IMG/VR virus record: IMGVR_UViG_2671180727_000014
Coordinates: 1 to 29,026 of that record
Direction: 5' to 3' (one strand)
Origin: a virus
Taxonomy: Duplodnaviria > Heunggongvirae > Uroviricota > Caudoviricetes
Length of the DNA stretch: 29,026 nt
Part shown: one piece after another, positions 1 to 29,026 of the stretch
Numbering within the stretch: position 1 is the first letter of the stretch
How the letters are laid out: every line of letters starts with the position of its first letter
Translations under genes and position numbers: made by a program
Notes under the pieces: generated by a model
Told to the model about the DNA's origin: nothing
Database searches by the model: none
Seen by the model: only the letters and a program-made list of their open reading frames with translations

Positions 1-3590
<3,590 letters not shown>

Positions 3591-3616
<26 letters not shown>

Positions 3617-3794
3617 GTGTTTTTACCTTTCTGGTTTTTTTGATTTTGTCATTGGGGAAGCCTACGAACTTCCCATGCATCGAAATCGCAACTTCTTTTG
3701 CTGATTGGTGACAATCGGGCTTGTCTGGACACACCAGACAAGCCTTACCAGTTTCAGAAGCAGCGATAAGAGAGCCGAAACATCCTTTACGCAC
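3591..3794 (-). CDS. small Cys-containing hypothetical protein (67 aa), overlaps dnaE start
   Basis: ORF fills the gap between the AAA+ gene and dnaE; contains a C-x2-C-x5-C-H cluster (GKACLVCPDKPDCH). No recognisable domain. Confidence 0.3.
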
Positions 3795-3796
3795 GA

Positions 3797-5032
3797 TTAA
3801 CCAAATATTTTTTGAACAACTTCACGAGCCGCTTGTGCAGAAGCTGAAGGGAGTTTGTTAATGAAAGAACGCTCAATACCTGTCACAAAGTCGCCTCGCA
3901 TCATTCCAATCTTGGCCGACAACAAAAGTTCACGAGGGCCAATTGGCTGACTGATAAGGTGTTCTTCGTATCCATCGCGAACGATACCGGCAAACTTAAC
4001 CATCTTTTCTGCGTATTCATCCACGATACCGGCATTTATCAACATGTTGATCTCTGCCTCTTTGCTCATGTATTTCACATTCGAAACGATGCCAAAACGT
4101 GAAAAGTTCGCGGCGTTCTGGATGTTTGTACCCTGGTACAAGCCGGTTTCATCACCAGAACCGTTTGTGTTGCCAGTGCCAATGAAAGCAAACCGTTCAT
4201 GCGGAGTAATGCGACGCCATTCTGGAGTTGCCTCTTTGATGACCAACGCCTCACCTTCCAGCACTGGCTGATACACGCCAAGAATTTGTGGAAACGCAAA
4301 GTCGTATTCATCCGCGAGGTAAACCCAGCCATGCTTCATTGCGAGCGCAAGCAAGCCAGGCTCGAAATACGTAGAGCCATCACGCGCCAGAATTTGCCCC
4401 GTAACATGTGCCTCTTCCATTGATGCTGTATGTTGGGCACGGATCAACGGACGATTGAGCAAAGCACATAGCTGTGTAGGCAATGACGATTTGCCTGTTC
4501 CTGCATGACCCCACAAATAGCCAGGTATGCCAAGTTCAAGCATCATGAAAATATCTTTGATCAGTTCGAAGTCGCCATATACGTAGCCCTTCTTCACTTC
4601 TGGAACGAACTCTGGATACGGCGTATTGACGTTGACGCTAACCATGAGCGGCGTCCCACGTTTTGTTCCGAGTTCTTCCACCGTTACGTTTAGCAGTTCG
4701 TGAGCTGCGACCAGATCTGTCTTGTACTCAACTGTGCCTGTGTAGCCTGGGCTACTGGTCAAGCCAGAAGATTTCGCCATTTCGCTTTTTTGCTCGGCAC
4801 GTTTAGCTTGAATTGCATCAAGTGCCTTTTTCGATAGCGTTGGTTCATCTGGAAACTGCGTTGTGTACATTTTCAGTACGGTGTCAGGATCGGCATCTTT
4901 TACTGACTCAGGAATGCCCTCGCAATTACCATTGGCTACATGGGACTTAAAATAGTGAAATGATTTGCCGCACCACTTGCAAACAAGGTAATCAGAAGGA
5001 TTTTTATCATTTTGCAGTGCAGTAGTAGTCAT
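3797..5032 (-). CDS. AAA+ ATPase of the MoxR/CobS-like class, 411 aa
   Basis: Walker A GHAGTGKSS and Walker B-like VYLADEYD; N-terminal Cys cluster (CKWCGKSFHYF...GNC); sits immediately downstream of a vWA protein on the same strand. Confidence 0.8.
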   Translation of the reverse strand: MTTTALQNDKNPSDYLVCKWCGKSFHYFKSHVANGNCEGIPESVKDADPDTVLKMYTTQFPDEPTLSKKALDAIQAKRAEQKSEMAKSSGLTSSPGYTGTVEYKTDLVAAHELLNVTVEELGTKRGTPLMVSVNVNTPYPEFVPEVKKGYVYGDFELIKDIFMMLELGIPGYLWGHAGTGKSSLPTQLCALLNRPLIRAQHTASMEEAHVTGQILARDGSTYFEPGLLALAMKHGWVYLADEYDFAFPQILGVYQPVLEGEALVIKEATPEWRRITPHERFAFIGTGNTNGSGDETGLYQGTNIQNAANFSRFGIVSNVKYMSKEAEINMLINAGIVDEYAEKMVKFAGIVRDGYEEHLISQPIGPRELLLSAKIGMMRGDFVTGIERSFINKLPSASAQAAREVVQKIFG

Positions 5033-5093
5033 GCGCTTTTCCTTTGTTCTCTAATGAGCGTTCAAGTTCTTATATAAATATACCATTAACTAT

Positions 5094-5111
5094 GGTAAGT
5101 AGTTACTTATC
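5094..5111. promoter_or_regulatory. palindrome-family site GGTAAGTAGTTACTTATC upstream of the AAA+ ATPase gene
   Basis: TAAGTA-GT-TACTTA inverted repeat, about 60 nt upstream of the ATG at 5032. Confidence 0.35.
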
Positions 5112-5127
5112 ATTAAGGCTGTTTTAA

Positions 5128-7236
5128 TTACTTCAAAATGATACGAGATAGTTCAGTAACTACAGATGAACCAAGACTATCAACACTAGTTACCAGGGCA
5201 TGATTTGCGTAAAATCTCTCCGGTGCATCAGTCATGATGCCAATTGCCATCAAATCAATGTCAGTCTGCGTTTCAATTTGCTTCGTAACCGAACGCAAAT
5301 GGGCGTCAAAACCTCTCCCAACAGCCCACGGCGCGCCATCGCTCAGAACAAGCATGATCTTCCTGTCCTCCAAGCGACCGGAAAATAACGATGCAAGGCT
5401 GGCTATGCTTTCACCATCCACGTTATTAAGAAGTGGGAATGTGTAGCCTACGCACCCCATACGTGAGCGAACTTCGCGAGAATTTGCTTTTTCATTCCAA
5501 TTTTTGATGATAGGTAGCATTAAAGATTCAAAGCGAGAGAACTCATATTTGATAGCCTTAAGTTCTCCTGCTGCCATATGACTGCCAAATGTAGTGAAGC
5601 CGGTGATAATGTTGGGAACATTTATTCGATCAAGTGCATCGGCGATGGTATATGCACTTGCAAGAGCTAGTTTTATCGTTTCGCCACTCATTGAACCCGA
5701 TAAATCAATCACTTGTTGAACACAGGCGTTAACGGCTTTAGATTCTTCTTTTTTACGAAACACGCGATCATCATTCATTGTTAATCTGTAGATACTTGAA
5801 CCATGAATGCGCCCCCGACGCTGGCCAGGTATAAACTGAACTCTGTTTCTGCTTGCTATTGCACGTTCCAGGTCTTTTGCCAGCGTCGACGAAACACCTG
5901 ACGAAAGGTGCTTTTCAATATATTTGTCGAAGAGTTGGTTGCCTTCAGGAACGATGCGATAACGGCTGATTGGATATCCACCTAAATCAATATCGGAGAA
6001 TGTTTTAATAAGCCGTTTGATATGGGCTTCTGCCTGATCAATCGAGCCGATGAAGTCGTATGAGCGATTGTATGGCCTGTATTCGCTTTTCGAGCTTTCT
6101 GTTAACTCGCTTTTAATCGTTTCGGATAGCGCATCTTCTGTCATGCCTCCGACTTCATCTTCCATGCTATCCAACTCCTCTAAAGCCTCTTCCAGACTCA
6201 TTTTTGACGGAGTTGGAATGTCTGAAGAGCCGTCTTCTGTCGTTTTTCTTTTTTCGTGGTCAGCGGTTAATGATTCTGACGCCGCGTTATCAGAAGCATC
6301 AGAATCTGATACCGCTTTATCATTTTCTGTATCATCGAATATTGTTTCTGATGATTCAGGATTATCTGAATCATCACTGTCGTTATTATCATGTTTGTGC
6401 TTACTATGTGACTCTGATTTAATAGATTTGTGATTATCTAACGATGAGGGTGTCTCATGATCTTCGTTGTCTTCATTGTTTTCTCCAGAGGCATCCGTCT
6501 GGTCAGCGTCTGAAGGATCGGAAGTTTTTCCCGGAGCTGACTCCTTACCTTTGCTTTCACTTTCAGTGTCTTTGAGGATCTTAGCTATGGTCGCAGCCAC
6601 CTTTACACAATCCTCGGTGCAAGACATGTTACGCACGGCCACATCGATACCATGTTCTTTTAATAATGAAATTGGTTTCTCAATGACAGGCCAATATTCA
6701 TCCATGAAATCTACGAACGGTGCTTGGCCATCCCAGGCTCTTACAACCGGACAGAGAAAGAAGTTTAGAAAAAGCGCGCGCTGATCTTTGCCACAATAAG
6801 CAATAGCCTCTGAAGCCTTTGGTTTAAAGACTTTTTCGATTATAAGGCGCTGAGTTGCCATCAGATTACGTCTTGTTCCGTTAAAGACCTGACCCATTTT
6901 TCGCTCGATGAACACGTCTTCTAAGGCATTCCATAGCGACCAGGAAGGAACGCGTCCTTTTTCTCTCATTTTGTTGGACACACGAATATCGGTAAACAAA
7001 ATGTGAGCAACCTCATGATCGAGAAATCCGCGCACAGCATTCATCAATGCCGGTGTTGCGTTATCCGGGATTGATGGGATGTTTACGAGAATTGGCTCTC
7101 CATCATCGTTATAGCGTACATAAGCGTCGTCCCCTCGTTCTGCAACAGGGATGTTTTTACCTGAAAGGAGAGCGACTACTCGTTTTACACTGTCACGGAA
7201 GTCCTGAACCTCTTTGATGGAACGTTTTTTAGACAT
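5128..7236 (-). CDS. von Willebrand factor A (vWA) domain protein, CobT-like partner of the AAA+ ATPase, 702 aa
   Basis: C-terminal vWA/MIDAS motif VIDLSGSMSG (DxSxS); central ~130 aa acidic Ser/Asp/Glu-rich low-complexity linker (DSDDSDNPESSETIFDDTEND...). Confidence 0.8.
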   Translation of the reverse strand: MSKKRSIKEVQDFRDSVKRVVALLSGKNIPVAERGDDAYVRYNDDGEPILVNIPSIPDNATPALMNAVRGFLDHEVAHILFTDIRVSNKMREKGRVPSWSLWNALEDVFIERKMGQVFNGTRRNLMATQRLIIEKVFKPKASEAIAYCGKDQRALFLNFFLCPVVRAWDGQAPFVDFMDEYWPVIEKPISLLKEHGIDVAVRNMSCTEDCVKVAATIAKILKDTESESKGKESAPGKTSDPSDADQTDASGENNEDNEDHETPSSLDNHKSIKSESHSKHKHDNNDSDDSDNPESSETIFDDTENDKAVSDSDASDNAASESLTADHEKRKTTEDGSSDIPTPSKMSLEEALEELDSMEDEVGGMTEDALSETIKSELTESSKSEYRPYNRSYDFIGSIDQAEAHIKRLIKTFSDIDLGGYPISRYRIVPEGNQLFDKYIEKHLSSGVSSTLAKDLERAIASRNRVQFIPGQRRGRIHGSSIYRLTMNDDRVFRKKEESKAVNACVQQVIDLSGSMSGETIKLALASAYTIADALDRINVPNIITGFTTFGSHMAAGELKAIKYEFSRFESLMLPIIKNWNEKANSREVRSRMGCVGYTFPLLNNVDGESIASLASLFSGRLEDRKIMLVLSDGAPWAVGRGFDAHLRSVTKQIETQTDIDLMAIGIMTDAPERFYANHALVTSVDSLGSSVVTELSRIILK

Positions 7237-7334
7237 GGCTAATCCTTTGTTATGAAAACAAATTATTTACTAGTGTGTTTAATGTAGCACTGCGCGAACA
7301 GGGAACTAAGTCATTCGCGCAGGGAGAAGAGGGG

Positions 7335-7547
7335 TTAACAGATTCTGACGGCTAAAGACCCGGAGCCGGTATTGAGAAGCGTGAAGCGTTTGTTGTTAAG
7401 TTCGAATATAAAGCCAGTTGTGTCATTCACACCAACCTGAATCTGCTCATTCGGTAGATCGGTGAGGATGTCAGCTACACACTCATCAGCTAATTTCTGT
7501 ACGTGTCCGATCTCAAGAGCGATTAGGCTGGAAATAGTGGTGTTCAT
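7335..7547 (-). CDS. hypothetical protein (70 aa)
   Basis: ORF only; position between the vWA gene and the divergent regulatory region. Confidence 0.3.
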   Translation of the reverse strand: MNTTISSLIALEIGHVQKLADECVADILTDLPNEQIQVGVNDTTGFIFELNNKRFTLLNTGSGSLAVRIC

Positions 7548-7724
7548 TCAATCAATCCATTCTAACTTATACTATGGTAAGGAATACTACTAAAATTTGT
7601 ATCAATACTGAATACATTCATATCATATGCAAGTTGATTTTCTTACCTATTTTGGGCTAATTTTTCTCCGTGCAATGGCCTTTAACCGGTCTTTTAAGTG
7701 CCTATCGAAAAAAATGATAATAGC

Positions 7725-7767
7725 TTTACAACCCTAACCTTTGATGTAATATCGGTAAGCACTTACC
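7725..7767 (+). promoter_or_regulatory. sigma70-like promoter (TTTACA-16nt-TAATAT) with a perfect palindromic operator GGTAAGCACTTACC just downstream of the -10
   Basis: TTTACA at 7725-7730, TAATAT at 7747-7752, palindrome GGTAAG-CA-CTTACC at 7754-7767, about 30 nt before the ATG of the HTH gene at 7799. Confidence 0.5.
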
Positions 7768-7798
7768 AGAGAGAATTGAACGCGCAAAGGTTGTAACC

Positions 7799-8185
7799 AT
7801 GTCTGATAACAAGATTGAATTTATAGAAAGTCGCTACGCTGCTTTTATCGCAGGGTTGATTGAATCCTCACCTATGAGTCAGGCCCAAATAGCCAGACTT
7901 ATTGGTTACAAAAATGCCAACAACCTTTCTTTAATTAAAAGTGGCAAAATTCCTTTGCCTATCGATAAGGTTCGTCCGTTGGCGCTGGCGCTGGGTATTG
8001 AGCCAAGTCGTCTTATGATGATGGTGCTGGAAGAACGCCAACCTGAACTCGCAGCATTTTTATACAAAGAAGGCACCGCTCCTCTTAACGAGGACGAAAA
8101 ACAGGTTCTTGCTGCATATAACGAGCGATTCGGTAAAGAGAAAGGCGCATCACAAAAGGTTGTTGAGGCCATAAAGTCTCTATGA
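7799..8185 (+). CDS. helix-turn-helix (XRE/Cro-CI-like) transcriptional regulator, 128 aa
   Basis: HTH-like segment SQAQIARLIGYKNANNLSLIKSGKIP; divergent from and convergent-overlapping with the recombinase gene; palindromic operator in its own promoter. Confidence 0.6.
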   Translation: MSDNKIEFIESRYAAFIAGLIESSPMSQAQIARLIGYKNANNLSLIKSGKIPLPIDKVRPLALALGIEPSRLMMMVLEERQPELAAFLYKEGTAPLNEDEKQVLAAYNERFGKEKGASQKVVEAIKSL

Positions 8186-9283
8186 AAAATTTACACGAAT
8201 AAGCTCTGTTGATAGACGATCTCCCTTAAATTTGTGGTCAATTTCGTCTAAATCCGGTTGCTCTACGATTGATGCGATGTACGTCGAGAAACTTTCTAAG
8301 GCGTCTCGCATCTCGTCCATATAATCGTGCCGGTCGTAGACCCGATCTATCCCCTCAAGACTGTGGTTCATGATTTTACGTGATACCTCCTGGCTTATGC
8401 CTAATGCTGGGAAGTAACTACGCGCAGTACGGCGCAAATCTCGGGGTGTAAATGGCTCAAGCTCCATCAGTTCTGGTCGTTCCAGAATACGACGTAATGC
8501 CTGGGCTATTGCCACTTTAGACATAGGAAGGTCTTTCCCGATTTTTTTATTCGAAGGCACGAGCCACTGGCTGTCTTTACCATATTCGAACAACTCTTCA
8601 ATACAAGTGCGCATTAATGAGCTTAAAGGCAGAGAATGCTCACGGGCAGATTTGTTCCTCTTGCCTTGATTCCAAACCCCACGCTTAAGATTGAACTCAC
8701 TTTTTTTAGCCCGCAGTACTTCGTCAGGTCGTCTTGCGGATACAAGACATAGCCTGGCCGCCCATTTTGTACCAGCACACACATTGAAGTAGTCCCATAT
8801 ATTCCAGAACACCCATACCTCTGCGTCGGTCAGCTTCCGCTCGCGAGGTGTGGGCTTTGCGCCACCGGCAACTTTGTTAAGTGACATATCGTTTAACGGT
8901 GACACGTCTATCATCCCCTGGAAGGCGCACCAGCTAAGGAACTGCTTCATCAGAGAGAAAACGCGGCGGCCCATAACAATTTTGCCATCCAGTATTAGTG
9001 GGTTGACCAGTTGGTTCACCATGAACCTATTAATGTCACTTACTTTTACATCGGCAATGTGCGGCAAAACATGTATCAAAATACAATGAACAGCGATCTC
9101 TGGCCGACGTCTGGTTATCAGCAGAGATAAGCGAGTGAATAACATGAATGCGTCCGAGAATCTCATGTCATTGCTGACCTGGGAGATCATAACGGCCTGC
9201 ATTTGAGATGCTCTTTCGAGATACTCTATCGCCTCTTTTGAGGTGTTCTCCGCAGCGCGTGCTCTGTCAAAGCTATTTTTCAT
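8180..9283 (-). CDS. tyrosine site-specific recombinase (integrase/resolvase family), 367 aa
   Basis: C-terminal catalytic-region pattern: ...ARRPDEVLRA..., FTPRDLRRTARSY (HxLRxT-like box), IMNHS, and the putative catalytic Tyr in RVYDRH. Confidence 0.75.
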   Translation of the reverse strand: MKNSFDRARAAENTSKEAIEYLERASQMQAVMISQVSNDMRFSDAFMLFTRLSLLITRRRPEIAVHCILIHVLPHIADVKVSDINRFMVNQLVNPLILDGKIVMGRRVFSLMKQFLSWCAFQGMIDVSPLNDMSLNKVAGGAKPTPRERKLTDAEVWVFWNIWDYFNVCAGTKWAARLCLVSARRPDEVLRAKKSEFNLKRGVWNQGKRNKSAREHSLPLSSLMRTCIEELFEYGKDSQWLVPSNKKIGKDLPMSKVAIAQALRRILERPELMELEPFTPRDLRRTARSYFPALGISQEVSRKIMNHSLEGIDRVYDRHDYMDEMRDALESFSTYIASIVEQPDLDEIDHKFKGDRLSTELIRVNFS

Positions 9284-9381
9284 ATGACAATCACCGAGTT
9301 ACGCCGATGCACTGTATAAGTAAACAGTATATTAGGCATAGATTCTTATAGGATCAAGAGTAAAAGTAACTCATTTTCAGC

Positions 9382-9414
9382 AATGATTCCATACATAGTA
9401 GGTATGGAATCATT
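9382..9414. repeat. lox/dif-like site: perfect 13-bp inverted repeats flanking a 7-bp asymmetric spacer (AATGATTCCATAC-ATAGTAG-GTATGGAATCATT)
   Basis: Read directly from the sequence; lies about 100 bp upstream of the tyrosine recombinase start codon (9283). Confidence 0.55.
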
Positions 9415-9493
9415 TAGACGTTGTTTTTTGAATTTTAAGGGAAACAGGAGTGAGTTTGGTGGGAATAAAAACGGCTCTTGTGAGCCGTTTAAA

Positions 9494-9739
9494 TCAGAGG
9501 GTGCTGACGTATGCAGCCAGTTCTGTGTATCCGCCAATCGGTTGGCCATTGATCAGTACCTGGGGGATAGTCTCTACCGGTTTACCAACAATTTCACTAA
9601 GTTTTTCCTTGTCGATACCGGCAGTGGTGATGTCGATGTACTCATAATCACCGTAGCCATGTCCCTTTAGTTGCTTCGCCAGCTCGACCGCACGTTTGCA
9701 GTATGAACAGTTATCTCGTCCGTAGATAACGACTTTCAT
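9494..9739 (-). CDS. glutaredoxin-like redoxin (NrdH/Grx-type), about 81 aa
   Basis: Thioredoxin-fold signature with CxxC active site: KVVIYGRDNCSYCKRAVEL. ORF track starts at a GTG at 9742; the adjacent ATG at 9739 is the likelier start. Confidence 0.85.
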   Translation of the reverse strand: MKVVIYGRDNCSYCKRAVELAKQLKGHGYGDYEYIDITTAGIDKEKLSEIVGKPVETIPQVLINGQPIGGYTELAAYVSTL

Positions 9740-9864
9740 CACTTCACCTCGTGCAACTGCTGTTCATTAACGATGATTGTGCCAATTTCGCAGTAGTGGA
9801 TACATGGTTTTGACTTCAGTGCCTGATGAGCTGCGCGACGCGCCTGTTTACGTTTGTTTCCCAT
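9739..9864 (-). CDS. small basic protein (41 aa, MGNKRKQARRAAHQALKSKPCIHYCEIGTIIVNEQQLHEVK), translationally coupled to the glutaredoxin gene
   Basis: Hand-translated from the minus strand; its TGA stop overlaps the glutaredoxin ATG (ATGA overlap); AAGGA about 8 nt upstream of its ATG. Below the ORF-track size cutoff. Confidence 0.3.
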   Translation of the reverse strand: MGNKRKQARRAAHQALKSKPCIHYCEIGTIIVNEQQLHEVK

Positions 9865-9912
9865 ATTGAGTCCTTTTAAGTGAATAATGAAAGAACTATA
9901 CCGACAAATAAT

Positions 9913-9928
9913 AGGTAAGTCATTACCT
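9913..9928. promoter_or_regulatory. palindromic site AGGTAAGT-CATTACCT upstream of the small ORF/glutaredoxin operon
   Basis: Inverted repeat AGGTAA/TTACCT; member of the dispersed GGTAAG/CTTACC palindrome family. Confidence 0.4.
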
Positions 9929-9943
9929 ATTATTTGTGCATTA

Positions 9944-9964
9944 TCCCTCTACATAGTAGAGGGA
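9944..9964. other. perfect hairpin (9-bp stem TCCCTCTAC/GTAGAGGGA, 3-nt loop) just downstream of the HNH gene stop
   Basis: Read directly; no clear U-tract on either strand, so terminator function is uncertain. Confidence 0.4.
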
Positions 9965-9976
9965 TATCGTCATGAC

Positions 9977-10789
9977 TCACGGCAGTTTTGCTCTAATTTC
10001 GAGTAATTTCTGTGCCGTTATGCTGATTTCATACGCCAGATCTTGTGTTTGGTTAATGATTCCGTAATAGCGCTCAACCTGATCAGGATAAAAACGTCTG
10101 ATATGGGGGATATCGATATAATCATAATACCCAAGCCCTCCAGCAGAATGTTCTCTGAACAGCGCCCAAAAGTTGTTCACTTTCCCGACCAACTCCATAC
10201 GGATTGTTTCTAAAACAACATCATTGAAGCTGTAAAAGGGGTTATGGGCAATATTATCAAATGCGTAGAGAGGGTCGGTAATGTCGGTGCTAACTTTTGC
10301 CCGGAACTGTTCGCTCTTCAGCATTTGGAGGTAGTTGTAATTAAAAATATCAGTAATGGCTTTTAAAACACCGACGTCTCTTTCTGAGTAATTGTTCTGA
10401 CTCACCTGGTGCGTCATCTGTAGCAGAAGAGATTGTTGAGTTTCGGCCAGCTGCTTCCAGTTTTTCAATTGCTCAACGGAATAGATAGTGTAGTCAGAGT
10501 CAATGAGTGCGCCATGTGAACGACACATCCATATACCGTTATCAATCGAGCTTCGCTGTTCTGGGGTTAAGCTAGGATCATATCTCGGTCCACCTGGCGC
10601 TGCTGCTGTAATATGTGCCGCAATACCATTATTAATCCTGCTGTTTGTATCACTGCTATCTGGACCTACAGTTGTCTGGTTGCAGCCAGGATAAGAGCAC
10701 TTCCAGCCTACGCGTTCGGCTAGTGTTCGCTTCACCGATGGGGAAAAATCATCTCTGTTACTCACATTTAACCTCGCAGTGTTAAACAA
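9977..10789 (-). CDS. HNH-nuclease-domain protein with a C-terminal domain of unknown function, 270 aa
   Basis: N-terminal HNH-like motif: GWKCSYPGCNQ ... AAHITAAAPGGPRYD ... DNGIWMCRSHGALID. The C-terminal ~170 aa has no motif I recognise. Confidence 0.65.
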   Translation of the reverse strand: MFNTARLNVSNRDDFSPSVKRTLAERVGWKCSYPGCNQTTVGPDSSDTNSRINNGIAAHITAAAPGGPRYDPSLTPEQRSSIDNGIWMCRSHGALIDSDYTIYSVEQLKNWKQLAETQQSLLLQMTHQVSQNNYSERDVGVLKAITDIFNYNYLQMLKSEQFRAKVSTDITDPLYAFDNIAHNPFYSFNDVVLETIRMELVGKVNNFWALFREHSAGGLGYYDYIDIPHIRRFYPDQVERYYGIINQTQDLAYEISITAQKLLEIRAKLP

Positions 10790-10796
10790 TCTATGG

Positions 10797-11351
10797 CTAT
10801 TTGCGTTTGTCTTCTTTCAAGCGTGAAACTTTAATCATCTTATCGGTGATAGAAAGCAATGTTACACCCTCTTTTTCGTTCACAAAGCCTGCACCGTTAA
10901 TCACCATTACTAAACGATCCTTCCCTCGATAGACTTCATAATACTTGCCTGCACCACAGGTCTTTGTCTCAATACAGTCCATACCTGAGATAGCTTCTTG
11001 GTCGAAAATTCTGTCTTTCGTTGCTACCGGTTTTCCGTACTCCCTTGTCATCATTTCACCGATCTGCATGAACGTATACTTACCGACATTTGTCGTTAAA
11101 GACGATTCAACCTTTCCATCAATGAGATTTCCATGCGTATGTGGTTCCTGTTCATTCGGTGCATTTTTATCTTGAAGAGCGAATACCTCAATACTGGGTG
11201 TTTGCTCTTGGAACTGGGCTTTATAGTTCTGTGCAAGATCGCTTTTATCTCTACCTATTAAGGTAATTTTGTCGATCTCCGATTCGTTACATCCCGTCAG
11301 AGCGAGCATGATTACCAGAGAGGCAAGAATATTGAGGTTGCGCTTATTCAT
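10797..11351 (-). CDS. lipoprotein (signal peptide with lipobox LTGC), about 184 aa
   Basis: MNKRNLNILASLVIMLALTGCNE; GGAG about 8 nt upstream of the ATG at 11351 (ORF track starts at an upstream GTG at 11378); 8-nt gap to the HNH gene on the same strand. Confidence 0.65.
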   Translation of the reverse strand: MNKRNLNILASLVIMLALTGCNESEIDKITLIGRDKSDLAQNYKAQFQEQTPSIEVFALQDKNAPNEQEPHTHGNLIDGKVESSLTTNVGKYTFMQIGEMMTREYGKPVATKDRIFDQEAISGMDCIETKTCGAGKYYEVYRGKDRLVMVINGAGFVNEKEGVTLLSITDKMIKVSRLKEDKRK

Positions 11352-11478
11352 TGGCTTATCTCCATGTTTTTCTGCCACATCCTGTCACCCACATGCAGGC
11401 AGTCTAATGCTGCCGTTGCTAAATGAAGACCCAAAAGTGGTAAAACCATACCTGGAAATATTCTGGAGTCAACCCAGT

Positions 11479-11503
11479 AAAAAAGGGGCCGAAGCCCCTT
11501 TGA
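11479..11503 (-). terminator. intrinsic terminator downstream of the tRNA cluster (minus strand)
   Basis: Minus-strand reading gives AAAGGGGC-UUCG-GCCCCUUU followed by a U-tract (plus strand: aaaaaaggggccgaagcccctttgaatttt). Confidence 0.7.
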
Positions 11504-11575
11504 ATTTTGCGCTGAAAAAAGTGTTGCTAGGATGTTAGCAAGCTATGGTTAAGAACGTCTGCCGTAATTGTCTAT

Positions 11576-11653
11576 CACAGCGTTGAGCGGTCTGGTTTAT
11601 GTTAGCGGAGTCTTAATCTGGGTGATTAAAAGGCCAAACCGCTCAACGCTGTG
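11576..11653 (-). other. 78-nt structured element: perfect 15-bp inverted repeat (CACAGCGTTGAGCGG / CCGCTCAACGCTGTG) enclosing a 48-nt loop, directly 3' of tRNA-Ser
   Basis: Read directly; no tRNA T-arm motif, so not a canonical tRNA. Confidence 0.45.
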
Positions 11654-11655
11654 TC

Positions 11656-11742
11656 TGGCGGAGAGTAATGGAATCGAACCATCATCGCTTGCGCAATGGG
11701 ACGGTTTTCAAGACCGCTTGAGCACCATGCTCCCTACTCTCC
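11656..11742 (-). tRNA. tRNA-Ser (anticodon UGA), long variable arm, CCA encoded
   Basis: Reverse complement GGAGAGT...GCGGT-CTTGAAA-ACCGT...GATGG-TTCGATT-CCATT-ACTCTCC-G-CCA: 7-bp acceptor stem, anticodon loop CU-UGA-AA, T-loop TTCGATT. The D-arm is not fully resolved by hand. Confidence 0.7.
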
Positions 11743-11966
11743 GGCCGTTGTGGTGGCCGGTACTGAATCTCCGGCATACGGTGCAGCCAATTAGGACTAC
11801 GGACGATCACCGCTCGCGAAAGGGAAGATTTGCGGCCGCATTTCCCTAACATCCAAGAAAGCTATCGCATCAGTCTGCGAATCCACCACAACGGTAAGAT
11901 CACTACCTTTCGACCAGTCATTGTGCACATGAACGACGATTAACCGTAATGATCTTATCGTTGTAT

Positions 11967-12042
11967 TGGTGCCGGTTAGCGGACTCGAACCGCTGACATC
12001 CTGCTTACAAGGCAGGCGCTCTACCAACTGAGCTAAACCGGC
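11967..12042 (-). tRNA. tRNA-Thr (anticodon UGU), CCA encoded
   Basis: Reverse complement GCCGGTTTAGCTCAGTTGGTAGAGCGCCTGCCTTGTAAGCAGGATGTCAGCGGTTCGAGTCCGCTAACCGGCACCA: perfect 7-bp acceptor stem, anticodon loop CTTGTAA, T-loop GGTTCGAGTCC. Confidence 0.85.
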
Positions 12043-12046
12043 AATT

Positions 12047-12133
12047 TGGTGGGGAGTGATGGAGTCGAACCACCCGAGTCGCAATGACAGTAGATTTACA
12101 GTCTACCCCGCTGCCCCTACGGACTAACTCCCC
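12047..12133 (-). tRNA. tRNA-Tyr (anticodon GUA), long variable arm, CCA encoded
   Basis: Reverse complement GGGGAGT...GTAGA-CTGTAAA-TCTAC...GGTGG-TTCGACT-CCATC-ACTCCCC-A-CCA. Confidence 0.8.
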
Positions 12134-12138
12134 TAAAT

Positions 12139-12213
12139 TGGCGATGGTGGGTGGATTCGAACCACCGACCAGTTGGTTAACAGCCAACTGCTCTACCGCT
12201 GAGCTACACCATC
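12139..12213 (-). tRNA. tRNA-Asn (anticodon GUU), CCA encoded
   Basis: Reverse complement GATGGTGTAGCTCAGCGGTAGAGCAGTTGGCTGTTAACCAACTGGTCGGTGGTTCGAATCCACCCACCATCGCCA: 7-bp acceptor stem, anticodon loop CTGTTAA. Confidence 0.85.
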
Positions 12214-12406
12214 AATTCAGCACTGCCAGTATTTATTACTCAACAGTGCCAATCGCGACGGTTTAGTTTCTGCCAGGAAACGCACCGCTACTTGCACTTT
12301 TCGTTAGTGCCAGACGCTTTCGACTTCGCTCAATAGTAGAAGGCAAAATCTTTAAGTAGATGATGTTTCTGAGGACAGCACCTACTTTGTAATTTATACA
12401 ATGTGA

Positions 12407-12421
12407 TGTATGGAATCATTT
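12407..12421 (+). repeat. copy of the 15-mer ATGTATGGAATCATT (half-site of the lox-like inverted repeat)
   Basis: Exact 15-mer, also present at 13418-13432 (+), at 9382-9396 (minus orientation), and with one mismatch at 9400-9414. Confidence 0.6.
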
Positions 12422-12478
12422 GTTGTGAAAACAGGCACCAATGGCAACAGTGGTTAAACCTACACAACAATCCTGTCT

Positions 12479-12602
12479 TCACAACGTTGAGGCCACTACT
12501 CCGATTGAATGTTTGCCCAACATGTTACATATCAACGCTCGCCGGTATCTCTGTGAATAGAACCTTAGAATTGATAAAAATGTAATGGCCTCAACGTTGT
12601 GT
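12479..12602. repeat. long-range inverted repeat: 16-nt arms (CACAACGTTGAGGCCA / its complement) separated by about 90 nt in a 780-bp ORF-poor region
   Basis: Read directly: ...cttcacaacgttgaggccact... at 12479-12496 and ...atggcctcaacgttgtgtg... at 12585-12602. Confidence 0.5.
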
Positions 12603-12763
12603 GCTGGCTAACCATACCAGCCGGGCTACGTCGCCGCTTTTTAACCCAGTATAAACGACATAATTGAACAAAATGACGTAACAGGATGGGCGGTCAGTGG
12701 CTAAGAATCCGGGAGTCATATGGAGTTGAAAATATACCAACCGCCCATTCTGTTACTTCATCG

Positions 12764-12787
12764 GAGGGAACATGAATGTTCCCTCCT
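12764..12787. repeat. 24-bp palindrome GGAGGGAACAT-GA-ATGTTCCCTCC
   Basis: Read directly; no flanking U-tract, so it looks more like a protein-binding site or RNA structure than a terminator. Confidence 0.5.
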
Positions 12788-12960
12788 GCGTTCTGCAATC
12801 ACACTCGCTCAGTGTGTCCCATTTCGGTAACGAGGCTGGAAACTGACCTCGCTGGTGTTTGGCTTATTAGGCTACTGCCAGATAGACTTCTTCGTTTGCA
12901 CTTGTATTTAAGTTCAAACAGTCGCGTCTCAACGAAAACAAAGTCATCTTATACATAAAA

Positions 12961-12982
12961 GATAAGTAAGTAAATACTTATC
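12961..12982. promoter_or_regulatory. palindromic site GATAAGTA-AGTAAA-TACTTATC
   Basis: 8-bp inverted repeat arms; member of the dispersed TAAGTA/TACTTA palindrome family. Confidence 0.35.
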
Positions 12983-12991
12983 ATTGTATTT

Positions 12992-13282
12992 TTATTCGGT
13001 TGTGACTTTTTTGATCAAGGCCACTCTACGACTAGGTGTTCTTGTGATGGTGGCAGTGAACCGTTTCGCTTGGATAGTAATGGTTTCGTTCTCCTTAAGT
13101 TGCCCGTAGCGAGTTTCCACCAGGGTGCCAAGACGCCACAGACCATCATCGATACGTTTATGACTAGCAAATTTTATCAGCAACAGTTTTACGACTAACT
13201 GACCTACGTAAAAGGCGAATGCGACTCCGGCCGCTAAGAAATAGGTGGCCAACCACCAGTCCCAAGAAGTTAAATTGCTCAT
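12992..13282 (-). CDS. small membrane protein (96 aa, one N-terminal transmembrane helix)
   Basis: Hydrophobic stretch WLATYFLAAGVAFAFYVGQLVVKLLLI; weak AAGG ribosome-binding site upstream. Confidence 0.45.
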   Translation of the reverse strand: MSNLTSWDWWLATYFLAAGVAFAFYVGQLVVKLLLIKFASHKRIDDGLWRLGTLVETRYGQLKENETITIQAKRFTATITRTPSRRVALIKKVTTE

Positions 13283-13427
13283 TTTCTAACCTTTGTTTCA
13301 TGAACTACCCGATACACACGCTTTCCGATGCACAGTGTTTTGGTTTTAAGTTCCTGCTTAATTAAATCACGACAGATGCCGAAGCCAATAAGGAAGCCAC
13401 CCATAAAAGCTAATGAGATGTATGGAA

Positions 13428-13643
13428 TCATTTTAACGCTCCTGATTCTACTAATTGCTGTAGCAATACTTTCCCTTTATCAGTTAACTGGTAGTTGGCC
13501 GAGCACCACGTTTCAGAAACGTTTGCAACCAACCCTAAACGCTCTAACTTAGCTCGCGTTTTAGGCTTCCAGTACTCAGGGAACTCCGGCCACTTACTGA
13601 TTTCATGAAGCGTTTCTTTCTCCCTTTTACTTAATACGATCAT
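13428..13643 (-). CDS. hypothetical protein (71 aa), translationally coupled to the ligase gene
   Basis: Start ATG overlaps the ligase stop (ATGA overlap); hydrophilic composition. Confidence 0.5.
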   Translation of the reverse strand: MIVLSKREKETLHEISKWPEFPEYWKPKTRAKLERLGLVANVSETWCSANYQLTDKGKVLLQQLVESGALK

Positions 13644-14962
13644 TCTTTATCTCCGATTCGATCTTCGGTATCGCGTAAGCAACGCGGCCATTTCAGTCGT
13701 GGGTGGCGTAAGCTGCCATCAGGTGTTTTCTCGTGACAATGAACCTCGACAATACGACCACGGTACTTCTCTTTGTTGTTCCAGATCTCGTCCAGATATT
13801 TATGCTTAATGCCACTCGCACGAACGATGACGCCGTTTTCAAGACGAATAACAATTTTTCCAAGCGTGTTGGCAAAACCAGAGTCCGGGTCGCCCGGCTC
13901 AAAATCGATAATTTCACCATCTTCTGAATCTTCGTCTTTTAACTTCCACCAGCTGCGGGTACGTTTAAACTCGTAAACAGAGTTCGGATCTTTGCCCATC
14001 TCCCCTTCTTCGTTATCGTCCAGGCGTTTCATGAAGCGTTCGATGAAGTCTTCGTGGCTATGGATGATGTAGAACGGATGTAGGTGAATGTCTTGCGCGT
14101 AGTCTTCACTGCGATCGTTTTTGAACAACGCCACGAGAATAGCCAGGCGCTCTTTCAGCTTCATACCTGTCTTTGCATACTCTTTGGATTTAGCCTGTGC
14201 CCGCCATTCCGGTAGGAAGAAGTCGAAAACATGATAAATAGCGCCAATTGCCTGCACGTTCTTTTTGCGCAATGCAGATACGGACTGGTTAAATGAACCG
14301 GCTGTTCCTTCACCATCGAAGAAGATGTGTTTGTGGCCTGAAAGTTTGCCTAATTCGAGCATGGCTGGCTTTAGGTGATCGAGAGACGTGATTGGATTAC
14401 CAGTACGAGAAAGGAAGTTCACCTCTTCCTCGTCAACAATAACCTCGCAAATTACTCGCAAACCATCGAGCTTAAGGCTGCCAATCATCGGCCATTTTGC
14501 TTTAGGATTTGGCTTGAAGGGGTATTTGTCGCCTTTTTCTTTATACGGTGACGCCAGCTGCACCTCGAATTTCGGAATGGGATTTTCAAAAACCTTGTTG
14601 CATAGGCTAATCCCAACACCCGCTTTCGGGTCTTTTAAGAGGAAACGACGGAACACGTCCTGCCCATCGGCGCACATTGACGCCACGATAGACTCAACAG
14701 CAGCTATTGCTGCGTTCCCCGTCAGCTCGCGAGAGGCCAGCTTATTCAGTACATCAATGGCTTTTTCGTCACTTGGGACGGACTCACTAAGCGGCTCTGC
14801 CACTTTGTATTTCTTTACCCCAAAACGGATGAAAGGGTTGAGCATCAATGAAACCATGCTTTGTTCAAAGTCATCCATGTTGGCCAATGCCTCTTTTTTT
14901 GCATTGGTTCCCATAGCTTTCATTTCGTCCAGCTTATGCTTAAGTGCGATCAACTTTTTCAT
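13640..14962 (-). CDS. ATP-dependent DNA ligase, 440 aa
   Basis: Adenylation motif I KxDGxR present as SLKLDGLRVICEV; size and layout consistent with phage ATP-dependent ligases. Confidence 0.75.
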   Translation of the reverse strand: MKKLIALKHKLDEMKAMGTNAKKEALANMDDFEQSMVSLMLNPFIRFGVKKYKVAEPLSESVPSDEKAIDVLNKLASRELTGNAAIAAVESIVASMCADGQDVFRRFLLKDPKAGVGISLCNKVFENPIPKFEVQLASPYKEKGDKYPFKPNPKAKWPMIGSLKLDGLRVICEVIVDEEEVNFLSRTGNPITSLDHLKPAMLELGKLSGHKHIFFDGEGTAGSFNQSVSALRKKNVQAIGAIYHVFDFFLPEWRAQAKSKEYAKTGMKLKERLAILVALFKNDRSEDYAQDIHLHPFYIIHSHEDFIERFMKRLDDNEEGEMGKDPNSVYEFKRTRSWWKLKDEDSEDGEIIDFEPGDPDSGFANTLGKIVIRLENGVIVRASGIKHKYLDEIWNNKEKYRGRIVEVHCHEKTPDGSLRHPRLKWPRCLRDTEDRIGDKE

Positions 14963-15429
14963 TGTTGTTTTGCCTCCATATGTTGATCGATTTGCTCATG
15001 TGTTTCTTTTGTTGTTTCTTCAATCAACGCCGCATACACGTCAGTGATCGCTGTTTGTGATGTGGCGCTCTTCTTAACCATGCTATTAATCGTTACACTG
15101 TCACGTTTTCGTTTTATAGTTCTGGCTTGTTTATTCCGTTCTTCAACCTCCTTAATGAGTGCGGTCATATCTTCGAAATACAGAGATTCTCCTTTACGAA
15201 TCTCTTCAACCATCATTTTTAACGCCTTGCATTTGCCTGCTTTAATAGCGGTTGCGCACGACTGGAAAGACGTTCGAGGAAGACGGTTTTCTTTGAAGGC
15301 AAGAATGGTGTGCTGGCATACGGAGTAGCTGCAATATGCCGACTCACCGTTTATCTTTACTTCCTCACAACGAAGTGAATAACCGTTATTTCCTGAAATA
15401 GAAGGGACTTTTGACAAATCAGCTTTCAC
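14959..15429 (-). CDS. hypothetical protein with N-terminal Cys cluster, 156 aa
   Basis: ORF; its stop overlaps the ligase start by 4 nt; several Cys residues in the first 70 aa. Confidence 0.5.
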   Translation of the reverse strand: MKADLSKVPSISGNNGYSLRCEEVKINGESAYCSYSVCQHTILAFKENRLPRTSFQSCATAIKAGKCKALKMMVEEIRKGESLYFEDMTALIKEVEERNKQARTIKRKRDSVTINSMVKKSATSQTAITDVYAALIEETTKETHEQIDQHMEAKQQ

Positions 15430-15496
15430 AATTACCGCCAGAAATAATCTTGTGCTTACCTATCATTATTTGCGTAAAAAACGACACACAGAGAGC

Positions 15497-16273
15497 TTAC
15501 CAACTTCCCCAGCTAATCATCTTGCGCTGATCGCTTTCTAAGCGATAGGGGGCAAGAAGCTCTGTGACATGATTGGTGGCGTATGATTTGGCCTCTTGCT
15601 CTATCATCGGTAATTCGTTAGCAATCCTGACCATCTTCCCAGCAAATTCCGCCATTACGCCATCACACGCCTTACCCGCATCAACAATGATATGCACAAG
15701 ATCCAACTGGCTTTTGCACATGTCCCAAAGAGTCGAATATTCGCTCTCCCTGATTAGGTTTACAGCATCATTAGCCCCTTTATTAATCAAAACCTCCAAC
15801 AGGTTTTTCGGGGTAACGAAATCTGCTTTCAGAGATAGTGTCTTTTCACCACTTATCGAACGCAAGTACTCTTCGTAGTTATTCTTCATCAAACCGCTGC
15901 TGCGCATTGCTAGAACTGCTTCTTGAATGGCCGCTTCAATAGTTTCGTCGTTTGAAAGACAAAAAACGGTATTTGTGTAGATCACTTTGCCATCCATCCA
16001 TGCACCAACCTGCACTTTAAGACTGAGCGGGTTTTCTTTGCTAATAAAAACAACTAATGCAGAACGCCGTGCACAAGAAGGTTCACCCCATACGTGTAAC
16101 TCAACTTTCAGATAAGGTAGCCCTGGTAGCGGGATCTCAACCAAACGAGTGGCGATATGATCCATTGCTGTTTTTACCGCTTTTTCAATGATGTCTAGTC
16201 GATTGCTCTCGCTGATTTCTAAACCAGTTTTATCAATGATGTCGCAGGCTAATTTCTGAATTTCGTCTTTCAT
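15497..16273 (-). CDS. hypothetical protein, 258 aa
   Basis: ORF with protein-like composition; palindrome ATAAGTA-ATCATC-TACTTAT upstream at 16314-16334. Confidence 0.55.
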   Translation of the reverse strand: MKDEIQKLACDIIDKTGLEISESNRLDIIEKAVKTAMDHIATRLVEIPLPGLPYLKVELHVWGEPSCARRSALVVFISKENPLSLKVQVGAWMDGKVIYTNTVFCLSNDETIEAAIQEAVLAMRSSGLMKNNYEEYLRSISGEKTLSLKADFVTPKNLLEVLINKGANDAVNLIRESEYSTLWDMCKSQLDLVHIIVDAGKACDGVMAEFAGKMVRIANELPMIEQEAKSYATNHVTELLAPYRLESDQRKMISWGSW

Positions 16274-16313
16274 ACCAACTCCTAGCTAACAGATGAAAGT
16301 ATTCTTACAGAAA

Positions 16314-16334
16314 GATAAGTAATCATCTACTTAT
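16314..16334. promoter_or_regulatory. palindromic site ATAAGTA-ATCATC-TACTTAT upstream of the 258-aa gene
   Basis: Inverted repeat read directly; same TAAGTA/TACTTA family. Confidence 0.35.
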
Positions 16335-16348
16335 TTTAGCGGCACTTG

Positions 16349-17602
16349 TTACGATAGCGCCTTAATGCCCAAAACCTTGCTTTGCAACTCCAACTGTTTG
16401 GTATACGGTTTTGCCCGATAATAGGCTTTGATAATTTGTTCTGGCGTTGCATCGCCTGGGTCGAGTCCTTCCTCGCCCAAACATGCTACTTTGACATTAA
16501 GACCAATACTGGTCAGTCGCCTGGCTGCGGCCATAGTGTTGCGTATAGCTTGCTTTTCACTATCCCACATCATGATCACATTACGTAATCCACGCGCCTT
16601 GAGCGTCAGGAACGCGCCCAACTGATCTTCTGCATCCTGAGTGGTGTTACCAGATAGATGCATCCCGAACGTTCCTATCGGTTCCACGTAATCACGTAAT
16701 GTTTCTTCATCAAAAATAGCTCGTTTAACTCCCATAACATCGAACGCCCCCTCACAGACAACTACAGTCTGTTTGCCGACCGCATTATGGCCGTTGTAGA
16801 GAAACTTACCTGAAGCTGGAAGCTGCATAGGAAAGAGGTAGCGACGTTCAGCTGTACCGGTAATGTCTCGCCCCTGAAATGTCTTCATTACCCCATCCAG
16901 ATCGTAAACCGGTATCAGTATTCGCATATCGAATATCTGTCCTTTAACCTGATCTGTATACGGATCTACATAAGCGTGCTTGCCTTCGACGCAGTATCGT
17001 AGGTCAAAATACTTTGCCATTTCAGGCGATATGTTTCGTTCAACCAGATAGTCTGGAAGACGGCCATCTATAGGAAGTTCGTAATGACGAGGGAGTGCAA
17101 GTGGTCCCTCTAACTCGACTGTGCTTGCAAGCACTATCTCTTCTTTCTTTGGTGCCCACCCCTGGGAAAGAAGGGCGTTCTGCACATATTCCTCGAACTG
17201 TCGTCGTGATTTGCCGCTGTAGTGCTTGAGGAAGACCAGCTTATTGAACTGAATCTCTTCGGGATGATCACCAGCGAAGCATTTACCGACGCCACTGGTC
17301 AGATTGAAATATACCTTCCAGTTGGAGCTGCCACATACCGGACACTCCTTGATATTCACTTCACGACCGCGAGTACTCACGCCTCCACGTCGATAAACGA
17401 TACCTTCAGTATCCAACCATTGTTCAAAATCTAATTCGGTAATTAGCTCTTTCAGCTCGCTCACGATAATTCCACTTTTAACAGGCAATATTGTGACCAA
17501 CCTAAATGTTGATATAACATAAAGGCTCATGTGTTTTTCTTTTGTGGTTTGGCAAAAGAAAAGTTGTTTCACCAATGAATCAAGCGTGGAGGTGTTCTCC
17601 AC
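16349..17602 (-). CDS. DNA primase (zinc-ribbon + TOPRIM, DnaG/T7 gp4-primase-like), 417 aa
   Basis: Zn-binding CPVCGSSNWKVYF...GKCFAGDH; TOPRIM-like VVVCEGAFDVMGV and MMWDSEKQ; directly downstream of the helicase gene. Confidence 0.7.
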   Translation of the reverse strand: MENTSTLDSLVKQLFFCQTTKEKHMSLYVISTFRLVTILPVKSGIIVSELKELITELDFEQWLDTEGIVYRRGGVSTRGREVNIKECPVCGSSNWKVYFNLTSGVGKCFAGDHPEEIQFNKLVFLKHYSGKSRRQFEEYVQNALLSQGWAPKKEEIVLASTVELEGPLALPRHYELPIDGRLPDYLVERNISPEMAKYFDLRYCVEGKHAYVDPYTDQVKGQIFDMRILIPVYDLDGVMKTFQGRDITGTAERRYLFPMQLPASGKFLYNGHNAVGKQTVVVCEGAFDVMGVKRAIFDEETLRDYVEPIGTFGMHLSGNTTQDAEDQLGAFLTLKARGLRNVIMMWDSEKQAIRNTMAAARRLTSIGLNVKVACLGEEGLDPGDATPEQIIKAYYRAKPYTKQLELQSKVLGIKALS

Positions 17603-17611
17603 GCTTATTTT

Positions 17612-18952
17612 TTAGGTAACGTCTAAGATTCGCTCAATGAAGCGCATTTGTTCGAGGTTTTGTTTAACGCGAATGCTGATCCCTCCCTGCTGGTTACGTG
17701 AACCAGCAAAGTAGAGACGAGCCTCTCCTTTCGCTTCTTCTTCTTCGGTTTTGTTGATCGTTATTACCAGGTCAGCAATACGTACTTTTTCGATGTTGTC
17801 GGCAGCGTGCATCATTGTGGCAACTTCTGACGCGCCACCTTCACGGTTTGTCTGCGATGCCGTGATACCAGCAACGTTGTGTTTGTCATAAAGAGCACGT
17901 AAGTCGGTATAGATACTACGTATGTTGGCGCGATCATCACGAAGGTCATAACTGGCACGCATCAAATCTGCATAGTCGACAACAACCATGTCAGGCACCA
18001 TGCCATTGGCTTTCATGCTGTTAAGCATACGATCCAGATCTGCCGGTGACATACTTCCTGACGGACGCTCAACAACCCACAAACTACCAATCCCCTTCGT
18101 GGCTCCCAACTCTGCCAACTTACGATGAACCTCATCGCGCCGTTCCACCAGCTTGGACATTTCTGTCTCCGACAATCTTGCATCAAAACGGTCGGATAAA
18201 ATGGTGGTGTGAACCTCCAGCGAGAGATACAGAACATTGTAGCCAGCAAGCGTTGCGTTTATGGAAAACTCACCCATTGCGGTCGATTTACCGGATTTAG
18301 CGAACCCCATGAAGAGCACCATTTCACGCTTCGCCCAGCCTTTTTGGTACAGCAACCTATCGAGCAGAGGGAGTCCAGTTGTAATGCTGTTTGGCACATA
18401 CTCCTCTGAAGCCTCATATTCACGCGCTTTCAATCGCTCACTTGCGGAGGTGTAGTAGTCATAGATTCCGGTCGCTTCGTTCGATCCAATCTGCTGAACC
18501 TTGGCCATGATTGCCATCGCCCCCTGAAAGTCGCCCTTCTCTTTCAGTTCAGCAGCCTTAATCAGAGCATCATCAAACGCTACGCTTTTTGCGAAGGTTG
18601 ATACCTGGTCAACCATGTACGAGGTATCAGACAATTTTTCTGCAAGGATGCGCTTAAACGCAGCAACAACATCGGCGAATAGTTCCTCACGGATAGTCTT
18701 ATCGCGTTTCGCACGCTTAAGCATATCCAGAACCGCAGATGAAGAGGGCGCGCTCTTGTACATACGGTAATAGCCCGAAACCATATTAACCAATATGGCA
18801 TTGGCCGCATTGGCAAATTGGCTAGGTACAACCAGATCTCCAGCACGAGTAAGAAACTCGTGATCACGACAAAAATAGGCCGTCAATCTGTTCTGAAAAT
18901 CTTCATCAAACTCTTCGGACAGCCCGCGTCCTGTATGGCAAAGTTCGGTCAT
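17612..18952 (-). CDS. DnaB-family replicative helicase, 446 aa
   Basis: C-terminal RecA-like domain with Walker A GFAKSGKST and Walker B-like region VVVDYADLM. Confidence 0.8.
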   Translation of the reverse strand: MTELCHTGRGLSEEFDEDFQNRLTAYFCRDHEFLTRAGDLVVPSQFANAANAILVNMVSGYYRMYKSAPSSSAVLDMLKRAKRDKTIREELFADVVAAFKRILAEKLSDTSYMVDQVSTFAKSVAFDDALIKAAELKEKGDFQGAMAIMAKVQQIGSNEATGIYDYYTSASERLKAREYEASEEYVPNSITTGLPLLDRLLYQKGWAKREMVLFMGFAKSGKSTAMGEFSINATLAGYNVLYLSLEVHTTILSDRFDARLSETEMSKLVERRDEVHRKLAELGATKGIGSLWVVERPSGSMSPADLDRMLNSMKANGMVPDMVVVDYADLMRASYDLRDDRANIRSIYTDLRALYDKHNVAGITASQTNREGGASEVATMMHAADNIEKVRIADLVITINKTEEEEAKGEARLYFAGSRNQQGGISIRVKQNLEQMRFIERILDVT

Positions 18953-18995
18953 GTGCTTTCCTTTGTTTTTTAAACAAATTGTTTTCTAGTATTAG

Positions 18996-19745
18996 TTAAT
19001 TAGATAGGGGATCAATAAACCGCCGTGCTTCTTCCAGTTCTTCTGGAAAGTGGGCGGAAATAAGGCGCTCTGGAACGATTTCCATTAGCCAGATAGCGGA
19101 GAAAATTGCGCGTATGCGCTTGCTGCGGGGGATGGTGCGTAAACGCTCCAGAATCCACTCAAAATAGCTTTCCTGAATCGGGTTGAACTGCATGTCTCCC
19201 ATATTCTTAAAGCTAACGAGAGAGTCATCCAGACGGGTTGTTGCGCGTCTGGCTAATTTCTCTTCGAATATCTCAATCAGCTCTGGCTGCCACAAATGCT
19301 GTGGGCGCGGCAGCTTGTCCCACAGCCGTCGTGCAGCTGCGGAAAGAACGGTGGAGATAAAGTAGTCGTATGAGCAGCAATAGCGATCCGCAAACTGGCG
19401 TGCTTTCCATAGCGACGTTTTATTGGCAGTCGACAACTCCTGATAAGGCAGGCGTTTTAACCCGGTGGTGAACGGAGCTGTTTCAAAGTGTTCGCGACCG
19501 TGCGTCAGCATGATATTTGAGTACTGACGTTTGTATGCCTCCGTAAAAAGACAGGTGGCCATGAGAGGATGCATGTCGCGGTAATCAAACCACTTCGTCT
19601 CGAAGAGTTCAGCCTCGTCTTTACAGCGCGACAAACCAATGTTTTCAGCGACCCACTTGTCCATAACAGCGGTATTCCACTCTGTCATGAAGTCGTACTG
19701 GTCGTTGTCGATGGTATCGAAAAAGATTTGGCTCATGTGGCTCAC
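18996..19745 (-). CDS. hypothetical protein, 249 aa
   Basis: ORF; no recognisable motif. My hand translation near 19680-19745 was off by one base from the ORF track, so the exact start is uncertain. Confidence 0.5.
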   Translation of the reverse strand: MSHMSQIFFDTIDNDQYDFMTEWNTAVMDKWVAENIGLSRCKDEAELFETKWFDYRDMHPLMATCLFTEAYKRQYSNIMLTHGREHFETAPFTTGLKRLPYQELSTANKTSLWKARQFADRYCCSYDYFISTVLSAAARRLWDKLPRPQHLWQPELIEIFEEKLARRATTRLDDSLVSFKNMGDMQFNPIQESYFEWILERLRTIPRSKRIRAIFSAIWLMEIVPERLISAHFPEELEEARRFIDPLSN

Positions 19746-19747
19746 CT

Positions 19748-19770
19748 GGTAGGTAGTTACTTACTTATCA
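19748..19770. promoter_or_regulatory. palindrome-family site GGTAGGTAGTTACTTACTTATCA; a second palindrome AATAAGT-T-ACTTATT lies at 19871-19887
   Basis: Read directly in the AT-rich divergent region between the 249-aa gene and the GIY-YIG gene. Confidence 0.35.
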
Positions 19771-20018
19771 CAATGAGCGGATGATAGCGACTGGTGGCAG
19801 TTTTTGGAAGTGGAAACGGAAGGGAGTTGTTCTGGTGGTGTCTTTTAAAAGACCTGCTTCCGTATATATTTAATAAGTTACTTATTATTTATATATACAG
19901 AAGCAGGCATAACTTGTCGTCTTAGACGCCCAGAAGCTCTACACTTTGAGCCTGTTAAATTGATTAAAAACTTATGTGTAAAATAGAACGCATTAGTCAG
20001 TAGCAAAGAGATGCAATA

Positions 20019-20786
20019 ATGGACGATTTATCGGTATACGCGAGATCATTGGATAAGGCTAAATACTATGTTTACTGTCTCTATGATACAGAAGACAAGA
20101 TGAAAAGACCGTTTTACATAGGAAAAGGCAAATCGACTCGTTGTCTCGATCACATCAAGTATCCCGATGACTCTCCCAAATCCATGCGGATCAAAGAACT
20201 TTTGGCTAATAAAAAATTAGGCATAGATATACTTCGTCATGGTATGGATGAAACCACAGCCAAACTTGTTGAGGCGACATGCATCGACCTTATGGGGGTC
20301 GGAGAGCTTACGAATAAGGTACGAGGAAGTGGTTCCATGATGGGCAGAATATCACTGGACGCCTACCATCACTTAGTGCTGCAAGAGGAAACTGAAATTG
20401 CTCCTGAGCACGCCGGTCTTGCCTTCCTGCTAAACAGCACCTACAAGTCAGGAATGTCCGCTCTGGCATTATATGAAGCTACGCGTGGCGTATGGGCAAA
20501 GGTTCCAAGAGACGAGAATCTCAAATATGCCTACGCTACATATGGTGGGCTGATAATGGAAGTTTATCAGATTGAATGCTGGGTCAAAGCCGGTTCTCAG
20601 CAGTACTTTACAAGGGATATAGCTCTTGGCCCCGACACAAAACGTTATGAATTTGTTGGCAGAATAGCCGATGAGCATATTAGAAAACTGTATGTAGGCA
20701 AATTAATCAAGAAGCCACCAAGCTACGGTAGCCCTTTTGTGAAGGTTGGGGTGGTTAGGACTGAACATAGTGTTAGCGCGGCATAA
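20019..20786 (+). CDS. GIY-YIG nuclease-domain protein with an uncharacterised C-terminal domain, 255 aa
   Basis: N-terminal GIY-YIG signature YYVYCLYDTEDKMKRPFYIGKGKSTRCLDH; the C-terminal ~150 aa has no motif I can name; solitary plus-strand gene with its own terminator. Confidence 0.65.
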   Translation: MDDLSVYARSLDKAKYYVYCLYDTEDKMKRPFYIGKGKSTRCLDHIKYPDDSPKSMRIKELLANKKLGIDILRHGMDETTAKLVEATCIDLMGVGELTNKVRGSGSMMGRISLDAYHHLVLQEETEIAPEHAGLAFLLNSTYKSGMSALALYEATRGVWAKVPRDENLKYAYATYGGLIMEVYQIECWVKAGSQQYFTRDIALGPDTKRYEFVGRIADEHIRKLYVGKLIKKPPSYGSPFVKVGVVRTEHSVSAA

Positions 20787-20802
20787 AGCTGACACTGTAG
20801 TT

Positions 20803-20840
20803 ATGCATTGGCGCAATGTACGCGCCAATGCATGATTTTT
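20803..20840 (+). terminator. terminator hairpin (12-bp inverted repeat ATGCATTGGCGC / GCGCCAATGCAT, 7-nt loop) followed by a T-run
   Basis: Read directly; sits between the convergent GIY-YIG gene and the ParA-partner gene. Confidence 0.6.
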
Positions 20841-21198
20841 AACCTTTCTTCATCAACTCTCGTTTGATTTCATCGGTACGCATCGTGACATCGGCAGCGG
20901 TGATCGCCTCGTTAAGTTTCACGATGTCCTCGATTTCCTGCGGTGTCTTCTCCGCAAGATGGAAAATAGCAGCACGAATCACGTCAGAACGAGTGAACTT
21001 CTCGAAGCGAGGGATGAACTTCATCATCTCCAGCAGTTCGAAGTATTCGTCCTCCAGTGACATTGTGCGGCTTTTAATTTTCTCTTTGCCACGAGTCGGG
21101 CGTCCCTGTGGTCTGACTGGTTGGCGCAAAGGAGTTGTGTTCTTAGCCGGTGCATCAGGCTCTTTGCGCTTTGCTAGGTCACCCATTTTCATGGACAT
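20839..21198 (-). CDS. small partition partner protein (ParG/ParB-like, possible ribbon-helix-helix), 119 aa
   Basis: Immediately downstream of parA and overlapping it by 1 nt; basic Pro/Arg-rich N-terminal tail followed by a compact domain (SRTMSLEDEYFELL...RSDVIRAAIFHLAE). Confidence 0.45.
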   Translation of the reverse strand: MSMKMGDLAKRKEPDAPAKNTTPLRQPVRPQGRPTRGKEKIKSRTMSLEDEYFELLEMMKFIPRFEKFTRSDVIRAAIFHLAEKTPQEIEDIVKLNEAITAADVTMRTDEIKRELMKKG

Positions 21199-21866
21199 TA
21201 TTCTTTTTCCTCCAGACTCAACAGATAATCTACAAATTCTTCAAACTCGGCTTCCGCCTTTTTGTCGCGCTCGCTACCGGTCATTTCAAAGATAGAACGA
21301 CCAGACTCTTCCGCATCATCATAGACGTTGCGGTTATATAGATTGACTGGCGCAGACTCGATGCCAAACGTCTCAACAATCTCTTTAGCCGCCAGAATGC
21401 GAGACACTTGTGATGGCAAAGCCGGACACTGGTTCATGACCGCGCGGACCTTCACTTTATCGTTTACATTACGAACATTGTCGATAATAGGATCGATATC
21501 ACGCAGAGATTTCAAATCACGACGCTTAGGACGAAGCGGGATAATGATAACGTCGGCCATCAGCATCGCTTGTCGCTGAATTTCGGAGTCGAAGCCACCA
21601 GCATCTACCACTACAAACTCAGCTCTACCCTGAAGCGATTTTAGGTGCTTAATGATGTCATCCTGAACGTATGCAAAAGGAATCAGCTCAAGGTCTTCGT
21701 TCTGTCGACGGTCTTCACACCAGCTCGTTGTCGTGCGCTGAATATCTATATCGGTAATATAAACCTTCTTCTTCTTTTTGACTTTCAGGCAAACGGCAAT
21801 TTGCTGGGCAACGGTGGATTTGCCAGGCCCGCCCTTTGTGCCGCCAACCACAAAGATCTTGGTCAT
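21198..21866 (-). CDS. parA: ParA/Soj-family partition ATPase, 222 aa
   Basis: Deviant Walker A KGGPGKST (IFVVGGTKGGPGKSTVA) and Walker B VVVDAGG. Confidence 0.85.
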   Translation of the reverse strand: MTKIFVVGGTKGGPGKSTVAQQIAVCLKVKKKKKVYITDIDIQRTTTSWCEDRRQNEDLELIPFAYVQDDIIKHLKSLQGRAEFVVVDAGGFDSEIQRQAMLMADVIIIPLRPKRRDLKSLRDIDPIIDNVRNVNDKVKVRAVMNQCPALPSQVSRILAAKEIVETFGIESAPVNLYNRNVYDDAEESGRSIFEMTGSERDKKAEAEFEEFVDYLLSLEEKE

Positions 21867-22184
21867 TGGAGAGTTCCCTTTGCGTATATAATTATCGTCT
21901 GAAACAACTTGTTTTCTTATATGTGATATAGCCTAAATGCCTACGGCTGCGGTGTAAAGGTTAAATGGTAGGTTGTGATTAACAATTGGCAATCATAGCT
22001 TGTATTTGTCTGTTGAAAAAAGTAACAATGACCTCTATATTACAAGTACGGTGATATGCCGTACACAATTTGATAATGCACACGTAATGGGCTATAGCCT
22101 TTTAAAGTAATTTTTGAGTCGAAAACTCAGTTTGAACAGAGGAGATTGATGGCCTTCCTACATCACGGCCATCAGGAGGAATAC

Positions 22185-22454
22185 ATGTCAGCACTAAAAA
22201 AGCAGCGCATCGATTTGAGATTAACCGATGACGATAAAAGCATCATCGAGGAAGCTGCCGCAATGTCTAACCAGAGCATTACTCAGTTTATGGTTAGCAG
22301 TGCATCTGAACGTGCCGTGAAAGTTATAGAGCAACACCGTAGACTAGTTCTGAATGAAGAATCCTGGAATCTGGTTATGGACGCTATAAGCAATCCTCCG
22401 GCACCGAACGACAAGCTGAAACGAGCTGCTGATCGTCTGAAAAGCATGGAGTAG
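22185..22454 (+). CDS. DUF1778-type ribbon-helix-helix antitoxin (TacA/AtaR-like), about 90 aa
   Basis: RIDLRLTDDDKSIIEEAAA...SITQFMVSSASERA and the NPPAPNDKL motif typical of antitoxins paired with GNAT toxins; AGGAGG ribosome-binding site before the ATG at 22185 (ORF track starts at 22146). Confidence 0.75.
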   Translation: MSALKKQRIDLRLTDDDKSIIEEAAAMSNQSITQFMVSSASERAVKVIEQHRRLVLNEESWNLVMDAISNPPAPNDKLKRAADRLKSME

Positions 22455-22461
22455 TTTACTC

Positions 22462-22983
22462 GTGAGCAATACAACGATAGAGATTTTCTCTGGAGAGAAA
22501 GATTATGATCTAAACGGTTTTGATTGCGGCGAAGAGTCACTAAACGCCTTTTTAGCCAACCACTTAAAAAGGCAGCATGAGGGAAAAATTCTTCGTGCTT
22601 ATGTGCTTTGCACTCAAGAAGAAAGGCCAAAAGTGTTAGGATATTACACTTTGTCAGGTAGTTGTTTTGAAAAGGAGTCCTTACCTTCAAGAAGCAAACA
22701 AAAGAAGGTTCCTTATCGGAATGTTCCAAGTGTTACTTTGGGTAGGCTGGCTTTGGACAAGTCCCTTCAAGGTCAAGGATTTGGCTCAATGCTTGTAACA
22801 CATGCAATGCGCGTTGTGTACAATGCATCTCTTGCTGTAGGCATTCATGGACTTTTCGTTGAGGCGTTAAATGACAAAGCCAAGGCGTTTTATAAAAGTT
22901 TAGGCTTTATCCAGCTGGTTGGTAACAACGAGCGTTCTTTGTTCTATCCTACAAAATCTATCGAAAAATTGTTCGAAGAATAA
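22462..22983 (+). CDS. GNAT-family acetyltransferase toxin (TacT/AtaT-like), 173 aa
   Basis: GNAT fold motifs (RLALDKSLQGQGFGSMLV...), start 8 nt after the antitoxin stop; classical antitoxin-then-toxin order. Confidence 0.75.
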   Translation: MSNTTIEIFSGEKDYDLNGFDCGEESLNAFLANHLKRQHEGKILRAYVLCTQEERPKVLGYYTLSGSCFEKESLPSRSKQKKVPYRNVPSVTLGRLALDKSLQGQGFGSMLVTHAMRVVYNASLAVGIHGLFVEALNDKAKAFYKSLGFIQLVGNNERSLFYPTKSIEKLFEE

Positions 22984-22986
22984 TGT

Positions 22987-23008
22987 GTTCCCCTCATTTG
23001 AGGGGAAC
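22987..23008. terminator. hairpin between convergent genes (10-bp stem GTTCCCCTCA / TGAGGGGAAC, 2-nt loop)
   Basis: Read directly, between the toxin stop (22983) and the o-spanin stop (23016); no strong U-tract. Confidence 0.45.
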
Positions 23009-23015
23009 TTCGACA

Positions 23016-23231
23016 TCACCAACCACAAACCCTCTCTCCCATCGTATTGTGAAAAAGGATTTGGCGTTCGGTTTCTTCAGTCATTACATCATTATTGCTG
23101 ATATAGATAGGCTCAGCCCCATCGCAGAACAACACGCTGGCTGTTTGTGGTTTAATGACGCACCCACTTATCATACAACTCACGATGAACGGCAGAAGCA
23201 TCTTTCTGACGTATTTTACTGCTCGTCTCAT
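23016..23231 (-). CDS. putative o-spanin (outer-membrane lipoprotein), overlapping the 3' end of the i-spanin gene out of frame
   Basis: Signal peptide with lipobox MLLPFIVSCMISGC; start embedded in the upstream gene as in Rz/Rz1-type overlapped spanins. Confidence 0.4.
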   Translation of the reverse strand: MRRAVKYVRKMLLPFIVSCMISGCVIKPQTASVLFCDGAEPIYISNNDVMTEETERQILFHNTMGERVCGW

Positions 23232-23403
23232 TCACCACTTTCACTGTGTTTTGAAGTCGTTTTCTGTCTTCCTGTTTTGCCTTCTCTTCCATTGCTCGTC
23301 GCGCCGCATTCCCGCCCATCGTGTAAGCGCCGACAAGAACGAAAAGAACGGCAGCCAGCGTAATCAAAGCAACTTTTAGCTTTGTCATCAGGCTGCCTAG
23401 CAT
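23152..23403 (-). CDS. putative i-spanin (N-terminal transmembrane helix, charged periplasmic region), 83 aa
   Basis: LKVALITLAAVLFVLVGAY followed by a charged helical segment (RRAMEEKAKQEDRKRLQ). Confidence 0.45.
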   Translation of the reverse strand: MLGSLMTKLKVALITLAAVLFVLVGAYTMGGNAARRAMEEKAKQEDRKRLQNTVKVVNETSSKIRQKDASAVHRELYDKWVRH

Positions 23404-23404
23404 A

Positions 23405-24124
23405 TTAGACCATCCCTTTCTGGTGTTTTCTTACCTGCGACCAGGCAATGAATCCTGCCACAACAATAGTGGCAATACCGAAGATGATGCGTACTGTATC
23501 CCCGCTAGAGATATGACCTTGTGCTTTATCCATAGCAGCGGAAACCTGCGGCATAACATCGGCCAGCTGCGCCAGACCAATACCTGCTGTAACAGTTGCG
23601 CCTGCGGTTTCTTTAGTTACAGGAACAGCCTTCACGGTTTTCACCGGCTTAACAACGCCAGCTCGACGCAGACCTTCCTCAATAACTTCTGCCGCATACC
23701 AGGTGTTCAGCGTTTTTAGCGGGCCTCGGCCATTCTCGTGGCGAATGATTGCCTCAACCAAAGGTCGAAGGATGTCGTAATCATGCAGATCGATGATCAT
23801 GTCTGCGGTTACACCAACGGCTTTAGACACCTCATTAATGTAGGCGTCAGTATTGTTTTCATTCGGCGGTGCCCAGCGTTCAATAACTTCACGAATGGTA
23901 TCGATACTTGTGCCGTCTTTTGCGCGACGTTTATCGTGGTAGGTAATTAGAGTCACCGCCAGCGCACGAATCCCCCAAACAGGGTCTTTAAACGTGCAAA
24001 AGCGCGGTTCGGCAGGGTTGTCGATTAGCCCCTGCCACGGCGAACCTTTGTCGAGGTTGCCAGGGTTGTTATTACGAATGCCTCTCGGAGTTTTCATCCT
24101 TGATCTCCTGTTATTGCAGTCCAT
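23405..24124 (-). CDS. candidate cell-wall hydrolase (endolysin-position protein) with a C-terminal transmembrane anchor, 239 aa
   Basis: Conserved-looking motifs GIRNNNPGNL...WQG and RWAPPNENNTDAYI; C-terminal hydrophobic helix IIFGIATIVVAGFIAW; located between a holin-like gene and the spanins. Enzymatic class not established. Confidence 0.4.
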   Translation of the reverse strand: MDCNNRRSRMKTPRGIRNNNPGNLDKGSPWQGLIDNPAEPRFCTFKDPVWGIRALAVTLITYHDKRRAKDGTSIDTIREVIERWAPPNENNTDAYINEVSKAVGVTADMIIDLHDYDILRPLVEAIIRHENGRGPLKTLNTWYAAEVIEEGLRRAGVVKPVKTVKAVPVTKETAGATVTAGIGLAQLADVMPQVSAAMDKAQGHISSGDTVRIIFGIATIVVAGFIAWSQVRKHQKGMV

Positions 24125-24446
24125 TCTTCACGCCATAAGCGGCCAGACCCAGCAGCAGCGCGGTAATCAGGAACGACGTTATCTTTGAGATAATGCCGCC
24201 AAAGAACCCGCTGGAGATGGCGTCTAGCCGATTAAGTAGTTTGTCCAGGTTGGAGTGCTGAATGCTGTGTTGCGAAGGCGTCATATCGCCAAAGTAGGCT
24301 TTGAGCTGGTCGTTGACCTCCTGGCCAATTTCCTCACGCAACTCCTTACCTAATTTGCCGACAACTTCACGCGCAACGATAGCGGCAATGCGCTCTACCT
24401 GCTCTGGCGTTACGCCTGCCATCTCGTTCGACATTATTTCCTCCAT
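24111..24446 (-). CDS. holin-position membrane protein (single C-terminal transmembrane helix), 111 aa
   Basis: C-terminal helix ITSFLITALLLGLAAYGV; first gene of the lysis cluster; GGAGG ribosome-binding site upstream of the ATG. Confidence 0.35.
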   Translation of the reverse strand: MEEIMSNEMAGVTPEQVERIAAIVAREVVGKLGKELREEIGQEVNDQLKAYFGDMTPSQHSIQHSNLDKLLNRLDAISSGFFGGIISKITSFLITALLLGLAAYGVKNGLQ

Positions 24447-24495
24447 GAATCGTCAAATCGGGATGGCGGTTTTATATCATAAAACGCCCACACTT

Positions 24496-24512
24496 GGTAG
24501 GTAAGTACTTAC
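24496..24512. promoter_or_regulatory. perfect 12-bp palindrome GTAAGTACTTAC (with flanking GGTAG) upstream of the lysis cluster; a candidate -10 TATGAT lies downstream on the minus strand
   Basis: Read directly, about 55 nt upstream of the holin-like ATG. Confidence 0.4.
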
Positions 24513-25348
24513 ACATGAGCGCCGTAAATTGCCCCAACTTTAGTCCAAGTTGGAGCATTACCAGTAACAGCTTTACCAGCTGCTCCGCCGTTATATTCTG
24601 TACCGTTACCTTGAGTATTACATCTTCCTCCAGCAGCACCGACATTACCACCCGAACCGCCTGTATATGCACTAAGAGACCCCTCACCAACAGATCCTTT
24701 ACCAGGAGCGGAAATAGTACCAGCAGTTGCACCGGAACTCATATGAGAGGAAGACCCACCAGCACCGAATGGGCAACCACCGCCACCACCAAATATTAGT
24801 TTACCCCTGTTACCGCCGCCACCGCCGCCACCACCTCCAGCGATTGCACCATTATTCGTAATACGCAAGCGTGTACCGATGCCATTATTAATTGCGTTAC
24901 CACCAGCAGCACCGGCAGCGTTACTACCACCATTGCCACCGCGTCCATAGACAGTCACACCTGCGTTGATTACAAGGCTGATATAAGAGTTGGTAAGTGA
25001 ACTCGGGAAATCTAAACATGGCACGCCGCTACTGGACGACACCAGATCCCCTGTAATGGTAACAACGACTGGCGTCGCCCCCTGGGATTTTAAATAGTTG
25101 ATCAGTGTGTCTTTGTTGTAGTTATGATTCGCACCGATGCTGTAATGAATTTCCTTAGAACGACCTGCTAACTGAGACATATTCCCAGCAGCAGACAATT
25201 GCACCGCCGTTCGAGCTGCACTCATCCATCTCTGGCCTGTCACACTGACAGCCGAAGACCCAATCCAACCGGGAACACCGACAATTGGCACATCTAATCT
25301 CCTTTTTGATGTGAATATCCTGAATTGGTGAGGGTGGCCCCTCACCAT
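24509..25348 (-). CDS. glycine-rich protein immediately downstream of the tail fiber gene (possible adhesin or tail fiber accessory protein), up to 279 aa
   Basis: Runs such as GRGGNGGSNAAGAAGGN and GGGGGGGGGNRGKLIFGGGGG. An alternative GTG start at about 25291 is preceded by AAGGAG; the annotated ATG at 25348 lies inside a hairpin. Confidence 0.5.
   Translation of the reverse strand: MVRGHPHQFRIFTSKRRLDVPIVGVPGWIGSSAVSVTGQRWMSAARTAVQLSAAGNMSQLAGRSKEIHYSIGANHNYNKDTLINYLKSQGATPVVVTITGDLVSSSSGVPCLDFPSSLTNSYISLVINAGVTVYGRGGNGGSNAAGAAGGNAINNGIGTRLRITNNGAIAGGGGGGGGGNRGKLIFGGGGGCPFGAGGSSSHMSSGATAGTISAPGKGSVGEGSLSAYTGGSGGNVGAAGGRCNTQGNGTEYNGGAAGKAVTGNAPTWTKVGAIYGAHV
25327..25346 (-). other. hairpin (8-bp stem GGTGAGGG / CCCTCACC, loop TGGC) between the tail fiber stop and the glycine-rich gene
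   Basis: Read directly; no U-tract, so it could be an attenuator or translational control structure. Confidence 0.4.
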
Positions 25349-25357
25349 TCACCTTGA

Positions 25358-28300
25358 TTACATTTTTGCCTTCAGTTCGCGCACTTCCTCGCGCAGCTCT
25401 TTGACAGCCTCGACCAACATGCCGATAACGCCGTTGTAGTTAAGACGCAGACGAGGCTCTCCTGACTGATCGTTATGGTCAACCGTTACCAGTTCAGGCT
25501 GAACATTCTGGACGTCCTGAGCGATGAGGCCGCCAGACTGCTCATACCGGTCACAGACCTGAATCTCGTACAGAACACCTTCGATCCGATCCAGCTTGTC
25601 GAGCGCTCGTTCAATCTTGCGAATATTGCGTTTGCTACGACGGTCAGAGCGGATATAAACGTCATTAAAGCTGCCATTACCGCCACAAACCCAAGTACCA
25701 TCATTCTGGAGGTATGCGTTCGCATCCGTGCCGTTTGCGGTACGTGAGTTGTTGATCATGTAAAAACCAAACTGACTGTTTCCCAAGCCACCCAAGAAGA
25801 ATTTGCGATCCGCGTGGTCTTGTCTCAACAACGCTTGTGCAGAGCTTGTACTTACAGCGTTCCTCCCGAAGATGACGTTCTGGTTACGCATATCTATCCA
25901 CGCGCCAGAGCCGCTGTTGATGGAAAAACGGTTGGCGTAAACCCACGCACTTGACGTGATGTCACCCGTTACACTCAACGGCTTAAGGCTTTGCAGCGTG
26001 CTATTAACGAACCTAAAAACATGGGCGCTATTGGCGTAAACATCCAGAATGCCATCTCCGTTCTGTTTAAAGCCGGTGTCATTGTCACCCAGAACAATGG
26101 AATTACCGCCAAGAGCACTGGATGTACCGATGCCCAGTGCACCATTCAATTGACCTCCAGATAATGATAACGCCCCAACATCAGCAGCAGTCGGTTTAAT
26201 GTGCGAACTGTAAATTACATATACAGTTCCATCTGTCAGGCCTGTTGGTTTATTCGCTGTATAAGTTGGTGATGTATGAATCGTTACGCTGGCGTTACTG
26301 GTATAATCCCACTGGATATTAACACCTGTGGCGTAATTACCTATTTCTACATAAATGTCATAGGTATCACCGGATGTATTCACCCATGCAAAATTAGTAA
26401 ATCCAACCGAGGTCCGTCGCCATAATGCACCAGTAATACCTTTGGGGTTCCCATTTCCTGCACGCAGAACCAGCTCAGAGATGCCTGCTTGCTGCGGGGA
26501 GCCAACGTTAAACCCTGCGCCACCAATCAGGCTTATGTAAACCACGGAACTGGCTTGTGGCATGGTTACAGTTGCCAGCTTGAACCATCCGGCACCACCA
26601 CTAAAAGACATTGTTGCTGAGTTGATCGTGCCTATAGACCTTGGAGTTAGCTCAATGTTTTTAGAACCGTCAAACGACACCCCATTTATAGTTCTAGCGG
26701 TTTGTAACTTGGTCGCTGTCGCTGCATTACCGGTTGTGTTCTGGTTACCAGCAATGTTTACACCCGGCAGGTTGATATTGGCGGAGCCATCGAATGACAC
26801 GCCGCCTATTGTGCGTGCTGTTTGCAGTTTTGTTGCAGTTGCAGCATTACCGTTCAAACTACCATTGATGCCGCCAGTAACATTGAGTCCATTACCGATC
26901 GTAACAGCACCGCTGGTATTATTAATTATAATAGGTCGCAAACCGTTCCATGAACCTAATGTGTCTCCTGATGCTGTTAGCATGAAATATGTGTTCGATC
27001 CATCATTACGGATAAAGAATCCATAGTTGCCATAGGCAATGCGCATACCATTCGCCGATTTTGAAATAATCTCGCCAGCAGCAGTTAATCCGCCAGTTAA
27101 CGCTCCTCCAGAAAGCGGTAATGCTCCTACATCAGAAGCTGTTGGTTTGTTTCTAGTGTTATAAGAACGACGCCAGCCTGGTGCATAATCACTCCCATTG
27201 TACACATAAATAAATTCCGCATTATTAACACCACCATGACCTGATGTTGTTGTCGTTGTAACACGAATAGTGTAGTGGCTTGTTGCCTTATTACTAAACA
27301 CCTCAATCACGGAACCAGATAGATCGATCCTACCGCAACCAGTGTCGTCTATATAATTATTGTTGGCGTAAGCCCATGAGCACCGTGCAATCCAATATTT
27401 GTTTGAAAATGCACCCTGATTATTTAGCCAAGTTATAAATTGAGCAGTCGTAAATGCCGTTCCGTTACCACTATTTAACCATCCATCGGCAGCGGTTGGC
27501 GCGTTTATATCAGCCGGCTGAGGCATAAATCCAGTCGTGTAAACCTGCTCCCAACCACTTTCAAAACCATAACCGTCTCTTGAGGAACGGTAGAACAGAC
27601 CACCATTTTTATAGTGAGCTTTAATTTGAAGCGTACGGCAACTACCTACACCGGTATAAAAGTTGGCAAGAATATAACTGTCGCCTGTTCTATTTACATT
27701 GTAAGCACCAGATTCAGCATTCCACGGCACGCCACCATCAGCATCCGCATATGACCCTGTTGCCCTTCTTGCGAAAGCGGCAACATGCGCAGCGGTTAAA
27801 GTGATATCAGTAGAACCATCAAATGGAACACCGGATATTTTTCTTACCGTCTGAAGTTTTGTAGCAGTTGCAGCATTACCAGTGGTGTTCTGATTACCCG
27901 TAGTGTTTACACCTGGAAGGTTAATATTTGCAGAACCGTCGAAAACAACTCCACCGATAGATCTTGCCGTCTGCAATTTCGTTGCTGTACTTGCATTACC
28001 ATTTAATGTTCCGGTGATACCACCAGTAACAGACAACGGACCTGAAACTGTTCCTCCGGTTGTTGGCAGTGCTCCAATATCTAACGGCGTCGGTTTCTGA
28101 TGTGTGCTATACATCGTATAAACAACACCATCGGTAACGCTGGAAGGCTTACTCGCTGAATATGTTGGCGATGTATAAATAGAAACTGACGCATTTGCAG
28201 TACAATCCCAATGGATATTTACACTCGTCGCATAATTGCCAATTTCAACGTAAATATCATATGTATCGCCGGATGTGTTGATCCAGGCGAAATTCGCTAA

Positions 28301-29026
28301 TCCGACAGCTGTACGCTTCCACAAAGCACCTGTAATTCCTTTGGGGTTTCCATTGCCTGCTCGTAGAACCAGTTCTGAAATGCCTGCCTGATGTGGGGAA
28401 CCGACGTTGTAACCAGCGCCACCAATCAATGCGATGTAAACGATGGAACTCGCTTGTGGCATGGTAACCGTAGCCAGTTTGAACCACCCTGCCCCGCCAG
28501 AGAAAGACATCGTTACTGAATTTAAAGTACCAATATCTTTCGGCGTTAATGTGATATCCGCAGTCAGTGCTTTTCCGTTAACTTTTCGGTTAGATGGCAC
28601 CCTGCTATTCGCATTGTCATTGGCTGCTTTAACTGCCTTCGGTGTCGCGGCAAGCGTTTCAGATGTGCTGTTGGTCGCACTGCTGAGCTGTACTATCCCC
28701 TTTTTCGTCGTACTTGCATCCTCAAGCGCCACGGCGGATGCAATATCCTCTGCCCGTTTAGCTGCTGTCTCGGCGCGCGTTGCCGCGGATTCCGCCGTAC
28801 TTTTGCTCTGAGCTGCCGCCGTCGCACTACCAGCTGCCTCTGTCGCCTTCGTGGATGCCGTCGTGGCGCTGCCTTTCGCTGCTGATGCCTGTCTGGTCGC
28901 CTCATCTTTTGAAGCAGACGCAGATGATGCCGATGACGCTGCCGAACTGGCGGACGATGCGGCTGCCGTTTTTGAGGATTCTGCACGGGTTTCCGACGCT
29001 TTCGCGTTCGTTTCGGATGTCTTCGC
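25358..29026 (-). CDS. long tail fiber protein, 5'-truncated by the window end (at least 1222 aa in window), with C-terminal intramolecular chaperone (peptidase S74-like) domain
   Basis: The frame stays open to position 29026; the ORF-track start at 28732 is an internal GTG. Ala/Ser/Thr-rich N-terminal repeats (AKTSETNAKASETRAESSKTAAAS...), then GIVQLSSATNSTSETLAATPKAVKAAND. Fiber repeats NGNAATATKLQTARTIGGVSFDGSANINLPGVN. C-terminal chaperone-like DRRSKRNIRKIERALDKLDRIEGVLYEI...LREEVRELKAKM. Confidence 0.85.
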   Translation of the reverse strand, partial: AKTSETNAKASETRAESSKTAAASSASSAASSASSASASKDEATRQASAAKGSATTASTKATEAAGSATAAAQSKSTAESAATRAETAAKRAEDIASAVALEDASTTKKGIVQLSSATNSTSETLAATPKAVKAANDNANSRVPSNRKVNGKALTADITLTPKDIGTLNSVTMSFSGGAGWFKLATVTMPQASSIVYIALIGGAGYNVGSPHQAGISELVLRAGNGNPKGITGALWKRTAVGLANFAWINTSGDTYDIYVEIGNYATSVNIHWDCTANASVSIYTSPTYSASKPSSVTDGVVYTMYSTHQKPTPLDIGALPTTGGTVSGPLSVTGGITGTLNGNASTATKLQTARSIGGVVFDGSANINLPGVNTTGNQNTTGNAATATKLQTVRKISGVPFDGSTDITLTAAHVAAFARRATGSYADADGGVPWNAESGAYNVNRTGDSYILANFYTGVGSCRTLQIKAHYKNGGLFYRSSRDGYGFESGWEQVYTTGFMPQPADINAPTAADGWLNSGNGTAFTTAQFITWLNNQGAFSNKYWIARCSWAYANNNYIDDTGCGRIDLSGSVIEVFSNKATSHYTIRVTTTTTSGHGGVNNAEFIYVYNGSDYAPGWRRSYNTRNKPTASDVGALPLSGGALTGGLTAAGEIISKSANGMRIAYGNYGFFIRNDGSNTYFMLTASGDTLGSWNGLRPIIINNTSGAVTIGNGLNVTGGINGSLNGNAATATKLQTARTIGGVSFDGSANINLPGVNIAGNQNTTGNAATATKLQTARTINGVSFDGSKNIELTPRSIGTINSATMSFSGGAGWFKLATVTMPQASSVVYISLIGGAGFNVGSPQQAGISELVLRAGNGNPKGITGALWRRTSVGFTNFAWVNTSGDTYDIYVEIGNYATGVNIQWDYTSNASVTIHTSPTYTANKPTGLTDGTVYVIYSSHIKPTAADVGALSLSGGQLNGALGIGTSSALGGNSIVLGDNDTGFKQNGDGILDVYANSAHVFRFVNSTLQSLKPLSVTGDITSSAWVYANRFSINSGSGAWIDMRNQNVIFGRNAVSTSSAQALLRQDHADRKFFLGGLGNSQFGFYMINNSRTANGTDANAYLQNDGTWVCGGNGSFNDVYIRSDRRSKRNIRKIERALDKLDRIEGVLYEIQVCDRYEQSGGLIAQDVQNVQPELVTVDHNDQSGEPRLRLNYNGVIGMLVEAVKELREEVRELKAKM
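26153..26653 (-). repeat. copy B of the duplicated tail fiber module (TPRSIGTINSATMSFSGGAGWFKLATVTMPQASS...TSPTY...ALSLSGG)
   Basis: As for copy A; each copy is adjacent to a pair of ATATKLQT fiber repeats (about 27797-28015 and 26654-26881). Confidence 0.75.
28049..28552 (-). repeat. copy A of a duplicated ~168-aa tail fiber module (TPKDIGTLNSVTMSFSGGAGWFKLATVTMPQASS...TSPTY...ALPTTGG)
   Basis: Aligned by eye to copy B with high amino-acid identity; antisense ORFs in both regions also share peptides, showing nucleotide-level similarity. Confidence 0.75.

Follow-up and report, generated by a model that had tools for sequence, protein, structure and literature searches.

The CobS/CobT-like gene pair of an SSU5-type phage-plasmid probably acts on a protein and makes no B12

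What does a gene pair resembling two cobaltochelatase subunits do in a phage-plasmid whose host is unable to use cobalt chelatase? The question reaches beyond one element, as few auxiliary metabolic genes (AMGs) are reported from viromes as often as cobS and cobT, which form the basis of arguments for a viral boost to B12; in marine T4-like cyanophages, cobS is a core gene routinely tallied as a vitamin-B12 AMG. To our knowledge, no viral CobS/CobT member has been characterised biochemically. We addressed the question in a window of 29,026 nucleotides (the whole stretch of DNA analysed), which belongs to an SSU5/Cyrano-type E. coli phage-plasmid and reaches 99.9% identity with plasmids on deposit. 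Within it, positions 3797-7236 span exactly two minus-strand ORFs, 95 nt apart:

5128..7236, minus strand: cobT-like gene, 702 aa, encoding an N-terminal zincin-like domain, an acidic disordered linker, a shaft-like segment and a vWA domain with MIDAS
3797..5032, minus strand: cobS-like gene, 411 aa, encoding a MoxR-class AAA+ ATPase

A sequence-only reading had described this locus as an AAA+ ATPase and vWA pair similar to CobS/CobT and MoxR-vWA systems, and both the pair and its likenesses are borne out by the ORFs and by Pfam, PHROG and PDB matches. The domain search that it proposed returned CobT_C/vWA (PF11775, E = 5.7e-83) and the CobT N-domain (PF06213, 3e-27) for the larger protein and AAA_5 (2.1e-15) for the smaller. 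Nor is the pair new: SSU5-type phage-plasmids are well known to carry it, annotated as "CobS/CobT"; it is a member of a described viral family (PHROG 249 and 1576) and is not peculiar to this element. That the function of such pairs in phages is not established, as the same reading held, agrees with the literature (PMC11288001, PMC8651126).

The CobT-like protein also matched phrog_1576 (6e-301) and, by PDB comparison, the solved CobT structure (E = 2.4e-13). Its AlphaFold2 (AF2) model has a pLDDT of 80.9, and its BFVD fold matches were viral CobT/vWA proteins. The parts of the protein lie as follows:

6541..7227, minus strand: N-terminal domain, residues 4-232; a single helix followed by a sheet of three strands and a bundle of helices, predicted to form an M48-like gluzincin fold
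7003..7017, minus strand: HExxH motif H74-E75-V-A-H78 (DHEVAH), invariant in alignments A2 and A3
6082..6564, minus strand: acidic Ser/Asp/Glu-rich low-complexity linker, residues ~225-385, with a disordered core at residues 233-339 (6220..6540)
5728..5877, minus strand: conserved segment before the vWA core, residues ~454-503; in genuine CobT it aligns to the "shaft" (CobT residues ~373-413)
5131..5727, minus strand: vWA domain with a complete MIDAS (D511, S513, S515, N605/D607, D633), in invariant columns of A2

The N-terminal zincin-like domain, with its intact HExxH, had been overlooked in the sequence-only reading. Its predicted fold resembles M48/M56/minigluzincin peptidases, while at the sequence level the domain gave no Pfam peptidase match. 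The motif is kept in 143 of the 150 best representatives, which are distant relatives, and in 50/52 representatives of viral clusters; together with N103, E106, D107, and E111, it is invariant across relatives sharing only 28-49% identity. E106, D107, and E111, which the alignments and the AF2 model place on the helix after the HExxH helix, are candidate third ligands. All six cultured phage lineages carry the motif as well—SSU5-type, T4-like cyanophage S-PM2, ICP2, CRP-810, Gordonia phage Anamika, and jumbo phage RsoM2USA. Invariance both among distant relatives and in six independent lineages points to selection on the site. In contrast, six genuine CobTs have RGxxD[SA]xAL[RQ] at this position and are without the Glu and either His, from which it follows that HExxH is unneeded for chelation. 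Among the six are the CobT of S. meliloti and one from Brucellaceae, the latter aligned with solved CobT 9uka; both come from genera or groups with biochemically or structurally validated enzymes (bioRxiv 10.64898/2026.07.21.739949; PMC6249242). A metal held by HExxH could be structural or transferable, without proteolytic catalysis.

Between the two folded parts lies the polyacidic, serine-rich stretch that had been taken for an insert. The stretch itself is real—residues ~225-385 comprise 19% Ser and ~30% Asp+Glu with a net charge of about -30 to -35, and residues 233-339 fall at AlphaFold pLDDT<50—but it is the standard inter-domain linker of the family. Linker net charge is below -10 in 143 of 147 relatives, whose median linker (173 aa, 38% D+E) is longer and more acidic than that of the window, and genuine CobT has a disordered acidic linker of ~90 aa as well. 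The linker is thus a family-wide feature, shared even with genuine CobT, and nothing special to this protein; its only unusual property is a Ser+Thr content of 27%, the highest of the 147. At the DNA level, the linker region showed no noteworthy tandem repeats.

Downstream of the linker, the segment at residues ~454-503 has a family consensus (LERAxAA..WxPGxRxGR..SLxRL..GDDRVFRxKEE) and, judging from its alignment, is probably equivalent to the CobT shaft, which in the genuine enzyme inserts into the CobS pore (bioRxiv 10.64898/2026.07.21.739949). The MIDAS residues of the adjoining vWA domain align to CobT D422/S424/S426/N518/D546, with all five intact. Its best fold matches by Foldseek were the NorD vWA domain in NorQD complexes (E = 2.7e-9) and the MIDAS domain of midasin (MDN1), and the profile search of the whole protein also matched NorD.

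The CobS-like protein matched phrog_249 (2.2e-106) and, over residues 142-411, the solved CobS (1.8e-25), with further PDB matches to midasin, CbbQ, and NorQ. Its Walker A (GHAGTGKS, 4487..4510) and Walker B (DE, 4307..4312) motifs are intact and conserved in the homologue alignment A1; this is a MoxR-type AAA+ core homologous to that of solved CobS. Ahead of this core, the protein carries a zinc-finger-like extension that had likewise escaped the sequence-only reading:

4613..5032, minus strand: N-terminal extension, residues 1-140 (~140 aa), seen in alignment A1 and absent from genuine CobS
4922..4981, minus strand: zinc-finger-like motif C18-x2-C21...H26-x4-H31 within the extension

The extension also bears a Y..FPDxPTxS motif, and the extension motif recurs in 95 of 113 full-length homologues, whereas genuine CobS (328 aa) aligns to the viral protein only from its own residue 39, at query residue 142. 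In the alignment, the pore-loop residues with which genuine CobS contacts the shaft (S102, I104, and D110) are not conserved, so that a shaft-in-pore mode is an assumption for the viral pair.

Two aspects that the sequence-only reading did not take up are the replication operon that houses the pair and the silence of the pair in lysogens. Its neighbours in the window are these:

98..3616, minus strand: DnaE-type DNA polymerase III alpha, downstream of the pair (ORF, with dnaE annotation in relatives)
3591..3794, minus strand: Cys-rich ORF, 67 aa, between cobS-like and dnaE (phrog_6337 3.2e-45, phrog_3616 4.3e-5)
7335..7547, minus strand: 70-aa ORF upstream of the pair, equal to CYRAN_46 (phrog_2627 8.8e-41)
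7799..8185, plus strand: divergent HTH regulator, equal to CYRAN_45, annotated as transcriptional regulator or putative repressor

CYRAN_45 is taken as the master repressor of Cyrano. The Cys-rich ORF is a shortened version of a conserved neighbour of 193 aa, and 33 of 52 viral clusters encode a phrog_3616-type protein between cobS and dnaE. Across the same clusters, cobS-like is always directly downstream of cobT-like (52/52), DnaE follows a few genes later in 44, and an HTH regulator stands one to three genes upstream of cobT-like in 32; ligase (33/52), primase (24/52), and SSB (15/52) complete the conserved synteny. Within the group of siphoviruses of ~110 kb, such synteny may stem from common descent and not from function. 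Further afield, S-PM2 has the pair between gp46/47 and gp45/44/62 and ICP2 three ORFs before its primase-helicase genes, while CRP-810, the Gordonia phage, and RsoM2USA have the order S then T, with neighbours not recognisable as replication genes. Expression was read from the Cyrano orthologues, which share 97.9% DNA identity with the pair: in LF82 lysogens they are at background (7.8 and 6.7), as is dnaE (10.1), with the divergent repressor (95.8) ~10x above background. The pair is therefore silent in Cyrano lysogens.

An intact protease motif that the real chelatase has lost, together with a site in the replication operon, argues that the pair probably acts on a protein and makes no B12. 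More specifically, we give roughly even odds (about 0.5) to a two-component, ATP-driven MoxR-vWA machine of the lytic cycle, homologous to the CobS-CobT motor and not a chelatase, that acts on a protein client and cleaves or processes it. By homology with the solved CobST complex, the CobS-like protein would form a hexameric AAA+ ring, the pre-vWA segment of the CobT-like protein would be held in the ring pore as a shaft, and the N-domain would dock on the ATPase; the acidic disordered linker would tether the two CobT-like domains so that a client could be clamped between them, in the position that CobN occupies in the real enzyme (bioRxiv 10.64898/2026.07.21.739949). The vWA MIDAS of the viral protein may in turn bind an acidic residue of the client. 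Such binding is established for the MoxR-vWA class. Given that the N-domain has a complete zincin HExxH site, unlike genuine CobT, our proposal is a protein client on which the machine pulls and which a putative peptidase cleaves or processes. The pair appears to be co-transcribed with early and replication genes which, together with its silence in the lysogen, suggests that the client is, most likely, a protein of the host or the phage with a part in initiating lytic DNA replication or in taking over the host. A remodeller or protease reading was partly anticipated for jumbo phages by Iyer et al. 2021 (PMC7824862).

A wider claim would be that viral CobS/CobT pairs in general, including those of which the core cobS of marine T4-like cyanophages is part, are an early-infection, ATP-dependent, MIDAS-targeted zinc metalloprotease beside the replication machinery, with none of them chelatase subunits and cellular CobT a pseudo-protease relative; we hold this more tentatively, at somewhat worse than even odds. 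Three features, namely a motif that viral members keep and the real enzyme has lost, the replication operon, and the silence in lysogens, jointly favour a function in the lytic programme that is directed at a protein. If that is true, much existing AMG annotation is mistaken, and AAA+-driven proteases or remodellers of a new class become open to study in E. coli, where work is feasible since phage PhiR41_1 lists K-12 MG1655 as host. On the metalloprotease reading, the pair of the E. coli phage-plasmid, whose host has no CobN, would offer a tractable model for finding the client. If the protein-directed reading is wrong, the pair is an ordinary, already catalogued phage gene pair.

Among other readings, two survive best, though each is unlikely. 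The first is that the pair folds or assembles structural proteins of the virion, with processing by the peptidase domain. Iyer et al. (PMC7824862) described a MoxR ATPase and a vWA protein with an N-terminal metallopeptidase, the architecture that the window pair shares, and proposed a role in virion assembly for jumbo phages; the MoxR-vWA tail system of ATV is a precedent. However, the pairs of the SSU5 group, S-PM2, and ICP2 lie among replication genes, far from head and tail modules, and no structural gene is a conserved neighbour in the 52 viral clusters. Gene position is indirect evidence here, because late-acting proteins can be encoded elsewhere.

The second, to which we give equally little weight, is a metal-insertion chaperone without proteolysis, similar to NorQD, CoxDE, and the chelatases, in which the motor would open a phage or host metalloenzyme and HExxH would hand over the metal. 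The PHP domain of DnaE and the class Ia NrdB are candidate clients. NorQD itself puts iron into NO reductase, genuine relatives of the pair work in metal insertion, and the NorD similarities in fold and profile noted above are consistent with such a role, as are the downstream DnaE of 44/52 clusters and the NrdAB encoded in the element. Yet the S-PM2 and ICP2 pairs adjoin replication genes other than a DnaE-type polymerase, no metalloenzyme partner is conserved across all lineages, and an HExxH with an invariant general-base Glu fits hydrolytic zincins better than metal carriers.

A role in counter-defence, with the acidic linker as a DNA mimic baiting DNA-binding host defence proteins for degradation, or in defence, as a plasmid-borne abortive-infection system, is improbable. 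PADLOC gave no significant match (only DrmE for the CobT-like protein, E=6.8e-4, 16 bits, and nothing for the CobS-like protein), genuine CobT bears a similar acidic linker without a DNA-related role, and the similarity to ArdC is generic to zincins; silence in the lysogen argues against a constitutive plasmid-borne defence.

The usual annotation, proposed by Liu et al. 2021 (PMC8651126), is an AMG pair that completes a cobalt chelatase with host CobN and, in the infected cell, raises the synthesis of cobalamin. True homology to CobS and CobT extends over both proteins, including the MIDAS, acidic linker, and shaft-like segment, but the scores against the NCBI cobaltochelatase equivalogs are ~7- to 11-fold under the cut-offs (84.9 against 558.55 bits for CobS-like with TIGR01650, 69.1 against 759.05 bits for CobT-like with TIGR01651). 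The absence of a cobalamin context, which the sequence-only reading had pointed out, holds on a wider scale: the complete, near-identical 112-kb plasmid (99.7% identical over the pair) is annotated without cobN or other cob genes and encodes NrdAB, a B12-independent class Ia ribonucleotide reductase (RNR). Salmonella and Klebsiella use the CbiK route. E. coli makes B12 only once heterologous CobN/S/T have been introduced together with the remaining pathway, a total of roughly 30 genes (PMC6249242), which, with a conserved HExxH that real CobT dispenses with and a pair silent in lysogens, makes the AMG explanation very improbable.

How, then, does the pair compare with known systems? With the CobS-CobT cobaltochelatase motor (Brucella/Sinorhizobium/Pseudomonas type; PDB 9uj*/9uk*, bioRxiv 10.64898/2026.07.21.739949) it has in common a MoxR-class AAA+ ATPase, adjacent genes, and, in CobT, an M48-like N-domain, acidic disordered linker, shaft, and vWA with MIDAS. 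It differs in its sub-cut-off equivalog scores, an intact HExxH in place of D[SA]xAL[RQ], the extra ~140-aa zinc-finger-like extension of the ATPase, a gene order of T then S instead of S then T, and its place in a phage replication operon, on an element annotated without CobN or a corrin pathway and in a host that has neither of its own. NorQ-NorD, CbbQ-CbbO, RavA-ViaA, and midasin share the AAA_5 ATPase, a vWA adaptor with a MIDAS, and the principle of remodelling a client with the help of ATP, and in the window, too, an AAA_5 ATPase gene adjoins a vWA gene with intact MIDAS; as far as matches show, their adaptors have no zincin domain, unlike the CobT-like protein, and their clients are respiratory or carbon-fixation enzymes and pre-ribosomes. 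Compared with M48/M56 gluzincins (Ste24/ZMPSTE24, HtpX, BepA, BlaR1) and minigluzincins, the window domain, with its putative peptidase activity, is soluble, shares its polypeptide with a vWA domain, and would work with an AAA+ ring. The viral cobST pairs, or MoxR ATPase and metallopeptidase-vWA pairs (PMC8651126; PMC7824862), show no essential difference: architecture, motifs, and adjacency are the same, and the window combines both viral families (phrog_249, phrog_1576) with an HExxH domain fused to vWA. Within that family, its lineage stands out for the highest linker Ser+Thr and for the 67-aa short form of the Cys-rich protein after cobS.

The window region is 97–98% identical to the E. 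coli phages Cyrano, CMS-2020a, and PhiR41_1, and Salmonella phage SSU5 matches it at 75% identity over 60% of its length. A further 465 plasmid records (Escherichia, Enterobacter, Yersinia, Salmonella, and others; best 99.9%) match the region, with the gene pair annotated as "cobalamin biosynthesis protein CobT" and "AAA family ATPase". Given these matches to SSU5-type phages and plasmids and the existing annotations, the element is therefore an SSU5-type phage-plasmid whose pair is already in the databases. Downstream of the pair, on the same strand, lie a Cys-rich ORF and then a DnaE-type polymerase; upstream, an ORF of 70 aa is accompanied by a divergent HTH regulator.

Features of the window
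3591..3794, minus strand: 67-aa Cys-rich ORF (GCFGS...CLVCPDKPDCH), overlapping the start of dnaE by 26 nt
3797..5032, minus strand: cobS-like gene, ORF of 411 aa
5128..7236, minus strand: cobT-like gene, ORF of 702 aa
7799..8185, plus strand: divergent HTH gene, orthologue of Cyrano CYRAN_45
11656..12213, minus strand: four tRNA genes (Ser-UGA, Thr-UGU, Tyr-GUA, Asn-GUU)

The sequence-only reading had proposed an AAA+ ATPase and vWA protein pair at 3797-7236, and this was borne out by the ORFs and by Pfam, PHROG, and solved-structure matches. Pfam recognized the CobT N-domain (3e-27) and CobT_C/vWA (5.7e-83) in the CobT-like protein and AAA_5 (2.1e-15) in the CobS-like protein; the two belong to phrog_1576 (6e-301, labeled "unknown function") and phrog_249 (2.2e-106, labeled "porphyrin biosynthesis"), and they match the solved cobaltochelatase subunits CobT (E = 2.4e-13) and CobS (E = 1.8e-25). 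Midasin, CbbQ, and NorQ are further matches of the CobS-like protein. Foldseek with the full CobT-like model returned vWA matches only, from a library that runs to April 2026 and predates the CobST structures. Homology to the CobST motor is clear, with the MIDAS of the vWA domain complete and Walker A and Walker B of the ATPase intact. The 95-nt spacer between the two genes folded no better than shuffles (z = 0.68), and a promoter/terminator scan gave nothing above the level of shuffles.

Positions 6298..9737 of phage Cyrano (L297) correspond to 3797..7236 of the window, and there the pair is named "dimethylbenzimidazole phosphoribosyltransferase" and "cobalamin synthetase". These are the CobT and CobS of Salmonella nomenclature, which are unrelated proteins, the names having been confused. 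The same confusion of CobT/CobS nomenclature occurs in the text of PMC11288001. Just outside the window past dnaE, in the replication region, a 780-aa ORF (NZ_CP053233.1, 4284..6623) is annotated as "LAGLIDADG family homing endonuclease"; an ORF of this size points to a replication protein with an intein more than to an endonuclease standing alone.

In a July 2026 preprint (bioRxiv 10.64898/2026.07.21.739949), which reports crystal and cryo-EM structures, the N-domain of genuine CobT is described as M48C-peptidase-like and separated from the vWA domain by a disordered linker; a "shaft" ahead of the vWA domain inserts in the CobS hexamer pore, and the two CobT domains hold CobN between them. 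In the window's CobT-like protein, we found an intact zincin motif, H74-E75-x-x-H78, followed by the invariant residues N103, E106, D107, and E111. An exhaustive search recovered 5,063 relatives at E<=0.001, and HE[VIC][AGS]H stood in the same position in 143 of the best 150 of these (30–60% identical), at least three of the seven exceptions being fragments without the N-terminus. Both HExxH and the MIDAS DxSGS were kept in six of six independent cultured phage lineages—SSU5-type, cyanophage S-PM2 (S-PM2p122, annotated "peptidase"), ICP2 (gp41), Roseobacter phage CRP-810, Gordonia phage Anamika, and Ralstonia jumbo phage RsoM2USA—and the N-domain fold is common to many viral vWA proteins of 570–810 aa, including those of haloarchaeal tailed viruses.

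For the N-domain, phmmer against the PDB gave chance matches only (e.g., HLA chains), Pfam at E<=10 yielded no peptidase family, and the alignment of the family profile with genuine CobT began only at position 91. Lacking a direct structural match, and with the profile starting at 91, we therefore sought genuine CobT N-termini in genomes, adjoining cobS, from Brucellaceae, Sinorhizobium, Pandoraea, Sphingomonas, Cereibacter, and Caballeronia; a Methylobacterium sequence (H38) was left out of the comparison. The vWA domain of the Brucellaceae CobT is 99% identical to that of solved CobT (9uka). At the position aligned with HExxH, all six genuine CobTs carry RG[LAFT][GA]D[SA]xAL[RQ], having lost both histidines and the catalytic glutamate while keeping the two downstream glutamates. 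Because the motif is kept in viral members and lost in genuine CobT, the viral CobT-like clade is predicted by sequence to be protease-competent, whereas the cellular chelatase adaptor would, by the same criterion, be a pseudo-protease.

When genuine CobT was sought by its vWA domain, most of the top database matches were entries with a truncated N-terminus. In the Brucellaceae assembly (GCA_012103055.1; L080, 3370..5380), cobT is split by an assembly frameshift, and the called protein (P0271, 459 aa) is without the N-domain. In four alphaproteobacterial genomes (L080, L081, L083, and L084), the same bolA and DnaJ-domain genes precede cobS-cobT, and the fetched flanks held no other cob genes.

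The sequence-only reading had also emphasized a long acidic, Ser/Asp-rich linker. The stretch itself was confirmed: in residues ~225–385 of the CobT-like protein, Ser makes up 19% and Asp+Glu about 30%, the net charge being about -30 to -35, and AlphaFold predicts disorder across residues 233–339. As a peculiarity it did not hold up, since linker net charge is below -10 in 143 of 147 diverse relatives (median 173 aa and 38% D+E, the window's linker having 148 aa and 31%) and genuine CobT likewise has a disordered acidic linker, of ~90 aa; the emphasized feature is thus a family trait. The sole outlying property was Ser+Thr content, which at 27% tops the set, and across the 147 relatives acidity is the conserved property whereas Ser-richness is lineage-specific; on that ground the idea of a phosphorylated Ser-rich linker was set aside. 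The linker DNA held no meaningful tandem repeats. Its codons include TCA for 13 of 31 Ser and ACA for 6 of 12 Thr, against 10 of 43 and 6 of 22 in the rest of the gene, though these are small numbers.

The AAA+ core of the CobS-like protein aligns with genuine CobS from residue 142. Ahead of it lie C18-x2-C21...H26-x4-H31 and a Y..FPDxPTxS motif, and of 113 full-length homologues 95 have the Cys/His motif; for this region, Pfam at E<=10 turned up nothing credible. By tblastn the ATPase was found in 494 cultured phage records, 434 of them cyanophages, which confirms it as a sibling of cobS, a core gene of cyanophages. The ATPases of CRP-810 (L298, 1827..3680, 617 aa) and Anamika (L299, 2209..3768, 519 aa) have N-terminal extensions of ~250 aa ahead of the AAA+ core, so that such an add-on is recurrent in viral pairs, with variable length and sequence.

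To describe the genomic setting, we reduced 283 IMG/VR loci from four scans to 52 clusters with <60% CobT identity between clusters, locating cobS in seven high-GC loci by six-frame HMM search. The cobS-like gene lay directly 3' of the cobT-like gene on the same strand in 52/52 clusters, and adjacency of the two is obligatory. Most source contigs were 100–118 kb.

Neighbors of the pair, by number of clusters
DnaE: 44/52
phrog_1069/2058 protein: 38/52
ATP-dependent DNA ligase: 33/52
Cys-rich phrog_3616 protein, between cobS-like and dnaE (short form in the window, the 67-aa ORF): 33/52
HTH regulator: 32/52
sigma-70-region-2-like protein: 28/52
DnaG-like primase: 24/52
gp32-like SSB: 15/52

The 67-aa ORF aligns with the N-terminus of phrog_3616, a protein of ~193 aa, so the SSU5 lineage retains the Cys-rich head only. 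In S-PM2, the pair is flanked by gp46/47 and gp45/44/62, and in ICP2 a primase and helicase follow three ORFs on; CRP-810, Gordonia phages, and RsoM2USA carry the S gene ahead of the T gene, among uninformative neighbors. Outside the phage group of the 52 clusters, context is thus mixed.

Expression data from E. coli LF82 lysogens (PMC9928086) place CYRAN_47 and CYRAN_48, the Cyrano orthologues of the pair, at background (7.8 and 6.7), with dnaE at a similar level (10.1); CYRAN_45, the divergently encoded putative master repressor, reaches 95.8, or about 10x background. The pair is silent in lysogens and, with CYRAN_45 high, is therefore a repressed lytic-cycle function and not a lysogeny-expressed moron. 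A divergent region of 250 nt (7548..7798) precedes the window's HTH gene; if the HTH protein is the master repressor, the string of small ORF, cobT, cobS, and dnaE would form the operon that induction derepresses first. By far the highest transcription of the Cyrano element is that of CYRAN_43 (L297, 12052..12606), a hypothetical gene near the integrase (723-fold over prophage background in LF82 lysogens); the window diverges from Cyrano around this region.

We give roughly even odds (about 0.5) that the pair is a protein-directed remodeller or protease and not a chelatase; its link to replication is more tentative. The conserved HExxH is under selection, and in three lineages the pair is set in a replication operon. 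A CobS-like hexamer would grip the conserved pre-vWA segment of the CobT-like protein, and the acidic linker would allow the zincin and vWA domains to clamp a client at the place of CobN in the genuine enzyme. This client would be bound by the MIDAS, remodelled by ATP hydrolysis, and cut by the zincin site; we favor a host or phage protein that bears on takeover of the host or on replication early in the lytic cycle.

A chaperone and protease for virion assembly (Iyer et al. 2021, PMC7824862) seems unlikely; that work noted, in jumbo phages, the fusion of a metallopeptidase domain with the vWA protein that partners a MoxR ATPase. Similarly improbable is a NorQD-like chaperone inserting metal without proteolysis. 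A counter-defence or defence device is more doubtful still, PADLOC having returned no significant match. Least credible is a true cobalt chelatase, as both proteins fall far under the NCBI equivalog cut-offs (CobS-like 84.9 bits against 558.55, CobT-like 69.1 against 759.05), no cobN or other cob gene is annotated on a complete plasmid with 99.7% identity across the pair, whose own ribonucleotide reductase is of the B12-independent class Ia, and B12 synthesis in E. coli requires that CobN, CobS, and CobT be supplied, with roughly 30 genes in all (PMC6249242). The suggestion from sequence that cobalamin-pathway context was absent thus stands, and the proposal that viral CobST hijacks the CobN of the host (PMC8651126) is therefore inapplicable to this element.

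The pair, its place in SSU5-type elements, and its wide spread in tailed viruses are known. In the searchable literature, we did not find stated the clean split between viral CobT with HExxH and genuine CobT without it, the extension of the viral ATPase with its zinc-finger-like motif, or the link of the pair to the replication operon and lysogen repression, and literature on CobT with HEXXH gave nothing relevant. These three points sharpen a testable hypothesis, but all are computational. The main interest of the pair is that the E. coli version of this candidate remodeller or protease makes a long-standing question on viral cobS/cobT accessible to experiment. Set beside the genuine cobaltochelatase, the viral pair differs in gene order, which is cobS then cobT at genuine loci and cobT-like then cobS-like in the 52 viral clusters, and in the first ~140 residues of the CobS-like protein, an extension that genuine CobS is without.

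Follow-up and report, generated by a model that had tools for sequence, protein, structure and literature searches.

The L5 repressor gp71 of the cluster A mycobacteriophages binds as a monomer to stoperators, i.e., asymmetric 13-mers lying in one orientation. The C1 repressor of P1, which is unrelated to XRE-type proteins, has asymmetric 17-mer operators (ATTGCTCTAATAAATTT) that serve chiefly early functions together with the late activator, and the late promoters of this phage carry an inverted repeat upstream of the -10, bound by the activator Lpa. KorB of the IncP plasmid RK2 is a ParB-family protein able to act at a distance.

The window studied here, i.e., the whole stretch of 29,026 nucleotides from IMG/VR record IMGVR_UViG_2671180727_000014, is part of an Escherichia coli phage-plasmid of the SSU5/pHCM2 type with ~97-98% identity to phage Cyrano. 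It carries a family of TAAG palindromes, a motif for which a literature search found no published account. The system appears to be one of dispersed prophage-repressor operators, a kind already known from other phages. As with cluster A stoperators, one repressor-type site recurs genome-wide some two to three dozen times, in the short gaps between genes of early as well as late (structural) operons and often next to a stop codon, and is presumed to silence the prophage beyond its main switch. Unlike those of L5, the sites are palindromic, 18-26 bp long and suited to a dimer; host, phage type (a Gram-negative phage-plasmid) and repressor family (small XRE) also differ, and a block to elongation is here only proposed. 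With P1 C1 the system shares an enterobacterial plasmid prophage whose immunity repressor would act at many operators round a ~100-kb genome and not at one switch region, but here the sites are palindromic and lie also inside head, tail and lysis modules, and the candidate regulator is XRE-type. The modelled fold of this candidate is similar to the Cro/CI-type (XRE) repressors (434, P22 c2, restriction-modification C-proteins and SaPI Stl), with which the system further shares a symmetric site, independent half-site arms and a putative autoregulatory operator at the regulator's own promoter. Those repressors, however, use few clustered operators in one switch, whereas ~30 sites are dispersed here, their arms are tandem 4-bp repeats, and the candidate has no peptidase domain although Cyrano is inducible with ciprofloxacin. 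As for KorA/KorB, which act at about a dozen copies round the RK2 backbone, a repeated palindromic operator would coordinate many operons; unlike the KorB sites, those found here show no link to the element's ParB-like genes in the evidence at hand.

We lean towards the view that the palindromes are operators of the phage-plasmid's own repressor, most probably the 128-aa XRE-type helix-turn-helix (HTH) regulator encoded at 7799-8185, and the dispersed sites most likely keep the virus silent during plasmid life. Protein binding at the sites, the HTH protein as their binder, repression and a roadblock role are all what we infer.

Palindrome family and intergenic confinement

An earlier sequence-only reading had described dispersed GGTAAG/CTTACC and TAAGTA/TACTTA palindromes confined to intergenic regions. 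These are real, with every quoted sequence present where it had been placed, and they amount to nine copies of one palindrome in the window, six strong and three weak, of which eight are intergenic and the weakest (87-112) extends onto the dnaE stop codon. Intergenic DNA makes up 12% of the window and holds 7 of the 8 copies of TAAGTA (binomial p 3e-6) and 6 of the 11 copies of TACTTA (p 9e-4), against 1.15 and 1.44 copies, respectively, in dinucleotide-shuffled intergenic DNA. A 26-bp symmetric matrix, trained partly on Cyrano (~97% identical to the window) and of which the hexamer tests are independent, gave six window sites of at least 20 bits (starting at 5088, 9908, 12959, 16312, 19746 and 24494), all intergenic. 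With the threshold lowered to 12 bits, 9 of 10 window matches were intergenic vs 0.02 expected, and at 18 bits or more dinucleotide shuffles yielded 0.00 sites, whether intergenic DNA or the whole window was shuffled. The intergenic excess over coding DNA and shuffled controls is thus clear for hexamers and matrix alike. Phased TANN runs of at least four units numbered 16, 13 and 8 vs 0.9, 0.3 and 0.2 in shuffles, and an unbiased scan of the whole Cyrano genome returned TAAGTA/ATAAGTA as the top intergenic-enriched word.

That composition or stop codons produce the pattern as a side effect, given that a TAAG repeat supplies stops in three frames on both strands, or that it is the relic of a small mobile element, is scarcely credible. 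It is true that TAAGTAAGTAA carries TAA in three frames and that in many cases the site overlaps the stop of the preceding gene. However, the shuffles leave essentially no sites, the sites are orthologous and conserved across relatives rather than variably inserted, and Acinetobacter and Cupriavidus have TCAGTCAG...CTGACTGA with the same architecture and location and no stop codons; these TCAG-type relatives refute the stop-codon and composition explanation.

The spacer between half-sites had seemed to vary from 0 to 6 nt, which proved to be an artefact of the TAAG repeat inside the arms, since all window sites align without gaps in one fixed frame, TARGTAAG-NN-CTTACYTA (18 bp, or 26 bp with the flanks ATGA...TCAT). 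Within each arm a 4-bp unit is repeated in tandem. Across three genomes, TARG and CYTA units were 2, 6 or 10 nt apart in 15, 36 and 22 intergenic cases, and 0-5 cases fell at each other value; the repetition of TAAG inside each arm accounts for these apparent spacings. A dimer would thereby read a single fixed 18-bp site.

The family had been thought limited to 5094-24512, to operon starts and to replication, lysis and accessory operons; it extends instead over the whole phage genome, head, tail and lysis genes included, and lies inside operons as well. Cyrano has 22 sites of at least 18 bits, 21 of them in the 13% of its genome that is intergenic, structural and lysis modules included. For the whole element we estimate about 25-30 sites in a ~108-kb genome, in short gaps between lytic genes of the replication, recombination, nucleotide-metabolism, head, tail and lysis modules.

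Sites in the window

The first strong site, 5088..5113 (sense on the minus strand, ATGA TAAG TAAC ta CTTA CCAT, 20.2 bits), is found between the stop of a cobT-like gene (5128) and the start of an AAA ATPase gene (5032), and its ortholog is retained in Cyrano, SSU5, Klebsiella and Y. pestis, where the flanks have diverged. At 9908..9933 (ATAA TAGG TAAG tc ATTA CCTA TTAT, 26.5 bits) the putative operator is upstream of a glutaredoxin-like gene (9494-9742) and overlaps a predicted minus-strand promoter, ATGACT-17-TATAGT. The highest score in the window, 29.2 bits, belongs to 12959..12984 (minus strand, ATGA TAAG TATT ta CTTA CTTA TCTT), directly past the stop of gene 12992-13282 and upstream of the tRNA cluster region, with orthologs in Cyrano, SSU5, pHCM2 and Klebsiella.

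The site at 16312..16337 (minus strand, AAAA TAAG TAGA tg ATTA CTTA TCTT, 23.3 bits) has the outer units only, with an extended -10-like sequence, TGTAAGAAT, coming directly after it; gene 15497-16273 is downstream of the site, which is kept in SSU5. CYRAN_34, the Cyrano gene behind this strong site, is moderately expressed in the lysogen, at ~6x the Cyrano background of the published data, which speaks against the repressor reading. At 19746..19771 (minus strand, GTGA TAAG TAAG ta ACTA CCTA CCAG, 22.8 bits) the site ends 10 nt 5' of the ATG at 19736 of a phrog_2500 gene, and it has orthologs in Cyrano, SSU5 and Klebsiella. The last strong site, 24494..24519 (TTGG TAGG TAAG ta CTTA CACA, 20.6 bits), overlaps the stop codon of a gene for a receptor-recognising protein (24509-25348) and precedes the lysis cassette, in which the holin-like gene is 24111-24446; its orthologs precede the holin gene in Cyrano, SSU5 and Klebsiella.

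Two weaker matches have one good arm. That at 15441..15466 (minus strand, ATGATAGGTAAG..., 12.1 bits) is between genes 15497-16273 and 14959-15429 and reaches 15.1 bits in Cyrano. The marginal site at 87..112 (TTACTTAT, 10.2 bits) overlaps the dnaE stop codon, and the Cyrano dnaE stop has the sequence TAAGTAA there too.

The HTH regulator and other candidate binders

The gene at 7799..8185 (plus strand) encodes the candidate prophage repressor. Its product matches phrog_8 (transcriptional regulator) and, below cut-off, Pfam HTH_19 and HTH_37, all Pfam matches being XRE-type HTH. Structures similar to its AF2 model (pLDDT 74) are those of Stl, C-proteins, SinR, 434 Cro and P22 c2. Promoter scan and conservation point to a sigma70-like promoter at 7725..7752 (plus strand; TTTACA, 16-nt spacer, TAATAT), and the GGTAAG-CA-CTTACC reported between its -10 and the gene is indeed found there: the core GGTAAGCACTTACC at 7754-7767, 1 nt past the -10, lies within a weak putative operator at 7748..7773. 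With 11.8 bits and the core only, this operator of the HTH gene is itself weak. The arrangement TTTACA-N16-TAATAT-N-(G/A)GTAA(G/A)-NN-CTTACC is the best-conserved block of this intergenic region in E. coli, pHCM2, Klebsiella and the L012 lineage.

Wherever a relative offers enough flanking sequence, the gene is syntenic. It is divergent from a small gene and the cobT-like gene in E. coli, Salmonella, Klebsiella, Kluyvera, Buttiauxella and Y. pestis, and likewise in three Acinetobacter lineages, Cupriavidus, Paraburkholderia, Massilia and a Pseudohongiellaceae MAG, and annotated loci show the full order of small gene, cobT-like gene, AAA gene and dnaE. In the LF82 lysogen the Cyrano HTH ortholog is expressed ~10x above background, and the lytic genes are near background.

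The proposal that this HTH protein is the simplest binder fits its conserved auto-operator, synteny and lysogen expression and the covariation of motif letter and helix 3 described below. In the plasmid state, repressor on the sites would cover sigma70-type promoters (-35, spacer, -10 or start site); at sites inside operons, some just 11-25 nt before the next start codon, elongating polymerase may be blocked; and the weaker core-only site right after the -10 of the HTH promoter could give negative autoregulation.

A less probable reading is that the operators are real but have a different binder encoded by the element, for which a lytic-cycle regulator, a Cro-like partner and a ParB/KorB-like global regulator are candidates, the HTH protein controlling only its own promoter through a look-alike core. 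The auto-operator has the inner core only and the family's lowest score, and in the L012 lineage the dispersed sites changed to TATG and the auto-operator did not; against this, its inner core is the family core in both sequence and geometry. Cyrano, SSU5 and the Acinetobacter element all carry ParB-family genes, with one site ~27 nt upstream of parB, but these genes are missing from the published list of lysogen genes above background. A search short of whole proteomes found no second regulator syntenic in all lineages. SSU5 keeps the sites and has no HTH gene, which would favour another binder, yet this absence is due to a recent 7.5-kb deletion relative to pHCM2 (flanks 96-98% identical), so the retained sites are uninformative either way.

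Relation to promoters

The sequence-only reading had left repressor and activator side by side. Repression is clearly favoured, since the position of the sites relative to sigma70-like promoters varies. A promoter of this kind overlaps the site in 15 of 54 cases on the sense strand, compared with 4 of 54 on the antisense strand, and the -10 falls anywhere from -14 to +31 of the site centre. Orthologs preserve the arrangement; in one example (TTGAAA-17-TATCAT) the spacer holds the site, and in another (TTTACA-17-TAGTAT) the -10 is at its centre. No promoter element was conserved at a fixed distance beyond +/-13 of the site. About 39 of the 54 strong sites have no recognisable sigma70-like promoter, and canonical promoters in the window are rarer than chance (14 vs 30 in shuffles), therefore lytic transcription may need an additional factor.

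This scarcity would also suit palindromes that form the activator-binding parts of phage-specific middle or late promoters, like the P1 late promoters, which we regard as unlikely. The right flank is -10-like ~7-8 nt from the centre (TATAAT/TATACT in two Acinetobacter lineages, weakly TATCAT in E. coli), and CYRAN_12, 56 and 60, behind sites, rise far above their upstream neighbours in macrophage samples, hence transcription starts near those sites. However, flank conservation is weak (0.3-0.5 bit) and symmetric, the -10 has the wide range given above, and several sites are 11-25 nt before a start codon, overlapping the ribosome-binding site. Still other sites are placed after a stop codon and before a terminator, or immediately past the -10 of the HTH promoter, and some are within promoters with good -35/-10 hexamers at 17-bp spacing, which need no activator.

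Arm covariation and distant relatives

A nucleic-acid structure, either RNA hairpins (processing, stability or translational control) or single-stranded DNA hairpins (priming or packaging), is disfavoured, and we consider it very improbable. The sites are palindromic and intercistronic and would be transcribed inside operons, and at the site upstream of the gp32-like gene the outer arms vary between lineages yet remain complementary. Across the family, however, Watson-Crick pairing of the arms equals the column-frequency expectation at 13 of 13 positions, i.e., covariation at none, and G.T mismatches (63) are not above A.C (57). The arms act as independent half-sites, with sequence conserved and not pairing, which argues against hairpins, whose stems would moreover be short and A+U-rich. 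In distant lineages identical letters change on both arms, as expected of a symmetric reader of double-stranded DNA.

One such change is GTAA to GTCA, a single motif letter, in Acinetobacter and three betaproteobacterial relatives with the same architecture. A. baumannii CP155459 has ~24 sites of the form ATCAGTCA-N4-TGACTGAT in 90 kb, and Cupriavidus, Paraburkholderia and Massilia share its GTCA-type core. All GTAA lineages have L or F at the helix-3 position aligned to L45 of the window's HTH protein, and 4/4 GTCA lineages have M, a correlation over ~8 phylogenetically non-independent lineages. This tracking of the variable base speaks for the HTH protein rather than another binder, and the CP155459 protein is nevertheless, over its whole sequence, closest to enterobacterial ones (48% vs 35-38% to other GTCA types). 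Since all element proteins co-diverge, the binder may also be some other conserved DNA-binding protein, e.g., a lytic regulator or one of the ParB/KorB type. In the L012 lineage only the left units became TATG, the right units still being CTTA and the HTH auto-operator unchanged, and a betaproteobacterial MAG is mixed, with GTAA on the left and GTCA on the right; both one-sided changes are at odds with the prediction for a symmetric homodimer. Overall, a regulon under one protein fits the indirect tests of auto-operator, synteny, lysogen expression and covariation; the activator option became less likely, and the original extent of the regulon, the variable spacer and the member at 19871 fell away.

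Other palindromes

The TAAGTA at 9317 was rejected as a family member, being part of a LexA box. At position 19871 lies the midpoint of a ~60-bp palindrome from a separate family; Cyrano has two full copies of it, together with a single arm where its linear record ends, and SSU5 has two.

The element and the comparison set

By megablast, the window shares 97–98% identity with phage Cyrano (OV696614) and with plasmids such as pXH988_2 over 84–96% of its length, and is ~81% identical to Salmonella phage SSU5; judged by these matches, it is part of an E. coli SSU5/pHCM2-type phage-plasmid. The annotated genes are dnaE, an AAA ATPase gene, a CobT-like gene, a small 70-aa gene, a divergent gene for a helix-turn-helix regulator (7799-8185, hereafter HTH), an integrase gene, ligase, primase, DnaB-like helicase and ParA genes, a KacAT-like toxin-antitoxin pair, a lysis cassette and tail-fibre genes, with ParB-like genes elsewhere in the element. 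The Cyrano record runs in the opposite orientation, such that most window genes lie on the - strand.

Sites were compared across the whole of Cyrano, 100 kb of SSU5 and 50 kb of a Klebsiella relative, and a symmetric, 26-bp matrix was built on the sites of these three genomes. This matrix is not independent of the window, to which Cyrano is nearly identical, whereas the word counts are. More distant syntenic elements were drawn from a plasmid collection and a scan of species-representative genomes. Sigma70-like promoters were taken as those with at least 9 of 12 consensus matches, their start sites being unmapped.

Distribution of the sites

The sequence-only reading described a dispersed family of GGTAAG/CTTACC and TAAGTA/TACTTA palindromes confined to intergenic regions. 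All the sequences it quoted were found at the positions it gave, and the confinement is borne out by word counts: seven of eight copies of TAAGTA and six of 11 copies of TACTTA are intergenic, although intergenic DNA makes up 12% of the window, and dinucleotide-shuffled intergenic DNA holds 1.15 and 1.44 copies respectively. An unbiased scan of the whole of Cyrano returned TAAGTA, ATAAGTA and ATAAGTAA as the words most enriched in intergenic DNA, ATAAGTA being intergenic in 17 of its 20 copies (p = 6e-13). With the 26-bp matrix, six window sites reach at least 20 bits (5088, 9908, 12959, 16312, 19746 and 24494), all of them intergenic, and the family stands up to shuffled controls, as no site of at least 20 bits arose when the intergenic DNA was shuffled 300 times and the whole window 100 times. 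Three further sites are weaker (7748, at the HTH promoter, 15441 and 87). The GGTAAG/CTTACC half-sites at 7576 and 7642 are unconserved in relatives and probably due to chance; TAAGTA at 9317 falls inside a LexA box, and the supposed member at 19871 turned out to be the centre of a separate ~60-bp palindrome.

Beyond the window, Cyrano has 22 sites of at least 18 bits, 21 of them intergenic, although this intergenic set includes one copy (78096) of that separate palindrome. Sites of at least 10 bits number 28 in SSU5 (100 kb) and 15 in the Klebsiella half-genome (50 kb), in orthologous places. They lie in the terminase-portal gap, after the capsid gene, between tail genes and before the holin, as well as before replication, recombination and nucleotide-metabolism genes. 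The earlier description of sites upstream of replication and lysis operons therefore stands for the replication genes and the holin, but was too narrow in extent, since the sites are spread genome-wide and also occupy terminase, portal, capsid and tail gaps. In Cyrano they sit at a median of 24 nt past the end of the previous gene and 54 nt before the next start codon (range 12–760 nt); some lie 11–25 nt from the next start codon, over its ribosome-binding site, and others between a stop codon and a terminator.

Geometry of the sites

Strong sites consist of TA dinucleotides at a 4-bp phase, TARG TAAG TA(NN) ... TACT TACY TA, and the three genomes contain 16, 13 and 8 phased TANN runs of at least four units, where shuffles yield 0.9, 0.3 and 0.2. 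The full site reads a b / b' a', i.e., TARG TAAG NN CTTA CYTA, with weaker flanks ATGA...TCAT. Within intergenic DNA the distance from TARG to CYTA is 2, 6 or 10 nt (15, 36 and 22 cases), with 0–5 cases at each other distance; the distances are quantised in this way because each arm tandemly repeats a 4-bp unit and different unit pairs are being measured. The spacer of 0–6 nt that had seemed to vary between half-sites is thus an artefact of this internal repeat, for a single frame fits every window site without gaps, including GGTAAGCACTTACC at 7754-7767, and the geometry is consequently not unusual for a dimer.

A typical site keeps three of the four units, the outer being retained more often than the inner, and three-unit sites have lost an inner unit more often than an outer one; in the window the signal is carried by the outer units. 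A few sites are perfectly palindromic in a frame moved by 2 bp per arm, e.g., GTAAGTA-CA-TACTTAC. Two staggered dimers reading TAAG-N6-CTTA, in the manner of a Fur box, found no specific support as an explanation: counted per combination, N6 combinations in two-unit sites are no commoner than N2 or N10, and the few perfect N6 palindromes stay odd. AGTNA-N4-TNACT was also rejected as a family-wide core, having many matches in relatives whose core carries GTCA but none in the window.

A probable reader of duplex DNA

The unsymmetrised site profile is close to mirror-symmetric, and across the 54 strong sites the arms act as independent half-sites. Watson-Crick pairing matches the expectation from column frequencies at 13 of 13 mirrored positions, including the polymorphic position 7 (AT 14, GC 13, AC 13, GT 8), and G.T mismatches (63) are no commoner than A.C mismatches (57). 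Independent arms and the lack of a G.T excess argue against a hairpin of RNA or DNA, a reading rejected on this test of covariation and wobble, and for a symmetric reader of duplex DNA. Compensatory pairing, a G+C-rich stem and a U tract, the marks of a structured RNA or intrinsic terminator, were not what the sites displayed, and a terminator scan of positions 1-20000 had no family site among its results.

Other readings fared no better. A three-frame stop-codon cassette made of TAAG repeats is contradicted by TCAG-type relatives, whose sites are built in the same way but contain no stop codons. A role as a -10-like promoter element read by a phage sigma factor (cf. T4 TATAAATA) would not account for a symmetric motif whose distance to start codons is not fixed, and some sites lie over ribosome-binding sites or ahead of terminators. 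The family consensus does not match the LexA (SOS) box, CTGT-N8-ACAG, to which only a separate element at 9312-9331 corresponds. A host factor is an unlikely reader because the motif letters follow the element and not the host genus, two Acinetobacter elements having different letters. Taken as a whole, the palindromes are probably protein-binding operators of a regulator encoded by the element.

Promoters and expression

Sigma70-like promoters, scored as consensus matches only, overlap 15 of the 54 sites in sense and four in antisense, leaving 39 without a recognisable promoter. The -10 lies anywhere from -14 to +31 relative to the site centre, and no conserved element was seen at a fixed distance beyond +/-13 of the centre. 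Orthologs keep their promoter-site arrangements. A TTGAAA-17-TATCAT or TATGAT promoter has the site in its spacer at 57443 and 3524 in Cyrano and at 55692 and 3541 in SSU5, and TTTACA-17-TAGTAT has its -10 at the site centre in Cyrano (59396), SSU5 and Klebsiella. Within the window, 1 nt separates the HTH promoter (TTTACA-16-TAATAT) from the core operator downstream of it, and the site at 9913 sits on the -35 of ATGACT-17-TATAGT. Such varied placement points to a repressor rather than an activator, as repressors tolerate it and activators do not, and some of the site-bearing promoters look strong enough to need silencing. Activator-dependent late promoters of the P1 Lpa type, with an inverted repeat at a fixed distance before the -10, are not a fit to a -10 that ranges from -14 to +31.

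According to published RNA-seq data, almost all lytic genes of Cyrano stay at background in the LF82 lysogen; among the genes expressed are HTH, toxin-antitoxin pairs, the ParA operon and RepA. Macrophage samples in this dataset show CYRAN_12, 56 and 60, which lie immediately behind sites, climbing well beyond the genes upstream of them, so that inducible promoters lie at those sites.

The HTH regulator as candidate reader

HTH, an XRE-type protein of 128 aa, has weak matches to HTH_19 and HTH_37 and a match to phrog_8. The nearest structures to its AF2 model (pLDDT 74) are Stl, C-proteins, a Salmonella phage repressor, SinR, HigA, 434 Cro and P22 c2, all with weak Foldseek E-values, and no solved structure related to it by sequence was found. 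As would be expected of a repressor gene, it stands beside a divergently transcribed lytic operon, has an operator of its own in the promoter region (7748-7773) and is expressed in the lysogen. In E. coli, pHCM2, Klebsiella and a fourth lineage, its promoter and operator are conserved as an island, while the rest of the intergenic region has diverged. By tblastn the gene was found in 996 plasmids, nearly always beside the integrase, with relatives at 64% identity in Y. pestis (pMT1-type) plasmids and at 38–48% in ~110-kb Acinetobacter plasmids. Among other candidates, the small divergent 70-aa gene (7335-7547) has no DNA-binding signature, the ParB-like genes show no link to the motif, and an FljA-like repressor of Cyrano and SSU5, matching the Pfam family Flag1_repress (phase-1 flagellin repressor), does not stand out as a binder, since FljA itself works on flagellin mRNA.

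SSU5 has no copy of HTH and retains the sites. Compared with pHCM2, however, it has a 7.5-kb deletion with flanks 96–98% identical (42596-42761 in the SSU5 segment L005 against 8506-16043 in pHCM2, L011), in which the small gene, HTH, the integrase and the glutaredoxin, gp49-like and PhoH genes were lost. On this alignment SSU5 arose by a recent deletion from a phage-plasmid resembling pHCM2 and is so not a counter-example to HTH as reader. SSU5 was reportedly isolated as a lytic phage, and the deletion may explain that behaviour. The Klebsiella phage ST13-OXA48phi12.3 is uninformative as an HTH-less control, its record ending at the cobT-like gene.

The best evidence for HTH as reader comes from distant relatives. 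HTH occupies the same divergent position in each syntenic relative with enough flank, and each distant relative has its own dispersed intergenic palindrome, built alike but in other letters. A. baumannii CP155459 carries ATCAGTCA-N4-TGACTGAT at ~24 sites in 90 kb, and the same GTCA-type core occurs in Cupriavidus; Paraburkholderia has ATAGTCA-N4-TGACTAT, Massilia has AGTCA-N4-TGACT (two perfect matches against 0.11 expected), and A. baumannii p5388_2 and A. geminorum share TTAGTAAG-NN-CTTACTAA. The recognition-helix residue aligned to L45 of the window protein is L or F in all lineages whose core is GTAA and M in four of four whose core is GTCA, even though the CP155459 protein is nearest overall to the enterobacterial ones (48%, against 35–38% to other GTCA types). 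This covariation between a residue and the site letters is as would be expected if HTH reads the sites, across lineages that are few and not independent.

Binding of the dispersed sites by another protein is a less likely reading that several observations keep alive. In one E. coli lineage (contig ABZCOC010000014, L012/L013) the HTH helix is KYQNQVSF and the left units have become TATG in five or six sites (19030, 17337, 7217 and others), with the right units still CTTA and the auto-operator unchanged; a symmetric homodimer would not be expected to bring about change on one side only, and PLSDB and the complete E. coli genomes contained no further sequence of this lineage. A beta-proteobacterial MAG similarly combines left-hand GTAA with right-hand GTCA. 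Moreover, no family member is weaker than the auto-operator, a promoter can be recognised at only a minority of the sites, and the window has fewer canonical promoters than expected. Set against these points, the position, expression and helix residue of HTH tip the balance slightly towards its binding the dispersed sites and acting as a repressor.

Comparison with known systems and implications

As in Cro/CI-type (XRE) operators, the sites are symmetric, with fixed half-site spacing and independently constrained arms, and the likeness extends to fold and autoregulation; the difference is ~30 dispersed sites in place of one switch. With the stoperators of mycobacteriophage L5 (gp71) the family shares a spread of dozens of sites over short intergenic gaps in both early and late operons, here including those between terminase, portal, capsid, tail and lysis genes; but the L5 sites are asymmetric, in a single orientation and bound by another repressor family, whereas the present sites are palindromic. 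The likeness to an L5-type elongation block is positional only, in sites inside operons 11–25 nt from the next start codon. P1 C1 operators are also dispersed, yet have an asymmetric 17-bp consensus and a C1-family repressor, where here the site is symmetric and the regulator matches XRE-type HTH models only.

It is conceivable, though we think it doubtful in its full extent, that one small XRE repressor silences the whole ~100-kb genome of SSU5-type phage-plasmids (S. Typhi pHCM2, Y. pestis pMT1, resistance-carrying Klebsiella and Acinetobacter elements) at ~30 palindromic sites, through promoter occlusion and stoperator-like roadblocks in structural operons. A one-residue/one-base code (helix-3 L/F for GTAA, M for GTCA), switched more than once across Proteobacteria, would then set the specificity of this repressor and with it the immunity group.

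SSU5/pHCM2-type elements are common in clinical Enterobacteriaceae and Acinetobacter. Lysogeny control in these phage-plasmids is essentially undescribed, and literature searches, including searches for the site sequences, found no operator, promoter or repressor study of them. The site set offers a defined candidate operator of 18–26 bp, a named candidate repressor and a genome-wide map of the presumed regulon, with GTAA and GTCA as predicted immunity types. It also allows the lytic isolate SSU5 to be explained as a derivative without the repressor module, provides a marker for recognising distant members of the group, and through the tandem 4-bp sub-repeat in each arm explains away the apparently variable spacers.

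Other repeats and additional observations

The ~60-bp palindrome, ACCTGCTTC(C/T)GTATATA...TATATAC(A/G)GAAGCAGG, is present in the window as ACCTGCTTCCGTATATATTTAATAAGTTACTTATTATTTATATATACAGAAGCAGG (19854-19915), in the divergent region near parA. Cyrano has two full copies (31160 and 78085) and one arm (108343) at the end of the linear record, and SSU5 two copies (33459 and 78305). It is a repeat family of its own, possibly centromere-like or bound by another regulator. A further dispersed palindrome, (G)AAAACAATTTGTTT(T), occurs at about 18960-18985, 7240-7265 and 21890-21915 (-), 22–37 nt upstream of the start codons of the helicase, cobT-like and parA genes and just before their ribosome-binding sites; AATTTGTT has eight intergenic and no coding copies in Cyrano. 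This palindrome is probably another regulator's site or a translational operator.

The LexA box TACTGTTTACTTATACAGTG (9312-9331, -), a good one, follows a TAATAT -10, lies ~30 nt upstream of the integrase gene (8180-9283) and is conserved in Cyrano and Klebsiella. As the integrase gene is convergent with HTH (7799-8185), with a 6-nt overlap, SOS-induced transcription would cross HTH antisense, toward the small gene and the lytic operon, and could provide an induction route for a repressor without a peptidase domain. In macrophages, the integrase, HTH and CYRAN_46 signals of the LF82 RNA-seq go up together.

The FljA-like protein is encoded outside the window, by CYRAN_114 in Cyrano (L004 780-1301, annotated as a transcriptional regulator) and SSU5_121 in SSU5 (L006 46897-47343, a transcriptional repressor); its match to the FljA family (Flag1_repress; repressor of phase-1 flagellin) is full-length (E = 1e-80), and the protein is possibly a moron that acts on flagellin expression in the host. 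In p5388_2 a gene annotated as a sigma-70 family sigma factor (L009 1004-1669), with a weak Pfam Sigma70_r2 match (E = 0.003), follows a MoxR/AAA ATPase gene. No counterpart is present at the same position of the window, which has only a 66-aa ORF (3591-3794) matching phrog_6337.

Four tRNA genes (Ser-tga, Thr-tgt, Tyr-gta and Asn-gtt) are clustered at 11656-12213 (-), of which the Cyrano record annotates three only, and the ORF at 11797-12084 is spurious, overlapping the tRNA-Thr and tRNA-Tyr genes. A 255-aa ORF (20019-20786, +) with a LEM-3-like GIY-YIG nuclease domain runs opposite to its neighbours; RefSeq agrees on the + strand, whereas the Cyrano record puts an ORF (CYRAN_30) on the other strand there. 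The 3' part of the receptor-recognising (tail-fibre adhesin) gene (24509-24994) is 89–96% identical to adhesin genes of T4-like phages, an identity which indicates that this siphovirus phage-plasmid and T-even phages exchange host-range determinants.

Between the small gene and the cobT-like gene lies a G+C-rich inverted repeat, CTGCGCGAA...TTCGCGCAG (7237-7334). In the macrophage samples of the LF82 RNA-seq the small gene (CYRAN_46) is up ~90-fold and the cobT-like gene only ~6-fold, which suggests a transcription stop or attenuator at this repeat.

Follow-up and report, generated by a model that had tools for sequence, protein, structure and literature searches.

A putative Cre/lox-like recombinase–site pair, with conserved isolated copies of the site arm, in SSU5-type phage-plasmids

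In this work we analysed a 29,026-nucleotide stretch of viral DNA (the window) that evidently belongs to an SSU5/pECOH89-type phage-plasmid of Escherichia coli, and we propose that a 33-bp palindrome in it is probably the core site of the tyrosine recombinase encoded next to it, with multimer resolution as its most likely use. The observations behind this proposal are the anatomy of the site, its co-occurrence and co-variation with the recombinase, the mosaic junction that it marks, its location on plasmids only, and the fold and catalytic residues of the protein; from these we infer binding, strand exchange, resolution and autoregulation. The first-pass annotation had already suggested a tyrosine-recombinase core site, and the suggestion is now supported indirectly, by the comparison of sequences (co-occurrence, arm co-variation and mosaic junction). 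The pair is best read as an undescribed Cre/lox-like recombinase and site of a well-known kind, presumably used in plasmid maintenance; no description of the site or of its motif was found in the searchable literature, including reviews and phage-plasmid surveys. The unusual part of the system is a set of conserved isolated copies of the arm. The features are collected in Table 1.

The window is 100% identical to pECOH89 over positions 9300–9420 and 98–99% identical to many non-mobilizable plasmids of about 110 kb, as it is to the complete plasmid pERB3f3 (110,850 bp), and the phages Cyrano, PhiR41_1 and SSU5 are relatives of it. The near-identical pERB3f3 carries blaCTX-M-15. Nearly all genes of the window are on the minus strand, in the order, along transcription, ligase, small ORFs, tRNA-Asn/Tyr/Thr/Ser, two ORFs, grxA, the palindrome, int and then the rest; the grxA–int gap is 210 bp and contains the palindrome. 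After int come a convergent gene for a 128-aa HTH protein, a 70-aa ORF, cobT, cobS and dnaE. The HTH gene is missing beside the megaplasmid homologues of the recombinase, and its homologue in phage Cyrano, a 'putative repressor', is expressed in Cyrano lysogens (PMC9928086).

Table 1. Features of the window discussed in the text, with window coordinates.
Feature	Coordinates	Strand	Description and basis
Putative core recombination site	9382..9414	.	Sequence, conserved architecture, mosaic junction
Left arm AATGATTCCATAC	9382-9394		13 bp
Asymmetric spacer ATAGTAG	9395-9401		7 bp
Right arm GTATGGAATCATT	9402-9414		13 bp
Tyrosine recombinase ('integrase')	8180..9283	-	367 aa; Pfam, catalytic residues, AlphaFold model
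Candidate int promoter	9329..9357	-	TTGATC (9357-9352), 17 nt, TAATAT (9334-9329); read from sequence
Far-side element	9415..9440	+	Hypervariable 9 nt (tagacgttg), T6 run, GAATTTT
Likely grxA terminator	9468..9495	-	GC-rich hairpin and T-run just after grxA stop; sequence, fold
HTH protein, 128 aa	7799..8185	+	Convergent with int; syntenic with int in phage-plasmids
Isolated arm 1 AATGATTCCATACATC	3351..3366	+	Inside dnaE, antisense to the ORF; codons 84-88 (C-M-E-S-L)
Isolated arm 2	12405..12420	-	Leader, ~190 nt upstream of the tRNA-Asn/Tyr/Thr/Ser cluster
Isolated arm 3	13417..13432	-	Start codon and first four codons (M-I-P-Y-I) of a 50-aa hydrophobic ORF

The palindrome has the 13-7-13 structure described for it earlier: its two 13-bp arms form a perfect inverted repeat around the 7-bp spacer, and a 16-1-16 reading leaves a single mismatched pair. 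The window was resampled 30 times with a Markov-1 model, and with spacers of 5–9 nt allowed the longest perfect inverted repeat of the resamples measured 7–12 nt (median 8), compared with 13 in the window itself. The site lies 99–131 bp upstream of the recombinase ATG (115 bp from its centre), in agreement with the previous estimate of about 100 bp. The 15-mer ATGTATGGAATCATT is found exactly at four places, 9382–9396 (-), 12406–12420 (+), 13418–13432 (+) and 3351–3365 (-), and the right arm (9400–9414) matches it with one mismatch. The first-pass annotation had listed two distant repeats, of which that at 13418–13432 is exact, that given as 12407–12421 is really at 12406–12420, and the copy inside the dnaE ORF had been missed; its opinion that the repeats exceed chance holds, as five matches with at most two mismatches are present in the window against 0.06 in shuffles. 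Counted over a complete element, as had been advised, the same five copies are the only ones on pERB3f3 at that threshold, all within 10 kb, with one palindrome.

A core site is expected to have inverted elements of about 11–14 bp and an asymmetric spacer of 6–8 bp, and the arms measure 11–14 bp in all homologous loci, with a spacer that is 7 bp long in every lineage and never self-complementary. Spacers are lineage-specific and loosely follow the consensus WTnnTAG, which can face either way with respect to int; at least two flips have occurred within lineages (PhiR41_1 versus L039, and L041 versus other Klebsiella-type elements), so that spacer polarity is not tied to int transcription.

The site travels with the recombinase. 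Homologues 44–100% identical to the window protein have the same 11–13/7/11–13 site just upstream of their genes, in 11 lineages, all positive. Viral contigs were scanned with arms fixed by the query and any 7-nt spacer allowed, which recovered 79 contigs with the site, whose spacers are lineage-specific and whose flanks have diverged on both sides. Among 80 loci fetched via DnaE the site is present in every int-positive one, and its arms show no more than one change, confined to the outermost base, with Int down to 74–86% and the HTH protein down to 57–69% identity. A protein search yielded more distant Int homologues, whose loci were then fetched, and all of these loci have the site 35–120 bp upstream of the gene: AATGATTCCATAC-TTATATA-GTATGGAATCATT in the Nissabacter-type lineage L169 (Int 60%), TGTGATTCCATAC-TATATAA-GTATGGAATCACA in the Klebsiella michiganensis-type lineage L170 (59%), ATGTGACTCCAGAC-GTAGTTA-GTCTGGAGTCACAT in Xenorhabdus (L171, 47%), ATGACTCCAGAC-TACATAG-GTCTGGAGTCAT in Providencia (L177, 44%) and TGACTCCAGAT-TTTATAG-GTCTGGAATCA in Photorhabdus (L179, 48%). 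In L171, L177, Rahnella (L175), Pantoea (L176) and Erwinia (L178), with Int at 44–50%, the site has the form TGACTCCAGAC-N7-GTCTGGAGTCA. The change of the arms across lineages, from TGATTCCATAC to TGACTCCAGAC, is symmetric, and the Photorhabdus arms are intermediate. To judge from these alignments the arms shift in step with the recombinase protein, and the site thus both co-occurs and co-varies with the enzyme, as a core site should.

The recombinase gene stands alone on a 722-kb Rahnella replicon (L175), a 507-kb Pantoea vagans replicon (L176) and a 106-kb Erwinia contig (L178), where its neighbours are metabolic, fimbrial or transport genes and where neither an HTH neighbour nor phage genes were found beside it. 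The sequence TGTGACTCCAGAC-TTAATAG-GTCTGGAGTCATA, or a close variant, lies just upstream of these three solitary genes. This observation makes the site independent of the HTH protein and of phage-specific functions, and the HTH protein, considered as the binder of the palindrome, was rejected for this reason. No copy of the motif was found upstream of the HTH gene (7548–7798).

The recombinase matches PF00589 (Phage_integrase) and, with a sub-threshold score for the central domain, PF22022. In 52 homologues R185, R284, R285 and Y316 are invariant and K211, H307 and R281 near-invariant; R281 occupies the His-II position of the canonical R-K-H-R-H/W-Y set, with an arginine in place of the second catalytic histidine. 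These residues fit the tyrosine-recombinase catalytic set with Arg at His-II, and the enzyme is presumably active. The AlphaFold model (pLDDT 87.6, pTM 0.80) has a helical N-terminal half followed by the catalytic fold, and its best Foldseek match in the PDB is to the core-binding and catalytic domains of lambda Int (E = 3e-7), with Tn1549 Int, XerA/XerH and IntI among the other top matches; Cre structures rank far lower (E about 1e-2 to 1e-1). In sequence, phmmer of the protein against all PDB chains gave no match at E<0.01, and there is no sequence similarity to P1 Cre that would indicate orthology. No beta-sheet arm-binding domain is present in the model, in which residues 1–60 are helical, and Pfam arm-binding domains appear in the remotest homologue hits only. 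From the model, the protein looks like a simple Cre- or Xer-style recombinase in its working mode, without being a relative of Cre.

The site also lies at a mosaic junction. When 72 distinct elements were compared in pairs, 539 pairs had at least 97% identity over 300 bp on the int side, and 265 of these 539 are unrelated over 300 bp on the far side (less than 70% identity, for a random baseline of 58%); in a control segment 400–700 bp further into int the number of unrelated pairs is 0. Database alignments often end at window positions 9414–9416. The far-side cargo varies between elements: in the window grxA follows directly, pLR-60_2 has a YafO toxin module, PhiR41_1 has a gadW-like regulator together with a 2.5-kb ORF, and Cyrano has CYRAN_43, an accessory gene ('moron') whose expression in lysogens reaches 723 times background (PMC9928086). 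Such a pattern would be expected from site-specific exchange between co-resident relatives, and homologous recombination within the conserved 33 bp could leave the same junction.

The region was found in 248 of 5,426 complete E. coli genomes, at 290 places, every one of them on a plasmid and none on a chromosome, which counts against chromosomal integration. The recombinase family is present in 932 PLSDB plasmids (Klebsiella 348, Escherichia 229, Enterobacter 92, Pantoea 74, Yersinia 63 and Salmonella 49), 899 of which are non-mobilizable. The site is thus plasmid-borne, present once per replicon (as counted on pERB3f3) and not integrated in chromosomes, as expected for multimer resolution. 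The earlier suggestion had left a choice between resolution and integration, and of these two resolution is the better option.

We propose that one recombinase monomer would bind each 13-bp arm, and that two sites occupied in this way would come together in a synapse for strand exchange across the 7-bp spacer, as at loxP or FRT. Gene and site would constitute a self-contained module found on plasmids only, namely SSU5-type phage-plasmids and large plasmids of Pantoea, Rahnella and Erwinia, and because the module is confined to plasmids its most likely job is multimer resolution: multimers would be resolved to monomers, allowing faithful segregation of the low-copy prophage-plasmid. As a by-product, recombination between co-resident relatives would create a module-exchange junction beside a cargo hot spot. 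The candidate int promoter begins 24 nt from the palindrome; its TTGATC is kept at that offset in diverged lineages, and it scores below the threshold of a consensus scan. If this promoter is used, occupancy of the site upstream of it would probably autoregulate int.

An alternative is that the palindrome is an operator only, at which a dimeric regulator (the recombinase acting as a repressor, or the HTH protein) controls int and/or a divergent far-side promoter without any recombination. The palindrome does lie between the candidate int promoter and the T-run/TTGAAT-like element of the far side, the HTH gene is syntenic in all phage-plasmids, and the far-side gene of Cyrano, CYRAN_43, is very strongly expressed in lysogens (PMC9928086). 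We nevertheless consider this alternative unlikely, as the site persists at solitary recombinase genes where the HTH protein is missing, the abrupt mosaic junction is left unexplained, and a recombinase with its catalytic residues in place, retained in 932 plasmids, would imply that something is recombined. The geometry of the site, with arms of 11–13 bp whose centres are 20 bp apart and a 7-bp spacer, is that of a recombinase target and not of an HTH dimer, when loxP and FRT are compared with the lambda and 434 operators. Autoregulation, finally, would also fit a recombination core site.

A role of the palindrome as an RNA element, in which it acts as a hairpin terminator or attenuator and the isolated copies pair RNA to RNA, is a shade less credible still. 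The first-pass annotation had named a terminator as the alternative to a recombination site, and several features are in its favour: the palindrome folds into a hairpin of -17 to -18 kcal/mol (z about -5), a T-run follows it on the plus strand, the isolated copy in the interior of an ORF and those at 5' ends are opposite in polarity and mutually complementary on the gene strand (GAUGUAUGGAAUCAUU in the dnaE mRNA could pair without mismatch with AAUGAUUCCAUACAUC, which the tRNA leader and the start codon of the 50-aa ORF both carry), the leader copy adjoins a conserved hairpin, and the single variant of SSU5 (A to G) would retain a G-U pair. However, the stem has 5 G-C pairs of 13 and the T-run begins 9 nt past it, which is not the GC-rich stem with an immediate U-tract of an intrinsic terminator; no T-run is present on the minus (gene) strand of the palindrome, and a terminator scan called no terminator there. 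The far-side arrangement N7-9/T-run/GAAWTCT(GA) adjoins the site in phage-plasmid lineages even when the downstream genes differ, and is missing from the Rahnella, Pantoea and Erwinia versions, which places it outside the minimal site and shows that the palindrome persists without a T-run upstream of solitary recombinase genes. The terminator is therefore a weak candidate. In addition, grxA has a terminator of its own, a hairpin with a fold of -14.8 kcal/mol (z = -5.6) that likely separates grxA from the int transcription unit; the arm sequence itself is conserved, beyond what pairing demands; the two single-base variants observed among the isolated copies are uncompensated in the same element; and an Rfam search returned tRNAs only. 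For the isolated copies alone, an RNA reading could apply.

Least probable of all is an attP-type site through which the phage-plasmid would integrate into the chromosome or another replicon, in spite of the annotation of the gene as a 'site-specific integrase', the lambda Int and Tn1549 Int folds that are its closest solved relatives, and the contigs of 0.3–0.9 Mb in some homologue clusters, since none of the 290 places is chromosomal, the large replicons inspected yielded a solitary gene with an intact palindrome and not split attL/attR halves, and the lambda-type arrangement is lacking both in the protein, whose model has no beta-sheet arm-binding domain, and around the core, where there are no arm-type repeats.

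The isolated arms form a group of their own. They share TGATTCCATACATC, in which the arm sequence is extended by a conserved ATC missing from the palindrome arms, and this extra ATC could reflect a different binder or an RNA-level role. Their positions are orthologous even between lineages with flanks diverged to about 79% identity. When the first 1500 nt of dnaE are compared over 60 distinct sequences down to 79% identity, arm 1 is the longest invariant run (14 nt, the next being 11); it is unchanged across a codon that is not conserved (AGA versus GGA), and its synonymous positions are frozen. The dnaE genes of L170 and L171 encode a different peptide at this position and the site is absent, and at arm 3 L170 keeps the peptide with changed codons (TTG ATC CCA TAC ATT). 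Arm 2 directly follows, on the 3' side, a conserved hairpin (GTTGTGAA...TTCACAAC) and occurs in every lineage that has an isolated arm at all, L169 and L170 among them, with altered surroundings in these two. Arm 3 also overlaps the stop codon of the preceding 71-aa ORF, and the 50-aa ORF that it opens (13279–13431) is conserved. The replacement cargo of PhiR41_1 bears an isolated arm of its own, one A-to-G change is shared by the palindrome arms and the leader copy of L170, and no isolated arm was found in loci with TGACTCCAGAC-type palindrome arms. On this evidence the isolated arms appear clearly to be selected, lineage-specific additions acquired in the SSU5 branch and not scars.

The first-pass annotation had offered two explanations for the extra copies, and neither is supported. 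Recombination scars do not account for orthologous positions kept across flanks of about 79% identity, synonymous dnaE sites included; moreover, the 20-mers at 3351 and 13418 repeat one and the same half in inverted orientation, where a split site would leave complementary halves, and in other lineages the 7 nt that follow differ between copies. Usual accessory sites lie within about 100–200 bp of the core, so that the isolated arms, 3–6 kb away, are too distant to be accessory sites in the classical sense. A shufflon-like inversion between isolated arms was also rejected, as it would break dnaE and no inverted isomers are found among database matches. A further 15-mer-like copy inside int, in the Klebsiella/Yersinia and L170 lineages, is encoded by D-V-W-N-Q codons, for which the window has GGG GTT TGG AAT CAA; these residues are conserved, and we ascribe this copy to coding constraint and chance, probably, and do not count it as an arm.

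SSU5 lacks the HTH–int–palindrome module, yet has kept all three isolated arms. We did not accept this as proof that the arms do without the recombinase: over dnaE–cobT SSU5 shares 98.4% identity with an int-positive relative, the loss of the module is therefore recent, and it says nothing about the protein that binds the arms. Every isolated arm is oriented towards the palindrome, which has a chance of about 1/16 with about four independent contexts; this shared orientation is suggestive only.

Several roles can be envisaged for the isolated arms. That they are single monomer-binding sites for the same recombinase, extra sites that selection would have retained, is a tentative reading to which we give slightly less than an even chance; bound there, the protein might serve in regulation, as a roadblock or in DNA architecture. 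An RNA–RNA role is rather doubtful, as is the proposition, judged about equally, that they are working parts of the system, either polar monomer roadblocks, barriers or long-range synapsis partners, or an antisense 16-mer pair; the barriers of this proposition would be replication-fork or transcription barriers flanking the resolution site.

Among known systems, Cre/loxP of P1 offers the same arrangement of one tyrosine recombinase beside a simple inverted-repeat site in a low-copy plasmid prophage; it resolves multimers and needs no arm-type sites. Its site is 13-8-13 and not 13-7-13, Cre has no sequence match to the recombinase described here and an E-value of about 1e-2 in the fold search, compared with 3e-7 for lambda Int, and we know of no description of conserved isolated arms elsewhere in the P1 genome. 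XerCD at dif, cer and psi, XerH at difH and XerS at difSL also act on inverted-arm cores with spacers of 6–8 bp and resolve replicon dimers, and XerH and archaeal XerA are among the structural matches of the recombinase. Unlike the Xer enzymes, it is plasmid-encoded and adjoins its site; accessory sequences of the ArgR/PepA type were not identified at the site, and to our knowledge the palindrome arms are unrelated to dif. TnpI/IRS of Tn4430 combines two inverted binding motifs beside the recombinase gene with extra copies of the motif that serve as accessory sites, but these repeats are within about 100 bp of the core, whereas the isolated arms are 3–6 kb off and one is in a coding region. 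In the R64 shufflon the functional sfx sites of Rci consist of one conserved arm and a spacer, and these single-arm sites resemble the isolated arms; in contrast, most lineages have a different 7-nt sequence behind each isolated arm, no inverted isomers were seen, and an inversion between arm 1 and arm 2 or 3 would break dnaE. Lambda Int, to which the core-binding and catalytic domains are closest in structure, differs by its beta arm-binding domain, the arm-type sites of attP and its short and imperfect core sites, where the palindrome is perfect and has no copies in E. coli chromosomes. Finally, the C1 operators of P1 are asymmetric 17-bp sites scattered over the genome, some of them paired into palindromes, and as such they are also dispersed asymmetric sites with a palindromic pair in a phage-plasmid; however, the palindrome studied here follows the recombinase gene outside phages, and it has three or four isolated copies, none at an obvious promoter.

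Phage-plasmids of the SSU5/pHCM2/pMT1/pECOH89 type are common in clinical Enterobacterales, and the family includes blaCTX-M-15 carriers and the pMT1-type plasmids of Yersinia pestis. The maintenance of SSU5-type elements as plasmids is little studied, and a recombinase with a 33-bp site provides a testable account of it; it would also explain the cargo hot spot beside the site, with its toxin–antitoxin modules and highly expressed 'morons'. Since protein and site are both unlike Cre/loxP, the pair may furnish a new recombinase/site tool, for which nature already provides variant arms (TGATTCCATAC and TGACTCCAGAC) and numerous variant spacers. An isolated arm imposed on the coding sequence of a phage DNA polymerase is a small but concrete puzzle. 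If the isolated arms work as monomer roadblocks, barriers or synapsis partners, dnaE, the ligase-side operon and the tRNA operon would be tied to a plasmid-maintenance recombinase, and if either reading of these arms, recombinase binding or RNA pairing, is true, they would represent a mode of control not described for Cre/lox-type systems.

The palindrome, the 13-7-13 inverted repeat that is the putative core site of the adjoining tyrosine recombinase gene int, carries a 7-bp spacer that occurs in both orientations. The spacer is flipped between identical flanks in PhiR41_1 (L004 8379–8411) compared with L039 (CTACTAT versus ATAGTAG), two elements in which the palindrome is longer (17-7-17), and likewise in L041 compared with the other Klebsiella-type loci (TTAATAG versus CTATTAA, flanks again identical). 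The inversion may have arisen by template switching at a hairpin or through the action of the recombinase.

On the far side of the palindrome, away from int and towards grxA in the window, the 7–9 nt that directly adjoin it are hypervariable, even between elements that are otherwise near-identical; a T-run of variable length and then GAAWTCT(GA) follow (window 9415–9440 and the homologous flanks in L006–L168). Candidate readings of this far-side element are a mutational hot spot and a promoter-type signal, either a divergent promoter or a UP-like element.

An exact TGATTCCATACATC, which resembles the palindrome arm, lies antisense within int itself, at codons D-V-W-N-Q, in L087 (4656–4669; Klebsiella/Yersinia) and in the K. 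michiganensis-type L170 (10604–10617). Eight other lineages retain W-N-Q, and in every one of them codon 203 of int ends in TA (GTA, TTA or ATA); in the window it is GTT. The copy inside int probably reflects coding constraint and chance, a real site being a possible alternative.

Two further perfect palindromes are present in the window (see the table). The 15-4-15 palindrome is AT-rich. The 12-7-12 palindrome occupies the gap between a 255-aa ORF (20019–20786, plus strand) and the ORF downstream of a ParA-like gene (20839–21198, minus strand); it may act as a bidirectional terminator, or as a site for partition or replication.

Further palindromes and the tRNA-cluster leader in the window
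Feature	Position	Strand	Sequence	Location
Perfect 15-4-15 palindrome	9904–9937		ACAAATAATAGGTAA / TTACCTATTATTTGT	between grxA and a 270-aa ORF
Perfect 12-7-12 palindrome	20803–20833		ATGCATTGGCGC-N7-GCGCCAATGCAT	
tRNA-cluster leader	12214–12560	minus		upstream of tRNA-Asn

Blocks conserved from lineage to lineage are present in the long leader that precedes the tRNA cluster. One is an inverted repeat, GTTGTGAA...TTCACAAC, a short way 5' of isolated arm 2 (a single copy of the palindrome arm); a second, GTCTGGCACTAACG(T/A)AAAGTGCAAGT, is closer to the tRNAs, and the sequence between the two is lineage-specific and stem-forming in appearance. The leader, which has no match in Rfam, may be a structured non-coding RNA.

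Comparison of window 9415–14934 with PhiR41_1 (L005), Cyrano (L085) and pLR-60_2 (L180) identifies the stretch from the palindrome to the ligase operon as a cargo hot spot. Depending on the element, it holds a YafO toxin module, an accessory gene ("moron") with very high expression, or a gadW-like regulator together with an ORF of 2.5 kb; the tRNA sets vary likewise.

The single DnaE ORF of 1172 aa contrasts with the more distant phage-plasmids L169 (15864–19463) and L170 (15421–19024), in which ORF calling gives DnaE as two ORFs, of about 785–790 and 386–389 aa.

Salmonella phage SSU5 (L086 13528–13691) lacks the entire block comprising the 70-aa ORF, the HTH 'repressor' gene convergent with int, int, the palindrome and grxA, and its tRNA-Asn directly follows cobT. 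Its dnaE–cobT region is 98.4% identical to that of an int-positive relative. The type phage SSU5 may be a recent deletion derivative.

Follow-up and report, generated by a model that had tools for sequence, protein, structure and literature searches.

The minus-strand gene at 9977..10765 of the window, by which we mean the whole stretch of 29,026 nucleotides that was analysed, encodes an HNH-plus-helical-domain protein of 262 aa. To this gene we give about an even chance of being a self-contained defence or exclusion nuclease: a single polypeptide, carried as dispensable cargo by its phage-plasmid, with the neighbouring lipoprotein gene being a separate matter. The source element is an SSU5/pHCM2-like phage-plasmid. 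The gene structure, the identities of the domains, the modular spread of the C-terminal domain, the occurrence of the HNH gene on its own and the separability of the two genes are shown by the analysis. We infer a nuclease activity of the HNH domain, its autoinhibition, a trigger, and an anti-phage phenotype, which would be connected as follows. The N-terminal HNH domain, of the type found in Cap5 and SPARHA, would be a toxic DNA-cutting effector, and the C-terminal helical bundle would hold it inactive and detect a signal of invasion by a phage or another mobile element. Sensing would lead to self-association of the HNH domain, as in Cap5 and SPARHA, and then to DNA cleavage, which would block the invader, possibly at the cell's expense.

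The basis for the defence reading is that the HNH domain is of an effector type, that defence islands and the P2 Z locus harbour its relatives, and that the C-terminal domain is swapped among defence effectors. A sequence-only reading of the same DNA had suggested a defence or exclusion module made up of the HNH and lipoprotein genes together; this suggestion is supported for the nuclease with its additional domain, but not for the pair.

Gene structure and layout of the locus

The two open reading frames that the sequence-only reading had described on one strand are present, and the strand, which it omitted, is the minus strand. Its placement of the pair was also borne out: on one side lies a hairpin with a T-run after the tRNA array, and on the other the glutaredoxin gene (9494-9742; Pfam, 3.8e-11). 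The immediate neighbours of the HNH gene are the lipoprotein gene and a phoH remnant. As had been remarked, neither gene of the pair is obviously structural or replicative. Both are real genes: dN/dS relative to the relatives is ~0.2, which reflects purifying selection, and the two products match PHROG families at 4e-181 and 6e-114.

The mechanical ORF of the HNH gene reaches TTG 10789, and the earlier values of 270 aa and an 8-nt gap to the lipoprotein gene correspond to this version; the ORF end at 9977 stands. Judging from the sequence, the start is most likely GTG 10765, which gives 262 aa and a gap of 32 nt. This codon is preceded by a GAGG Shine-Dalgarno sequence at a spacing of 6 nt and is the RefSeq start, and all 38 homologues compared begin 2-4 residues ahead of the invariant RDDF, which fits GTG 10765. 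The protein consists of an N-terminal Cap5/SPARHA-type HNH (His-Me finger) domain at residues ~1-121 (10403..10765, minus strand), including a long linker helix at 97-121, and an uncharacterised C-terminal helical-bundle domain at residues ~125-262 (9980..10393, minus strand), which is proposed to be a sensor or regulator module.

The lipoprotein gene is preceded by a sigma-70 promoter-like site, TTGACT-16-TATGGT (11445..11472, minus strand). This site is the sole candidate promoter for the lipoprotein and HNH genes, the gap between them being too small to hold one, and co-transcription of the two genes is plausible. The promoter-like site itself is weak evidence, because it is a consensus match only and because two such sites were seen in the region versus 4.7 expected by chance. 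Directly 3′ of the HNH stop codon, two tandem strong hairpins with stems of 11 bp and 15 bp occupy 9905..9967 on the minus strand; their fold z is −6.7, a value equalled by none of 200 shuffles, and their sequence is kept in relatives. A promoter-like site at 9895-9923, which would serve the phoH remnant and the glutaredoxin gene further downstream, overlaps with these hairpins. The hairpin after the tRNA array, GGGGC-N4-GCCCC followed by T6 (11479..11498, minus strand), is GC-rich and terminator-like, and was read directly off the sequence. It was missed by the hairpin scan, probably since A/T runs on either side lengthen its stem.

The lipoprotein gene and its relation to the HNH gene

The gene at 10797..11351 (minus strand) encodes a lipoprotein precursor of 184 aa; its ATG is preceded by GGAG, and its product begins with a signal peptide (MNKRNLNILASLVIMLALTGC). 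The LTGC lipobox recognised earlier was confirmed: the signal peptide MNKRNLNILASLVIMLA is followed by the lipobox LTG-C21 with Asn at +2, and each of the residues L18, T19, G20 and C21 reaches at least 90% conservation across 14 aligned homologous sequences. The sequence agrees with the lipobox pattern [LVI][ASTVI][GAS]C, so lipidation is predicted; Pfam LPAM_1 is matched weakly (E 0.07). The protein is predicted to be exported, probably to the outer membrane, and as an exported protein it cannot be a cytoplasmic immunity factor. It also has a conserved Cys126/Cys132 pair, and its structure model is of low confidence (pLDDT 51). No homologue of characterised function was found in Pfam, NCBIfam, PDB-sequence, PHROG and homologue searches. 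The phage lipoproteins Llp of T5 and Cor of phi80 and N15 mediate superinfection exclusion; they are likewise small exported lipoproteins encoded by accessory genes of a temperate element.

If the two genes formed one exclusion or immunity system, as had been proposed, the lipoprotein might serve as an envelope sensor or blocker and the HNH protein as a cytoplasmic nuclease. The shared strand, the 32-nt gap and the lone promoter-like site upstream agree with such a system, as does the lipoprotein gene lying directly upstream in all 6 of the HNH-carrying SSU5-like elements examined. However, the two genes are separable in both distribution and history. A P1-like IncY plasmid, the SSU5-like p20170902CC-1 and a C. 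freundii plasmid have the lipoprotein gene but not the HNH gene; in p20170902CC-1, a different gene adjoins it. The lipoprotein family is confined to enterobacterial elements (108 plasmids and 0 phage records), against 76 plasmids with a full-length HNH gene, and the HNH family occurs at 15 loci of other bacteria, outside SSU5-like elements, with neither a lipoprotein gene nor any conserved neighbour. In one relative, the HNH proteins share 97% identity versus 69% for the lipoproteins; the corresponding divergences are a dS of 0.05 for HNH and a saturated pS of 0.79 for the lipoprotein, and a recombination breakpoint falls between the two genes. Moreover, PADLOC gave no match to the lipoprotein, and the two products belong to different cell compartments. 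A joint system is thus very unlikely, and the lipoprotein gene is better regarded as an adjacent, independent accessory gene that shares its promoter region and variable locus with the HNH gene, but not its function. The HNH gene may nevertheless depend to some extent on the lipoprotein locus, for example on its promoter.

One further idea on the pair was rejected. A colicin-like operon of an HNH DNase and a lysis lipoprotein does not fit, because translocation and receptor domains and an immunity gene are all missing, and because the lipoprotein has 184 aa, is encoded upstream of the HNH gene and is inherited independently.

The HNH domain and the distribution of its gene

By profile, sequence and fold matches, the HNH domain is of the type that serves as effector in CBASS Cap5, SPARHA and Shedu-like models, and the beta-beta-alpha-metal fold of the HNH half superposes on the HNH domain of Cap5. 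Of the motif described by the sequence-only reading, AAH-I and N-G-I-W-M-C-x2-H are present; the leading Cys pair reads C-x4-C (CSYPGC) instead of C-x2-C. In an alignment of 39 family sequences, C23, C28, H51, N76, C81, H84 and D89 are invariant, and an additional invariant motif, R4-D5-x-F7, lies at the N-terminus. His51 in AAH-I, conserved in 39/39 sequences, aligns with PsCap5 H56 where the first beta strand ends, the position of the general-base His in Cap5 (PMC12141522). A structural zinc site is formed by the invariant C23, C28, C81 and H84, and the +3 position alternates between His and Cys in the subclade, as is expected for a zinc ligand.

The comparison with Cap5 (HNH-SAVED; PDB 7rwk, 7rwm, 8FMF, 9DIF) reveals both likenesses and differences. 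An N-terminal helix, the CCCH zinc site, the general-base His and the Asp Mg ligand are found in both, the second Mg ligand of PsCap5, D95, being kept as the invariant D89, and so is the general logic of a nuclease effector with a C-terminal control domain. In contrast, the Mg2+-ligand His (PsCap5 H91) is replaced by Gly85, a position occupied by Gly or Ala in 116/116 sequences of the subclade, and the acidic positions that bridge the tetramer (PsCap5 E53 and D92; MllaSPARHA E50) correspond to Ile48 and Ala86. The control domain also differs: Cap5 carries SAVED, whereas the present protein has no SAVED match and its C-terminal half is an unrelated helical bundle. CBASS would also be expected to include a cyclase, but the annotation of the homologous plasmid region lists no CD-NTase.

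The closest solved sequence is the SPARHA HNH-APAZ protein (PDB 9om4; PMC12738770), with an E value of 1e-10 over residues 8-105 of the 262 aa. The SPARHA HNH domain is switched on by oligomerisation through its N-terminal helix (PMC12738770). The present protein lacks APAZ, the 9om4 match ending at about residue 105, and has no neighbouring pAgo; the catalytic H80 of AcaSPARHA also aligns with Gly85. The top PADLOC match is protein A of PDC-M68 (8e-25), whose model is of similar length (253), but the match is confined to profile positions 4-125, that is, to the HNH half, and PDC-M68 is a multi-gene candidate of which no partner was detected at this locus. A member of the same HNH subclade is P2-EC46 Z-region ORF2 ("putative lysogenic conversion protein"), together with its relatives of 350-370 aa (phrog_34329). 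ORF2 shows 40% identity over 165 aa and shares with the present protein both the RDDFS motif near the N-terminus and a small residue in place of the Mg-ligand His, but its C-terminal region is longer and different. It sits in the Z lysogenic-conversion region, a moron hotspot of temperate phages. Literature searches on PDC-M68 and on P2-EC46 returned nothing, there is no mention of HNH in the Rousset 2022 paper on P2 hotspots, and a Foldseek search against viral structures (BFVD) gave no match at E ≤ 0.001.

The loss of the Mg-ligand His and of the bridging acids makes the predicted nuclease activity and a Cap5-like route of activation uncertain. The same changes, the former extending throughout the subclade, would be accounted for if the HNH fold were catalytically dead and the protein acted as a DNA-binding or scaffolding factor. 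This is decidedly unlikely, since His51, Asn76, Asp89 and the zinc site are invariant in 39 diverse members, the R4-D5-x-F7 motif might supply a metal ligand, and Asp/Asn ligands serve other active His-Me nucleases, such as the HNH domain of Cas9.

As for its distribution, the HNH gene is a dispensable, exchanged cargo of the phage-plasmid backbone. Its alleles are exchanged within that backbone, with identities of 97, 87, 81 and 53%, and in a C. freundii relative the gene is cleanly deleted with its last 22 nt left. Strict conservation as a core gene was not seen; the gene is sporadic and deletable. Its sporadic presence and its HNH fold are also what a homing endonuclease with a passenger gene would show, which the sequence-only reading had offered as an alternative. 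Nevertheless, that alternative is already largely refuted and now extremely improbable: no gene or intron is interrupted, the empty site in C. freundii is the above deletion scar and not an intact target, and Pfam searches found no NUMOD, AP2 or other DNA-binding module. The structures of phage homing HNH proteins are matched weakly (E 0.04-0.06), and the homologues are island or cassette cargo in unrelated contexts.

These contexts are diverse. Across 18 HNH loci, conserved neighbours were found only within SSU5-like elements, and the association with defence islands, judged on these ~18 loci, is not a statistical enrichment. A tyrosine integrase adjoins the HNH-family gene in Klebsiella, Burkholderia and Massilia. 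In Yersinia, the gene lies in an integrase island beside a type I R-M system, and in Shewanella it lies between a type II R-M system and a pair of an AAA_21 ATPase and an HNH-like protein, which in our reading resembles Septu. In Vibrio it is part of an integron-like cassette array, in Firmicutes it has a relaxase gene as neighbour, and in P. aeruginosa it is carried by an ICE, where an Xre-type regulator gene lies upstream; the other copies have no such regulator.

The carriage by plasmids, ICEs, the cassette array and integrase islands would also suit a fused toxin-regulator addiction module, which would stabilise the phage-plasmid or island by post-segregational killing; a toxic domain and a regulator are joined in a single gene, and YafO toxin modules fill a neighbouring variable slot in relatives. 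Post-segregational killing is, however, hard to achieve with a single stable polypeptide that has no labile antidote. With the ready deletion of the gene and an Xre-type regulator at the P. aeruginosa copy only, we regard this explanation as quite improbable.

It is rather unlikely that the nuclease works for the phage-plasmid itself, in its life cycle or in competition, and not in a triggered defence. Such an enzyme could degrade the DNA of the host or of rival plasmids, or could act in modification-dependent, type IV-like restriction through a DNA-reading C-terminal domain. The gene does lie within a block for nucleic-acid metabolism (DNA ligase, tRNAs, phoH and glutaredoxin), an HNH domain with a reader domain is an architecture typical of type IV enzymes (PMC12738770), and the HNH of one distant fusion of the C-terminal domain matches the PADLOC mREase_IV models. 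On the other hand, the HNH gene is missing from most SSU5-like elements and from the sequenced SSU5-like phages, which argues against a life-cycle function. The C-terminal domain does not resemble known modified-DNA readers in Pfam and structure searches, and it is also joined to TIR, kinase and DUF4062 domains and to bare transmembrane helices, which need no DNA targeting.

The C-terminal domain and its effector partners

The predicted structure of the C-terminal domain is a confident model of a helical bundle, and its fold neighbours are generic helical bundles only; the proposed sensor role therefore relies on domain architecture alone. Pfam, NCBIfam and PDB-sequence searches with the domain gave no match, and an Abi_C-like identity, suggested earlier, was not found in a Pfam profile search with the C-terminal 140 aa. 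For 19 C-terminal domains, Pfam contained no family at E ≤ 5. When the profile of the domain was compared with 1.8 billion representatives, 137 matches were obtained, all of them ≤486 aa, from Enterobacteria to Firmicutes; for many distant fusions, the match covers just the first ~80 residues, with E values of 1e-4 to 1e-6. In these proteins, the domain is preceded by HNH_3, HNH PF01844, Mrr_cat, TIR_2, DUF4062, a protein kinase, or 1-3 transmembrane helices, a distribution that is modular, and PADLOC matches are restricted to the effector halves. The motifs D..L, [ED]xFG and NP.[FY].F.D..LE.L[RK] are common to the C-terminal domains.

Swapping among TIR, Mrr, kinase and membrane "killer" domains usually marks an anti-phage defence protein encoded by a single gene. 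An analogous layout is seen in CapRel(SJ46), a fused toxin-antitoxin defence protein encoded by a single gene, in which an N-terminal toxic effector is followed by a regulatory domain at the C-terminus, through which a phage product is sensed. It has no sequence or fold relation to the HNH protein, and autoinhibition and sensing here are proposed by analogy. Fused defence proteins of this kind are common on phage-plasmids; CapRel has been reported on P1-like elements (bioRxiv 10.1101/2025.09.12.675607).

Somewhat short of an even chance is our estimate for a broader proposal, namely that the C-terminal domain defines an undescribed family of single-gene defence proteins, in which one sensor or regulator module is combined with interchangeable killers. 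These killers would comprise three HNH types, an Mrr-like nuclease, TIR, DUF4062, a kinase and membrane helices, and the copy examined here, which is also carried by pHCM2 of Salmonella Typhi, would rely on an HNH domain without the canonical Mg-ligand His. If true, bacterial immune modules would gain a new sensor or regulator domain coupled to at least 7 effector types, and a conserved "hypothetical" gene of the clinically common SSU5/pHCM2-type phage-plasmids would gain a likely role; pHCM2-like elements had yielded no defence system in a recent DefenseFinder survey. How such proteins are held inactive and turned on could then be approached by experiment through the naturally swapped effectors and the unusual HNH site. 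If the defence reading fails, the locus would amount to a region prone to deletion in which two accessory genes happen to be neighbours without being related.

A single weak match to CTD9 (ABC-3C; E 0.02) was obtained in one distant relative. The idea that the domain is an adaptor of the ABC-3C/EAD type was rejected, because no long NTPase has the domain (137/137 proteins are ≤486 aa) and no neighbour is conserved. Two candidate NTPase partners were also discarded: the AAA_21 ATPase in Shewanella is already paired with its own small HNH-like protein, and the upstream genes in Burkholderia encode an integrase and an excisionase-like HTH protein.

Gene models and the carrier element

The region matches ~110-kb non-mobilisable plasmids of E. 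coli, Shigella, Salmonella, Enterobacter, and Citrobacter with identities up to 100%, and is partly common to the Escherichia phages Cyrano and CMS-2020a and to Klebsiella SSU5-like phages. The annotated neighbours (DNA polymerase III alpha, a CobT-like protein, an integrase, a glutaredoxin, a tRNA array, and a DNA ligase) fit a phage-plasmid of the SSU5/pHCM2 type. All of the genes under discussion are on the minus strand.

The sequence-only reading had described a lipoprotein gene followed by an HNH gene, and this observation was confirmed with corrections. The lipoprotein gene extends from an ATG at 11351, preceded by GGAG, to 10797 in the ORF listing and encodes 184 aa. Its N-terminus, MNKRNLNILASLVIMLALTGC, is a signal peptide with the lipobox LTG/C at its end; in an alignment of 14 homologues, conservation is 90% or higher at each lipobox residue and likewise at the Cys126/Cys132 pair. 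In E. coli, the residue after the lipobox cysteine sets lipoprotein sorting (the +2 rule), and the Asn found there predicts that this protein would be sorted to the outer membrane. For the HNH gene, the mechanical ORF starts from a TTG at 10789, which gave the length of 270 aa and the 8-nt gap first proposed. The GTG at 10765 is the better start, because it has a Shine-Dalgarno-like GAGG 6 nt upstream, is the start in the RefSeq annotation, and agrees with the homologues, which all begin 2–4 residues ahead of an invariant RDDF. The gene therefore occupies 9977–10765 and encodes 262 aa, and the intergenic gap is 32 nt. The HNH motifs were confirmed with one change: the first cysteine pair reads C-x4-C and not C-x2-C. 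Both ORFs are real genes: dN/dS is ~0.2 for each versus relatives, and each protein matches, end to end, a PHROG family of unknown function.

The flanks were as first described, namely the glutaredoxin gene (9494–9742) on one side and, on the other, the tRNA array (tRNA-Ser, Thr, Tyr, and Asn), after which a terminator-like GC hairpin with a T-run was read from the sequence. The tRNA-Ser/tRNA-Thr spacer is 224 nt long (11743–11966), as against 8 nt in phage Cyrano, and gave no Rfam match at E ≤ 0.1. The tRNA-Tyr (12047–12133) is an extra one, there being no Tyr in Cyrano. The tRNA-Ser(TGA) (11656–11742) scores 46.6 bits on the Rfam tRNA-Sec model, whose gathering score is 47 bits; this is probably an effect of the long variable arm only.

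The two halves of the HNH protein

The Pfam match to the HNH domain was marginal (HNH_2, E 0.21). Defence-specific libraries did recognise it: PADLOC gave PDC-M68A (8e-25), and the CBASS endonuclease, SAVED-HNH effector, and Shedu SduA models also matched, all covering ~residues 5–138 of the 270-aa ORF. The closest solved sequences were 9om4 (E 1e-10), which is the HNH-APAZ effector from the short-Argonaute system SPARHA (PMC12738770), and Cap5 (7rwk, 8ysq, and 7rwm). The Cap5 used for comparison, PsCap5, has H56 as its general base and H91 and D95 as ligands of the catalytic Mg2+, with E53 and D92 as the bridging residues of its active tetramer (PMC12141522). The HNH protein shares with Cap5 the general-base histidine (H51), the aspartate ligand (D89), and the zinc site (C23/C28/C81/H84), all invariant in the family, as is N76. 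However, G85 stands at the position of H91, and the tetramer-bridging acidic residues are replaced by I48 (E53) and A86 (D92). The position of the Mg-ligand histidine is Gly or Ala in 116 of the 116 sequences of this HNH subclade, and the position before it alternates between His and Cys, as a zinc ligand would. An N-terminal R-D-x-F motif (residues 4–7; ~10745–10756, minus strand) is invariant in the family and the subclade, occurs also in ORF2 of P2-EC46, and has no counterpart in the Cap5 and SPARHA sequences of the alignment; the motif might make up for the missing histidine. The domain is thus a Cap5/SPARHA-like HNH with an atypical metal site; it is a predicted nuclease that may cleave DNA and may use the Cap5/SPARHA route of oligomerisation.

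The C-terminal residues ~125–262 were modelled with pLDDT mostly >90 as four long helices and a tiny two-stranded sheet. The profile of this domain had no significant match among PDB sequences, and Pfam at E ≤ 5 returned only scattered noise for 19 copies of it; the Abi_C family suggested earlier was not among the matches. When the profile of the 19 copies was compared with 1.84 billion representative proteins, 137 were found at E ≤ 1e-3 and 33 at E ≤ 1e-10, the longest being ≤486 aa. Among the carriers outside the HNH family itself, the most frequent N-terminal partner is a set of 1–3 transmembrane helices (proteins of ~165–250 aa). The others are HNH_3-type nucleases (P0140 group), classical PF01844 HNH (P0150 group), Mrr_cat nucleases (P0153 and P0237), TIR_2 domains (P0208 and P0238), DUF4062 (P0200), and a protein kinase (P0249). 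The distant fusions match at E values of 1e-4 to 1e-6 and often over only the first ~80 residues. In the profile alignment, the copies of the domain from these classes have in common an Asp, then [ED]xFG, and then NP.[FY].F.D..LE.L[RK]. The PADLOC matches on the fused proteins fall only on the N-terminal effector halves (ThsB-like and PDC-S66 TIR, PDC-S60, PD-T4-6 kinase, and PDC-M58A Mrr).

In defence proteins, a constant domain joined to exchangeable toxic or effector domains is the usual architecture. Since membrane helices, TIR domains, and kinases need no DNA finding, a sensing or regulatory role of the C-terminal domain is more likely than DNA reading. A role as an adaptor to a second component is unlikely, because no long NTPase carries the domain and no neighbour is kept. 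The domain is previously undescribed and widely recombined, a putative sensor/regulator, and this modular part is the one most worth experimental follow-up.

Independent occurrence of the two genes

The sequence-only reading took the pair as one exclusion or immunity system, with a homing endonuclease and passenger gene as the alternative; neither is supported. For the former, two observations are favourable: in all six of the SSU5-like elements examined that have the HNH gene, the lipoprotein gene lies just upstream, and the sole promoter-like site is ahead of the lipoprotein gene, so that the HNH gene may borrow its transcription. However, four lines of evidence speak against a single system. 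The first is the distribution: tblastn placed the lipoprotein in 108 plasmids, as against 76 for the full-length HNH protein, and neither occurs in any phage-collection record, distant HNH-only matches apart. The second is that the lipoprotein gene occurs without the HNH gene. It does so on a P1-like IncY plasmid (NZ_CP010146.1; locus L011, 3501–4055; 68% identity), where it adjoins ref, on the SSU5-like p20170902CC-1 (NZ_AP025215.1), and on a C. freundii plasmid, where phoH follows directly. On the C. freundii plasmid, the lipoprotein stop is followed by the final 22 nt of the HNH gene, which therefore was cleanly deleted. The third is the converse: full-length HNH homologues of 40–59% identity occur without the lipoprotein in Klebsiella, Yersinia, Xenorhabdus, Shewanella, Vibrio, and Photobacterium, with further ones in Pseudomonas, Burkholderia, Massilia, Dyella, and Firmicutes. 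An all-against-all ORF comparison within 3.5 kb of 18 HNH loci found no common neighbour, except among the three SSU5-like elements and among three copies of one Firmicutes element. The fourth is discordant divergence: against an E. asburiae plasmid, identity is 97% for the HNH gene (dS 0.05) and 69% for the adjacent lipoprotein, whose synonymous sites are saturated (pS 0.79); in other relatives, identity is 53% for the HNH allele and still 67–68% for the lipoprotein.

The lipoprotein alleles form two classes (at least 88% and 61–80% identity to the window copy), and the P1-like copy indicates movement between unrelated phage-plasmid families. On p20170902CC-1, the HNH slot holds an unrelated gene for a 431-aa hypothetical protein (locus L012, 4307–5602), opposite in strand to the lipoprotein gene and possibly an alternative cargo; a GC-rich terminator-like hairpin precedes it.

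Contexts of the HNH family and layout of the locus

The HNH homologue lies directly beside a tyrosine integrase in Klebsiella, Burkholderia anthina, and Massilia (there with a large deaminase-domain protein also nearby), and in Yersinia it adjoins a type I restriction-modification system in an integrase/AlpA island. In Shewanella, it has a type II restriction-modification pair on one side and, on the other, an AAA_21 ATPase with a small HNH-like protein, two genes that we read as Septu-like. In Vibrio parahaemolyticus, it adjoins an Mrr-like cassette in a chromosomal-integron-like array of small cassettes, and in Firmicutes a MobA relaxase. On a P. aeruginosa ICE, it directly follows an Xre-type regulator gene. 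A further member of the HNH subclade, with a different C-terminus, is ORF2 in the Z region of P2-EC46, which in P2-like phages is a lysogenic-conversion locus. Contexts of these kinds, met here across ~18 loci, are where defence genes usually lie. For pHCM2-like elements, a DefenseFinder 1.3.0 survey of phage-plasmids reported no defence system (bioRxiv 10.1101/2025.09.12.675607), and pHCM2 carries the HNH gene (87% identity to the window copy); the gene is therefore unrecognised in current catalogues. We infer, at about even confidence, that the HNH protein is a stand-alone nuclease of the defence type.

In Shewanella sp. HN-41, only 5 nt separate the HNH stop from the start of a 349-aa ORF with no Pfam match (locus L028, 6836–7885), and in the P. 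aeruginosa ICE, the Xre-type regulator gene (locus L009, 4702–4998) ends 3 nt ahead of the HNH start; both are lineage-specific neighbours and possible local regulators or partners.

The fullest order (tRNAs, lipoprotein, HNH, phoH, a small ORF, a Gp49-family gene, and glutaredoxin) occurs in pHCM2, Enterobacter, and Citrobacter, and deletions account for most of the variants. HNH was lost from the C. freundii plasmid, and phage Cyrano is without lipoprotein, HNH, and phoH. The window lost ~1.26 kb from phoH through gp49, including the small ORF, all present in pHCM2. A 41-aa ORF remains (9739–9864, minus strand), composed of the first 33 codons of phoH and the last 7 of gp49 and overlapping the glutaredoxin start; a separate PHROG (phrog_27585) exists for the fused ORF, so the deletion allele is common. 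Two strong tandem hairpins, with stems of 11 bp and 15 bp and a fold z of −6.7, separate the HNH stop from the phoH remnant (9866–9980, minus strand). Their conservation extends to pHCM2, Enterobacter, and Citrobacter, and also to the relative that lost the HNH gene. They overlap a promoter-like site (9895–9923) for the downstream genes and may be a terminator, a processing site, or an operator. A second variable slot lies between the glutaredoxin and integrase genes: it spans ~210 nt in the window (9284–9493), and relatives (loci L002, L018, and L019) fill it with a YafO-family toxin and a hypothetical gene, or with other small genes.

Follow-up and report, generated by a model that had tools for sequence, protein, structure and literature searches.

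The interval at positions 11479-12213 of the window, by which we mean the whole 29,026-nucleotide stretch of viral DNA analyzed here, is best read, with a probability of roughly 55%, as the distal portion of an untranslated RNA operon, ~1.5 kb long and on the minus strand, in which the segments other than tRNAs are functional RNA structures instead of spacers or tRNA debris and the polycistronic transcript is processed at its hairpins. The window is an SSU5-like phage-plasmid, a group in which tRNA genes are already known and routine. Beside its four tRNAs, the initial annotation had listed a hairpin and a "tRNA-like" stretch, and these represent two conserved, largely uncatalogued RNA-structure families present in many phages of enteric bacteria. 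The same transcript also appears to begin with a tmRNA-like tag-coding module lacking a tRNA-like end. The evidence directly supports the tRNAs and the structures, the conservation and covariation that they show, the strand on which they fold, and the rules governing their positions. All elements of the interval are read on the minus strand, in the order tRNA-Asn-GUU, Tyr-GUA, Thr-UGU, Ser-UGA, the 78-nt hairpin, and the terminator. A literature search with the exact sequences and the tag peptides returned nothing relevant.

ARAGORN identified exactly four tRNA genes, all co-oriented on the minus strand and with the isotypes and anticodons that had been assigned to them: tRNA-Asn (GUU; 12139-12213), tRNA-Tyr (GUA; 12047-12133), which is a class II tRNA with a long variable arm, tRNA-Thr (UGU; 11967-12042), and an atypical tRNA-Ser (UGA; 11656-11742), each with an encoded CCA. 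The Asn, Tyr, and Thr genes scored 75.5, 39.7, and 76.5 bits, respectively, with the general tRNA model of Rfam (RF00005) and exceed its gathering score of 29 bits. tRNA-Ser, which has a short D arm, a 6-bp variable arm with a GCAA loop, and G73, fell below that gathering score, and its best Rfam match was the tRNA-Sec model at 46.6 bits (gathering score 47 bits). Its status as a genuine tRNA is supported by acceptor and D stems in which the E. coli and Klebsiella versions differ by compensatory changes, and by ~90% identity to tRNA-Ser genes of rV5-like phages. The same gene is unannotated in P7, and in the D6 record tRNAscan-SE gives no amino acid for it. P1 and P7 share the Asn and Thr genes with this element, in identical order and within the same untranslated operon context. 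In those two phages, the genes sit in the C1-controlled ban operon, while Thr and Asn are the only tRNAs listed in the tRNAscan-based report of pECOH89 and AnCo3 carries Asn (PMC3999498, PMC5427195). tRNA-Tyr is absent from Cyrano, P1, P7, and D6, and relative to the P1-like and SSU5-like elements, tRNA-Tyr and the atypical tRNA-Ser(UGA) are additions of this element. Two of the four tRNAs (Thr-UGU and Ser-UGA) read codons that the element uses heavily, as ACA accounts for 34% of its Thr codons and UCA for 21% of its Ser codons.

Directly 3' of tRNA-Ser lies the long hairpin E3 (11576-11653, minus strand; 78 nt), which starts 3 nt past the CCA. Its position had been given correctly by the initial annotation, but the stem, described there as a perfect 15-bp helix, actually spans 20 bp, with 19 Watson-Crick pairs and one U.G pair. 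The 38-nt loop holds an inner 8-bp hairpin and the invariant motif AAGACUCCGC. E3 folds with a minimum free energy of -40.1 kcal/mol (z = -9.67), and none of 200 shuffled sequences folded as well. The possibility had been raised that the hairpin would be absent from related genomes, and the opposite was found: it is kept in Klebsiella, Salmonella, and Enterobacter relatives. All 40 arm bases are unchanged in Klebsiella, and in Salmonella and Enterobacter two pairs have changed in a compensatory manner (U-A to C-G and G-C to A-U). Across 10 variants, 99.5% of the cells were paired. In pHCM2 as well as in Enterobacter and K. oxytoca plasmids, E3 directly follows tRNA-Asn. A second hairpin of the same family, E1 (11888-11964, minus strand), had been overlooked directly after tRNA-Thr. 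It likewise starts 3 nt past the CCA, has 19 stem positions with one A.C mismatch, and folds with -27.6 kcal/mol (z = -4.57). A third, E0 (12480-12601, minus strand), is located upstream, with a 20-bp stem formed by CACAACGUUGAGGCCAUUAC and GUAGUGGCCUCAACGUUGUG (z = -6.73), and is kept with variation in pHCM2-type plasmids.

For this analysis, we defined these long hairpins as the LH family, having a 17-23-bp stem with the base CACA[AG]C / G[CU]UGUG, a variable loop, and compensatory upkeep of the stem; E3 and E1 both conform to this in stem and position. The arm consensus of the family is ACAACAGGUAAGAGCAUU / AGUGCUCUUUCCGUUGUG, and in E1 AGAUC/GAUCU replaces AGAGC/GCUCU in a compensatory manner. 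A total of 56 distinct arm pairs were found, among them many compensatory variants, and in many enterobacterial phages the hairpins either start 0-3 nt beyond the 3' end of a tRNA or enclose other RNA modules. In lambda, a family member occurs immediately after tR'. Hairpins of at least 14 bp begin within 8 nt of the 3' end for 33 of 130 phage tRNAs, compared with 4 of 390 random positions, and these 33 include four of unrelated sequence in phage ESCO13. Among the three readings originally offered for the hairpin, a processing signal is the best supported, because hairpins are enriched at tRNA 3' ends. E3 and the conserved trailer may also form a small RNA. A degenerate tRNA remnant is rejected, as no tRNA model matched the hairpin at E<=10 and it falls into a separate hairpin family that has a conserved sequence and covariation of its own.

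The arms of these hairpins also bear on transcription control, in which they would serve as attenuators or as nut/boxA-type antitermination sites that keep Rho off a long untranslated transcript. In its consensus, the 3' arm (GUGCUCUUUCC) is boxA-like when compared with the rrn boxA (UGCUCUUUAACAA), and GUUGUGGUG and a 5-bp hairpin come next; moreover, the transcript is indeed long and untranslated, and the lambdoid elements lie in the late leader. We nevertheless consider such a role very improbable and rejected the candidate, which had been prompted by GUGCUCUUU. The boxA-like bases are embedded in a stem, where they and the bases opposite change together (in the window, from AGAGC/GCUCU to AGAUC/GAUCU), and therefore pairing, not sequence, is under selection. 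In addition, E3 carries CGCUCAAC in place of the boxA-like sequence, no U-tract follows either E1 or E3, and Q already provides antitermination at the late-leader site of lambdoid phages.

The "tRNA-like" stretch (11745-11835) proved to be a real structure, but only the 3' half of a complete element, E2 (11745-11894, minus strand), a 150-nt cloverleaf-shaped RNA recognized from its folds and covariation that ends 2 nt before tRNA-Ser. Its full extent and its cloverleaf shape had been overlooked. E2 consists of an 11-bp closing stem, P1 (11894-11884 with 11755-11745), followed by the junction GAU; a 5-bp hairpin, P2 (11880-11865), with the loop GACUGA; a swappable variable core of 89 nt between P2 and P3; and another 5-bp hairpin, P3 (11775-11756), with the loop AGAUUCAGUA, which is stacked on P1. 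The last 7 nt of E1 (11894-11888) also belong to the 5' strand of the closing stem, and the two hairpin loops are complementary to each other (ACUGA at 11874-11870 with UCAGU at 11766-11762). Among 15 sequences, 96.3% of the cells were paired and 8 pairs had changed on both sides, compared with 26-54% for slid controls, and covariation was present in all three helices as well as at one loop-loop position. At this single covarying position, G:C was counted 45 times, G:U 8 times, and A:U 3 times, with 3-4 mismatches. The family comprises 117 instances with 60 distinct frames and at least 32 unrelated core types, and the copy in the window is 97.5% identical to those of P7 and D6 and 75% identical to that of Klebsiella phage BUCT_49532. 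tRNA-Ser(UGA) follows E2 at a fixed offset of a few nucleotides in 12 cases, only 4 opposite-strand tRNAs occur at loci with E2, and an LH-type hairpin sharing GUUGUG with E2 lies directly upstream of 74 of 142 copies. In a genome-wide scan with a pattern of 17 specified bases, ~100 of the 120 matches were due to chance, as expected, and the full E2 frame was present in only 22. The K-12 cryptic prophages DLP12 and Qin yielded no intact copies and only a relic beside dicF; existing K-12 data sets are therefore uninformative.

A different explanation for the same modules is that the hairpins and the E2 frame act mainly as DNA, namely as portable homology or recombination linkers for swapping cassettes (tRNAs, cores, and morons), with their RNA structure being incidental. 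Positions 11904-11633 of the window are ~96% identical to P7 and D6, and this similarity stops within the E3 5' arm, at 11633, while similarity to CMS-2020a SCU-175 stops exactly at 11576, such that mosaic breakpoints coincide with hairpin edges. The arms are constant while the loops and cores vary, the spacer between tRNA-Thr and tRNA-Ser ranges from 8 nt in Cyrano to 224 nt here and ~450-490 nt in P7, D6, and CMS-2020a SCU-175, and the same modules are shared across unrelated phage families. However, on the tRNA-sense strand G.U pairs outnumber A.C pairs by 71 to 11 in E2 (60 distinct frames, with a strand-symmetric detection rule) and by 90 to 39 in the hairpins upstream of E2, a bias that a duplex-DNA site would not be expected to show. 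Compensatory changes are also found in the short internal hairpins and between the loops, and the elements are strictly co-oriented with tRNAs and abut tRNA ends at 0-5 nt. A mainly DNA-level role thus seems unlikely, even though it is compatible with functional RNA structures, the reading that we prefer.

Within the interval, no Rfam family matched E1, E2, or E3, either at the gathering score or at E<=10. The nearest Rfam family to E2 is STnc100 (RF02076), a gammaproteobacterial or prophage sRNA candidate that has been detected as RNA (PMC12370729) and is without a known function. By inspection, both have a closing stem of the form ..UGGUG/CACCA.. with an AAU junction, and a hairpin on either side of a variable middle, the 3' one being stacked on the closing stem, and they occupy the same prophage "moron" locations. 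Their hairpin sequences differ, however, and the complementary loops GCUGA/UCAGC are exclusive to E2. The E2 of the window had no STnc100 match at E<=10 (gathering score 47 bits), and the best STnc100 score among its relatives was 33.9 bits, obtained with the third unit of P1. Several other identities were tried and rejected. For an E2 that could be aminoacylated, the overhang left after an RNase P cut would end in ...GCC here, which is not kept in other E2 copies. A hammerhead ribozyme, prompted by CUGAUG in the P2 loop, had no ribozyme model match, and the core is variable, which therefore disfavors a catalytic center. The integron attC core sites GTTRRRY/RYYYAAC do not fit GTTGTGG/CCACAAC and the hosts share no common integrase, and for a CRISPR-repeat mimic (RNA anti-CRISPR) there is no known resemblance to the E. 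coli or Klebsiella repeats.

It is likewise extremely improbable that decayed tRNA genes account for the hairpin and the "tRNA-like" stretch. Their location in a tRNA cluster and the cloverleaf-like topology of E2 would agree with such an origin, as would the T-arm-like sequences in some hairpin loops of other phages, but no tRNA model matched at E<=10 over E1, E2, or E3, the conserved loops GGCUGA and AGAUCAGCA are neither D nor T loops, and 60 distinct frames maintain their pairing by compensatory change, which is the opposite of decay. The coaxial stack of E2 measures 16 bp in the window's copy and 14 bp or more across the family, as opposed to 12 bp in tRNA, and recognition by tRNA enzymes is therefore not implied.

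Beyond E3, the transcript continues into a conserved 3' trailer (11503-11575, minus strand), in which the single-stranded block CGGCAGACGUUCUUAACCAU (11564-11545) is nearly invariant: the relatives from E. coli, Enterobacter, Salmonella, and K. oxytoca have it without any change, and both full-length Klebsiella versions have one extra U. A weak hairpin (11542-11523) and U6 (11520-11515) follow. The UUCG-loop terminator that had been proposed was borne out at the end of the transcription unit (11479-11498, minus strand), where sequence and folds reveal GGGGC-UUCG-GCCCC (11498-11485) and U6 (11484-11479), kept in relatives. A consensus scan did not report it, probably because the scan extends the stem into the flanking A/U runs. 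Given its flanking A-runs, the terminator may potentially be bidirectional. The consensus scan also found a promoter-like site beyond the terminator, at 11472-11445.

The structured leader upstream of tRNA-Asn had been overlooked as well. A closed 14-bp stem, GUUGUGAAGACAGG / CCUGUUUUCACAAC (12422-12485, minus strand; read directly from the sequence), has GUUGUG in common with the 3' arm of E0 and occupies the usual place of E2 but without the two frame hairpins. Farther upstream, at approximately 12700-12950 (minus strand), a tmRNA-like tag module was recognized from homologous units, covariation, and a weak match to RF04321 (tmRNA_permuted; 22 bits, E = 0.028, gathering score 47). Its tag frame, GCA AAC GAA GAA GUC UAU CUG GCA GUA GCC UAA UAA (12899-12864, minus strand), encodes ANEEVYLAVA and two stops, which lie in a hairpin loop (pair counts for H5, GC 37 and AT 35) and are followed by pseudoknot-like hairpins. 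Two H-type pseudoknots are located 3' of the tag, and both of their stems covary. The module is present in at least 120 viral contigs, and the frame, AN[DE][DEN]xx[LM][AMVI][AV]A plus stop, is exactly 10 codons long in 128 of 128 pattern-anchored units, which comprise 18 peptide variants and include synonymous changes. The module resembles tmRNA (SsrA, including the two-piece permuted type) in its start-codon-less 10-codon frame beginning with GCA AAC GA, its Ala/Val-rich, hydrophobic tag C-terminus, the A-rich stretch ahead of the first codon, the stop in a hairpin loop, and the pseudoknots that follow. Unlike tmRNA, it is ~190 nt long, phage-encoded upstream of tRNA genes, and devoid of a tRNA-like domain, as no G3.U70 acceptor stem, T arm, or 3' CCA was found. 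A tentative promoter for the RNA operon, TTTACT-17 nt-TAAGAT (12946-12974, minus strand), was read from the sequence in a stretch that is kept in pHCM2-type relatives; it was under the threshold of the consensus scan. In Klebsiella phage SCNJ1-C, a good TTGACA-17-TAGATT precedes the homologous tag module.

These features raise the question of whether E2 and its bracketing hairpins could be the tRNA-like partner of the tag module, forming a split or rearranged tmRNA-like RNA that would tag or rescue ribosomes during infection. The invariable 10-codon frame, the stop in a hairpin loop, and the two covarying pseudoknots would fit such an RNA, as would the cloverleaf shape of E2, the hairpin arms that also bracket the tag module itself, and the conserved order of tag module, hairpin, and E2, with E2 152-208 nt past the tag in compact forms. 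It is an improbable arrangement, however, as E2 has no alanine-type acceptor stem (G3.U70), canonical T loop, or free CCA end. Of 121 tag units, only 52 have E2 within 900 nt, many copies of E2 occur without a tag, and the tag of tmRNA sits inside the tRNA-like domain, whereas here it lies outside E2. Moreover, the tmRNA mode of ARAGORN found none in the window or in 252 loci, and the Rfam tmRNA models gave 22-32 bits on the tag modules, all under the gathering score of 47. No Ala tRNA was found downstream of the tag module.

For the polycistronic transcript that we favor, geometry and position suggest a maturation pathway. RNase P would cut the 5' end of each tRNA, and its cut at tRNA-Ser would create the 3' end of E2 as well. 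A duplex-specific endonuclease, probably RNase III, would cut the long hairpins, so that tRNA-Thr and tRNA-Ser would keep short 3' trailers to be trimmed by exonucleases. Cutting E1 would free GUUGUG and thereby permit the E2 closing stem to form, while E2 and the terminator-ended conserved 3' trailer would be set free as stable RNAs. In this reading E2 is a tRNA-shaped scaffold, with a long closing stem, D-like and T-like hairpins, and a swappable core at the position of the anticodon arm, and both the accumulation of E2 and the trailer and a trans-acting function are predictions of this model. The ~20-bp near-continuous duplex typical of RNase III substrates is found in E3 (20 bp), E0 (20 bp), and E1 (19 positions with one mismatch). 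The RNase III stems of the rRNA operon, T7 early, and lambda late transcripts are similarly long near-perfect duplexes, about two helical turns in length, which enclose stable RNAs in polycistronic untranslated transcripts. In lambda, Daniels and colleagues (1988; Virology 167:568, reference 49 in PMC7547250) reportedly described RNase III processing sites in the Q-mediated late transcript. The CACAAC/GUUGUG base and the 100% conservation of the E3 arms exceed the needs of the enzyme, however, and the 40/40 arm identity between E. coli and Klebsiella hints at a sequence-specific partner.

Other known systems offer partial parallels. The 3'ETS(leuZ)-type sRNAs, attributed to Lalaouna and colleagues (2015), are said to be 3' external transcribed spacers of tRNAs that act as stable RNAs. 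Here too, a conserved terminator-ended trailer follows the last tRNA and includes a nearly invariant single-stranded block, but it has no sequence similarity and carries a 20-bp hairpin at its head. The phage T4 tRNA cluster encodes the stable RNAs species 1 and 2 (RNA C and D), which are not tRNAs. These, too, are structured RNAs that are transcribed together with phage tRNAs and freed by the enzymes of tRNA processing, and the comparison is one of analogy only.

A broader and unlikely proposal is that Enterobacterales phages encode an unrecognized modular RNA island, composed of a tmRNA-derived tag template without a tRNA-like domain, tRNA-shaped E2/STnc100-like scaffolds with swappable cores, and tRNAs, with a common processing hairpin bracketing them all. 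The phages concerned are P1, P7, D6, SSU5/pHCM2-like plasmids, N4-like phages, Klebsiella siphoviruses, Taipeivirus, and lambdoid prophages. Apart from this proposal, a few conserved covarying RNA modules make up what pass for "spacers" in phage tRNA clusters, in the late leader of lambdoid phages, and in the leader of the P1 ban operon, and current annotation skips these modules or overlays them with hypothetical ORFs. Their recognition would allow cleaner annotation of hundreds of phage, prophage, and plasmid records, provide a testable model for the maturation of phage tRNAs from long untranslated transcripts, and place STnc100, an orphan in Rfam, within a wider class of scaffold RNAs that are shaped like tRNA and have exchangeable cores. 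At its strongest, the modular-island proposal would, if true, have the tag module work with E2 or another partner as a phage counterpart of trans-translation, through which nascent host or phage chains would be tagged with a phage-specified degron or SmpB-tmRNA would be subverted during infection. Even by itself, a tag template without a tRNA-like domain would, if translated, offer phages a new route to interfere with ribosome rescue and proteolysis.

The initial annotation placed a four-tRNA operon with a hairpin, a tRNA-like stretch, and a terminator in this window, an observation that we confirm. ARAGORN finds exactly four tRNAs of the isotypes originally assigned, and these lie on the minus strand, as do all of the other features discussed here (hairpins, E2, terminator, and tag module): tRNA-Asn (GTT, 12213-12139), tRNA-Tyr (GTA, 12133-12047), tRNA-Thr (TGT, 12042-11967), and tRNA-Ser (TGA, 11742-11656). 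CCA is encoded in all four, and the first three match Rfam at the gathering score. The tRNA-Ser is atypical: the Rfam model scoring highest on it is tRNA-Sec, with 46.6 bits vs. a gathering score of 47, and the annotators of phage D6 remark that tRNAscan-SE gives no amino acid for it. The D6 record (L002, MF356679, 4024-4729) also has its tRNA features annotated on the strand opposite to that given by ARAGORN. In phage P7 (L005, AF503408, 3024-3110), tRNA-Ser(UGA) is unannotated and is detected by ARAGORN. Despite the atypical score, we consider tRNA-Ser genuine on comparative grounds, because its stems show compensatory changes between E. coli (acceptor stem GGAGAGU/ACUCUCC, D stem GAGC/GCUC) and Klebsiella (GGAGGAU/AUCCUCC and GGGC/GCCC, respectively) and because ~90%-identical copies in rV5-like phages carry a tRNA-Ser annotation. 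The reported UUCG-loop terminator is present and folds at 11498-11479 (-) as GGGGC-UUCG-GCCCC-U6; it is absent from the output of the consensus scan. Its stem is bordered by A- and U-runs and could act bidirectionally. Directly downstream is a promoter-like site (TTGACT-16-TATGGT, 11445-11472 (-)), the probable promoter of the minus-strand genes that follow (10797-11378 onward). In the ORFs of the element, the shares of ACA among Thr codons (34%) and of UCA among Ser codons (21%) are well above the E. coli values of roughly 13% and 12%, which fits the usual codon-supply explanation of phage tRNAs. tRNA genes have already been reported in such plasmids, namely Thr and Asn in pECOH89 and Asn in AnCo3 (PMC3999498, PMC5427195), and the tRNA operon itself is ordinary.

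Escherichia phage CMS-2020a matches the interval and its flanks at 99% identity, an E. coli plasmid matches 11479-11966 at 100%, and the adjoining genes (CobT, tyrosine integrase, and ATP-dependent DNA ligase) are as in SSU5/pHCM2-like phage-plasmids. The unrelated P1-like phages P7 and D6 share ~96% identity with 11904-11633. The operon is modular, as the content between its first tRNA and the E3-type hairpin varies among relatives. In the pHCM2, Enterobacter, and K. oxytoca plasmids, this hairpin comes right after tRNA-Asn; Klebsiella relatives have Asn, a hairpin, Ser, and then the E3-type hairpin; Cyrano has Asn-Thr-Ser with a Thr-to-Ser spacer of 8 nt; the window has Asn-Tyr-Thr, a 224-nt spacer, and Ser; and in P7, D6, and a second isolate of CMS-2020a, the spacer reaches ~450-490 nt. 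E. coli plasmid CP059946 (L142, 1206-1950) carries Asn, Thr, hairpin, a small closed stem, hairpin, E2, Ser, and E3, and its E2 core, 46 nt and P1b-type, differs from that of the window. Thus, cores and units are exchanged between otherwise near-identical operons.

The 78-nt hairpin noted 3' of tRNA-Ser (E3) is located at 11653-11576 (-). Its stem is indeed long, but rather than a perfect 15 bp it comprises 20 bp with one U.G, and it holds an inner hairpin (z = -9.67). Absence from related genomes had been named as evidence against this hairpin, and E3 is kept in all SSU5-like relatives examined. In Klebsiella copies, the 40 arm bases are identical and the loop has diverged, and in the Salmonella, Enterobacter, and K. 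oxytoca copies, two pairs have undergone compensatory change (U-A to C-G and G-C to A-U). Across the alignment, 99.5% of cells are paired vs. 23-47% in slid controls, and the loop retains an invariant AAGACUCCGC. Hairpins E1 (11964-11888 (-), z = -4.57), which begins 3 nt past tRNA-Thr, and E0 (12601-12480 (-), z = -6.73), upstream of tRNA-Asn, belong to the same family; the base CACA[AG]C...G[CU]UGUG is common to all three and to hairpins of many other phages, and among the 56 distinct arm pairs collected, compensatory variants are abundant. After E0 is a closed 14-bp stem (12422-12485 (-)) with which it has GUUGUG in common; this stem occupies the place of E2 in other phages, without the two frame hairpins. 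In the collected phage loci, a hairpin of ≥14 bp is found within 8 nt 3' of 33/130 tRNAs vs. 4/390 random positions, and it is mainly because of this positional rule that we read the family hairpins as signals for tRNA 3'-end processing or protection. In ESCO13 (L016, 1534-2900), a 17-20-bp hairpin begins at 0 nt from the 3' end of every one of the four tRNAs (Arg, Ser-GCU, Thr, and Gly); three of these hairpins are rich in A+U and have no sequence relationship to the CACAAC family. Therefore, the association of tRNA 3' ends with long hairpins is more general than this family. A duplex of ~20 bp is a classical RNase III substrate, and a 1988 paper, according to its title, reports sites of RNase III processing in the late transcript of lambda. 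In lambda, a family hairpin lies directly after the 6S/tR' terminator (NC_001416 44784-44863; L014 985-1064), overlapped by the annotated orf-64, and a degenerate E2 comes next. Some family-hairpin loops (L018, phage Magnus, ~2024-2114) contain perfect T-arm-like sequences, as does the position just after the tag module in some loci (L299, L315, L037, L023, and L272), examples being AAAGGUUCGAUUCCUUU and GAGGGUUCGAAUCCCU; tRNA-like inserts can apparently sit within family hairpins.

The tRNA-like stretch placed at ~11745-11835 proved to be structured, but it is only the 3' half of a 150-nt element, E2 (11894-11745 (-)), composed of an 11-bp closing helix P1, GAU, a 5-bp helix P2 (loop GACUGA), an 89-nt core, and a 5-bp helix P3 (loop AGAUUCAGUA). 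P3 stacks directly on P1 in the folds, and the element thus has the topology of a tRNA whose anticodon arm is replaced by the core. By BLAST, the E2 frame is found in unrelated phages, including Jedunavirus, N4-like Gamaleyavirus, Klebsiella siphoviruses, P22-like IME10, Taipeivirus, and phage P1, which has at least two copies. In 15 sequences, 96.3% of cells are paired and 8 pairs are altered on both sides, while the controls collapse. A viral-contig search with a pattern anchored on the invariant 5' bases returned at least 120 contigs containing 117 E2 instances, which fall into 60 distinct frames and carry cores (32-162 nt) of at least 32 types unrelated to one another; among species-representative genomes there are 22 full frames, nearly all in Enterobacterales. 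Using a detection rule even-handed between G.U and A.C, we counted 71 G.U vs. 11 A.C on the tRNA-sense strand, which identifies the transcript of that strand as the molecule that folds. This asymmetry weakens the main rival explanation, a DNA-level role of the hairpins and E2 frame as recombination linkers, which we consider unlikely and which is supported by mosaic breakpoints at hairpin edges; the linker and RNA-processing readings are nonetheless compatible. The loop of P2 is complementary to that of P3 (GCUGA/UCAGC; in the window, ACUGA/UCAGU), with one covarying position (G:C 45, G:U 8, A:U 3, mismatches 3-4), which is suggestive of a loop-loop pairing.

Same-strand tRNA clusters accompany 38/107 E2 copies, with just 4 opposite-strand tRNAs; other copies lie between Q antiterminators and holins or downstream of CI-like repressors. 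A family hairpin is directly upstream in 74/142 cases, and its GUUGUG is common to the 5' strand of helix P1. Therefore, the two helices compete or form sequentially. Short hypothetical proteins are annotated over E1/E2 elements in phage P1 (a 174-nt CDS; L019, 2513-3325), Magnus (HYP92_gp204), Tyrion (BI095_gp54), and the BUCT610 and nithesis loci; these ORFs are probably spurious, overlying structured RNA. No family in Rfam 15 matches the E2 of the window. The P1 region yields a match to STnc100 (RF02076) below threshold (33.9 bits vs. 47), and the STnc100 consensus has the same architecture as E2 (..UGGUG-AAU-hairpin ... hairpin-CACCA..). STnc100 is an orphan sRNA candidate found in vesicles by RT-qPCR; in Stx2 phages, one copy is located 75 nt 3' of stx2 (PMC12370729). 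In the K-12 Qin prophage (L265, 18455-18485), GUGGUGAAUGCGGCUGAGCGCACGCGG, the 5' frame of an STnc100-like E2 variant, survives as a relic directly after the dicF terminator; the same stretch also follows tRNA-Ser in P7 and D6.

Alongside the observed structures, strand, conservation, and positions, we infer a set of processing enzymes and stable products. RNase P would cut the tRNA 5' ends, and since E2 stops 2 nt short of tRNA-Ser in the window and 5 nt short of tRNA-Arg in phage SCNJ1-C, such cleavage would also set the E2 3' end. A duplex-specific nuclease would cut within the long hairpins and exonucleases would trim the leftover trailers. The outcome would be the four tRNAs, E2 as a stable RNA, and a conserved trailer consisting of the E3 3' arm, a nearly invariant CGGCAGACGUUCUUAACCAU block, and the terminator.

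Weak matches to permuted-tmRNA models pointed to the operon leader, where a tmRNA-like module occupies approximately 12700-12950 (-) and a putative tag frame (12899-12864 (-); GCA AAC GAA GAA GUC UAU CUG GCA GUA GCC UAA UAA) is predicted to template ANEEVYLAVA followed by two stops; the E. coli SsrA tag is ANDENYALAA. Homologues of the module were found in P1, P7, D6, N4-like phages, Klebsiella siphoviruses, Taipeivirus, and, using a 25-base anchor, at least 120 IMG/VR viral contigs. Exactly ten codons plus a stop are present in 128/128 units, and the 18 peptide variants have the form AN[DE][DEN]xx[LM][AMVI][AV]A, with synonymous differences present. The one unit checked for a start, that of SCNJ1-C, has no canonical in-frame start codon and has an in-frame UAG 8 codons upstream. 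The tag stop lies in a hairpin loop (H5) followed by two pseudoknots, and covariation is strong (one H5 pair, GC 37/AT 35; two PK-A pairs, CG 35/TA 29 and GC 45/AT 16; one PK-B pair, CG 48/TA 11/GC 5). For a tRNA-like domain, ARAGORN found none in 252 loci and Rfam scores were below gathering thresholds, and the tag peptides had no match in the literature searched. Same-strand tRNAs, none of them Ala, lie ≤1.5 kb downstream of 86/153 units, E2 is within 900 nt of 52/121, and a hairpin 3' arm precedes many modules, so the arms bracket modules in both senses. Overall, the hairpin and tRNA-like stretch are genuine and conserved as RNA modules, their kinds are partly known (a stem of RNase III type and a scaffold resembling STnc100), and neither has been described as a family; the tmRNA-like leader stands out as the most unusual feature.

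Follow-up and report, generated by a model that had tools for sequence, protein, structure and literature searches.

A large folded RNA upstream of the tRNA genes of an SSU5-type phage-plasmid, with a 5' module resembling the message part of tmRNA

The window analysed here, a stretch of 29,026 nucleotides from an SSU5-type phage-plasmid, contains a region of about 780 bases upstream of its tRNA cluster that looks empty, which raises the question of what this region encodes, if anything. An earlier note on this DNA had found no convincing protein gene there and had proposed a replication origin or primase/helicase loading region, a structured non-coding RNA or a packaging site, pointing to four sequence features, all of which we found at or within 1-3 nt of their reported positions: a long-range inverted repeat with arms of 20 nt (12480-12499 and 12582-12601, 95% complementary), a 24-bp palindrome (arms 12763-12773 and 12776-12786, 11/11 complementary), a copy of a 15-mer repeat (AATGATTCCATACATC, 12405-12420, minus strand) and a TAAGTA/TACTTA palindrome at 12961-12982. 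The 15-mer occurs five times in the window against 0.33 copies expected, a number reached in none of 100 shuffles, and two of the five copies form an inverted pair beside the integrase gene. We conclude that a large folded RNA is encoded here, on the minus strand from about 12939 to 12214; of the three proposed functions, the structured RNA is the one that stands.

This RNA, hereafter RNA-A, comprises about 725 nt from its putative start to the base before tRNA-Asn (12214-12939, minus strand). Compared with chance, the whole region folds with z = -11.4 on the minus strand and z = -8.0 on the plus strand. The covariance check across relatives that had been suggested for this locus backs the fold: the alignment of RNA-A contains 127 pairs with 98.9% paired cells where slid controls give 33-45%, and 13 pairs are changed on both sides where the controls have 1-4. 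The helices, read on the minus strand, hold 247 G-U cells and 9 A-C cells, which fixes the RNA strand as minus. A DNA cruciform would not account for G-U pairing that is specific to one strand. Together with this covariation and G-U excess, a conserved promoter and a tRNA gene directly downstream support a structured non-coding RNA, which is kept at about 78% identity in 773 plasmids.

Transcription would start at about G12939, the first base of the 5'-terminal GUUUUCGU (12932-12939), from an operator-controlled sigma-70 promoter. Reading of the sequence, rather than mapping, places a sigma-70-type promoter at 12946-12974 on the minus strand, with a -35 element TTTACT (12974-12969), a 17-nt spacer and a -10 element TAAGAT (12951-12946); a simple consensus promoter scan did not call it. 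The -10 element is TAAGAT, TATGAT or TATAGT in SSU5-type relatives, and Felix O1-like phages carry TTGACA-17-TATAGT at the same distance (6-7 nt) from GTTTTCG. The operator-like palindrome GATAAGTA-N6-TACTTATC (12961-12982), which overlaps the -35 element, is conserved in SSU5-type relatives and has a related copy at 19748-19769, and the arrangement ATAAGTA-N5-TTACTTATCTTT-(-10) also occurs at 16338-16300, upstream of ORF 15497-16273. The 5' GUUUUCG is near-universal in the family, being AUUUUCG in one member and UUUUUCG in another, with a variable eighth base, and in three independent promoter-driven lineages it follows the -10 element at a distance of 6-7 nt.

Directly downstream of RNA-A, and in the same orientation, lies tRNA-Asn(GUU) (12139-12213), followed in the same cluster on the minus strand by tRNA-Tyr(GUA) (12047-12133) and tRNA-Thr(UGU) (11967-12042). 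The transcript would run through the ~725-nt RNA into these three tRNAs, and an RNase P cut at the 5' end of tRNA-Asn would release RNA-A, presumably making its 3' end. The tRNA cluster of phage Cyrano is transcribed 15-fold over background in lysogens (PMC9928086).

The comparison with E. coli ssrA and with Rfam models shows that the first ~170 nt of RNA-A derive in evolution from the mRNA-like domain of the tmRNA of enterobacteria. This 5' module is composed, in order, of a small 5' hairpin, a single-stranded resume context, a 10-codon frame, a helix-5-like hairpin with stops and an H-type pseudoknot. The resume-codon context UUAAAUACAAGU (12900-12911) has an A at -4, as does E. coli tmRNA at A86, a residue which is essential and 4 nt downstream of which the frame is set (PMC2481249). 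The tag frame (12864-12899) has no conserved start codon and encodes ANEEVYLAVA followed by two stops. In the window, AAAUACAAGU is followed by GCA AAC GAA GAA GUC UAU CUG GCA GUA GCC UAA UAA, and in E. coli ssrA AAAAAAUAGUC is followed by GCA AAC GAC GAA AAC UAC GCU UUA GCA GCU UAA UAA (ANDENYALAA), so that the two sequences agree in a tag length of 10 codons, in the first codons, in an aromatic residue at position 6 and in the A at -4. Rfam models tmRNA_permuted and beta_tmRNA align their resume/tag regions onto the window tag frame, the standard tmRNA model puts the HK620 copy at model positions 83-140, and ARAGORN reads the same frame in phage Mijalis as a tmRNA tag, ANDNVFLAVA with two stops.

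The tag frame is intact in 65/65 SSU5-type loci located through a neighbouring protein, and 1-2-nt indels occur just upstream of it among relatives. The 12 nt upstream of the resume codon are AAAnAUAAnU-like, with A at -4, in 112/112 unique cores, 85 of which have an in-frame stop before any start codon. Family tags follow AN[DE]x x[YF]LAVA; because the pattern used to search IMG/VR fixed the stop, the whole of codons 1, 2, 7 and 9 and the first two positions of codons 8 and 10 (Ala anyway), the invariance of these codons in that sample is imposed and not observed. Codons 3-6, unconstrained by the pattern, vary like coding sequence, with D/E at 3 and Y/F at 6.

The last codons and the stops lie in the helix-5-like hairpin (UGGC/GCCA, 12860-12880), which is 100% paired with G-C/G-U alternation and which, with the resume context, is the most conserved part of the RNA. 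It is followed by pseudoknot PKa (12817-12852), in which stem 1 pairs 12852-12846 with 12836-12830 and the loop UUCC (12841-12838) pairs with GGGA (12820-12817). Both the helix-5-like pairs and PKa show compensatory changes: among the 112 unique cores, fully complementary variants number 4 for PKa stem 1 and 6 for stem 2 (UUCC/GGGA, UUCC/GGAA, CUCC/GGAG, CCGA/UCGG, CCAG/CUGG and CCAA/UUGG). Hairpin P-d (CACACU/AGUGUG, 12800-12816) occurs in 7 fully paired variants, and a second pseudoknot, made by its loop, is confined to lineages other than the SSU5 type (GCCC/GGGC, GCCCUGA/UCAGGGC, GCCCAC/GUGGGC and GGCGGGAG/CUCCCGCC).

RNA-A therefore carries a resume codon GCA after a single-stranded A-rich context with an A four nt upstream, a short tag frame that lacks a conserved start codon and closes with a hydrophobic/Ala end and a stop, and a stop in helix 5 with pseudoknots after it, all of which are expected of a tmRNA. 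A joined tRNA-like domain, with an acceptor stem made from the RNA ends, a T arm and a 3' CCA, is absent, and for this reason the window RNA is not a member of tmRNA. ARAGORN, run on the window with and without intron mode, gives no tmRNA, and the tRNA-domain half of the tmRNA_permuted model adds nothing to the window score. The Rfam gathering thresholds are missed by a wide margin with both beta_tmRNA (14.4 bits, threshold 84) and tmRNA_permuted (15.2 bits, threshold 47), and assignment to a known RNA family was dropped, as Rfam at E<=10 gives sub-threshold tmRNA matches only.

In order to define the family independently of the SSU5 type, we used a covariance model, R1, built from other phage lineages with no SSU5-type sequence included, which covers the resume context, tag, helix 5, PKa stem 1 and hairpin P-d. 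R1 matches the window at 12772-12913 on the minus strand with 81.9 bits (E=6.4e-17) over model positions 1-144 of 144. Judged by this match, the window RNA belongs to the phage tag-template RNA family as R1 defines it. E. coli ssrA reaches only 10.5 bits on R1, so the homology to tmRNA rests on about 50 nt together with the architecture. The core is present without annotation in 586 phage records (Felix O1-like, Vi01-like, T1-like and HK620; another count gives 405) and in 454/5426 complete E. coli genomes (about 8%). It was found in at least 20 genomic contexts, often within or beside phage tRNA genes, in phages of Enterobacterales; the T1-like carriers include Klebsiella phages, and Yersinia pestis pMT1 has a truncated copy. 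The pMT1 sRNAs reported for Y. pestis map away from this element, and no description of it was found in open-access papers and bioRxiv preprints on phage tmRNA-like RNAs, SSU5 non-coding RNA and pHCM2 transcriptomes. A conserved RNA is present in hundreds of sequenced phages without annotation in the records examined. The earlier note had missed the minus-strand direction of the element and its sharply bounded 5' module, and had not recognised the type of RNA, a tmRNA-like tag template.

The ~550 nt after the 5' module are an extension specific to SSU5-type phage-plasmids. The 24-bp palindrome forms a hairpin (12763-12786, minus strand, as are all elements in this paragraph) homologous to module 'M3' of HK620-type RNAs; 5 of its pairs change on both sides in relatives, and it aligns with CAGGU-AAGAGCAU...GUGCUCUU-UCCG of HK620 and Carvaje. 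Within the SSU5-type-specific extension, a 24-bp interrupted hairpin with a 42-nt variable loop (12672-12762) is 99.1% paired, with many G-U/G-C alternations. The segment 12603-12663 contains a candidate H-type pseudoknot, with stem 1 pairing 12663-12654 with 12635-12626 and stem 2 pairing GGG 12647-12645 with CCC 12625-12623, and a hairpin after it (12621-12603); the pseudoknot is tentative because its second stem has 3 bp only and is 87% paired. The long-range inverted repeat corresponds to a 19-bp helix around an 82-nt variable loop (12480-12601), in which 4 pairs change on both sides. The next segment (12405-12485) contains a hairpin GUUGUGAAGACAGG/CCUGUUUUCACAAC (12485-12422) and then a 16-mer, AAUGAUUCCAUACAUC (12420-12405), invariant in 18/18 representatives. 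The 3' region (12254-12316) has hairpins at 12310-12294 and 12288-12258 and is predicted to form long-range helices with the 5' part (12316-12311 with 12795-12789, and 12257-12254 with 12926-12923). These predicted 5'-3' helices, which are invariant or vary on one side only, are unproven; the closing helices would end a few nt before tRNA-Asn.

The search for an acceptor strand that could pair with the near-universal 5' end found none, and GUUUUCG as a 5' acceptor strand with a CGRRRRY-NCCA partner by a T loop gave nothing convincing in 3.7 Mb of loci. Pairing of GUUUUCGU with the tag's own ACGAAGA was also rejected, as there is no compensation when codons 3-4 vary. Modules M1 and M3 are long hairpins with variable tips, each covarying locally, and their minihelices ending UCCA/UCCG were dropped as chargeable tRNA-like ends because the 'CC' pairs with upstream GG. 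A 749-nt permuted 'tmRNA' called by ARAGORN in phage Mijalis was discarded too; it spans three tRNA genes and probably joins an unrelated permuted tRNA-like gene to the tag.

The window does contain a tRNA-like structure in a second RNA, RNA-B (11743-11966, minus strand), which is homologous to the 3' domain of HK620-type RNAs, ends 2 nt before tRNA-Ser and consists of an M3-type hairpin (11956-11896) and a tRNA-like domain, 'M4' (11894-11745). In M4 an acceptor-like stem, CCGUUGUGGUG/CACCACAACGG, is accompanied by a D-like hairpin and by a T-like arm, GCCGG...CCGGC, that covaries (GCCGG/CCGGC, GCAGG/CCUGC, GUCGG/CCGAC and the canonical CCGG-UUCGACU-CCGG). Both of its acceptor strands are contiguous, and the tag template would hang off the 5' end of M4; no tRNA-like domain is linked to the template in an arrangement usable by known trans-translation. 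The G3:U70 pair is absent in M4 and its homologues, whose stems are of the UGUGGUG/CACCACA type and lack a G:U at position 3. Some M4 members, but not all, encode CCA, and SSU5 itself lacks M4.

We consider it very probable that the locus is an RNA gene with a tmRNA-derived 5' module. The explanation that best covers the whole, that the tag of such an RNA is read by a trans-translation-type resume, is one towards which we lean, and we infer that the RNA acts as a template in trans-translation or as a modulator of it. Ribosomes would read the tag frame through a resume event of this type instead of ordinary initiation, a C-terminal tag specified by the phage and ending ...YLAVA in place of ...YALAA would be added to stalled nascent chains, and the tRNA-like function would be supplied in trans, by RNA-B where present or by host tmRNA-SmpB. 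Tag templating as a mechanism, taken by itself, is a serious possibility that we hold somewhat short of probable. More doubtful is the larger proposal that enterobacterial phages and phage-plasmids carry a type of ribosome-rescue RNA not recognised before, a tmRNA message module standing alone, which hijacks a tRNA-like partner of the host, or one encoded separately by the phage, so that its ...LAVA tag on stalled proteins reprograms protein quality control during infection or plasmid carriage; on that proposal the LAVA tag would keep the SspB-binding half of the ssrA tag and alter the end recognised by ClpX.

Other explanations of the locus differ in whether the frame, the RNA or the DNA is what matters. 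The RNA could be an orphan decoy, never translated, whose likeness to the tmRNA message part lets it bind and titrate what recognises that part (the SmpB frame-setting contact, ribosomal protein S1 or RNase R), so that host trans-translation is damped or redirected during phage growth or plasmid carriage. The module has no attached tRNA-like domain in any lineage examined, its resume context and helix 5 are what is best conserved, and mycobacteriophage DS6A offers a precedent for half a tmRNA (PMC4131195); nevertheless, a decoy needs no open 10-codon frame with conservative D/E and Y/F changes and a stop, nor would it account for a frame that survives in all 65 unbiased loci despite indels a few nt upstream, and we regard it as unlikely. 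Still less likely is that RNA-A is a long structured 5' leader that stabilises the phage tRNA transcript or times its processing, its tmRNA-like part being an inert relic of a piece of ssrA captured from the host. Such a role would suit the many examined contexts in which the element immediately precedes tRNA genes or lies within a tRNA array, as well as predicted closing helices that stop so near tRNA-Asn, and P22-like phages have plain tRNAs at the same locus (PMC8022706). However, the HK620-type copies are not close to any tRNA, and the core has changed less than the protein encoded next to it (60-80% amino-acid identity). A relic would decay, whereas the core persists in both virulent and temperate phages belonging to several families, and two pseudoknots in it show compensatory changes.

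It is very improbable that the conservation reflects a DNA-level element, that is, hairpins that serve as a lytic replication origin, in primase/helicase loading or in packaging. The region does lie between the ligase/primase/helicase genes and the polymerase gene, and it holds one copy of the 16-mer that forms a recombinase-type inverted pair elsewhere in the window, but it has no DnaA boxes, iterons or GC-skew switch and no AT-rich unwinding block except the promoter, the plasmid replicon of relatives is typed IncFIB, and the 247 G-U pairs would be A-C mismatches on the other strand. The same core is also present in unrelated phages that replicate and package their DNA by other systems, where it lies within tRNA arrays or in the leaders of late operons, and neither the origin nor the packaging suggestion of the earlier note is upheld. 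Its statement that no convincing protein gene is present holds: we find it hardly credible that a small gene on the plus strand (12776-12958, 60 aa), the sole frame open in relatives, lies behind the conservation. This frame is open in all representatives and its ATG is conserved, yet 1- and 2-nt indels among relatives throw its C-terminal third into three frames, its ATG and its apparent Shine-Dalgarno sequence make up the opposite arms of a hairpin that covaries, the Shine-Dalgarno is lost in most relatives, and the strand-specific G-U pairing favours the minus strand.

If the tag frame is used as the preferred reading of a resumed tag proposes, trans-translation would be templated by an RNA without a tRNA-like domain of its own and phages would rewrite the degradation tag, which would be new for ribosome rescue and for phage-host conflict. 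Otherwise, the RNA would be a naturally occurring mimic of half a tmRNA, of use for probing or inhibiting a pathway already targeted for antibiotics.

Among known systems, the one-piece tmRNA (SsrA, RF00023, E. coli ssrA) shares with the phage RNA the A at -4, first codons GCA AAC GA, a 10-codon tag with an aromatic residue at 6 and a hydrophobic C-terminus ending in Ala, stops in a helix-5-like hairpin and H-type pseudoknots after the tag. In contrast to it, the phage RNA has no tRNA-like domain formed by its ends, no G3:U70, no 3' CCA and no obvious pseudoknot 1, its tag ends in LAVA where that of ssrA ends in ALAA, and the SSU5 type has an extra ~550 structured nt. Two-piece (circularly permuted) tmRNAs, known from Alphaproteobacteria, Betaproteobacteria, Cyanobacteria and marine phages such as Melnitz (RF01849-51, RF04321), also have the tag template on a separate RNA piece and a precursor cut by tRNA-processing enzymes. 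Of the Rfam models, the permuted ones align best, albeit below threshold, and ARAGORN labels a Felix O1-like copy 'tmRNA*'. However, the coding piece of a true two-piece tmRNA starts with the 5' acceptor strand and pairs with a CCA-ending acceptor piece, whereas the phage coding RNA starts with GUUUUCG, for which no such complementary strand was found.

GOLLD and ROOL are large (500-800 nt), ornate structured phage non-coding RNAs of unknown function found near tRNA genes, and RNA-A resembles them in being large, highly structured, phage-borne and next to tRNA genes. It differs from them in its host range, here Enterobacterales, and in its recognisable tmRNA-derived module, and neither GOLLD, ROOL nor other curated large non-coding RNAs gave an Rfam match at E<=10 in 12200-13000. 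The mycobacteriophage DS6A encodes a tRNA-like domain alone, and such molecules inhibit tmRNA, perhaps by titration of SmpB (PMC4131195). Like the RNA described here, it is a phage-borne half of tmRNA, but the opposite one: DS6A keeps the tRNA-like domain without a tag frame, whereas RNA-A keeps the tag frame without a tRNA-like domain.

The region 12214–12991, which the earlier note had described as structured and lacking a convincing protein gene, very probably harbours an RNA gene on the minus strand (12939–12214), here called RNA-A, with a tmRNA-derived 5' module. Its fold exceeds that of shuffled sequence (z = -11.4 on the minus strand, -8.0 on the plus), and the covariance analysis across relatives proposed in that note, run on 18 representatives, supports an RNA structure: the consensus comprises 127 pairs and is 98.9% paired, against 33–45% in slid controls (partners shifted by 1–3 columns), and 13 pairs show changes on both sides, compared with 1–4 in these controls. 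The helices hold 247 G-U cells and only 9 A-C cells; as the plus-strand equivalents of G-U pairs are mismatches, this excess excludes a cruciform of double-stranded DNA and shows the transcript to be minus-strand. The region is ~78% identical across 773 plasmids from Klebsiella, Enterobacter, Salmonella, Yersinia pestis (pMT1), Citrobacter and Cronobacter, and is also present in IMG/VR loci retrieved via a neighbouring protein. Among the functions proposed earlier, covariation and strand-specific G-U pairing therefore favour a structured non-coding RNA, while a replication origin and a packaging site were rejected. A protein gene was likewise rejected: in the lone frame open in relatives (plus strand, 12776–12958), 1- and 2-nt indels put the C-terminal third into three frames, and the ATG and Shine-Dalgarno sequence are opposite arms of a covarying hairpin.

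The window derives from an SSU5-type phage-plasmid of E. coli, is 98–100% identical to phage Cyrano (pLF82), phage CMS-2020a and plasmid CP088831, and carries nearly all its genes on the minus strand. The RNA-A region is flanked by a 96-aa ORF (12992–13282, minus) and by four co-oriented minus-strand tRNA genes, tRNA-Asn (12139–12213), tRNA-Tyr (12047–12133), tRNA-Thr (11967–12042) and tRNA-Ser(UGA) (11656–11742), and genes for an ATP-dependent ligase, a primase, a tyrosine integrase and a CobT-like protein lie nearby. The tRNA-Ser(UGA) has an unusual D stem (5 bp with a 3-nt loop) and scores 46.6 bits on the Rfam tRNA-Sec model (gathering score 47), above the general tRNA model at that place.

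We infer the promoter and both ends of RNA-A as follows. A putative -35 box, TTTACT (12974–12969, minus), lies 17 nt from a putative -10 box, TAAGAT (12951–12946, minus). GUUUUCG starts 6–7 nt past the -10 box in three lineages, namely the SSU5 type, a distant type (L156) and the Felix O1-like phages, where the promoter reads TTGACA-17-TATAGT, which places the RNA-A 5' end at about G12939. No terminator was found between RNA-A and tRNA-Asn, and so the 3' end is probably generated by RNase P. The sole expression hint for this cluster comes from LF82 lysogens, in which transcription of a bogus CDS overlying the Cyrano tRNAs exceeds background 15-fold (PMC9928086). The TAAGTA/TACTTA palindrome noticed earlier is indeed present (ATAAGTA-N5-TTACTTAT, 12961–12982) and overlaps the -35 box, and the same operator-plus-(-10) layout is found upstream of ORF 15497–16273. 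Such palindromes, ATAAGTA-N5-TACTTAT (or ATAAGTAACTTAT), occur at three intergenic promoter regions (12961–12982, 16317–16338 and ~19865–19880) and are probably operators of a single phage regulator; the RNA/tRNA operon and genes of the replication module would then share its control.

The SSU5-type extension of RNA-A (12790–12214, minus) contains a 24-bp interrupted hairpin, a candidate pseudoknot and a 19-bp helix, each with some covariation. The last is the long-range inverted repeat of the earlier note, with 20-nt arms (12480–12499/12582–12601) that are 95% complementary; the 24-bp palindrome was also recovered (arms 12763–12773/12776–12786). Two long-range helices are predicted to close RNA-A, their pairs being invariant. 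The series CACAAC ... GUUGUG ... CACAAC (12603–12596, 12485–12480 and 12427–12422, minus) allows two mutually exclusive helices; since HK620-type RNAs have a like series, CACAAC ... GUUGUGGUG ... CACCACAAC, around their hairpin M3 and tRNA-like domain M4, it may act as a conformational switch. The extension also holds, at 12405–12420 (minus), the reported recombinase 15-mer, in fact a 16-mer, AATGATTCCATACATC, invariant in all relatives. The window contains it five times (0.33 expected): 3351–3366(+), 9382–9397(+), 9399–9414(-), 12405–12420(-) and 13417–13432(-). The single copies lie within a polymerase gene, within RNA-A and where a 50-aa ORF (MIPYI...) begins. The inverted pair 9382–9397(+)/9399–9414(-), separated by a 7-bp spacer, lies immediately upstream of the tyrosine integrase gene (8180–9283) and looks like a lox/dif-type core site.

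The 5' module of RNA-A is a tmRNA-derived tag template. The aligned consensus of this core, the first ~170 nt, reads AAAnAUAAnU, then GCA AAC GAn ... CUG GCA GUA GCN UAA; E. coli ssrA has AAAAAAUAGUC, then GCA AAC GAC GAA AAC UAC GCU UUA GCA GCU UAA UAA. The window frame (12899–12864, minus) encodes ANEEVYLAVA followed by two stops, and tags across the family follow AN[DE]x x[YF]LAVA. Because the IMG/VR search pattern preset codons 1, 2, 7, 9 and the stop, as well as positions 1–2 of codons 8 and 10 (Ala whatever the third base), only codons 3–6 were free to vary in that sample, and they do so conservatively (D/E at 3, Y/F at 6). In the unbiased sample, located via a neighbouring protein, the frame is intact in 65/65 loci, with 1–2-nt indels just a few nucleotides upstream of it. 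An in-frame stop precedes any start codon in 85 of 112 unique cores. ARAGORN independently calls the frame in phage Mijalis as a tmRNA tag (ANDNVFLAVA, two stops). In the Rfam tmRNA_permuted and beta_tmRNA models it is the resume/tag regions that align to the window frame, with high posterior probability and at scores (14–15 bits) far below threshold, and the standard tmRNA model places the HK620 copy at model positions 83–140.

Downstream of the tag the core also resembles tmRNA, with a helix-5-like hairpin around the stop codons and then a pseudoknot, PKa. PKa stem 1 occurs in four fully complementary variants (CGAGG/CCUCG, UGAGG/CCUCA, CAAGG/CCUUG, CAGGG/CCCUG) and stem 2, from loop to downstream, in six (UUCC/GGGA, UUCC/GGAA, CUCC/GGAG, CCGA/UCGG, CCAG/CUGG, CCAA/UUGG); hairpin P-d has seven, and a second pseudoknot in lineages other than the SSU5 type has five, of unequal lengths. 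The non-SSU5 alignment is 96.4% paired (32–48% in slid controls), with 57 cells altered on both sides (3–8 in controls). R1, a covariance model built from the 39 non-SSU5 sequences only, matches the window at 12772–12913 (minus; 81.9 bits, E=6e-17) and also recovers SSU5 and the Y. pestis pMT1 copy. On E. coli ssrA it scores weakly (10.5 bits), yet exactly on the message region. In pMT1 of Y. pestis KIM10+ (locus L080, NC_004838.1 74100–79606), the element (L080 2489–3007) adjoins the F1 capsule operon (caf1R-caf1M-caf1A) and lacks the 3' part and tRNAs; its tmRNA-like core is kept (R1 82.4 bits, L080 2800–2938).

The core belongs to a large unannotated phage RNA family. Sensitive BLAST with the 5' 400 nt of RNA-A against phage genomes returned SSU5 relatives and ~400 unrelated phages, the latter with matches of 100–113 nt at 74–77% identity. 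The core is carried by 586 phage records, among them Felixounavirus, Mooglevirus, Vi01-like phages, T1-like Klebsiella phages and phages of Erwinia, Hafnia, Cronobacter and Vibrio, and by 454 of 5426 complete E. coli genomes (259 matching places chromosomal, 208 plasmid). Within IMG/VR its distinct genomic contexts number at least 20. In Mooglevirus and Felixounavirus it is flanked by tRNA-Ile and tRNA-Arg, in HK620 it occupies the interval from the late promoter pR'/qut to the late terminator, and in Klebsiella phage Carvaje it precedes tRNA-Ser; in all three contexts examined it is in sense orientation relative to the local transcription unit. Every record listed has 'none', a hypothetical protein or an adjacent tRNA annotated beneath the match, we found no description of the family in open-access papers or bioRxiv preprints, and a 2014 tmRNA census placed phage ssrA in mycobacteriophages and Bacillus phage G only.

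In HK620-type RNAs the core is preceded by hairpin M1 and followed first by hairpin M3 and then by the tRNA-like domain M4. This domain combines an acceptor-like stem with a T-like arm that covaries, shows canonical D and T arms in some cases, lacks G3:U70, encodes CCA in some members only, and is absent from SSU5 itself. In the window, M3 and M4 stand apart from the core as RNA-B (11966–11743, minus), between tRNA-Thr and tRNA-Ser and ending 2 nt ahead of the latter. RNA-B is homologous to the 3' domain of HK620-type RNAs; its tRNA-like domain has an 11-bp acceptor-like stem, a T-like arm and a D-like hairpin, whose GGAUUCGCAG is similar to the E. coli ssrA D-loop (GGAUUCGACG). Two odd tRNA-like genes lie in the Felix O1-like tRNA array of Citrobacter phage Mijalis (L146, ~1985–2050 and ~2808–2950). 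One is circularly permuted (T arm and ACCCUUC-G-CCA, 4 nt, then GAAGGGU and a D-arm-like segment); the other combines an acceptor stem, GCCA and a T arm whose loop, UUCAACU, is that of E. coli ssrA, with a 95-nt insert in place of the D and anticodon arms. Lambdoid phages (HK620, L147 2290–2900; L151, L158, L165, L172 and others) carry, from late promoter to late terminator, an array of hairpin cassettes in which the stem (GGUAAGAGCAUU...GUGCUCUUUCC) is conserved and the tip hypervariable, some tips bearing a canonical T arm. These cassettes are shuffled among lambdoid phages, and other P22-like phages have ordinary tRNAs at this spot (PMC8022706).

The main rival reading, in which RNA-A goes untranslated and serves as a decoy for SmpB, S1 or RNase R, appears unlikely to us. 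We lean, by a modest degree, towards an RNA gene with a tmRNA-derived tag template whose frame would be read via a resume-type event, with a tRNA-like partner that would be supplied in trans. We looked for a tRNA-like domain joined to the tag template and for a partner of the 5' GUUUUCG, and found neither; in M4 the two acceptor strands are contiguous, which would leave the message dangling from the 5' end of the acceptor stem. RNA-A therefore falls outside tmRNA proper, yet its front end resembles the message part. The E. coli tag is ANDENYALAA and that of the window ANEEVYLAVA, each followed by two stops; both are ten codons long, begin alike, carry an aromatic residue at position 6 and have at -4 an A, the equivalent of A86 of E. 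coli tmRNA, which is essential and sets the frame (PMC2481249).

Follow-up and report, generated by a model that had tools for sequence, protein, structure and literature searches.

A predicted CMoRE-family restriction endonuclease in a cargo slot of SSU5-like phage-plasmids

A gene carried on an SSU5-like phage-plasmid of Escherichia coli very probably encodes a divergent member of the PD-T4-3/CMoRE family of stand-alone type IV (modification-dependent) restriction endonucleases, with a base specificity and a part in defence that are predicted from its characterised relatives. [quoted passage not shown] Here we show that the homology extends over both domains, that the catalytic residues are retained and that the gene occupies a cassette with defined boundaries, in place of which related elements carry other cargo.

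PD-T4-3, now called CMoRE, has been characterised (Liu et al., Nat Commun 2026, PMC12923530), with sources in E. coli ECOR68, APEC O1 and O157:H7 and in Klebsiella pneumoniae and structures deposited as PDB 9U7U, 9U7Z, 9U75 and 9U8D. The enzyme defends E. coli directly against phages T2, T4 and T6; it binds and cleaves DNA containing 5-hydroxymethylcytosine (5hmC) or glucosyl-5hmC, not C or 5mC, with the cut pattern CN11/N9G and 2-nt 3' overhangs, and is weakly active on arabinosylated Bas46 and Bas47 (PMC12923530). Its N-terminal GIY-YIG domain contains a third tyrosine in the motif (GIYxY-YIG) and an autoinhibitory loop of acidic character, and its C-terminal domain binds 5hm-dCTP in the crystal, the one 5hmC contact given in the text of that paper being the main-chain atom Y127 O. 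The assembly is a dimer of dimers that is needed for function, through a V92/L96 interface and the β1-β2 loop (PMC12923530). PD-T4-3Capno, obtained from Capnocytophaga by metagenomic selection and 48% identical to PD-T4-3, belongs to the same family as the window protein; it was recovered on phage Mu and also cleaves the DNA of that phage, which contains carbamoylmethyl-adenine, and is a modification-dependent nuclease whose active-site mutants lose defence (PMC12366544). All tested family members, from three phyla, restrict T-even phages in dependence on cytosine modification (PMC12923530, PMC12366544).

Membership of the PD-T4-3/CMoRE family

The first-pass annotation had claimed an open reading frame at 20019-20786 (+), and it is present exactly so, with an ATG start and 255 aa. 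The protein is labelled 'LEM-3-like GIY-YIG domain-containing protein' or 'hypothetical' in RefSeq. Pfam finds in it only LEM-3_GIY-YIG (PF22945), at residues 32-104, leaving the C-terminal half without a Pfam domain, and NCBIfam gives no match to the 255-aa protein, which is why that half looked unassigned and had been called novel. The description was mistaken: although unassigned in Pfam, the domain is homologous to the CMoRE sensor, as the HMM and structure-based searches proposed alongside the claim brought out through matches to PADLOC PDLC04031 and the CMoRE chains in the PDB.

The PADLOC model in question, that of PD-T4-3, matches the protein at E = 1.3e-23, aligning residues 11-231 with profile positions 11-238 of 256. 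A phmmer comparison with crystallised CMoRE (E = 2e-15) aligns residues 12-230 with chain residues 17-243 and covers both domains, a profile of 39 family members matches the CMoRE chains at E = 4e-23, and in fold comparison the protein matches the CMoRE structures best. Like CMoRE/PD-T4-3, the window protein is the product of a single gene of ~255-262 aa with a GIYxY-YIG motif, catalytic Arg/Glu/Asn and a homologous C-terminal sensor, and the alignment runs end to end.

The N-terminal part (20019-20333) has the GIY-YIG fold with the Tyr, Tyr, Arg, Glu and Asn of the superfamily. Y17-V-Y19 and F32-Y33-I-G35 align with CMoRE Y17, Y19 and Y31, and R41, E85 and N99 with the catalytic Arg, Glu and Asn of that enzyme, each set being invariant in the 39 subfamily members and in both CMoRE sequences (numbering in the PDB chains is offset by 5 from that of the paper, as checked on R80, V92, L96 and Y127). 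The annotation had named these catalytic residues as those on which its nuclease call hung, and they are present. The C-terminal modification-sensing domain (~aa 110-245; 20346-20753) is the less conserved half relative to CMoRE, with which it has at least nine positions in common: H131, N139, W159, W188, R209, F212, G214, Y225 and G227. Because both domains align and because the catalytic residues and these C-terminal positions are shared, we place the protein in the CMoRE/PD-T4-3 family; the architecture is single-component, one open reading frame in a 933-bp cassette with no partner gene.

The protein is nevertheless only 32-33% identical to the crystallised CMoRE/PD-T4-3 enzymes, and is thus more distant from them than PD-T4-3Capno is from PD-T4-3 (48%, PMC12366544), so that the same specificity is not guaranteed. 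In comparison with CMoRE, it lacks a four-residue insertion (HVIH) before the RHG motif and has a β1-β2 loop that is two residues longer; of the dimer-interface residues, V92 is conserved as V84, whereas L96 corresponds to an invariant C88. The genomic setting differs as well, in that the window gene lies on an SSU5-like phage-plasmid, whereas CMoRE has been described from the chromosome and not from such an element.

Relatives of the protein are numerous. An HMMER scan of 1.84 billion cluster representatives returned 1781 at E ≤ 1e-3 (632 at E ≤ 1e-10), mostly two-domain proteins of 240-265 aa that form a continuum of 33-50% identity to the query. A tight subfamily delimited by word-indexed search, with members at least 51% identical and 245-255 aa long, has sources that include Salmonella, Providencia, Pluralibacter, Shewanella, Zobellella and many metagenomes; in Providencia the homologue stands alone in the mutS-rpoS region of the chromosome.

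Sensor domain, acidic lid and base specificity

In a predicted model, the sensor gives structural matches of modest Z to ASCH domains, to EVE domains including THYN1 bound to 5mC DNA, to many YTH domains, to the N-domain of Staphylothermus marinus McrB and to the EVE-HNH enzyme VcaM4I, several of which we take to be members of the PUA-like class. Foldseek lists the same PUA-like proteins, with a probability of only ~0.1. The matches make plausible a remote PUA-like fold of the sensor, the kind of fold against which the annotation had proposed to search. The idea is without sequence support, because a search of all PDB sequences with the family profile gave, at E ≤ 10, no match beyond the CMoRE chains, and a Pfam scan of the 39 subfamily members at E ≤ 10 yielded GIY-YIG only, with no EVE, ASCH, YTH, SRA, NUMOD or IENR domain. 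The CMoRE sensor was published as a fold without relatives (PMC12923530). Type IV enzymes with PUA-like readers (VcaM4I, EVE-HNH; the S. marinus McrB N-domain; PvuRts1I/AbaSI, SRA-like; MspJI) differ from the window protein in their nuclease, which is of the HNH or PD-(D/E)XK type or a GTPase motor, and the Pfam and PDB profile searches found no relation of reader to reader at the sequence level. If true, PUA-like ancestry would tie CMoRE to the large class of type IV enzymes that combine a PUA-like domain with a nuclease, and would simplify the classification of modification-dependent nucleases.

The nuclease domain departs from CMoRE in a loop to which the published mechanism gives much weight. 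An acidic lid between α2 and α3, made of four consecutive acidic residues, is a hallmark of most family members according to the CMoRE authors, and mutation of the lid renders CMoRE toxic and less specific (PMC12923530). In CMoRE the lid reads VDDDE or ADDDD within a 15-residue loop; the window protein has at the same position a loop that is five residues shorter (aa 48-53, YPDDSP), in which only D50 and D51 are acidic. This short loop is identical in length in 38 of the 39 aligned subfamily members, with one or two acidic residues in close relatives and runs of three to four in some distant members of the subfamily. Since the lid is shortened and weakly acidic, the published safety-catch mechanism may not apply to the window protein. 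A broader proposal joins the two departures: the enterobacterial phage-plasmid subfamily would be a 'lid-less' CMoRE variant with a different discrimination of self from non-self and possibly another or broader base specificity, and its sensor would be a very divergent PUA-like (EVE/YTH/ASCH) reader. We offer this combination tentatively and regard it as doubtful when all its parts are taken together.

These same departures bear on whether the substrate is that of CMoRE. An enzyme of this family could recognise arabinosyl-hmC, 5hmU derivatives or Mom-type carbamoylmethyl-adenine, instead of or besides 5hmC and 5ghmC, and control self-cleavage without an acidic lid. The identity of 32-33% to the crystallised enzymes, with the sensor as the less conserved half, and the short, weakly acidic lid of the enterobacterial clade are both consistent with such a shift; the family is also large and continuous (1781 representatives), and its plasticity is documented in the cutting of Mu DNA by PD-T4-3Capno (PMC12366544) and the weak action of CMoRE on Bas46 and Bas47 (PMC12923530). 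Against this stand the tested members of three phyla, all of which restrict T-even phages through cytosine modification, the core C-terminal residues in common with CMoRE, and the fact that, among phages with hypermodified DNA, the T-even group is the evident danger to E. coli. We consider a different or broader specificity unlikely, and take 5hmC or glucosyl-5hmC as the most probable target.

The cargo slot of SSU5-like phage-plasmids

The window derives from an SSU5-like phage-plasmid of E. coli and is 99.4% identical to Escherichia phage CMS-2020a, 99.9% to plasmid NZ_CP062914.1 and ~83% to Salmonella phage SSU5. It encodes a DnaE-like polymerase, CobS/CobT-like proteins, an integrase, four tRNAs, a ligase, a primase and a DnaB-like helicase and, in addition, holds the cargo slot, a small gene upstream of parA, ParA, a TacAT pair and a T-even-like tail fibre with a Gp38 adhesin; no DNA-modification gene was seen in the window. 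The tRNA genes (Ser-TGA, Thr-TGT, Tyr-GTA and Asn-GTT; 11656-12213, minus strand) lie in the replication module. The tail-fibre genes (24509-28732, minus strand) carry T-even-type domains, namely Gp38 adhesin (PF05268, E = 7e-70), gp34-trimer and gp37_C, and the phage-plasmid therefore probably recognises receptors in the manner of T-even phages, the very group that its nuclease is predicted to restrict.

The slot lies between the replication genes and the parAB-like partition genes, and the nuclease gene does stand, as first described, beside partition and toxin-antitoxin genes: ParA at 21198-21866 and a TacA-like antitoxin (PF08681) with a GNAT toxin at 22146-22983 (+). The TacA/GNAT pair is a variable insertion too and marks a second cargo position, immediately past parA; it is missing from relatives such as PhiR41_1, SSU5 and plasmid NZ_CP062814.1 (H20), where the match ends at 3974 of a 5001-nt query, or about 21973 in the window. 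The description of the nuclease gene as the only plus-strand gene apart from this pair is right locally and not for the window as a whole, which also has a plus-strand HTH regulator (7799-8185, phrog_8) converging on a tyrosine recombinase (8180-9283, minus strand) with a 6-nt overlap. Between the slot and parA, a minus-strand gene of 119 aa (20839-21198; phrog_5111, no Pfam match) lies directly upstream of parA and overlaps its start; by position, it probably encodes a ParB-like or centromere-binding partner.

The signals around the nuclease gene were read in part as the first-pass annotation had read them. A terminator claimed at 20803-20840 was found as a hairpin whose two 12-nt arms (20803-20814 and 20822-20833) pair perfectly ahead of a TTTTT run at 20836-20840; the whole intrinsic-terminator-like element, with its perfect core at 20803-20833, spans 20799-20840 (+), folds as RNA at -25.1 kcal/mol (z -4.7; 0 of 200 shuffles as stable) and abuts the stop codon of the convergent 119-aa gene. 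It was detected by the repeat finder and by folding only, and is not among the calls of a simple terminator scan of 19600-21000. The claimed extended -10 promoter fared less well: a sigma-70 promoter scan of the same interval, 19600-21000, found no sigma-70-like site, and the candidate -10 hexamer that can be read from the sequence, TAAAAT at 19979-19984 (+), drew no scan call and is preceded by a TGTG out of register for TGn, with candidate -35 hexamers that are poor or wrongly spaced. A Shine-Dalgarno-like AAGAG, likewise read by eye, lies at 20006-20010 (+), 8 nt before the ATG. The claim of an AT-rich upstream region holds (GC 0.35-0.40 at 19700-19999 against ~0.48 in the flanks). Of two palindromes reported there, the one at 19748-19770 is missing from the repeat-finder output and is by eye an imperfect match (6/8), whereas that at 19871-19887 is real but forms the centre of a larger, 55-nt palindrome at 19853-19907.

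The limits of the mobile unit emerge from comparison with relatives. BLAST breakpoints against four records with other cargo (L001-L004) fall at 19907, 19908 or 19917 on the left, at the right arm of the palindrome, and at 20841 on the right, just past the stop codon of the convergent gene (20839-20841). Because homology stops at 19907-19917 and resumes at 20841, we define the mobile unit as a 933-bp cassette, 19908-20840 (+), in which the CMoRE-like gene is preceded by a stretch with the presumed promoter and followed by the hairpin. Its GC content is below that of the backbone. At 95% identity or more, the cassette occurs in 136 PLSDB plasmids (134 of them from Escherichia), and it is found in 107 of the 5426 complete E. 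coli genomes, always on a plasmid and never on the chromosome. The last codons and stop of the 119-aa gene vary at the junction, the stop being TAA in the window and TGA in L001-L004.

The palindrome lies outside the cassette, at the left edge of the slot. It is AT-rich, with 17-nt arms (19853-19869 and 19891-19907; CCTGCTTCCGTATATAT and ATATATACAGAAGCAGG) that are 94% complementary and a DNA fold of -13.9 kcal/mol (z -6.0); the palindrome is written CCTGCTTCCGTATATAT...CAGAAGCAGG. All relatives have it, whichever cargo they carry, SSU5 (~82% overall identity) among them, and it lies ~110-160 nt upstream of the point where the leftward replication-gene operon begins. A search of the window for a second copy of the arm, as in a parS-like repeat, found none (0.05 chance matches expected). 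The palindrome may act as an operator or promoter element, be related to an origin, or form a recombination boundary for cassette exchange.

Relatives without the nuclease gene hold cargo of 0.8-2 kb at the same junctions. The annotation had looked to synteny for relatives lacking the insertion at an otherwise identical junction; what they carry is other cargo instead. SSU5 itself and many E. coli and Enterobacter elements have a DUF2971 protein (PADLOC candidate PDC-S31) in the slot, and others a 564-aa KAP-family NTPase (PADLOC candidate PDC-S49). In Shigella sonnei it holds a 350-aa protein (phrog_22329; no Pfam or PADLOC match), which is a candidate new defence or anti-defence gene. The alternative cargo lies at 2431-3186 (-) in L001, 2416-4110 (-) in L002, 2533-3585 (+) in L003 and 2435-3193 (-) in L004, and each alternative cassette has its own, different hairpin beside the right junction. 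The span of a further match (H19) implies a fifth cargo of ~2 kb. When the two flanks were joined into one query, only 5 of 660 records matched both at a single place. In the one inspected (L009, NZ_CP113488.1, 1800-1835), 33 nt separate the flanks, ~20 nt of which match the start of the SSU5-type DUF2971 cassette, and the 3' end of the neighbouring gene is also altered; this near-empty slot is a deletion derivative and not a pristine target site.

The position of the gene, between replication and partition modules of an element that can grow lytically, would also suit a nuclease serving the phage-plasmid itself, through degradation of host or competitor DNA in lytic growth, anti-defence, or processing in replication or partition, and not host defence. 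Such a role is very improbable: the gene is dispensable, being replaced by unrelated cargo in near-identical elements, homologues also occur outside mobile replication modules, and the nearest relatives that have been characterised serve defence and spare unmodified DNA (PMC12923530). For anti-defence, which had been listed among the candidate roles, we found no supporting evidence.

Weakest is the reading as a free-standing, selfish GIY-YIG homing endonuclease that cuts an empty allele in related phage-plasmids and copies itself in, which we reject as largely refuted and scarcely credible because the near-empty record is a deletion derivative and no homing-type DNA-binding module is present (no NUMOD, IENR1 or HTH module in 39 members at Pfam E ≤ 10, the C-terminal half being a CMoRE sensor), while relatives hold other cargo where an empty target site would be sought and homologues are widespread as solitary chromosomal genes in bacteria. 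In this the protein differs both from GIY-YIG homing endonucleases (I-TevI) and from type II enzymes (Eco29kI), having no homing module, partner methyltransferase or empty target site. Among the roles first put forward, the modified-base-reading nuclease is very probably right and defence stands by analogy, whereas homing and anti-defence do not.

The same two observations, a deletion derivative in place of an empty site and the lack of a homing-type module, support the view of the slot as a defence-cargo hotspot like those of other temperate elements. P2/P4-type defence hotspots (PMC13586616) are similar in offering a fixed backbone position to interchangeable, self-contained defence cassettes; here an SSU5-like phage-plasmid provides the backbone, and the slot is bounded by a conserved palindrome on one side and, on the other, by the stop codon of the gene that precedes parA. 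A non-exhaustive literature search found no earlier description of this slot.

Predicted action and significance

By analogy with CMoRE, the C-terminal domain would bind a flipped-out modified base, most likely the 5-hydroxymethyl- or glucosyl-hydroxymethyl-cytosine of T-even phages; a dimer or tetramer would read two modified sites, and the N-terminal GIY-YIG domain (Y17, Y19, Y33, R41, E85 and N99, with Mg2+ or Mn2+) would cut both strands. Unmodified host and phage-plasmid DNA would be spared. Defence would be direct, not abortive, and would protect the cell and its resident phage-plasmid from phages with hypermodified DNA. The gene travels in a 933-bp unit complete in itself, which brings along a terminator and presumably a promoter as well.

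The gene is largely ordinary, and adds little to basic knowledge: the function, mechanism and structures of its family were published in 2022-2026, and its presence on SSU5-like phage-plasmids is on record. In a 2025 phage-plasmid survey, DefenseFinder assigned PD-T4-3 to SSU5-like clade J elements of E. coli and Shigella, and the supplementary table of that survey mentions PD-T4-3 at least 44 times, on clade J and K SSU5 contigs; given the PADLOC match and the frequency of the cassette, these calls are likely to be the window gene. The NILS69 paper says nothing on a phage-plasmid location of its PD-T4-3.

With its shortened lid, the protein lends itself to a natural test of autoinhibition as published for CMoRE. 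Among complete E. coli genomes, 107 of 5426 (~2%) are predicted to carry an unrecognised, plasmid-borne type IV enzyme that is likely to restrict T-even therapeutic phages. More widely, SSU5-like phage-plasmids have a sharply bounded, single-gene slot that exchanges candidate defence genes, and it is a place in which to seek new systems.

Follow-up and report, generated by a model that had tools for sequence, protein, structure and literature searches.

The window, i.e., the whole 29,026-nt stretch of DNA that was analyzed, carries a parA gene (21198–21866, (−) strand) and a small partner gene (20839–21198, (−) strand), which a 318-bp divergent region (21867–22184) separates from an antitoxin gene (22185–22454, (+) strand) and a GNAT toxin gene (22462–22983, (+) strand). 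The window is part of an Escherichia SSU5-like phage-plasmid of the Cyrano/pLF82 type, as seen from its near-identity (99–100%) to phage-plasmids of this group (Cyrano/pLF82 and numerous plasmids from E. coli), its synteny, and its extrachromosomal state. Specifically, the order tail genes, lysis genes, slot, parA, partner, slot, and helicase-primase is shared with SSU5, pHCM2, and Cyrano, and nucleotide identity to Cyrano (pLF82) is 97–99% across the parAB/toxin-antitoxin (TA) region and 100% across the TA cassette.

An initial annotation, made from the sequence alone, had proposed an extrachromosomal phage-plasmid lifestyle, and this proposal is borne out. The module was found 266 times in 5,426 complete E. 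coli genomes, each time on a plasmid (266/266), so that an element which integrates and is never episomal, named in the annotation as its counter-scenario, is contradicted by 0 chromosomal placements. In addition, 723 plasmids in PLSDB match, and Cyrano/pLF82 is episomal, has a copy number of ~5.5, and produces virions (PMC9928086). The SSU5 supergroup of phage-plasmids has been described (PMC7969092), and earlier publications and hundreds of database records already cover SSU5-like phage-plasmids, including their ParA and the KacT-type toxin of pLF82/Cyrano. The observation is therefore real but ordinary, since the element is an already described SSU5-type phage living as a plasmid in E. coli. 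This plasmid type is very common (~5% of complete E. coli genomes), and resistance genes are aboard in some members.

The ParA/partner and TA genes had also been read as a single maintenance module, a view that we replace. In all probability, two independent units lie back to back: a backbone type Ib partition operon and a cargo cassette of the KacAT/AtaRT type. Approximately 114 of 264 E. coli elements carry parAB without the TA pair, and SSU5 itself and many Klebsiella and Enterobacter members have two unknown genes in its place. The divergent region is composite, with 107 bp of backbone parA promoter followed by 211 bp of TA cassette, and homology to the SSU5, Klebsiella, Enterobacter, and Cronobacter relatives stops at 21964–21977, mostly at 21973.

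The TA cassette and the flanking cargo slots

The boundaries of the TA cassette (21974–23018, (+) strand; 1,045 bp) were set by blastn against six relatives that lack it; it occupies the variable slot that separates parA from the lysis genes. At ≥90% identity it was found on 145 plasmids, 143 of them from Escherichia/Shigella, and it occurs in only part of the Escherichia lineage. The initial annotation of a ribbon-helix-helix (RHH) antitoxin with an NPPAPN motif and a GNAT toxin agrees with our searches. The 89-aa antitoxin, of the KacA/AtaR type, matches Pfam TacA1 (E = 6e-26; 90.7 bits against a cut-off of 21), KacA (E = 7e-42), and AtaR (E = 1e-40), and it has R8, D10, and R12, which are the DNA-reading residues in KacA (PMC6698736). 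A longer ORF opening at 22146/22149 is disrupted in E. fergusonii by a 1-nt indel, which places the antitoxin start at 22185. After a gap of 7 nt follows the 173-aa toxin, by homology an aminoacyl-tRNA acetyltransferase of the AtaT/KacT type, which aligns over its full length with AtaT (6GTS; E = 1.4e-79) and KacT (5ZGN; E = 4e-75), with Tyr144 opposite the catalytic Y145 of KacT and an acetyl-CoA loop, QGQGFG, at residues 103–108. KacA-KacT of Klebsiella pneumoniae and AtaR-AtaT of E. coli O157:H7 thus share gene order, full-length homology of both proteins, the catalytic Tyr, the acetyl-CoA loop, and R8/D10/R12 with the window pair. Nevertheless, the latter is a diverged allele, with many substitutions in the alignments, and it is phage-plasmid cargo beside parA, whereas KacAT and AtaRT are chromosomal.

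The best promoter-like site in the region (22013–22041, (+) strand) has 10 of 12 matches, with a −35 hexamer TTGAAA (22013–22018), a 17-bp spacer, and a −10 hexamer TATATT (22036–22041), both hexamers being invariant in an 87%-identical E. fergusonii cassette. The inverted repeat GTACGG-N7-CCGTAC noted previously is present at 22046–22064, is unique in the window (0.02 matches expected by chance), and can be assigned with confidence as the TA operator: its arms and 7-bp spacing are the same as in the 27-bp operator AAATGTACGGTTATTAACCGTACATGA crystallized with KacA4KacT2 in 5ZGN (PMC6698736), and only the spacer differs (TGATATG in the window, TTATTAA in KacAT). In the E. fergusonii cassette, likewise, the arms are invariant and the spacer varies. 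Since the operator begins 5 nt after the −10 hexamer, it spans the inferred transcription start. The 5′ leader also holds a conserved, perfect 10-bp palindrome, GGCTATAGCC (22090–22099); a search for RNA structure in this 137-nt leader found none (z-score, 0.05). At the end of the cassette, where the toxin and spanin genes converge, a GC-rich hairpin, GTTCCCCTCA-N-TGAGGGGAAC (22987–23008), is likely the terminator.

By analogy with these homologs, the toxin would acetylate charged tRNA and block translation, the antitoxin would neutralize it as an A4T2 hexamer, and this complex would autorepress the TA promoter through GTACGG-N7-CCGTAC, the operator across its transcription start. The pLF82 allele is 100% identical to that of the window, and in the available part of the published lysogen counts the antitoxin and toxin reach 592 and 344, respectively, and are far higher (~60–100-fold) in macrophages.

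The cassette could stabilize the plasmid by post-segregational killing or serve as defense cargo, and it would be dispensable for maintenance. That, as cargo, it chiefly acts against phages or competitors (abortive infection, stress response) rather than as an addiction system, with the flanking slots being defense hotspots, is a reasonable suggestion that we nonetheless hold to be the less probable one. It derives from the finding that parAB is bracketed, in the window and its relatives, by two cargo slots with known or candidate anti-phage defense genes. The second slot, on the other side of parAB (19908–20838, (+) strand; boundaries by blastn against relatives), contains in the window a GIY-YIG gene (20019–20786; PADLOC PD-T4-3, E = 1.3e-23; Pfam LEM-3 GIY-YIG), followed by a hairpin with a perfect 12-bp stem (20803–20833). 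In Cyrano this left slot holds a DUF2971/PDC-S31 gene instead of PD-T4-3, and PDC-S31/DUF2971 is also found in the slots of Klebsiella and Enterobacter members. The slot between parA and the lysis genes holds other genes (HEPN, ApeA-like) or nothing in other relatives: the Cronobacter slot gene is annotated as HEPN domain-containing, and a distant locus (L018) has PD-T4-5/Abi_2 and an ApeA-like HEPN protein in its slots. The retention of parAB in elements without the cassette and, as far as the available counts go, the induction of the TA transcripts inside macrophages point the same way. On the other hand, the TA proteins match no PADLOC defense model, and plasmid-borne GNAT-RHH pairs classically have a stabilizing role, although the two roles are not mutually exclusive.

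A type Ib partition ATPase

The type I partition ATPase with a KGGPGKST motif and a small downstream partner, as first described, was recovered with its ORFs as placed and can be specified further as type Ib (ParF-like). The 222-aa ParA has a deviant Walker A motif (KGGxxGK[ST]) that begins at residue 8, and its signature lysines, K11 and K16, lie within GTKGGPGKST, which aligns with NPKGGSGKTT of ParF. ParF of TP228 (206 aa) is also the nearest solved structure (E = 1.2e-10) and aligns across residues 9–199; ParA has no N-terminal helix-turn-helix domain. Two further segments, ITDIDIQ and VVVDAGG, pair with VVDTDPQ and AIVDGAG of ParF and are invariant among relatives; we take them as putative Walker A′ and Walker B motifs, a naming that is ours and not the output of a tool. 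The protein matches MipZ/AAA_31/CbiA in Pfam and PHROG 164, "ParA-like partition protein" (E = 5e-51), while its score against NCBIfam NF041546, "ParA family partition ATPase" (115.7 bits), falls under the 180-bit cut-off and makes it, judged by the curated threshold, a diverged relative of this equivalog and not a member.

Across eight relatives (68–100% identity) every motif is invariant, so the ATPase-critical residues, whose absence would have spoken against a partition function, are intact. The same alignment led us to reject slippage at the KKKKK run (21765–21779), which had been suspected of being slippage-prone. The run reads CTTCTTCTTCTTTTT on the (+) strand and AAAAAGAAGAAGAAG on the coding strand, so that no homopolymer exceeds 5 nt; KKKKK is retained in seven of the eight relatives, and length variation is confined to the C-terminal Glu tail. 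In its size and organization the operon resembles ParF-ParG of TP228 and delta-omega of pSM19035, which likewise combine a ~200–230-aa ParA lacking an N-terminal DNA-binding domain with a small partner gene directly downstream. Like ParF, the window ParA would be expected to dimerize on ATP, with the nucleoid as its matrix.

The parA promoter and a dispersed palindrome

The conserved backbone part of the divergent region (21867–21973, (−) strand; 107 bp) comprises the parA promoter and leader, with a −35 hexamer TTTACA (21953–21958), a 17-bp spacer, a −10 hexamer TAGGCT (21930–21935), and an RBS, AAGGGA (21875–21880), all on the (−) strand. Alignment of the leaders (A2) revealed invariant blocks, and the architecture TTTACA-N17-TAGGCT/TAGTAT recurs in the distant loci L013 and L018, which suggests that the partition operon would be transcribed from this promoter. 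Within the leader, at approximately +8 to +21 relative to the inferred start site, lies a 13-bp palindrome, AAACAA-N-TTGTTT (21902–21914). Its arms are conserved and its center is free in nine relatives, and it is the sole conserved dyad in the 107-bp region.

The palindrome is not confined to parA. In Cyrano, 18 copies with ≤1 mismatch were found against 0.5 expected, 15 of them intergenic against 0.22 expected (maximum of 2 in 200 simulations); the listing of copies gives 16 outside annotated CDSs, with gene 105, whose start is overlapped by a copy, accounting for the difference. Most copies sit 12–74 nt upstream of a gene start. The palindrome is thus one of ~16 promoter-proximal copies genome-wide, the others lying a short way downstream of ~15 further promoters, including those of the helicase, terminase, cobT, and RNR-beta genes, and is best described as one copy of a genome-wide putative operator. 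The operons of TP228 and pSM19035 differ in this respect, as the window has no short-repeat array upstream of parA and its lone conserved dyad there is common to ~15 other promoters of the element. A short site repeated genome-wide near replication or lytic promoters is known instead from P1 (dispersed C1 repressor operators) and N15 (dispersed SopB centromeres), but the 13-bp perfect dyad is unrelated in sequence to these sites, and the partition operon itself carries a copy, unlike in P1. The literature searched contained nothing relevant on an SSU5 centromere or operator, described neither a centromere nor a regulator for this plasmid type, and yielded no partition experiment and no experiment with this TA allele beyond its expression; a partition operon that shares a conserved putative operator with ~15 other promoters of its element is the new item here.

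In the available part of a published RNA-seq data set from lysogens (normalized counts, background ~7), parA and the partner stand at 50 and 89, whereas the palindrome-bearing genes given there stand at 7 (terminase), 21 (helicase), 8 (cobT), 6 (gene 58), 13 (RNR-beta), and 7 (gene 101). Palindrome promoters whose first gene appears in these counts are therefore almost silent, and parAB is moderately expressed. On these partial data, the palindrome is most likely a repressor operator that would tie parAB into a lysogeny regulon. We lean toward its being the operator of a dedicated phage regulator (a master or early-gene repressor), with parAB as one regulated operon and the partner binding another centromere. 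This reading is consistent with a regulon that spans the terminase, helicase, RNR, and many small early-type genes, silent in lysogens as far as the counts extend, with the uncoupling of partner and palindrome seen in L018, and with the P1 precedent of dispersed C1 operators. Two observations fit it less well: the divergent region beside the repressor gene (Cyrano 42575–42825) has no palindrome copy, which would be unusual for an autoregulated master repressor, and parAB is expressed in lysogens, by the same partial counts, despite the site. The CYRAN_45 repressor homolog lies at 7799–8185 of the window. Once found, the palindrome-binding protein would provide a handle on both the maintenance and the switching of these elements.

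The initial annotation expected both the TA operator and the centromere in the divergent region. The first part of this expectation holds, given the match to the KacA arms and spacing, and the second does not, since no centromere could be defined. Direct, inverted, and tandem repeat scans of 20700–22300 and of the whole window revealed no iteron array, and the short repeats pointed out earlier are at chance level: the 8-mer CTATAGCC has two copies (21927–21934 and 22093–22100), against a chance expectation of ~0.74 pairs for 318 bp, one copy overlapping the parA −10 in the conserved backbone and the other lying in the acquired cassette. A centromere inside the 318-bp region appears doubtful. 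Type Ib centromeres are usually upstream of parA, the 107-bp backbone part is strongly conserved, and the region offers the palindrome and two TAGGC direct repeats; however, beyond the missing array, the right-hand 211 bp are part of the TA cassette, which is absent from relatives that still have parAB, and the TAGGC repeats are not retained in L013 or L018.

The 119-aa partner

The partner gene, whose ATG overlaps the parA stop, lies directly 3′ of a 221–229-aa ParA gene in all relatives that were compared, even at 26% identity. The 119-aa product consists of an N-terminal MGDLAKR peptide, a disordered variable linker, a basic arm (PxRxPVRPQGRPTRGK), an SRTMSLEDE segment, and four helices, predicted by AF2 at residues 48–59, 70–82, 86–97, and 101–118. 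The two monomer models are of modest confidence (pLDDT 65–67; <50 for residues 1–25). MGDLAKR is invariant among closer relatives (alignment A1), with only L8 and K10 held across distant members (A4). The predicted flexible basic N-terminal tail and compact C-terminal domain, together with the gene position, recall the partners in ParF-ParG and delta-omega, and contact with ParA would follow this pattern. The window protein, however, has no sequence similarity to ParG (hhalign probability, 0.1%) and is longer, with two extra C-terminal helices. An exhaustive profile search of 1.84 billion representative proteins returned a tiny family of 18 representative clusters. Pfam searches with 13 family members, run up to E = 10, gave no convincing family, phmmer and profile searches against PDB sequences gave no match, and fold searches returned nothing. 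Weak signals came from CopG, aligned in RHH register (hhalign E, 0.017; probability, 2.7%), and from the aCcr1 family, described as a cell-cycle regulator and presumably of RHH fold (2.3e-4, below the cut-off).

Because ParG and RHH similarity is missing, the AF2 models are modest, and the fold searches were empty, the fold and DNA binding of the partner are features that we infer. The partner is a putative centromere-binding adaptor: ParA stimulation would be the task of its MGDLAKR peptide and basic arm, and a dimer formed by its SRTMSLEDE-helix-helix core, probably a ribbon-helix-helix, would make the DNA contact.

Such a protein might itself bind the palindrome, acting as an autorepressor and global regulator like omega, with the dispersed copies as multiple centromeres as in N15. 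We regard this as improbable, even though several observations speak for it. Autoregulation at the parA promoter is the norm for type Ib adaptors, as established for ParG and omega, and a 13-bp dyad fits RHH tetramers such as CopG; besides the palindrome, the 107-bp backbone has no second conserved dyad, and no alternative centromere candidate was found near parAB. In the available counts, the partner is expressed in lysogens, where the palindrome-bearing promoters are silent. Against it stands L018, which keeps the partner (41% identical, including the SRTxSLEDE strand) and TTTACA-N17-TAGGCT without the palindrome at this promoter; it is missing from L016 and L017 as well. In addition, genes for a CI-like repressor and further regulators are present on the element, as is a second class of dispersed palindrome. 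The full version of this idea, in which the partner binds the palindromes, keeps lytic and replication operons silent in the lysogen, and uses the copies as ParA centromeres, is slightly less probable still; if true, it would couple segregation to the lysis-lysogeny state in the largest enterobacterial group of phage-plasmids.

Public records label the partner "hypothetical" or "RelE/ParE toxin", which is a mislabeling; it belongs to a narrow, ParA-linked orphan family. The toxin label, given in the Cyrano record (OV696614.1) and in the list of putative toxins in PMC9928086, is almost certainly wrong and was rejected for want of fold or family similarity: none of the 13 family members has a RelE/ParE match in Pfam at E up to 10, there is no PDB relative, the protein is predicted to have a disordered basic N terminus and four helices with no beta-sheet, no cognate antitoxin gene lies beside it, and its start overlaps the parA stop in an arrangement that trails parA in all lineages.

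Two other plasmid groups were considered with regard to the coupling of partner and palindrome. For pMT1, which we assume to have the helicase and a P1-type partition system, Yersinia was not in the ten genera named among the matches listed in two hit lists. The Acinetobacter AB-group phage-plasmids proved too divergent to serve as a test of uncoupling; they have a helicase homolog, lack the partner, and carry a different dispersed palindrome, TAAGCGCTTA.

Identity and lifestyle of the element

The 2.4 kb around the partition and toxin-antitoxin (TA) genes shares 99.2% identity with Escherichia phage CMS-2020a and 99.0% with Escherichia phage Cyrano, and it also matches 723 PLSDB plasmids, which are mostly non-mobilisable, ~105–120 kb in size, and hosted by Escherichia, Klebsiella, Enterobacter, and Salmonella. 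In E. coli LF82, Cyrano is the plasmid known as pLF82, an SSU5-like element that forms siphovirus particles and is present at ~5.5 copies per cell (PMC9928086), while the SSU5 supergroup is an already described phage-plasmid group (PMC7969092). We found a match in 264 of 5,426 complete E. coli genomes, at 266 places, all of them plasmid-borne. These places bear out the extrachromosomal phage-plasmid lifestyle proposed in the initial annotation, and an element that is integrated and never episomal is not what the E. coli genomes hold, since 0 places are chromosomal versus 266 on plasmids. The phage-plasmid reading is right, yet previously known; the element and its main genes have been described before, and the initial observation is mostly correct and its interpretation partly correct. 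The interest lies in the side results, namely an orphan ParA partner with a wrong annotation, hotspots for cargo on both sides of parAB (parA plus its partner gene), and a conserved, putative 13-bp operator tying the partition operon to ~15 other promoters.

The partition ATPase and its partner

All four ORFs of the initial annotation were present at the positions assigned to them. The parA gene (21198–21866, − strand) encodes 222 aa with a GTKGGPGKST motif, matches MipZ, AAA_31, and CbiA in Pfam as well as PHROG 164 ("ParA-like partition protein"), and has ParF of TP228 as the best solved relative of its product (E = 1.2e-10, residues 9–199). The Walker A motif, together with ITDIDIQ and VVVDAGG, which we read as Walker A′ and B, aligns with ParF and is, like the other two, invariant in eight relatives. 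Judged by size and layout, this ParA is of type Ib; against the NCBIfam ParA_partition equivalog it scored 115.7 bits, under the curated cut-off of 180. The lysine run of parA (AAAAAGAAGAAGAAG on the coding strand) had been suspected of being slippage-prone, but no sign of slippage was detected: KKKKK is kept in seven of the eight relatives, and length differences are confined to the C-terminal Glu tail.

The partner, a 119-aa ORF (20839–21198, − strand), is filed under PHROG 5111 (function unknown), and no Pfam family or PDB relative was found for it. A search of 1.84 billion proteins gave only 18 representative clusters for its family, and homologues with as little as 26% identity are, without exception, encoded directly 3′ of a 221–229-aa ParA, within the gene order tail, lysis, parA, partner, helicase. 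In the alignments the order of segments is fixed: an MGDLAKR-type peptide at the N-terminus, a linker that varies, the basic arm PxRxPVRPQGRPTRGK, and then SRTMSLEDE and FTRSDVIRAAI. The AF2 model shows a disordered N-terminus followed by helices at 48–59, 70–82, 86–97, and 101–118. The partner resembles ribbon-helix-helix (RHH) proteins in its strand-helix-helix pattern and RSDVIRAAI signature, although hhalign gave nothing against ParG and only a weak, in-register match to CopG, and fold searches with the partner found nothing. Because of its position and architecture, we infer that the partner is a ParA adaptor, without filing it under the ParG family. In the Cyrano record the same protein is labeled "RelE/ParE putative toxin," a label for which we found no support.

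Cargo slots flanking the partition operon

Comparison with relatives by blastn showed that the parAB backbone block spans 20839–21973 with sharp edges. Homology to the SSU5, PhiR41_1, Klebsiella, Enterobacter, and Cronobacter elements ends at 21973 and restarts within the spanin gene, at 23019–23035. Between these points lies the TA cassette (21974–23018; 1,045 bp), which brings its own promoter and operator and has a hairpin at its end. In SSU5, PhiR41_1, Klebsiella p2, and Enterobacter, this slot is occupied by two unknown genes; Cronobacter has a HEPN protein there, the related locus L018 combines an ApeA-like HEPN protein with a Peptidase_S24 gene, and in Klebsiella isolate 15 the slot is empty. 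At ≥90% identity, the cassette was found in 145 plasmids, 143 of them from Escherichia or Shigella, and ~114 of the 264 E. coli elements carry parAB without it. Thus, parAB and the TA pair, initially taken as one maintenance module, do not form one, since the cassette is bounded and is replaced or absent in relatives that bear parAB.

A second variable slot (19908–20838) lies beyond the partner gene. In the window it holds a GIY-YIG gene (20019–20786, + strand) that matches PD-T4-3, an anti-phage system of a single gene (PADLOC E = 1.3e-23), and is followed 3′ by a hairpin with a perfect 12-bp stem (20803–20833), whereas a DUF2971/PDC-S31 gene occupies the slot in Cyrano, Klebsiella, and Enterobacter and an Abi_2/PD-T4-5 gene in L018. 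On the compared loci, these slot contents lie at 6650–8059 (ApeA-like HEPN, PDC-S58) and 10591–11559 (Abi_2/PD-T4-5) of L018, 4715–5926 of L007 (HEPN), and 5199–6002 of L001 (DUF2971/PDC-S31). They suggest that defence hotspots flank the partition operon, and the TA pair is best regarded as the cargo of one of these two defence-type hotspots on either side of parAB, though it may still stabilise the plasmid. At the left edge of the second slot, a long imperfect inverted repeat (19829–19907), conserved in most relatives compared and giving self-inverse blastn matches there, may serve as a terminator or mark a boundary of recombination. In plasmid MF554642.1, the TA cassette seems split in two, and the match is annotated with aac(6')-Ib-cr resistance genes.

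Since the parAB block ends at 21973 and the TA cassette starts at 21974, the "320-bp divergent region" is a composite of 107 bp of backbone and 211 bp of cargo. The centromere had been expected here; repeat scans of the parAB surroundings and of the whole window detected no iteron array, and the 211 bp are cargo, both of which argue against that placement. The short repeated elements of the CTATAGCC type are at chance level, with two copies (0.74 pairs expected), one in each of the two units.

Both products of the TA pair are full-length homologues of known KacAT/AtaRT-type proteins. The antitoxin (22185–22454) matches KacA and AtaR (E = 7e-42 and 1e-40) and carries the DNA-reading residues R8, D10, and R12, while the GNAT toxin (22462–22983) matches AtaT and KacT (E = 1.4e-79 and 4e-75) and carries the catalytic tyrosine Y144 (KacT Y145) and a QGQGFG acetyl-CoA loop. 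The longer antitoxin ORF annotated in Cyrano is disrupted by an indel of 1 nt in E. fergusonii, and the antitoxin therefore starts at 22185, as assumed initially. The inverted repeat GTACGG-N7-CCGTAC (22046–22064) occurs once in the window (0.02 matches expected) and shares its arms and 7-bp spacing with the 27-bp DNA of the KacA4KacT2 co-crystal, AAATGTACGGTTATTAACCGTACATGA; the KacAT operator spans the transcription start (PMC6698736). The best promoter-like site of the region, TTGAAA-17-TATATT (22013–22041), ends 5 nt before the repeat, and in the E. fergusonii cassette (87% identical) both promoter hexamers and both operator arms are invariant while the spacer has changed. Arms and spacing, promoter position, and conservation together confirm the repeat as the TA operator. 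The 137-nt leader as a whole showed no significant fold; within it, a perfect palindrome, GGCTATAGCC (22090–22099), and a small TGAGT/ACTCA hairpin (22114–22132) are conserved in E. fergusonii. In the part of the published LF82 RNA-seq data used here, the antitoxin and toxin reach 592 and 344 counts, respectively (background ~7), and, likewise from a part of the published LF82 data, the corresponding Cyrano genes 26/27 (window 22185–22983) rise from log2 ~9 in broth to ~15–16 inside macrophages.

A dispersed palindrome and other repeats

The 107-bp backbone region 5′ of parA is highly conserved, and comparison with distant loci placed the parA promoter at TTTACA (21953–21958), 17 bp, and TAGGCT (21930–21935). 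Fifteen bases beyond the −10 element lies a perfect 13-bp palindrome, AAACAAGTTGTTT (21902–21914), and similar palindromes occur in the window 20 nt 5′ of the helicase gene (18972–18984) and the cobT homologue (7256–7268). The whole Cyrano genome contains 18 sites with ≤1 mismatch versus 0.5 expected, 15 of which fall within 14.25 kb of intergenic DNA (0.22 expected; maximum of 2 in 200 Markov simulations). Most non-coding copies are located 12–74 nt 5′ of a gene start, past a −10-like element and a CACCAnnAAGA stretch. The parA and helicase palindromes, with free central bases, are kept in SSU5, PhiR41_1, Klebsiella, Enterobacter, Cronobacter, E. fergusonii, and the related loci L013 and L014.

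The portion of the LF82 RNA-seq counts considered here gives values near background (~7) for palindrome-bearing genes, namely terminase (7), helicase (21), cobT (8), gene 58 (6), RNR-beta (13), and gene 101 (7), and higher ones for parA (50), its partner (89), and the next gene (55). The palindrome is thus most simply read as an operator at which a repressor acts in the lysogen, parAB being repressed only partly. One candidate for the binder is a dedicated phage regulator, with a precedent in C1 of P1, whose operators are dispersed; the window encodes a CI-like repressor at 7799–8185. The other is the partner itself, which would fit the autoregulation expected of type Ib adaptors and has a precedent in the dispersed centromeres of N15, but L018 has the partner and the promoter without the palindrome, which speaks against this candidate. 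The distant AB-group Acinetobacter element pORAB01-1 (L019) has its own promoter-proximal palindrome, TAAGCGCTTA, and CTATATAGATTT direct repeats 5′ of its partition gene (elements at 1700–4600 and 12004–12205 of that locus).

A second dispersed palindrome class, (G)TAAGTA-N2-TACTTA, occurs at 5095–5110, 12966–12981, 19749–19764, and 24497–24512 and at ~10 loci in Cyrano, nearly all of them intergenic and just 5′ of genes, and looks like the operator of a second regulator. The 15-mer AATGATTCCATACAT is present five times (3351–3365, 9382–9396/9400–9414, 12406–12420, and 13418–13432), with one occurrence forming an inverted pair just 5′ of the integrase gene. Two large ORFs, 5128–7236 and 3797–5032 (− strand), match, by position and length, the Cyrano genes annotated as CobT- and CobS-like; their neighbours are the repressor/integrase pair and an intergenic stretch of 560 bp (7237–7798). 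Four tRNA genes, Ser-tga, Thr-tgt, Tyr-gta, and Asn-gtt, lie at 11656–12213 (− strand); the Cyrano record shows only three there, the Tyr gene being absent from its annotation.
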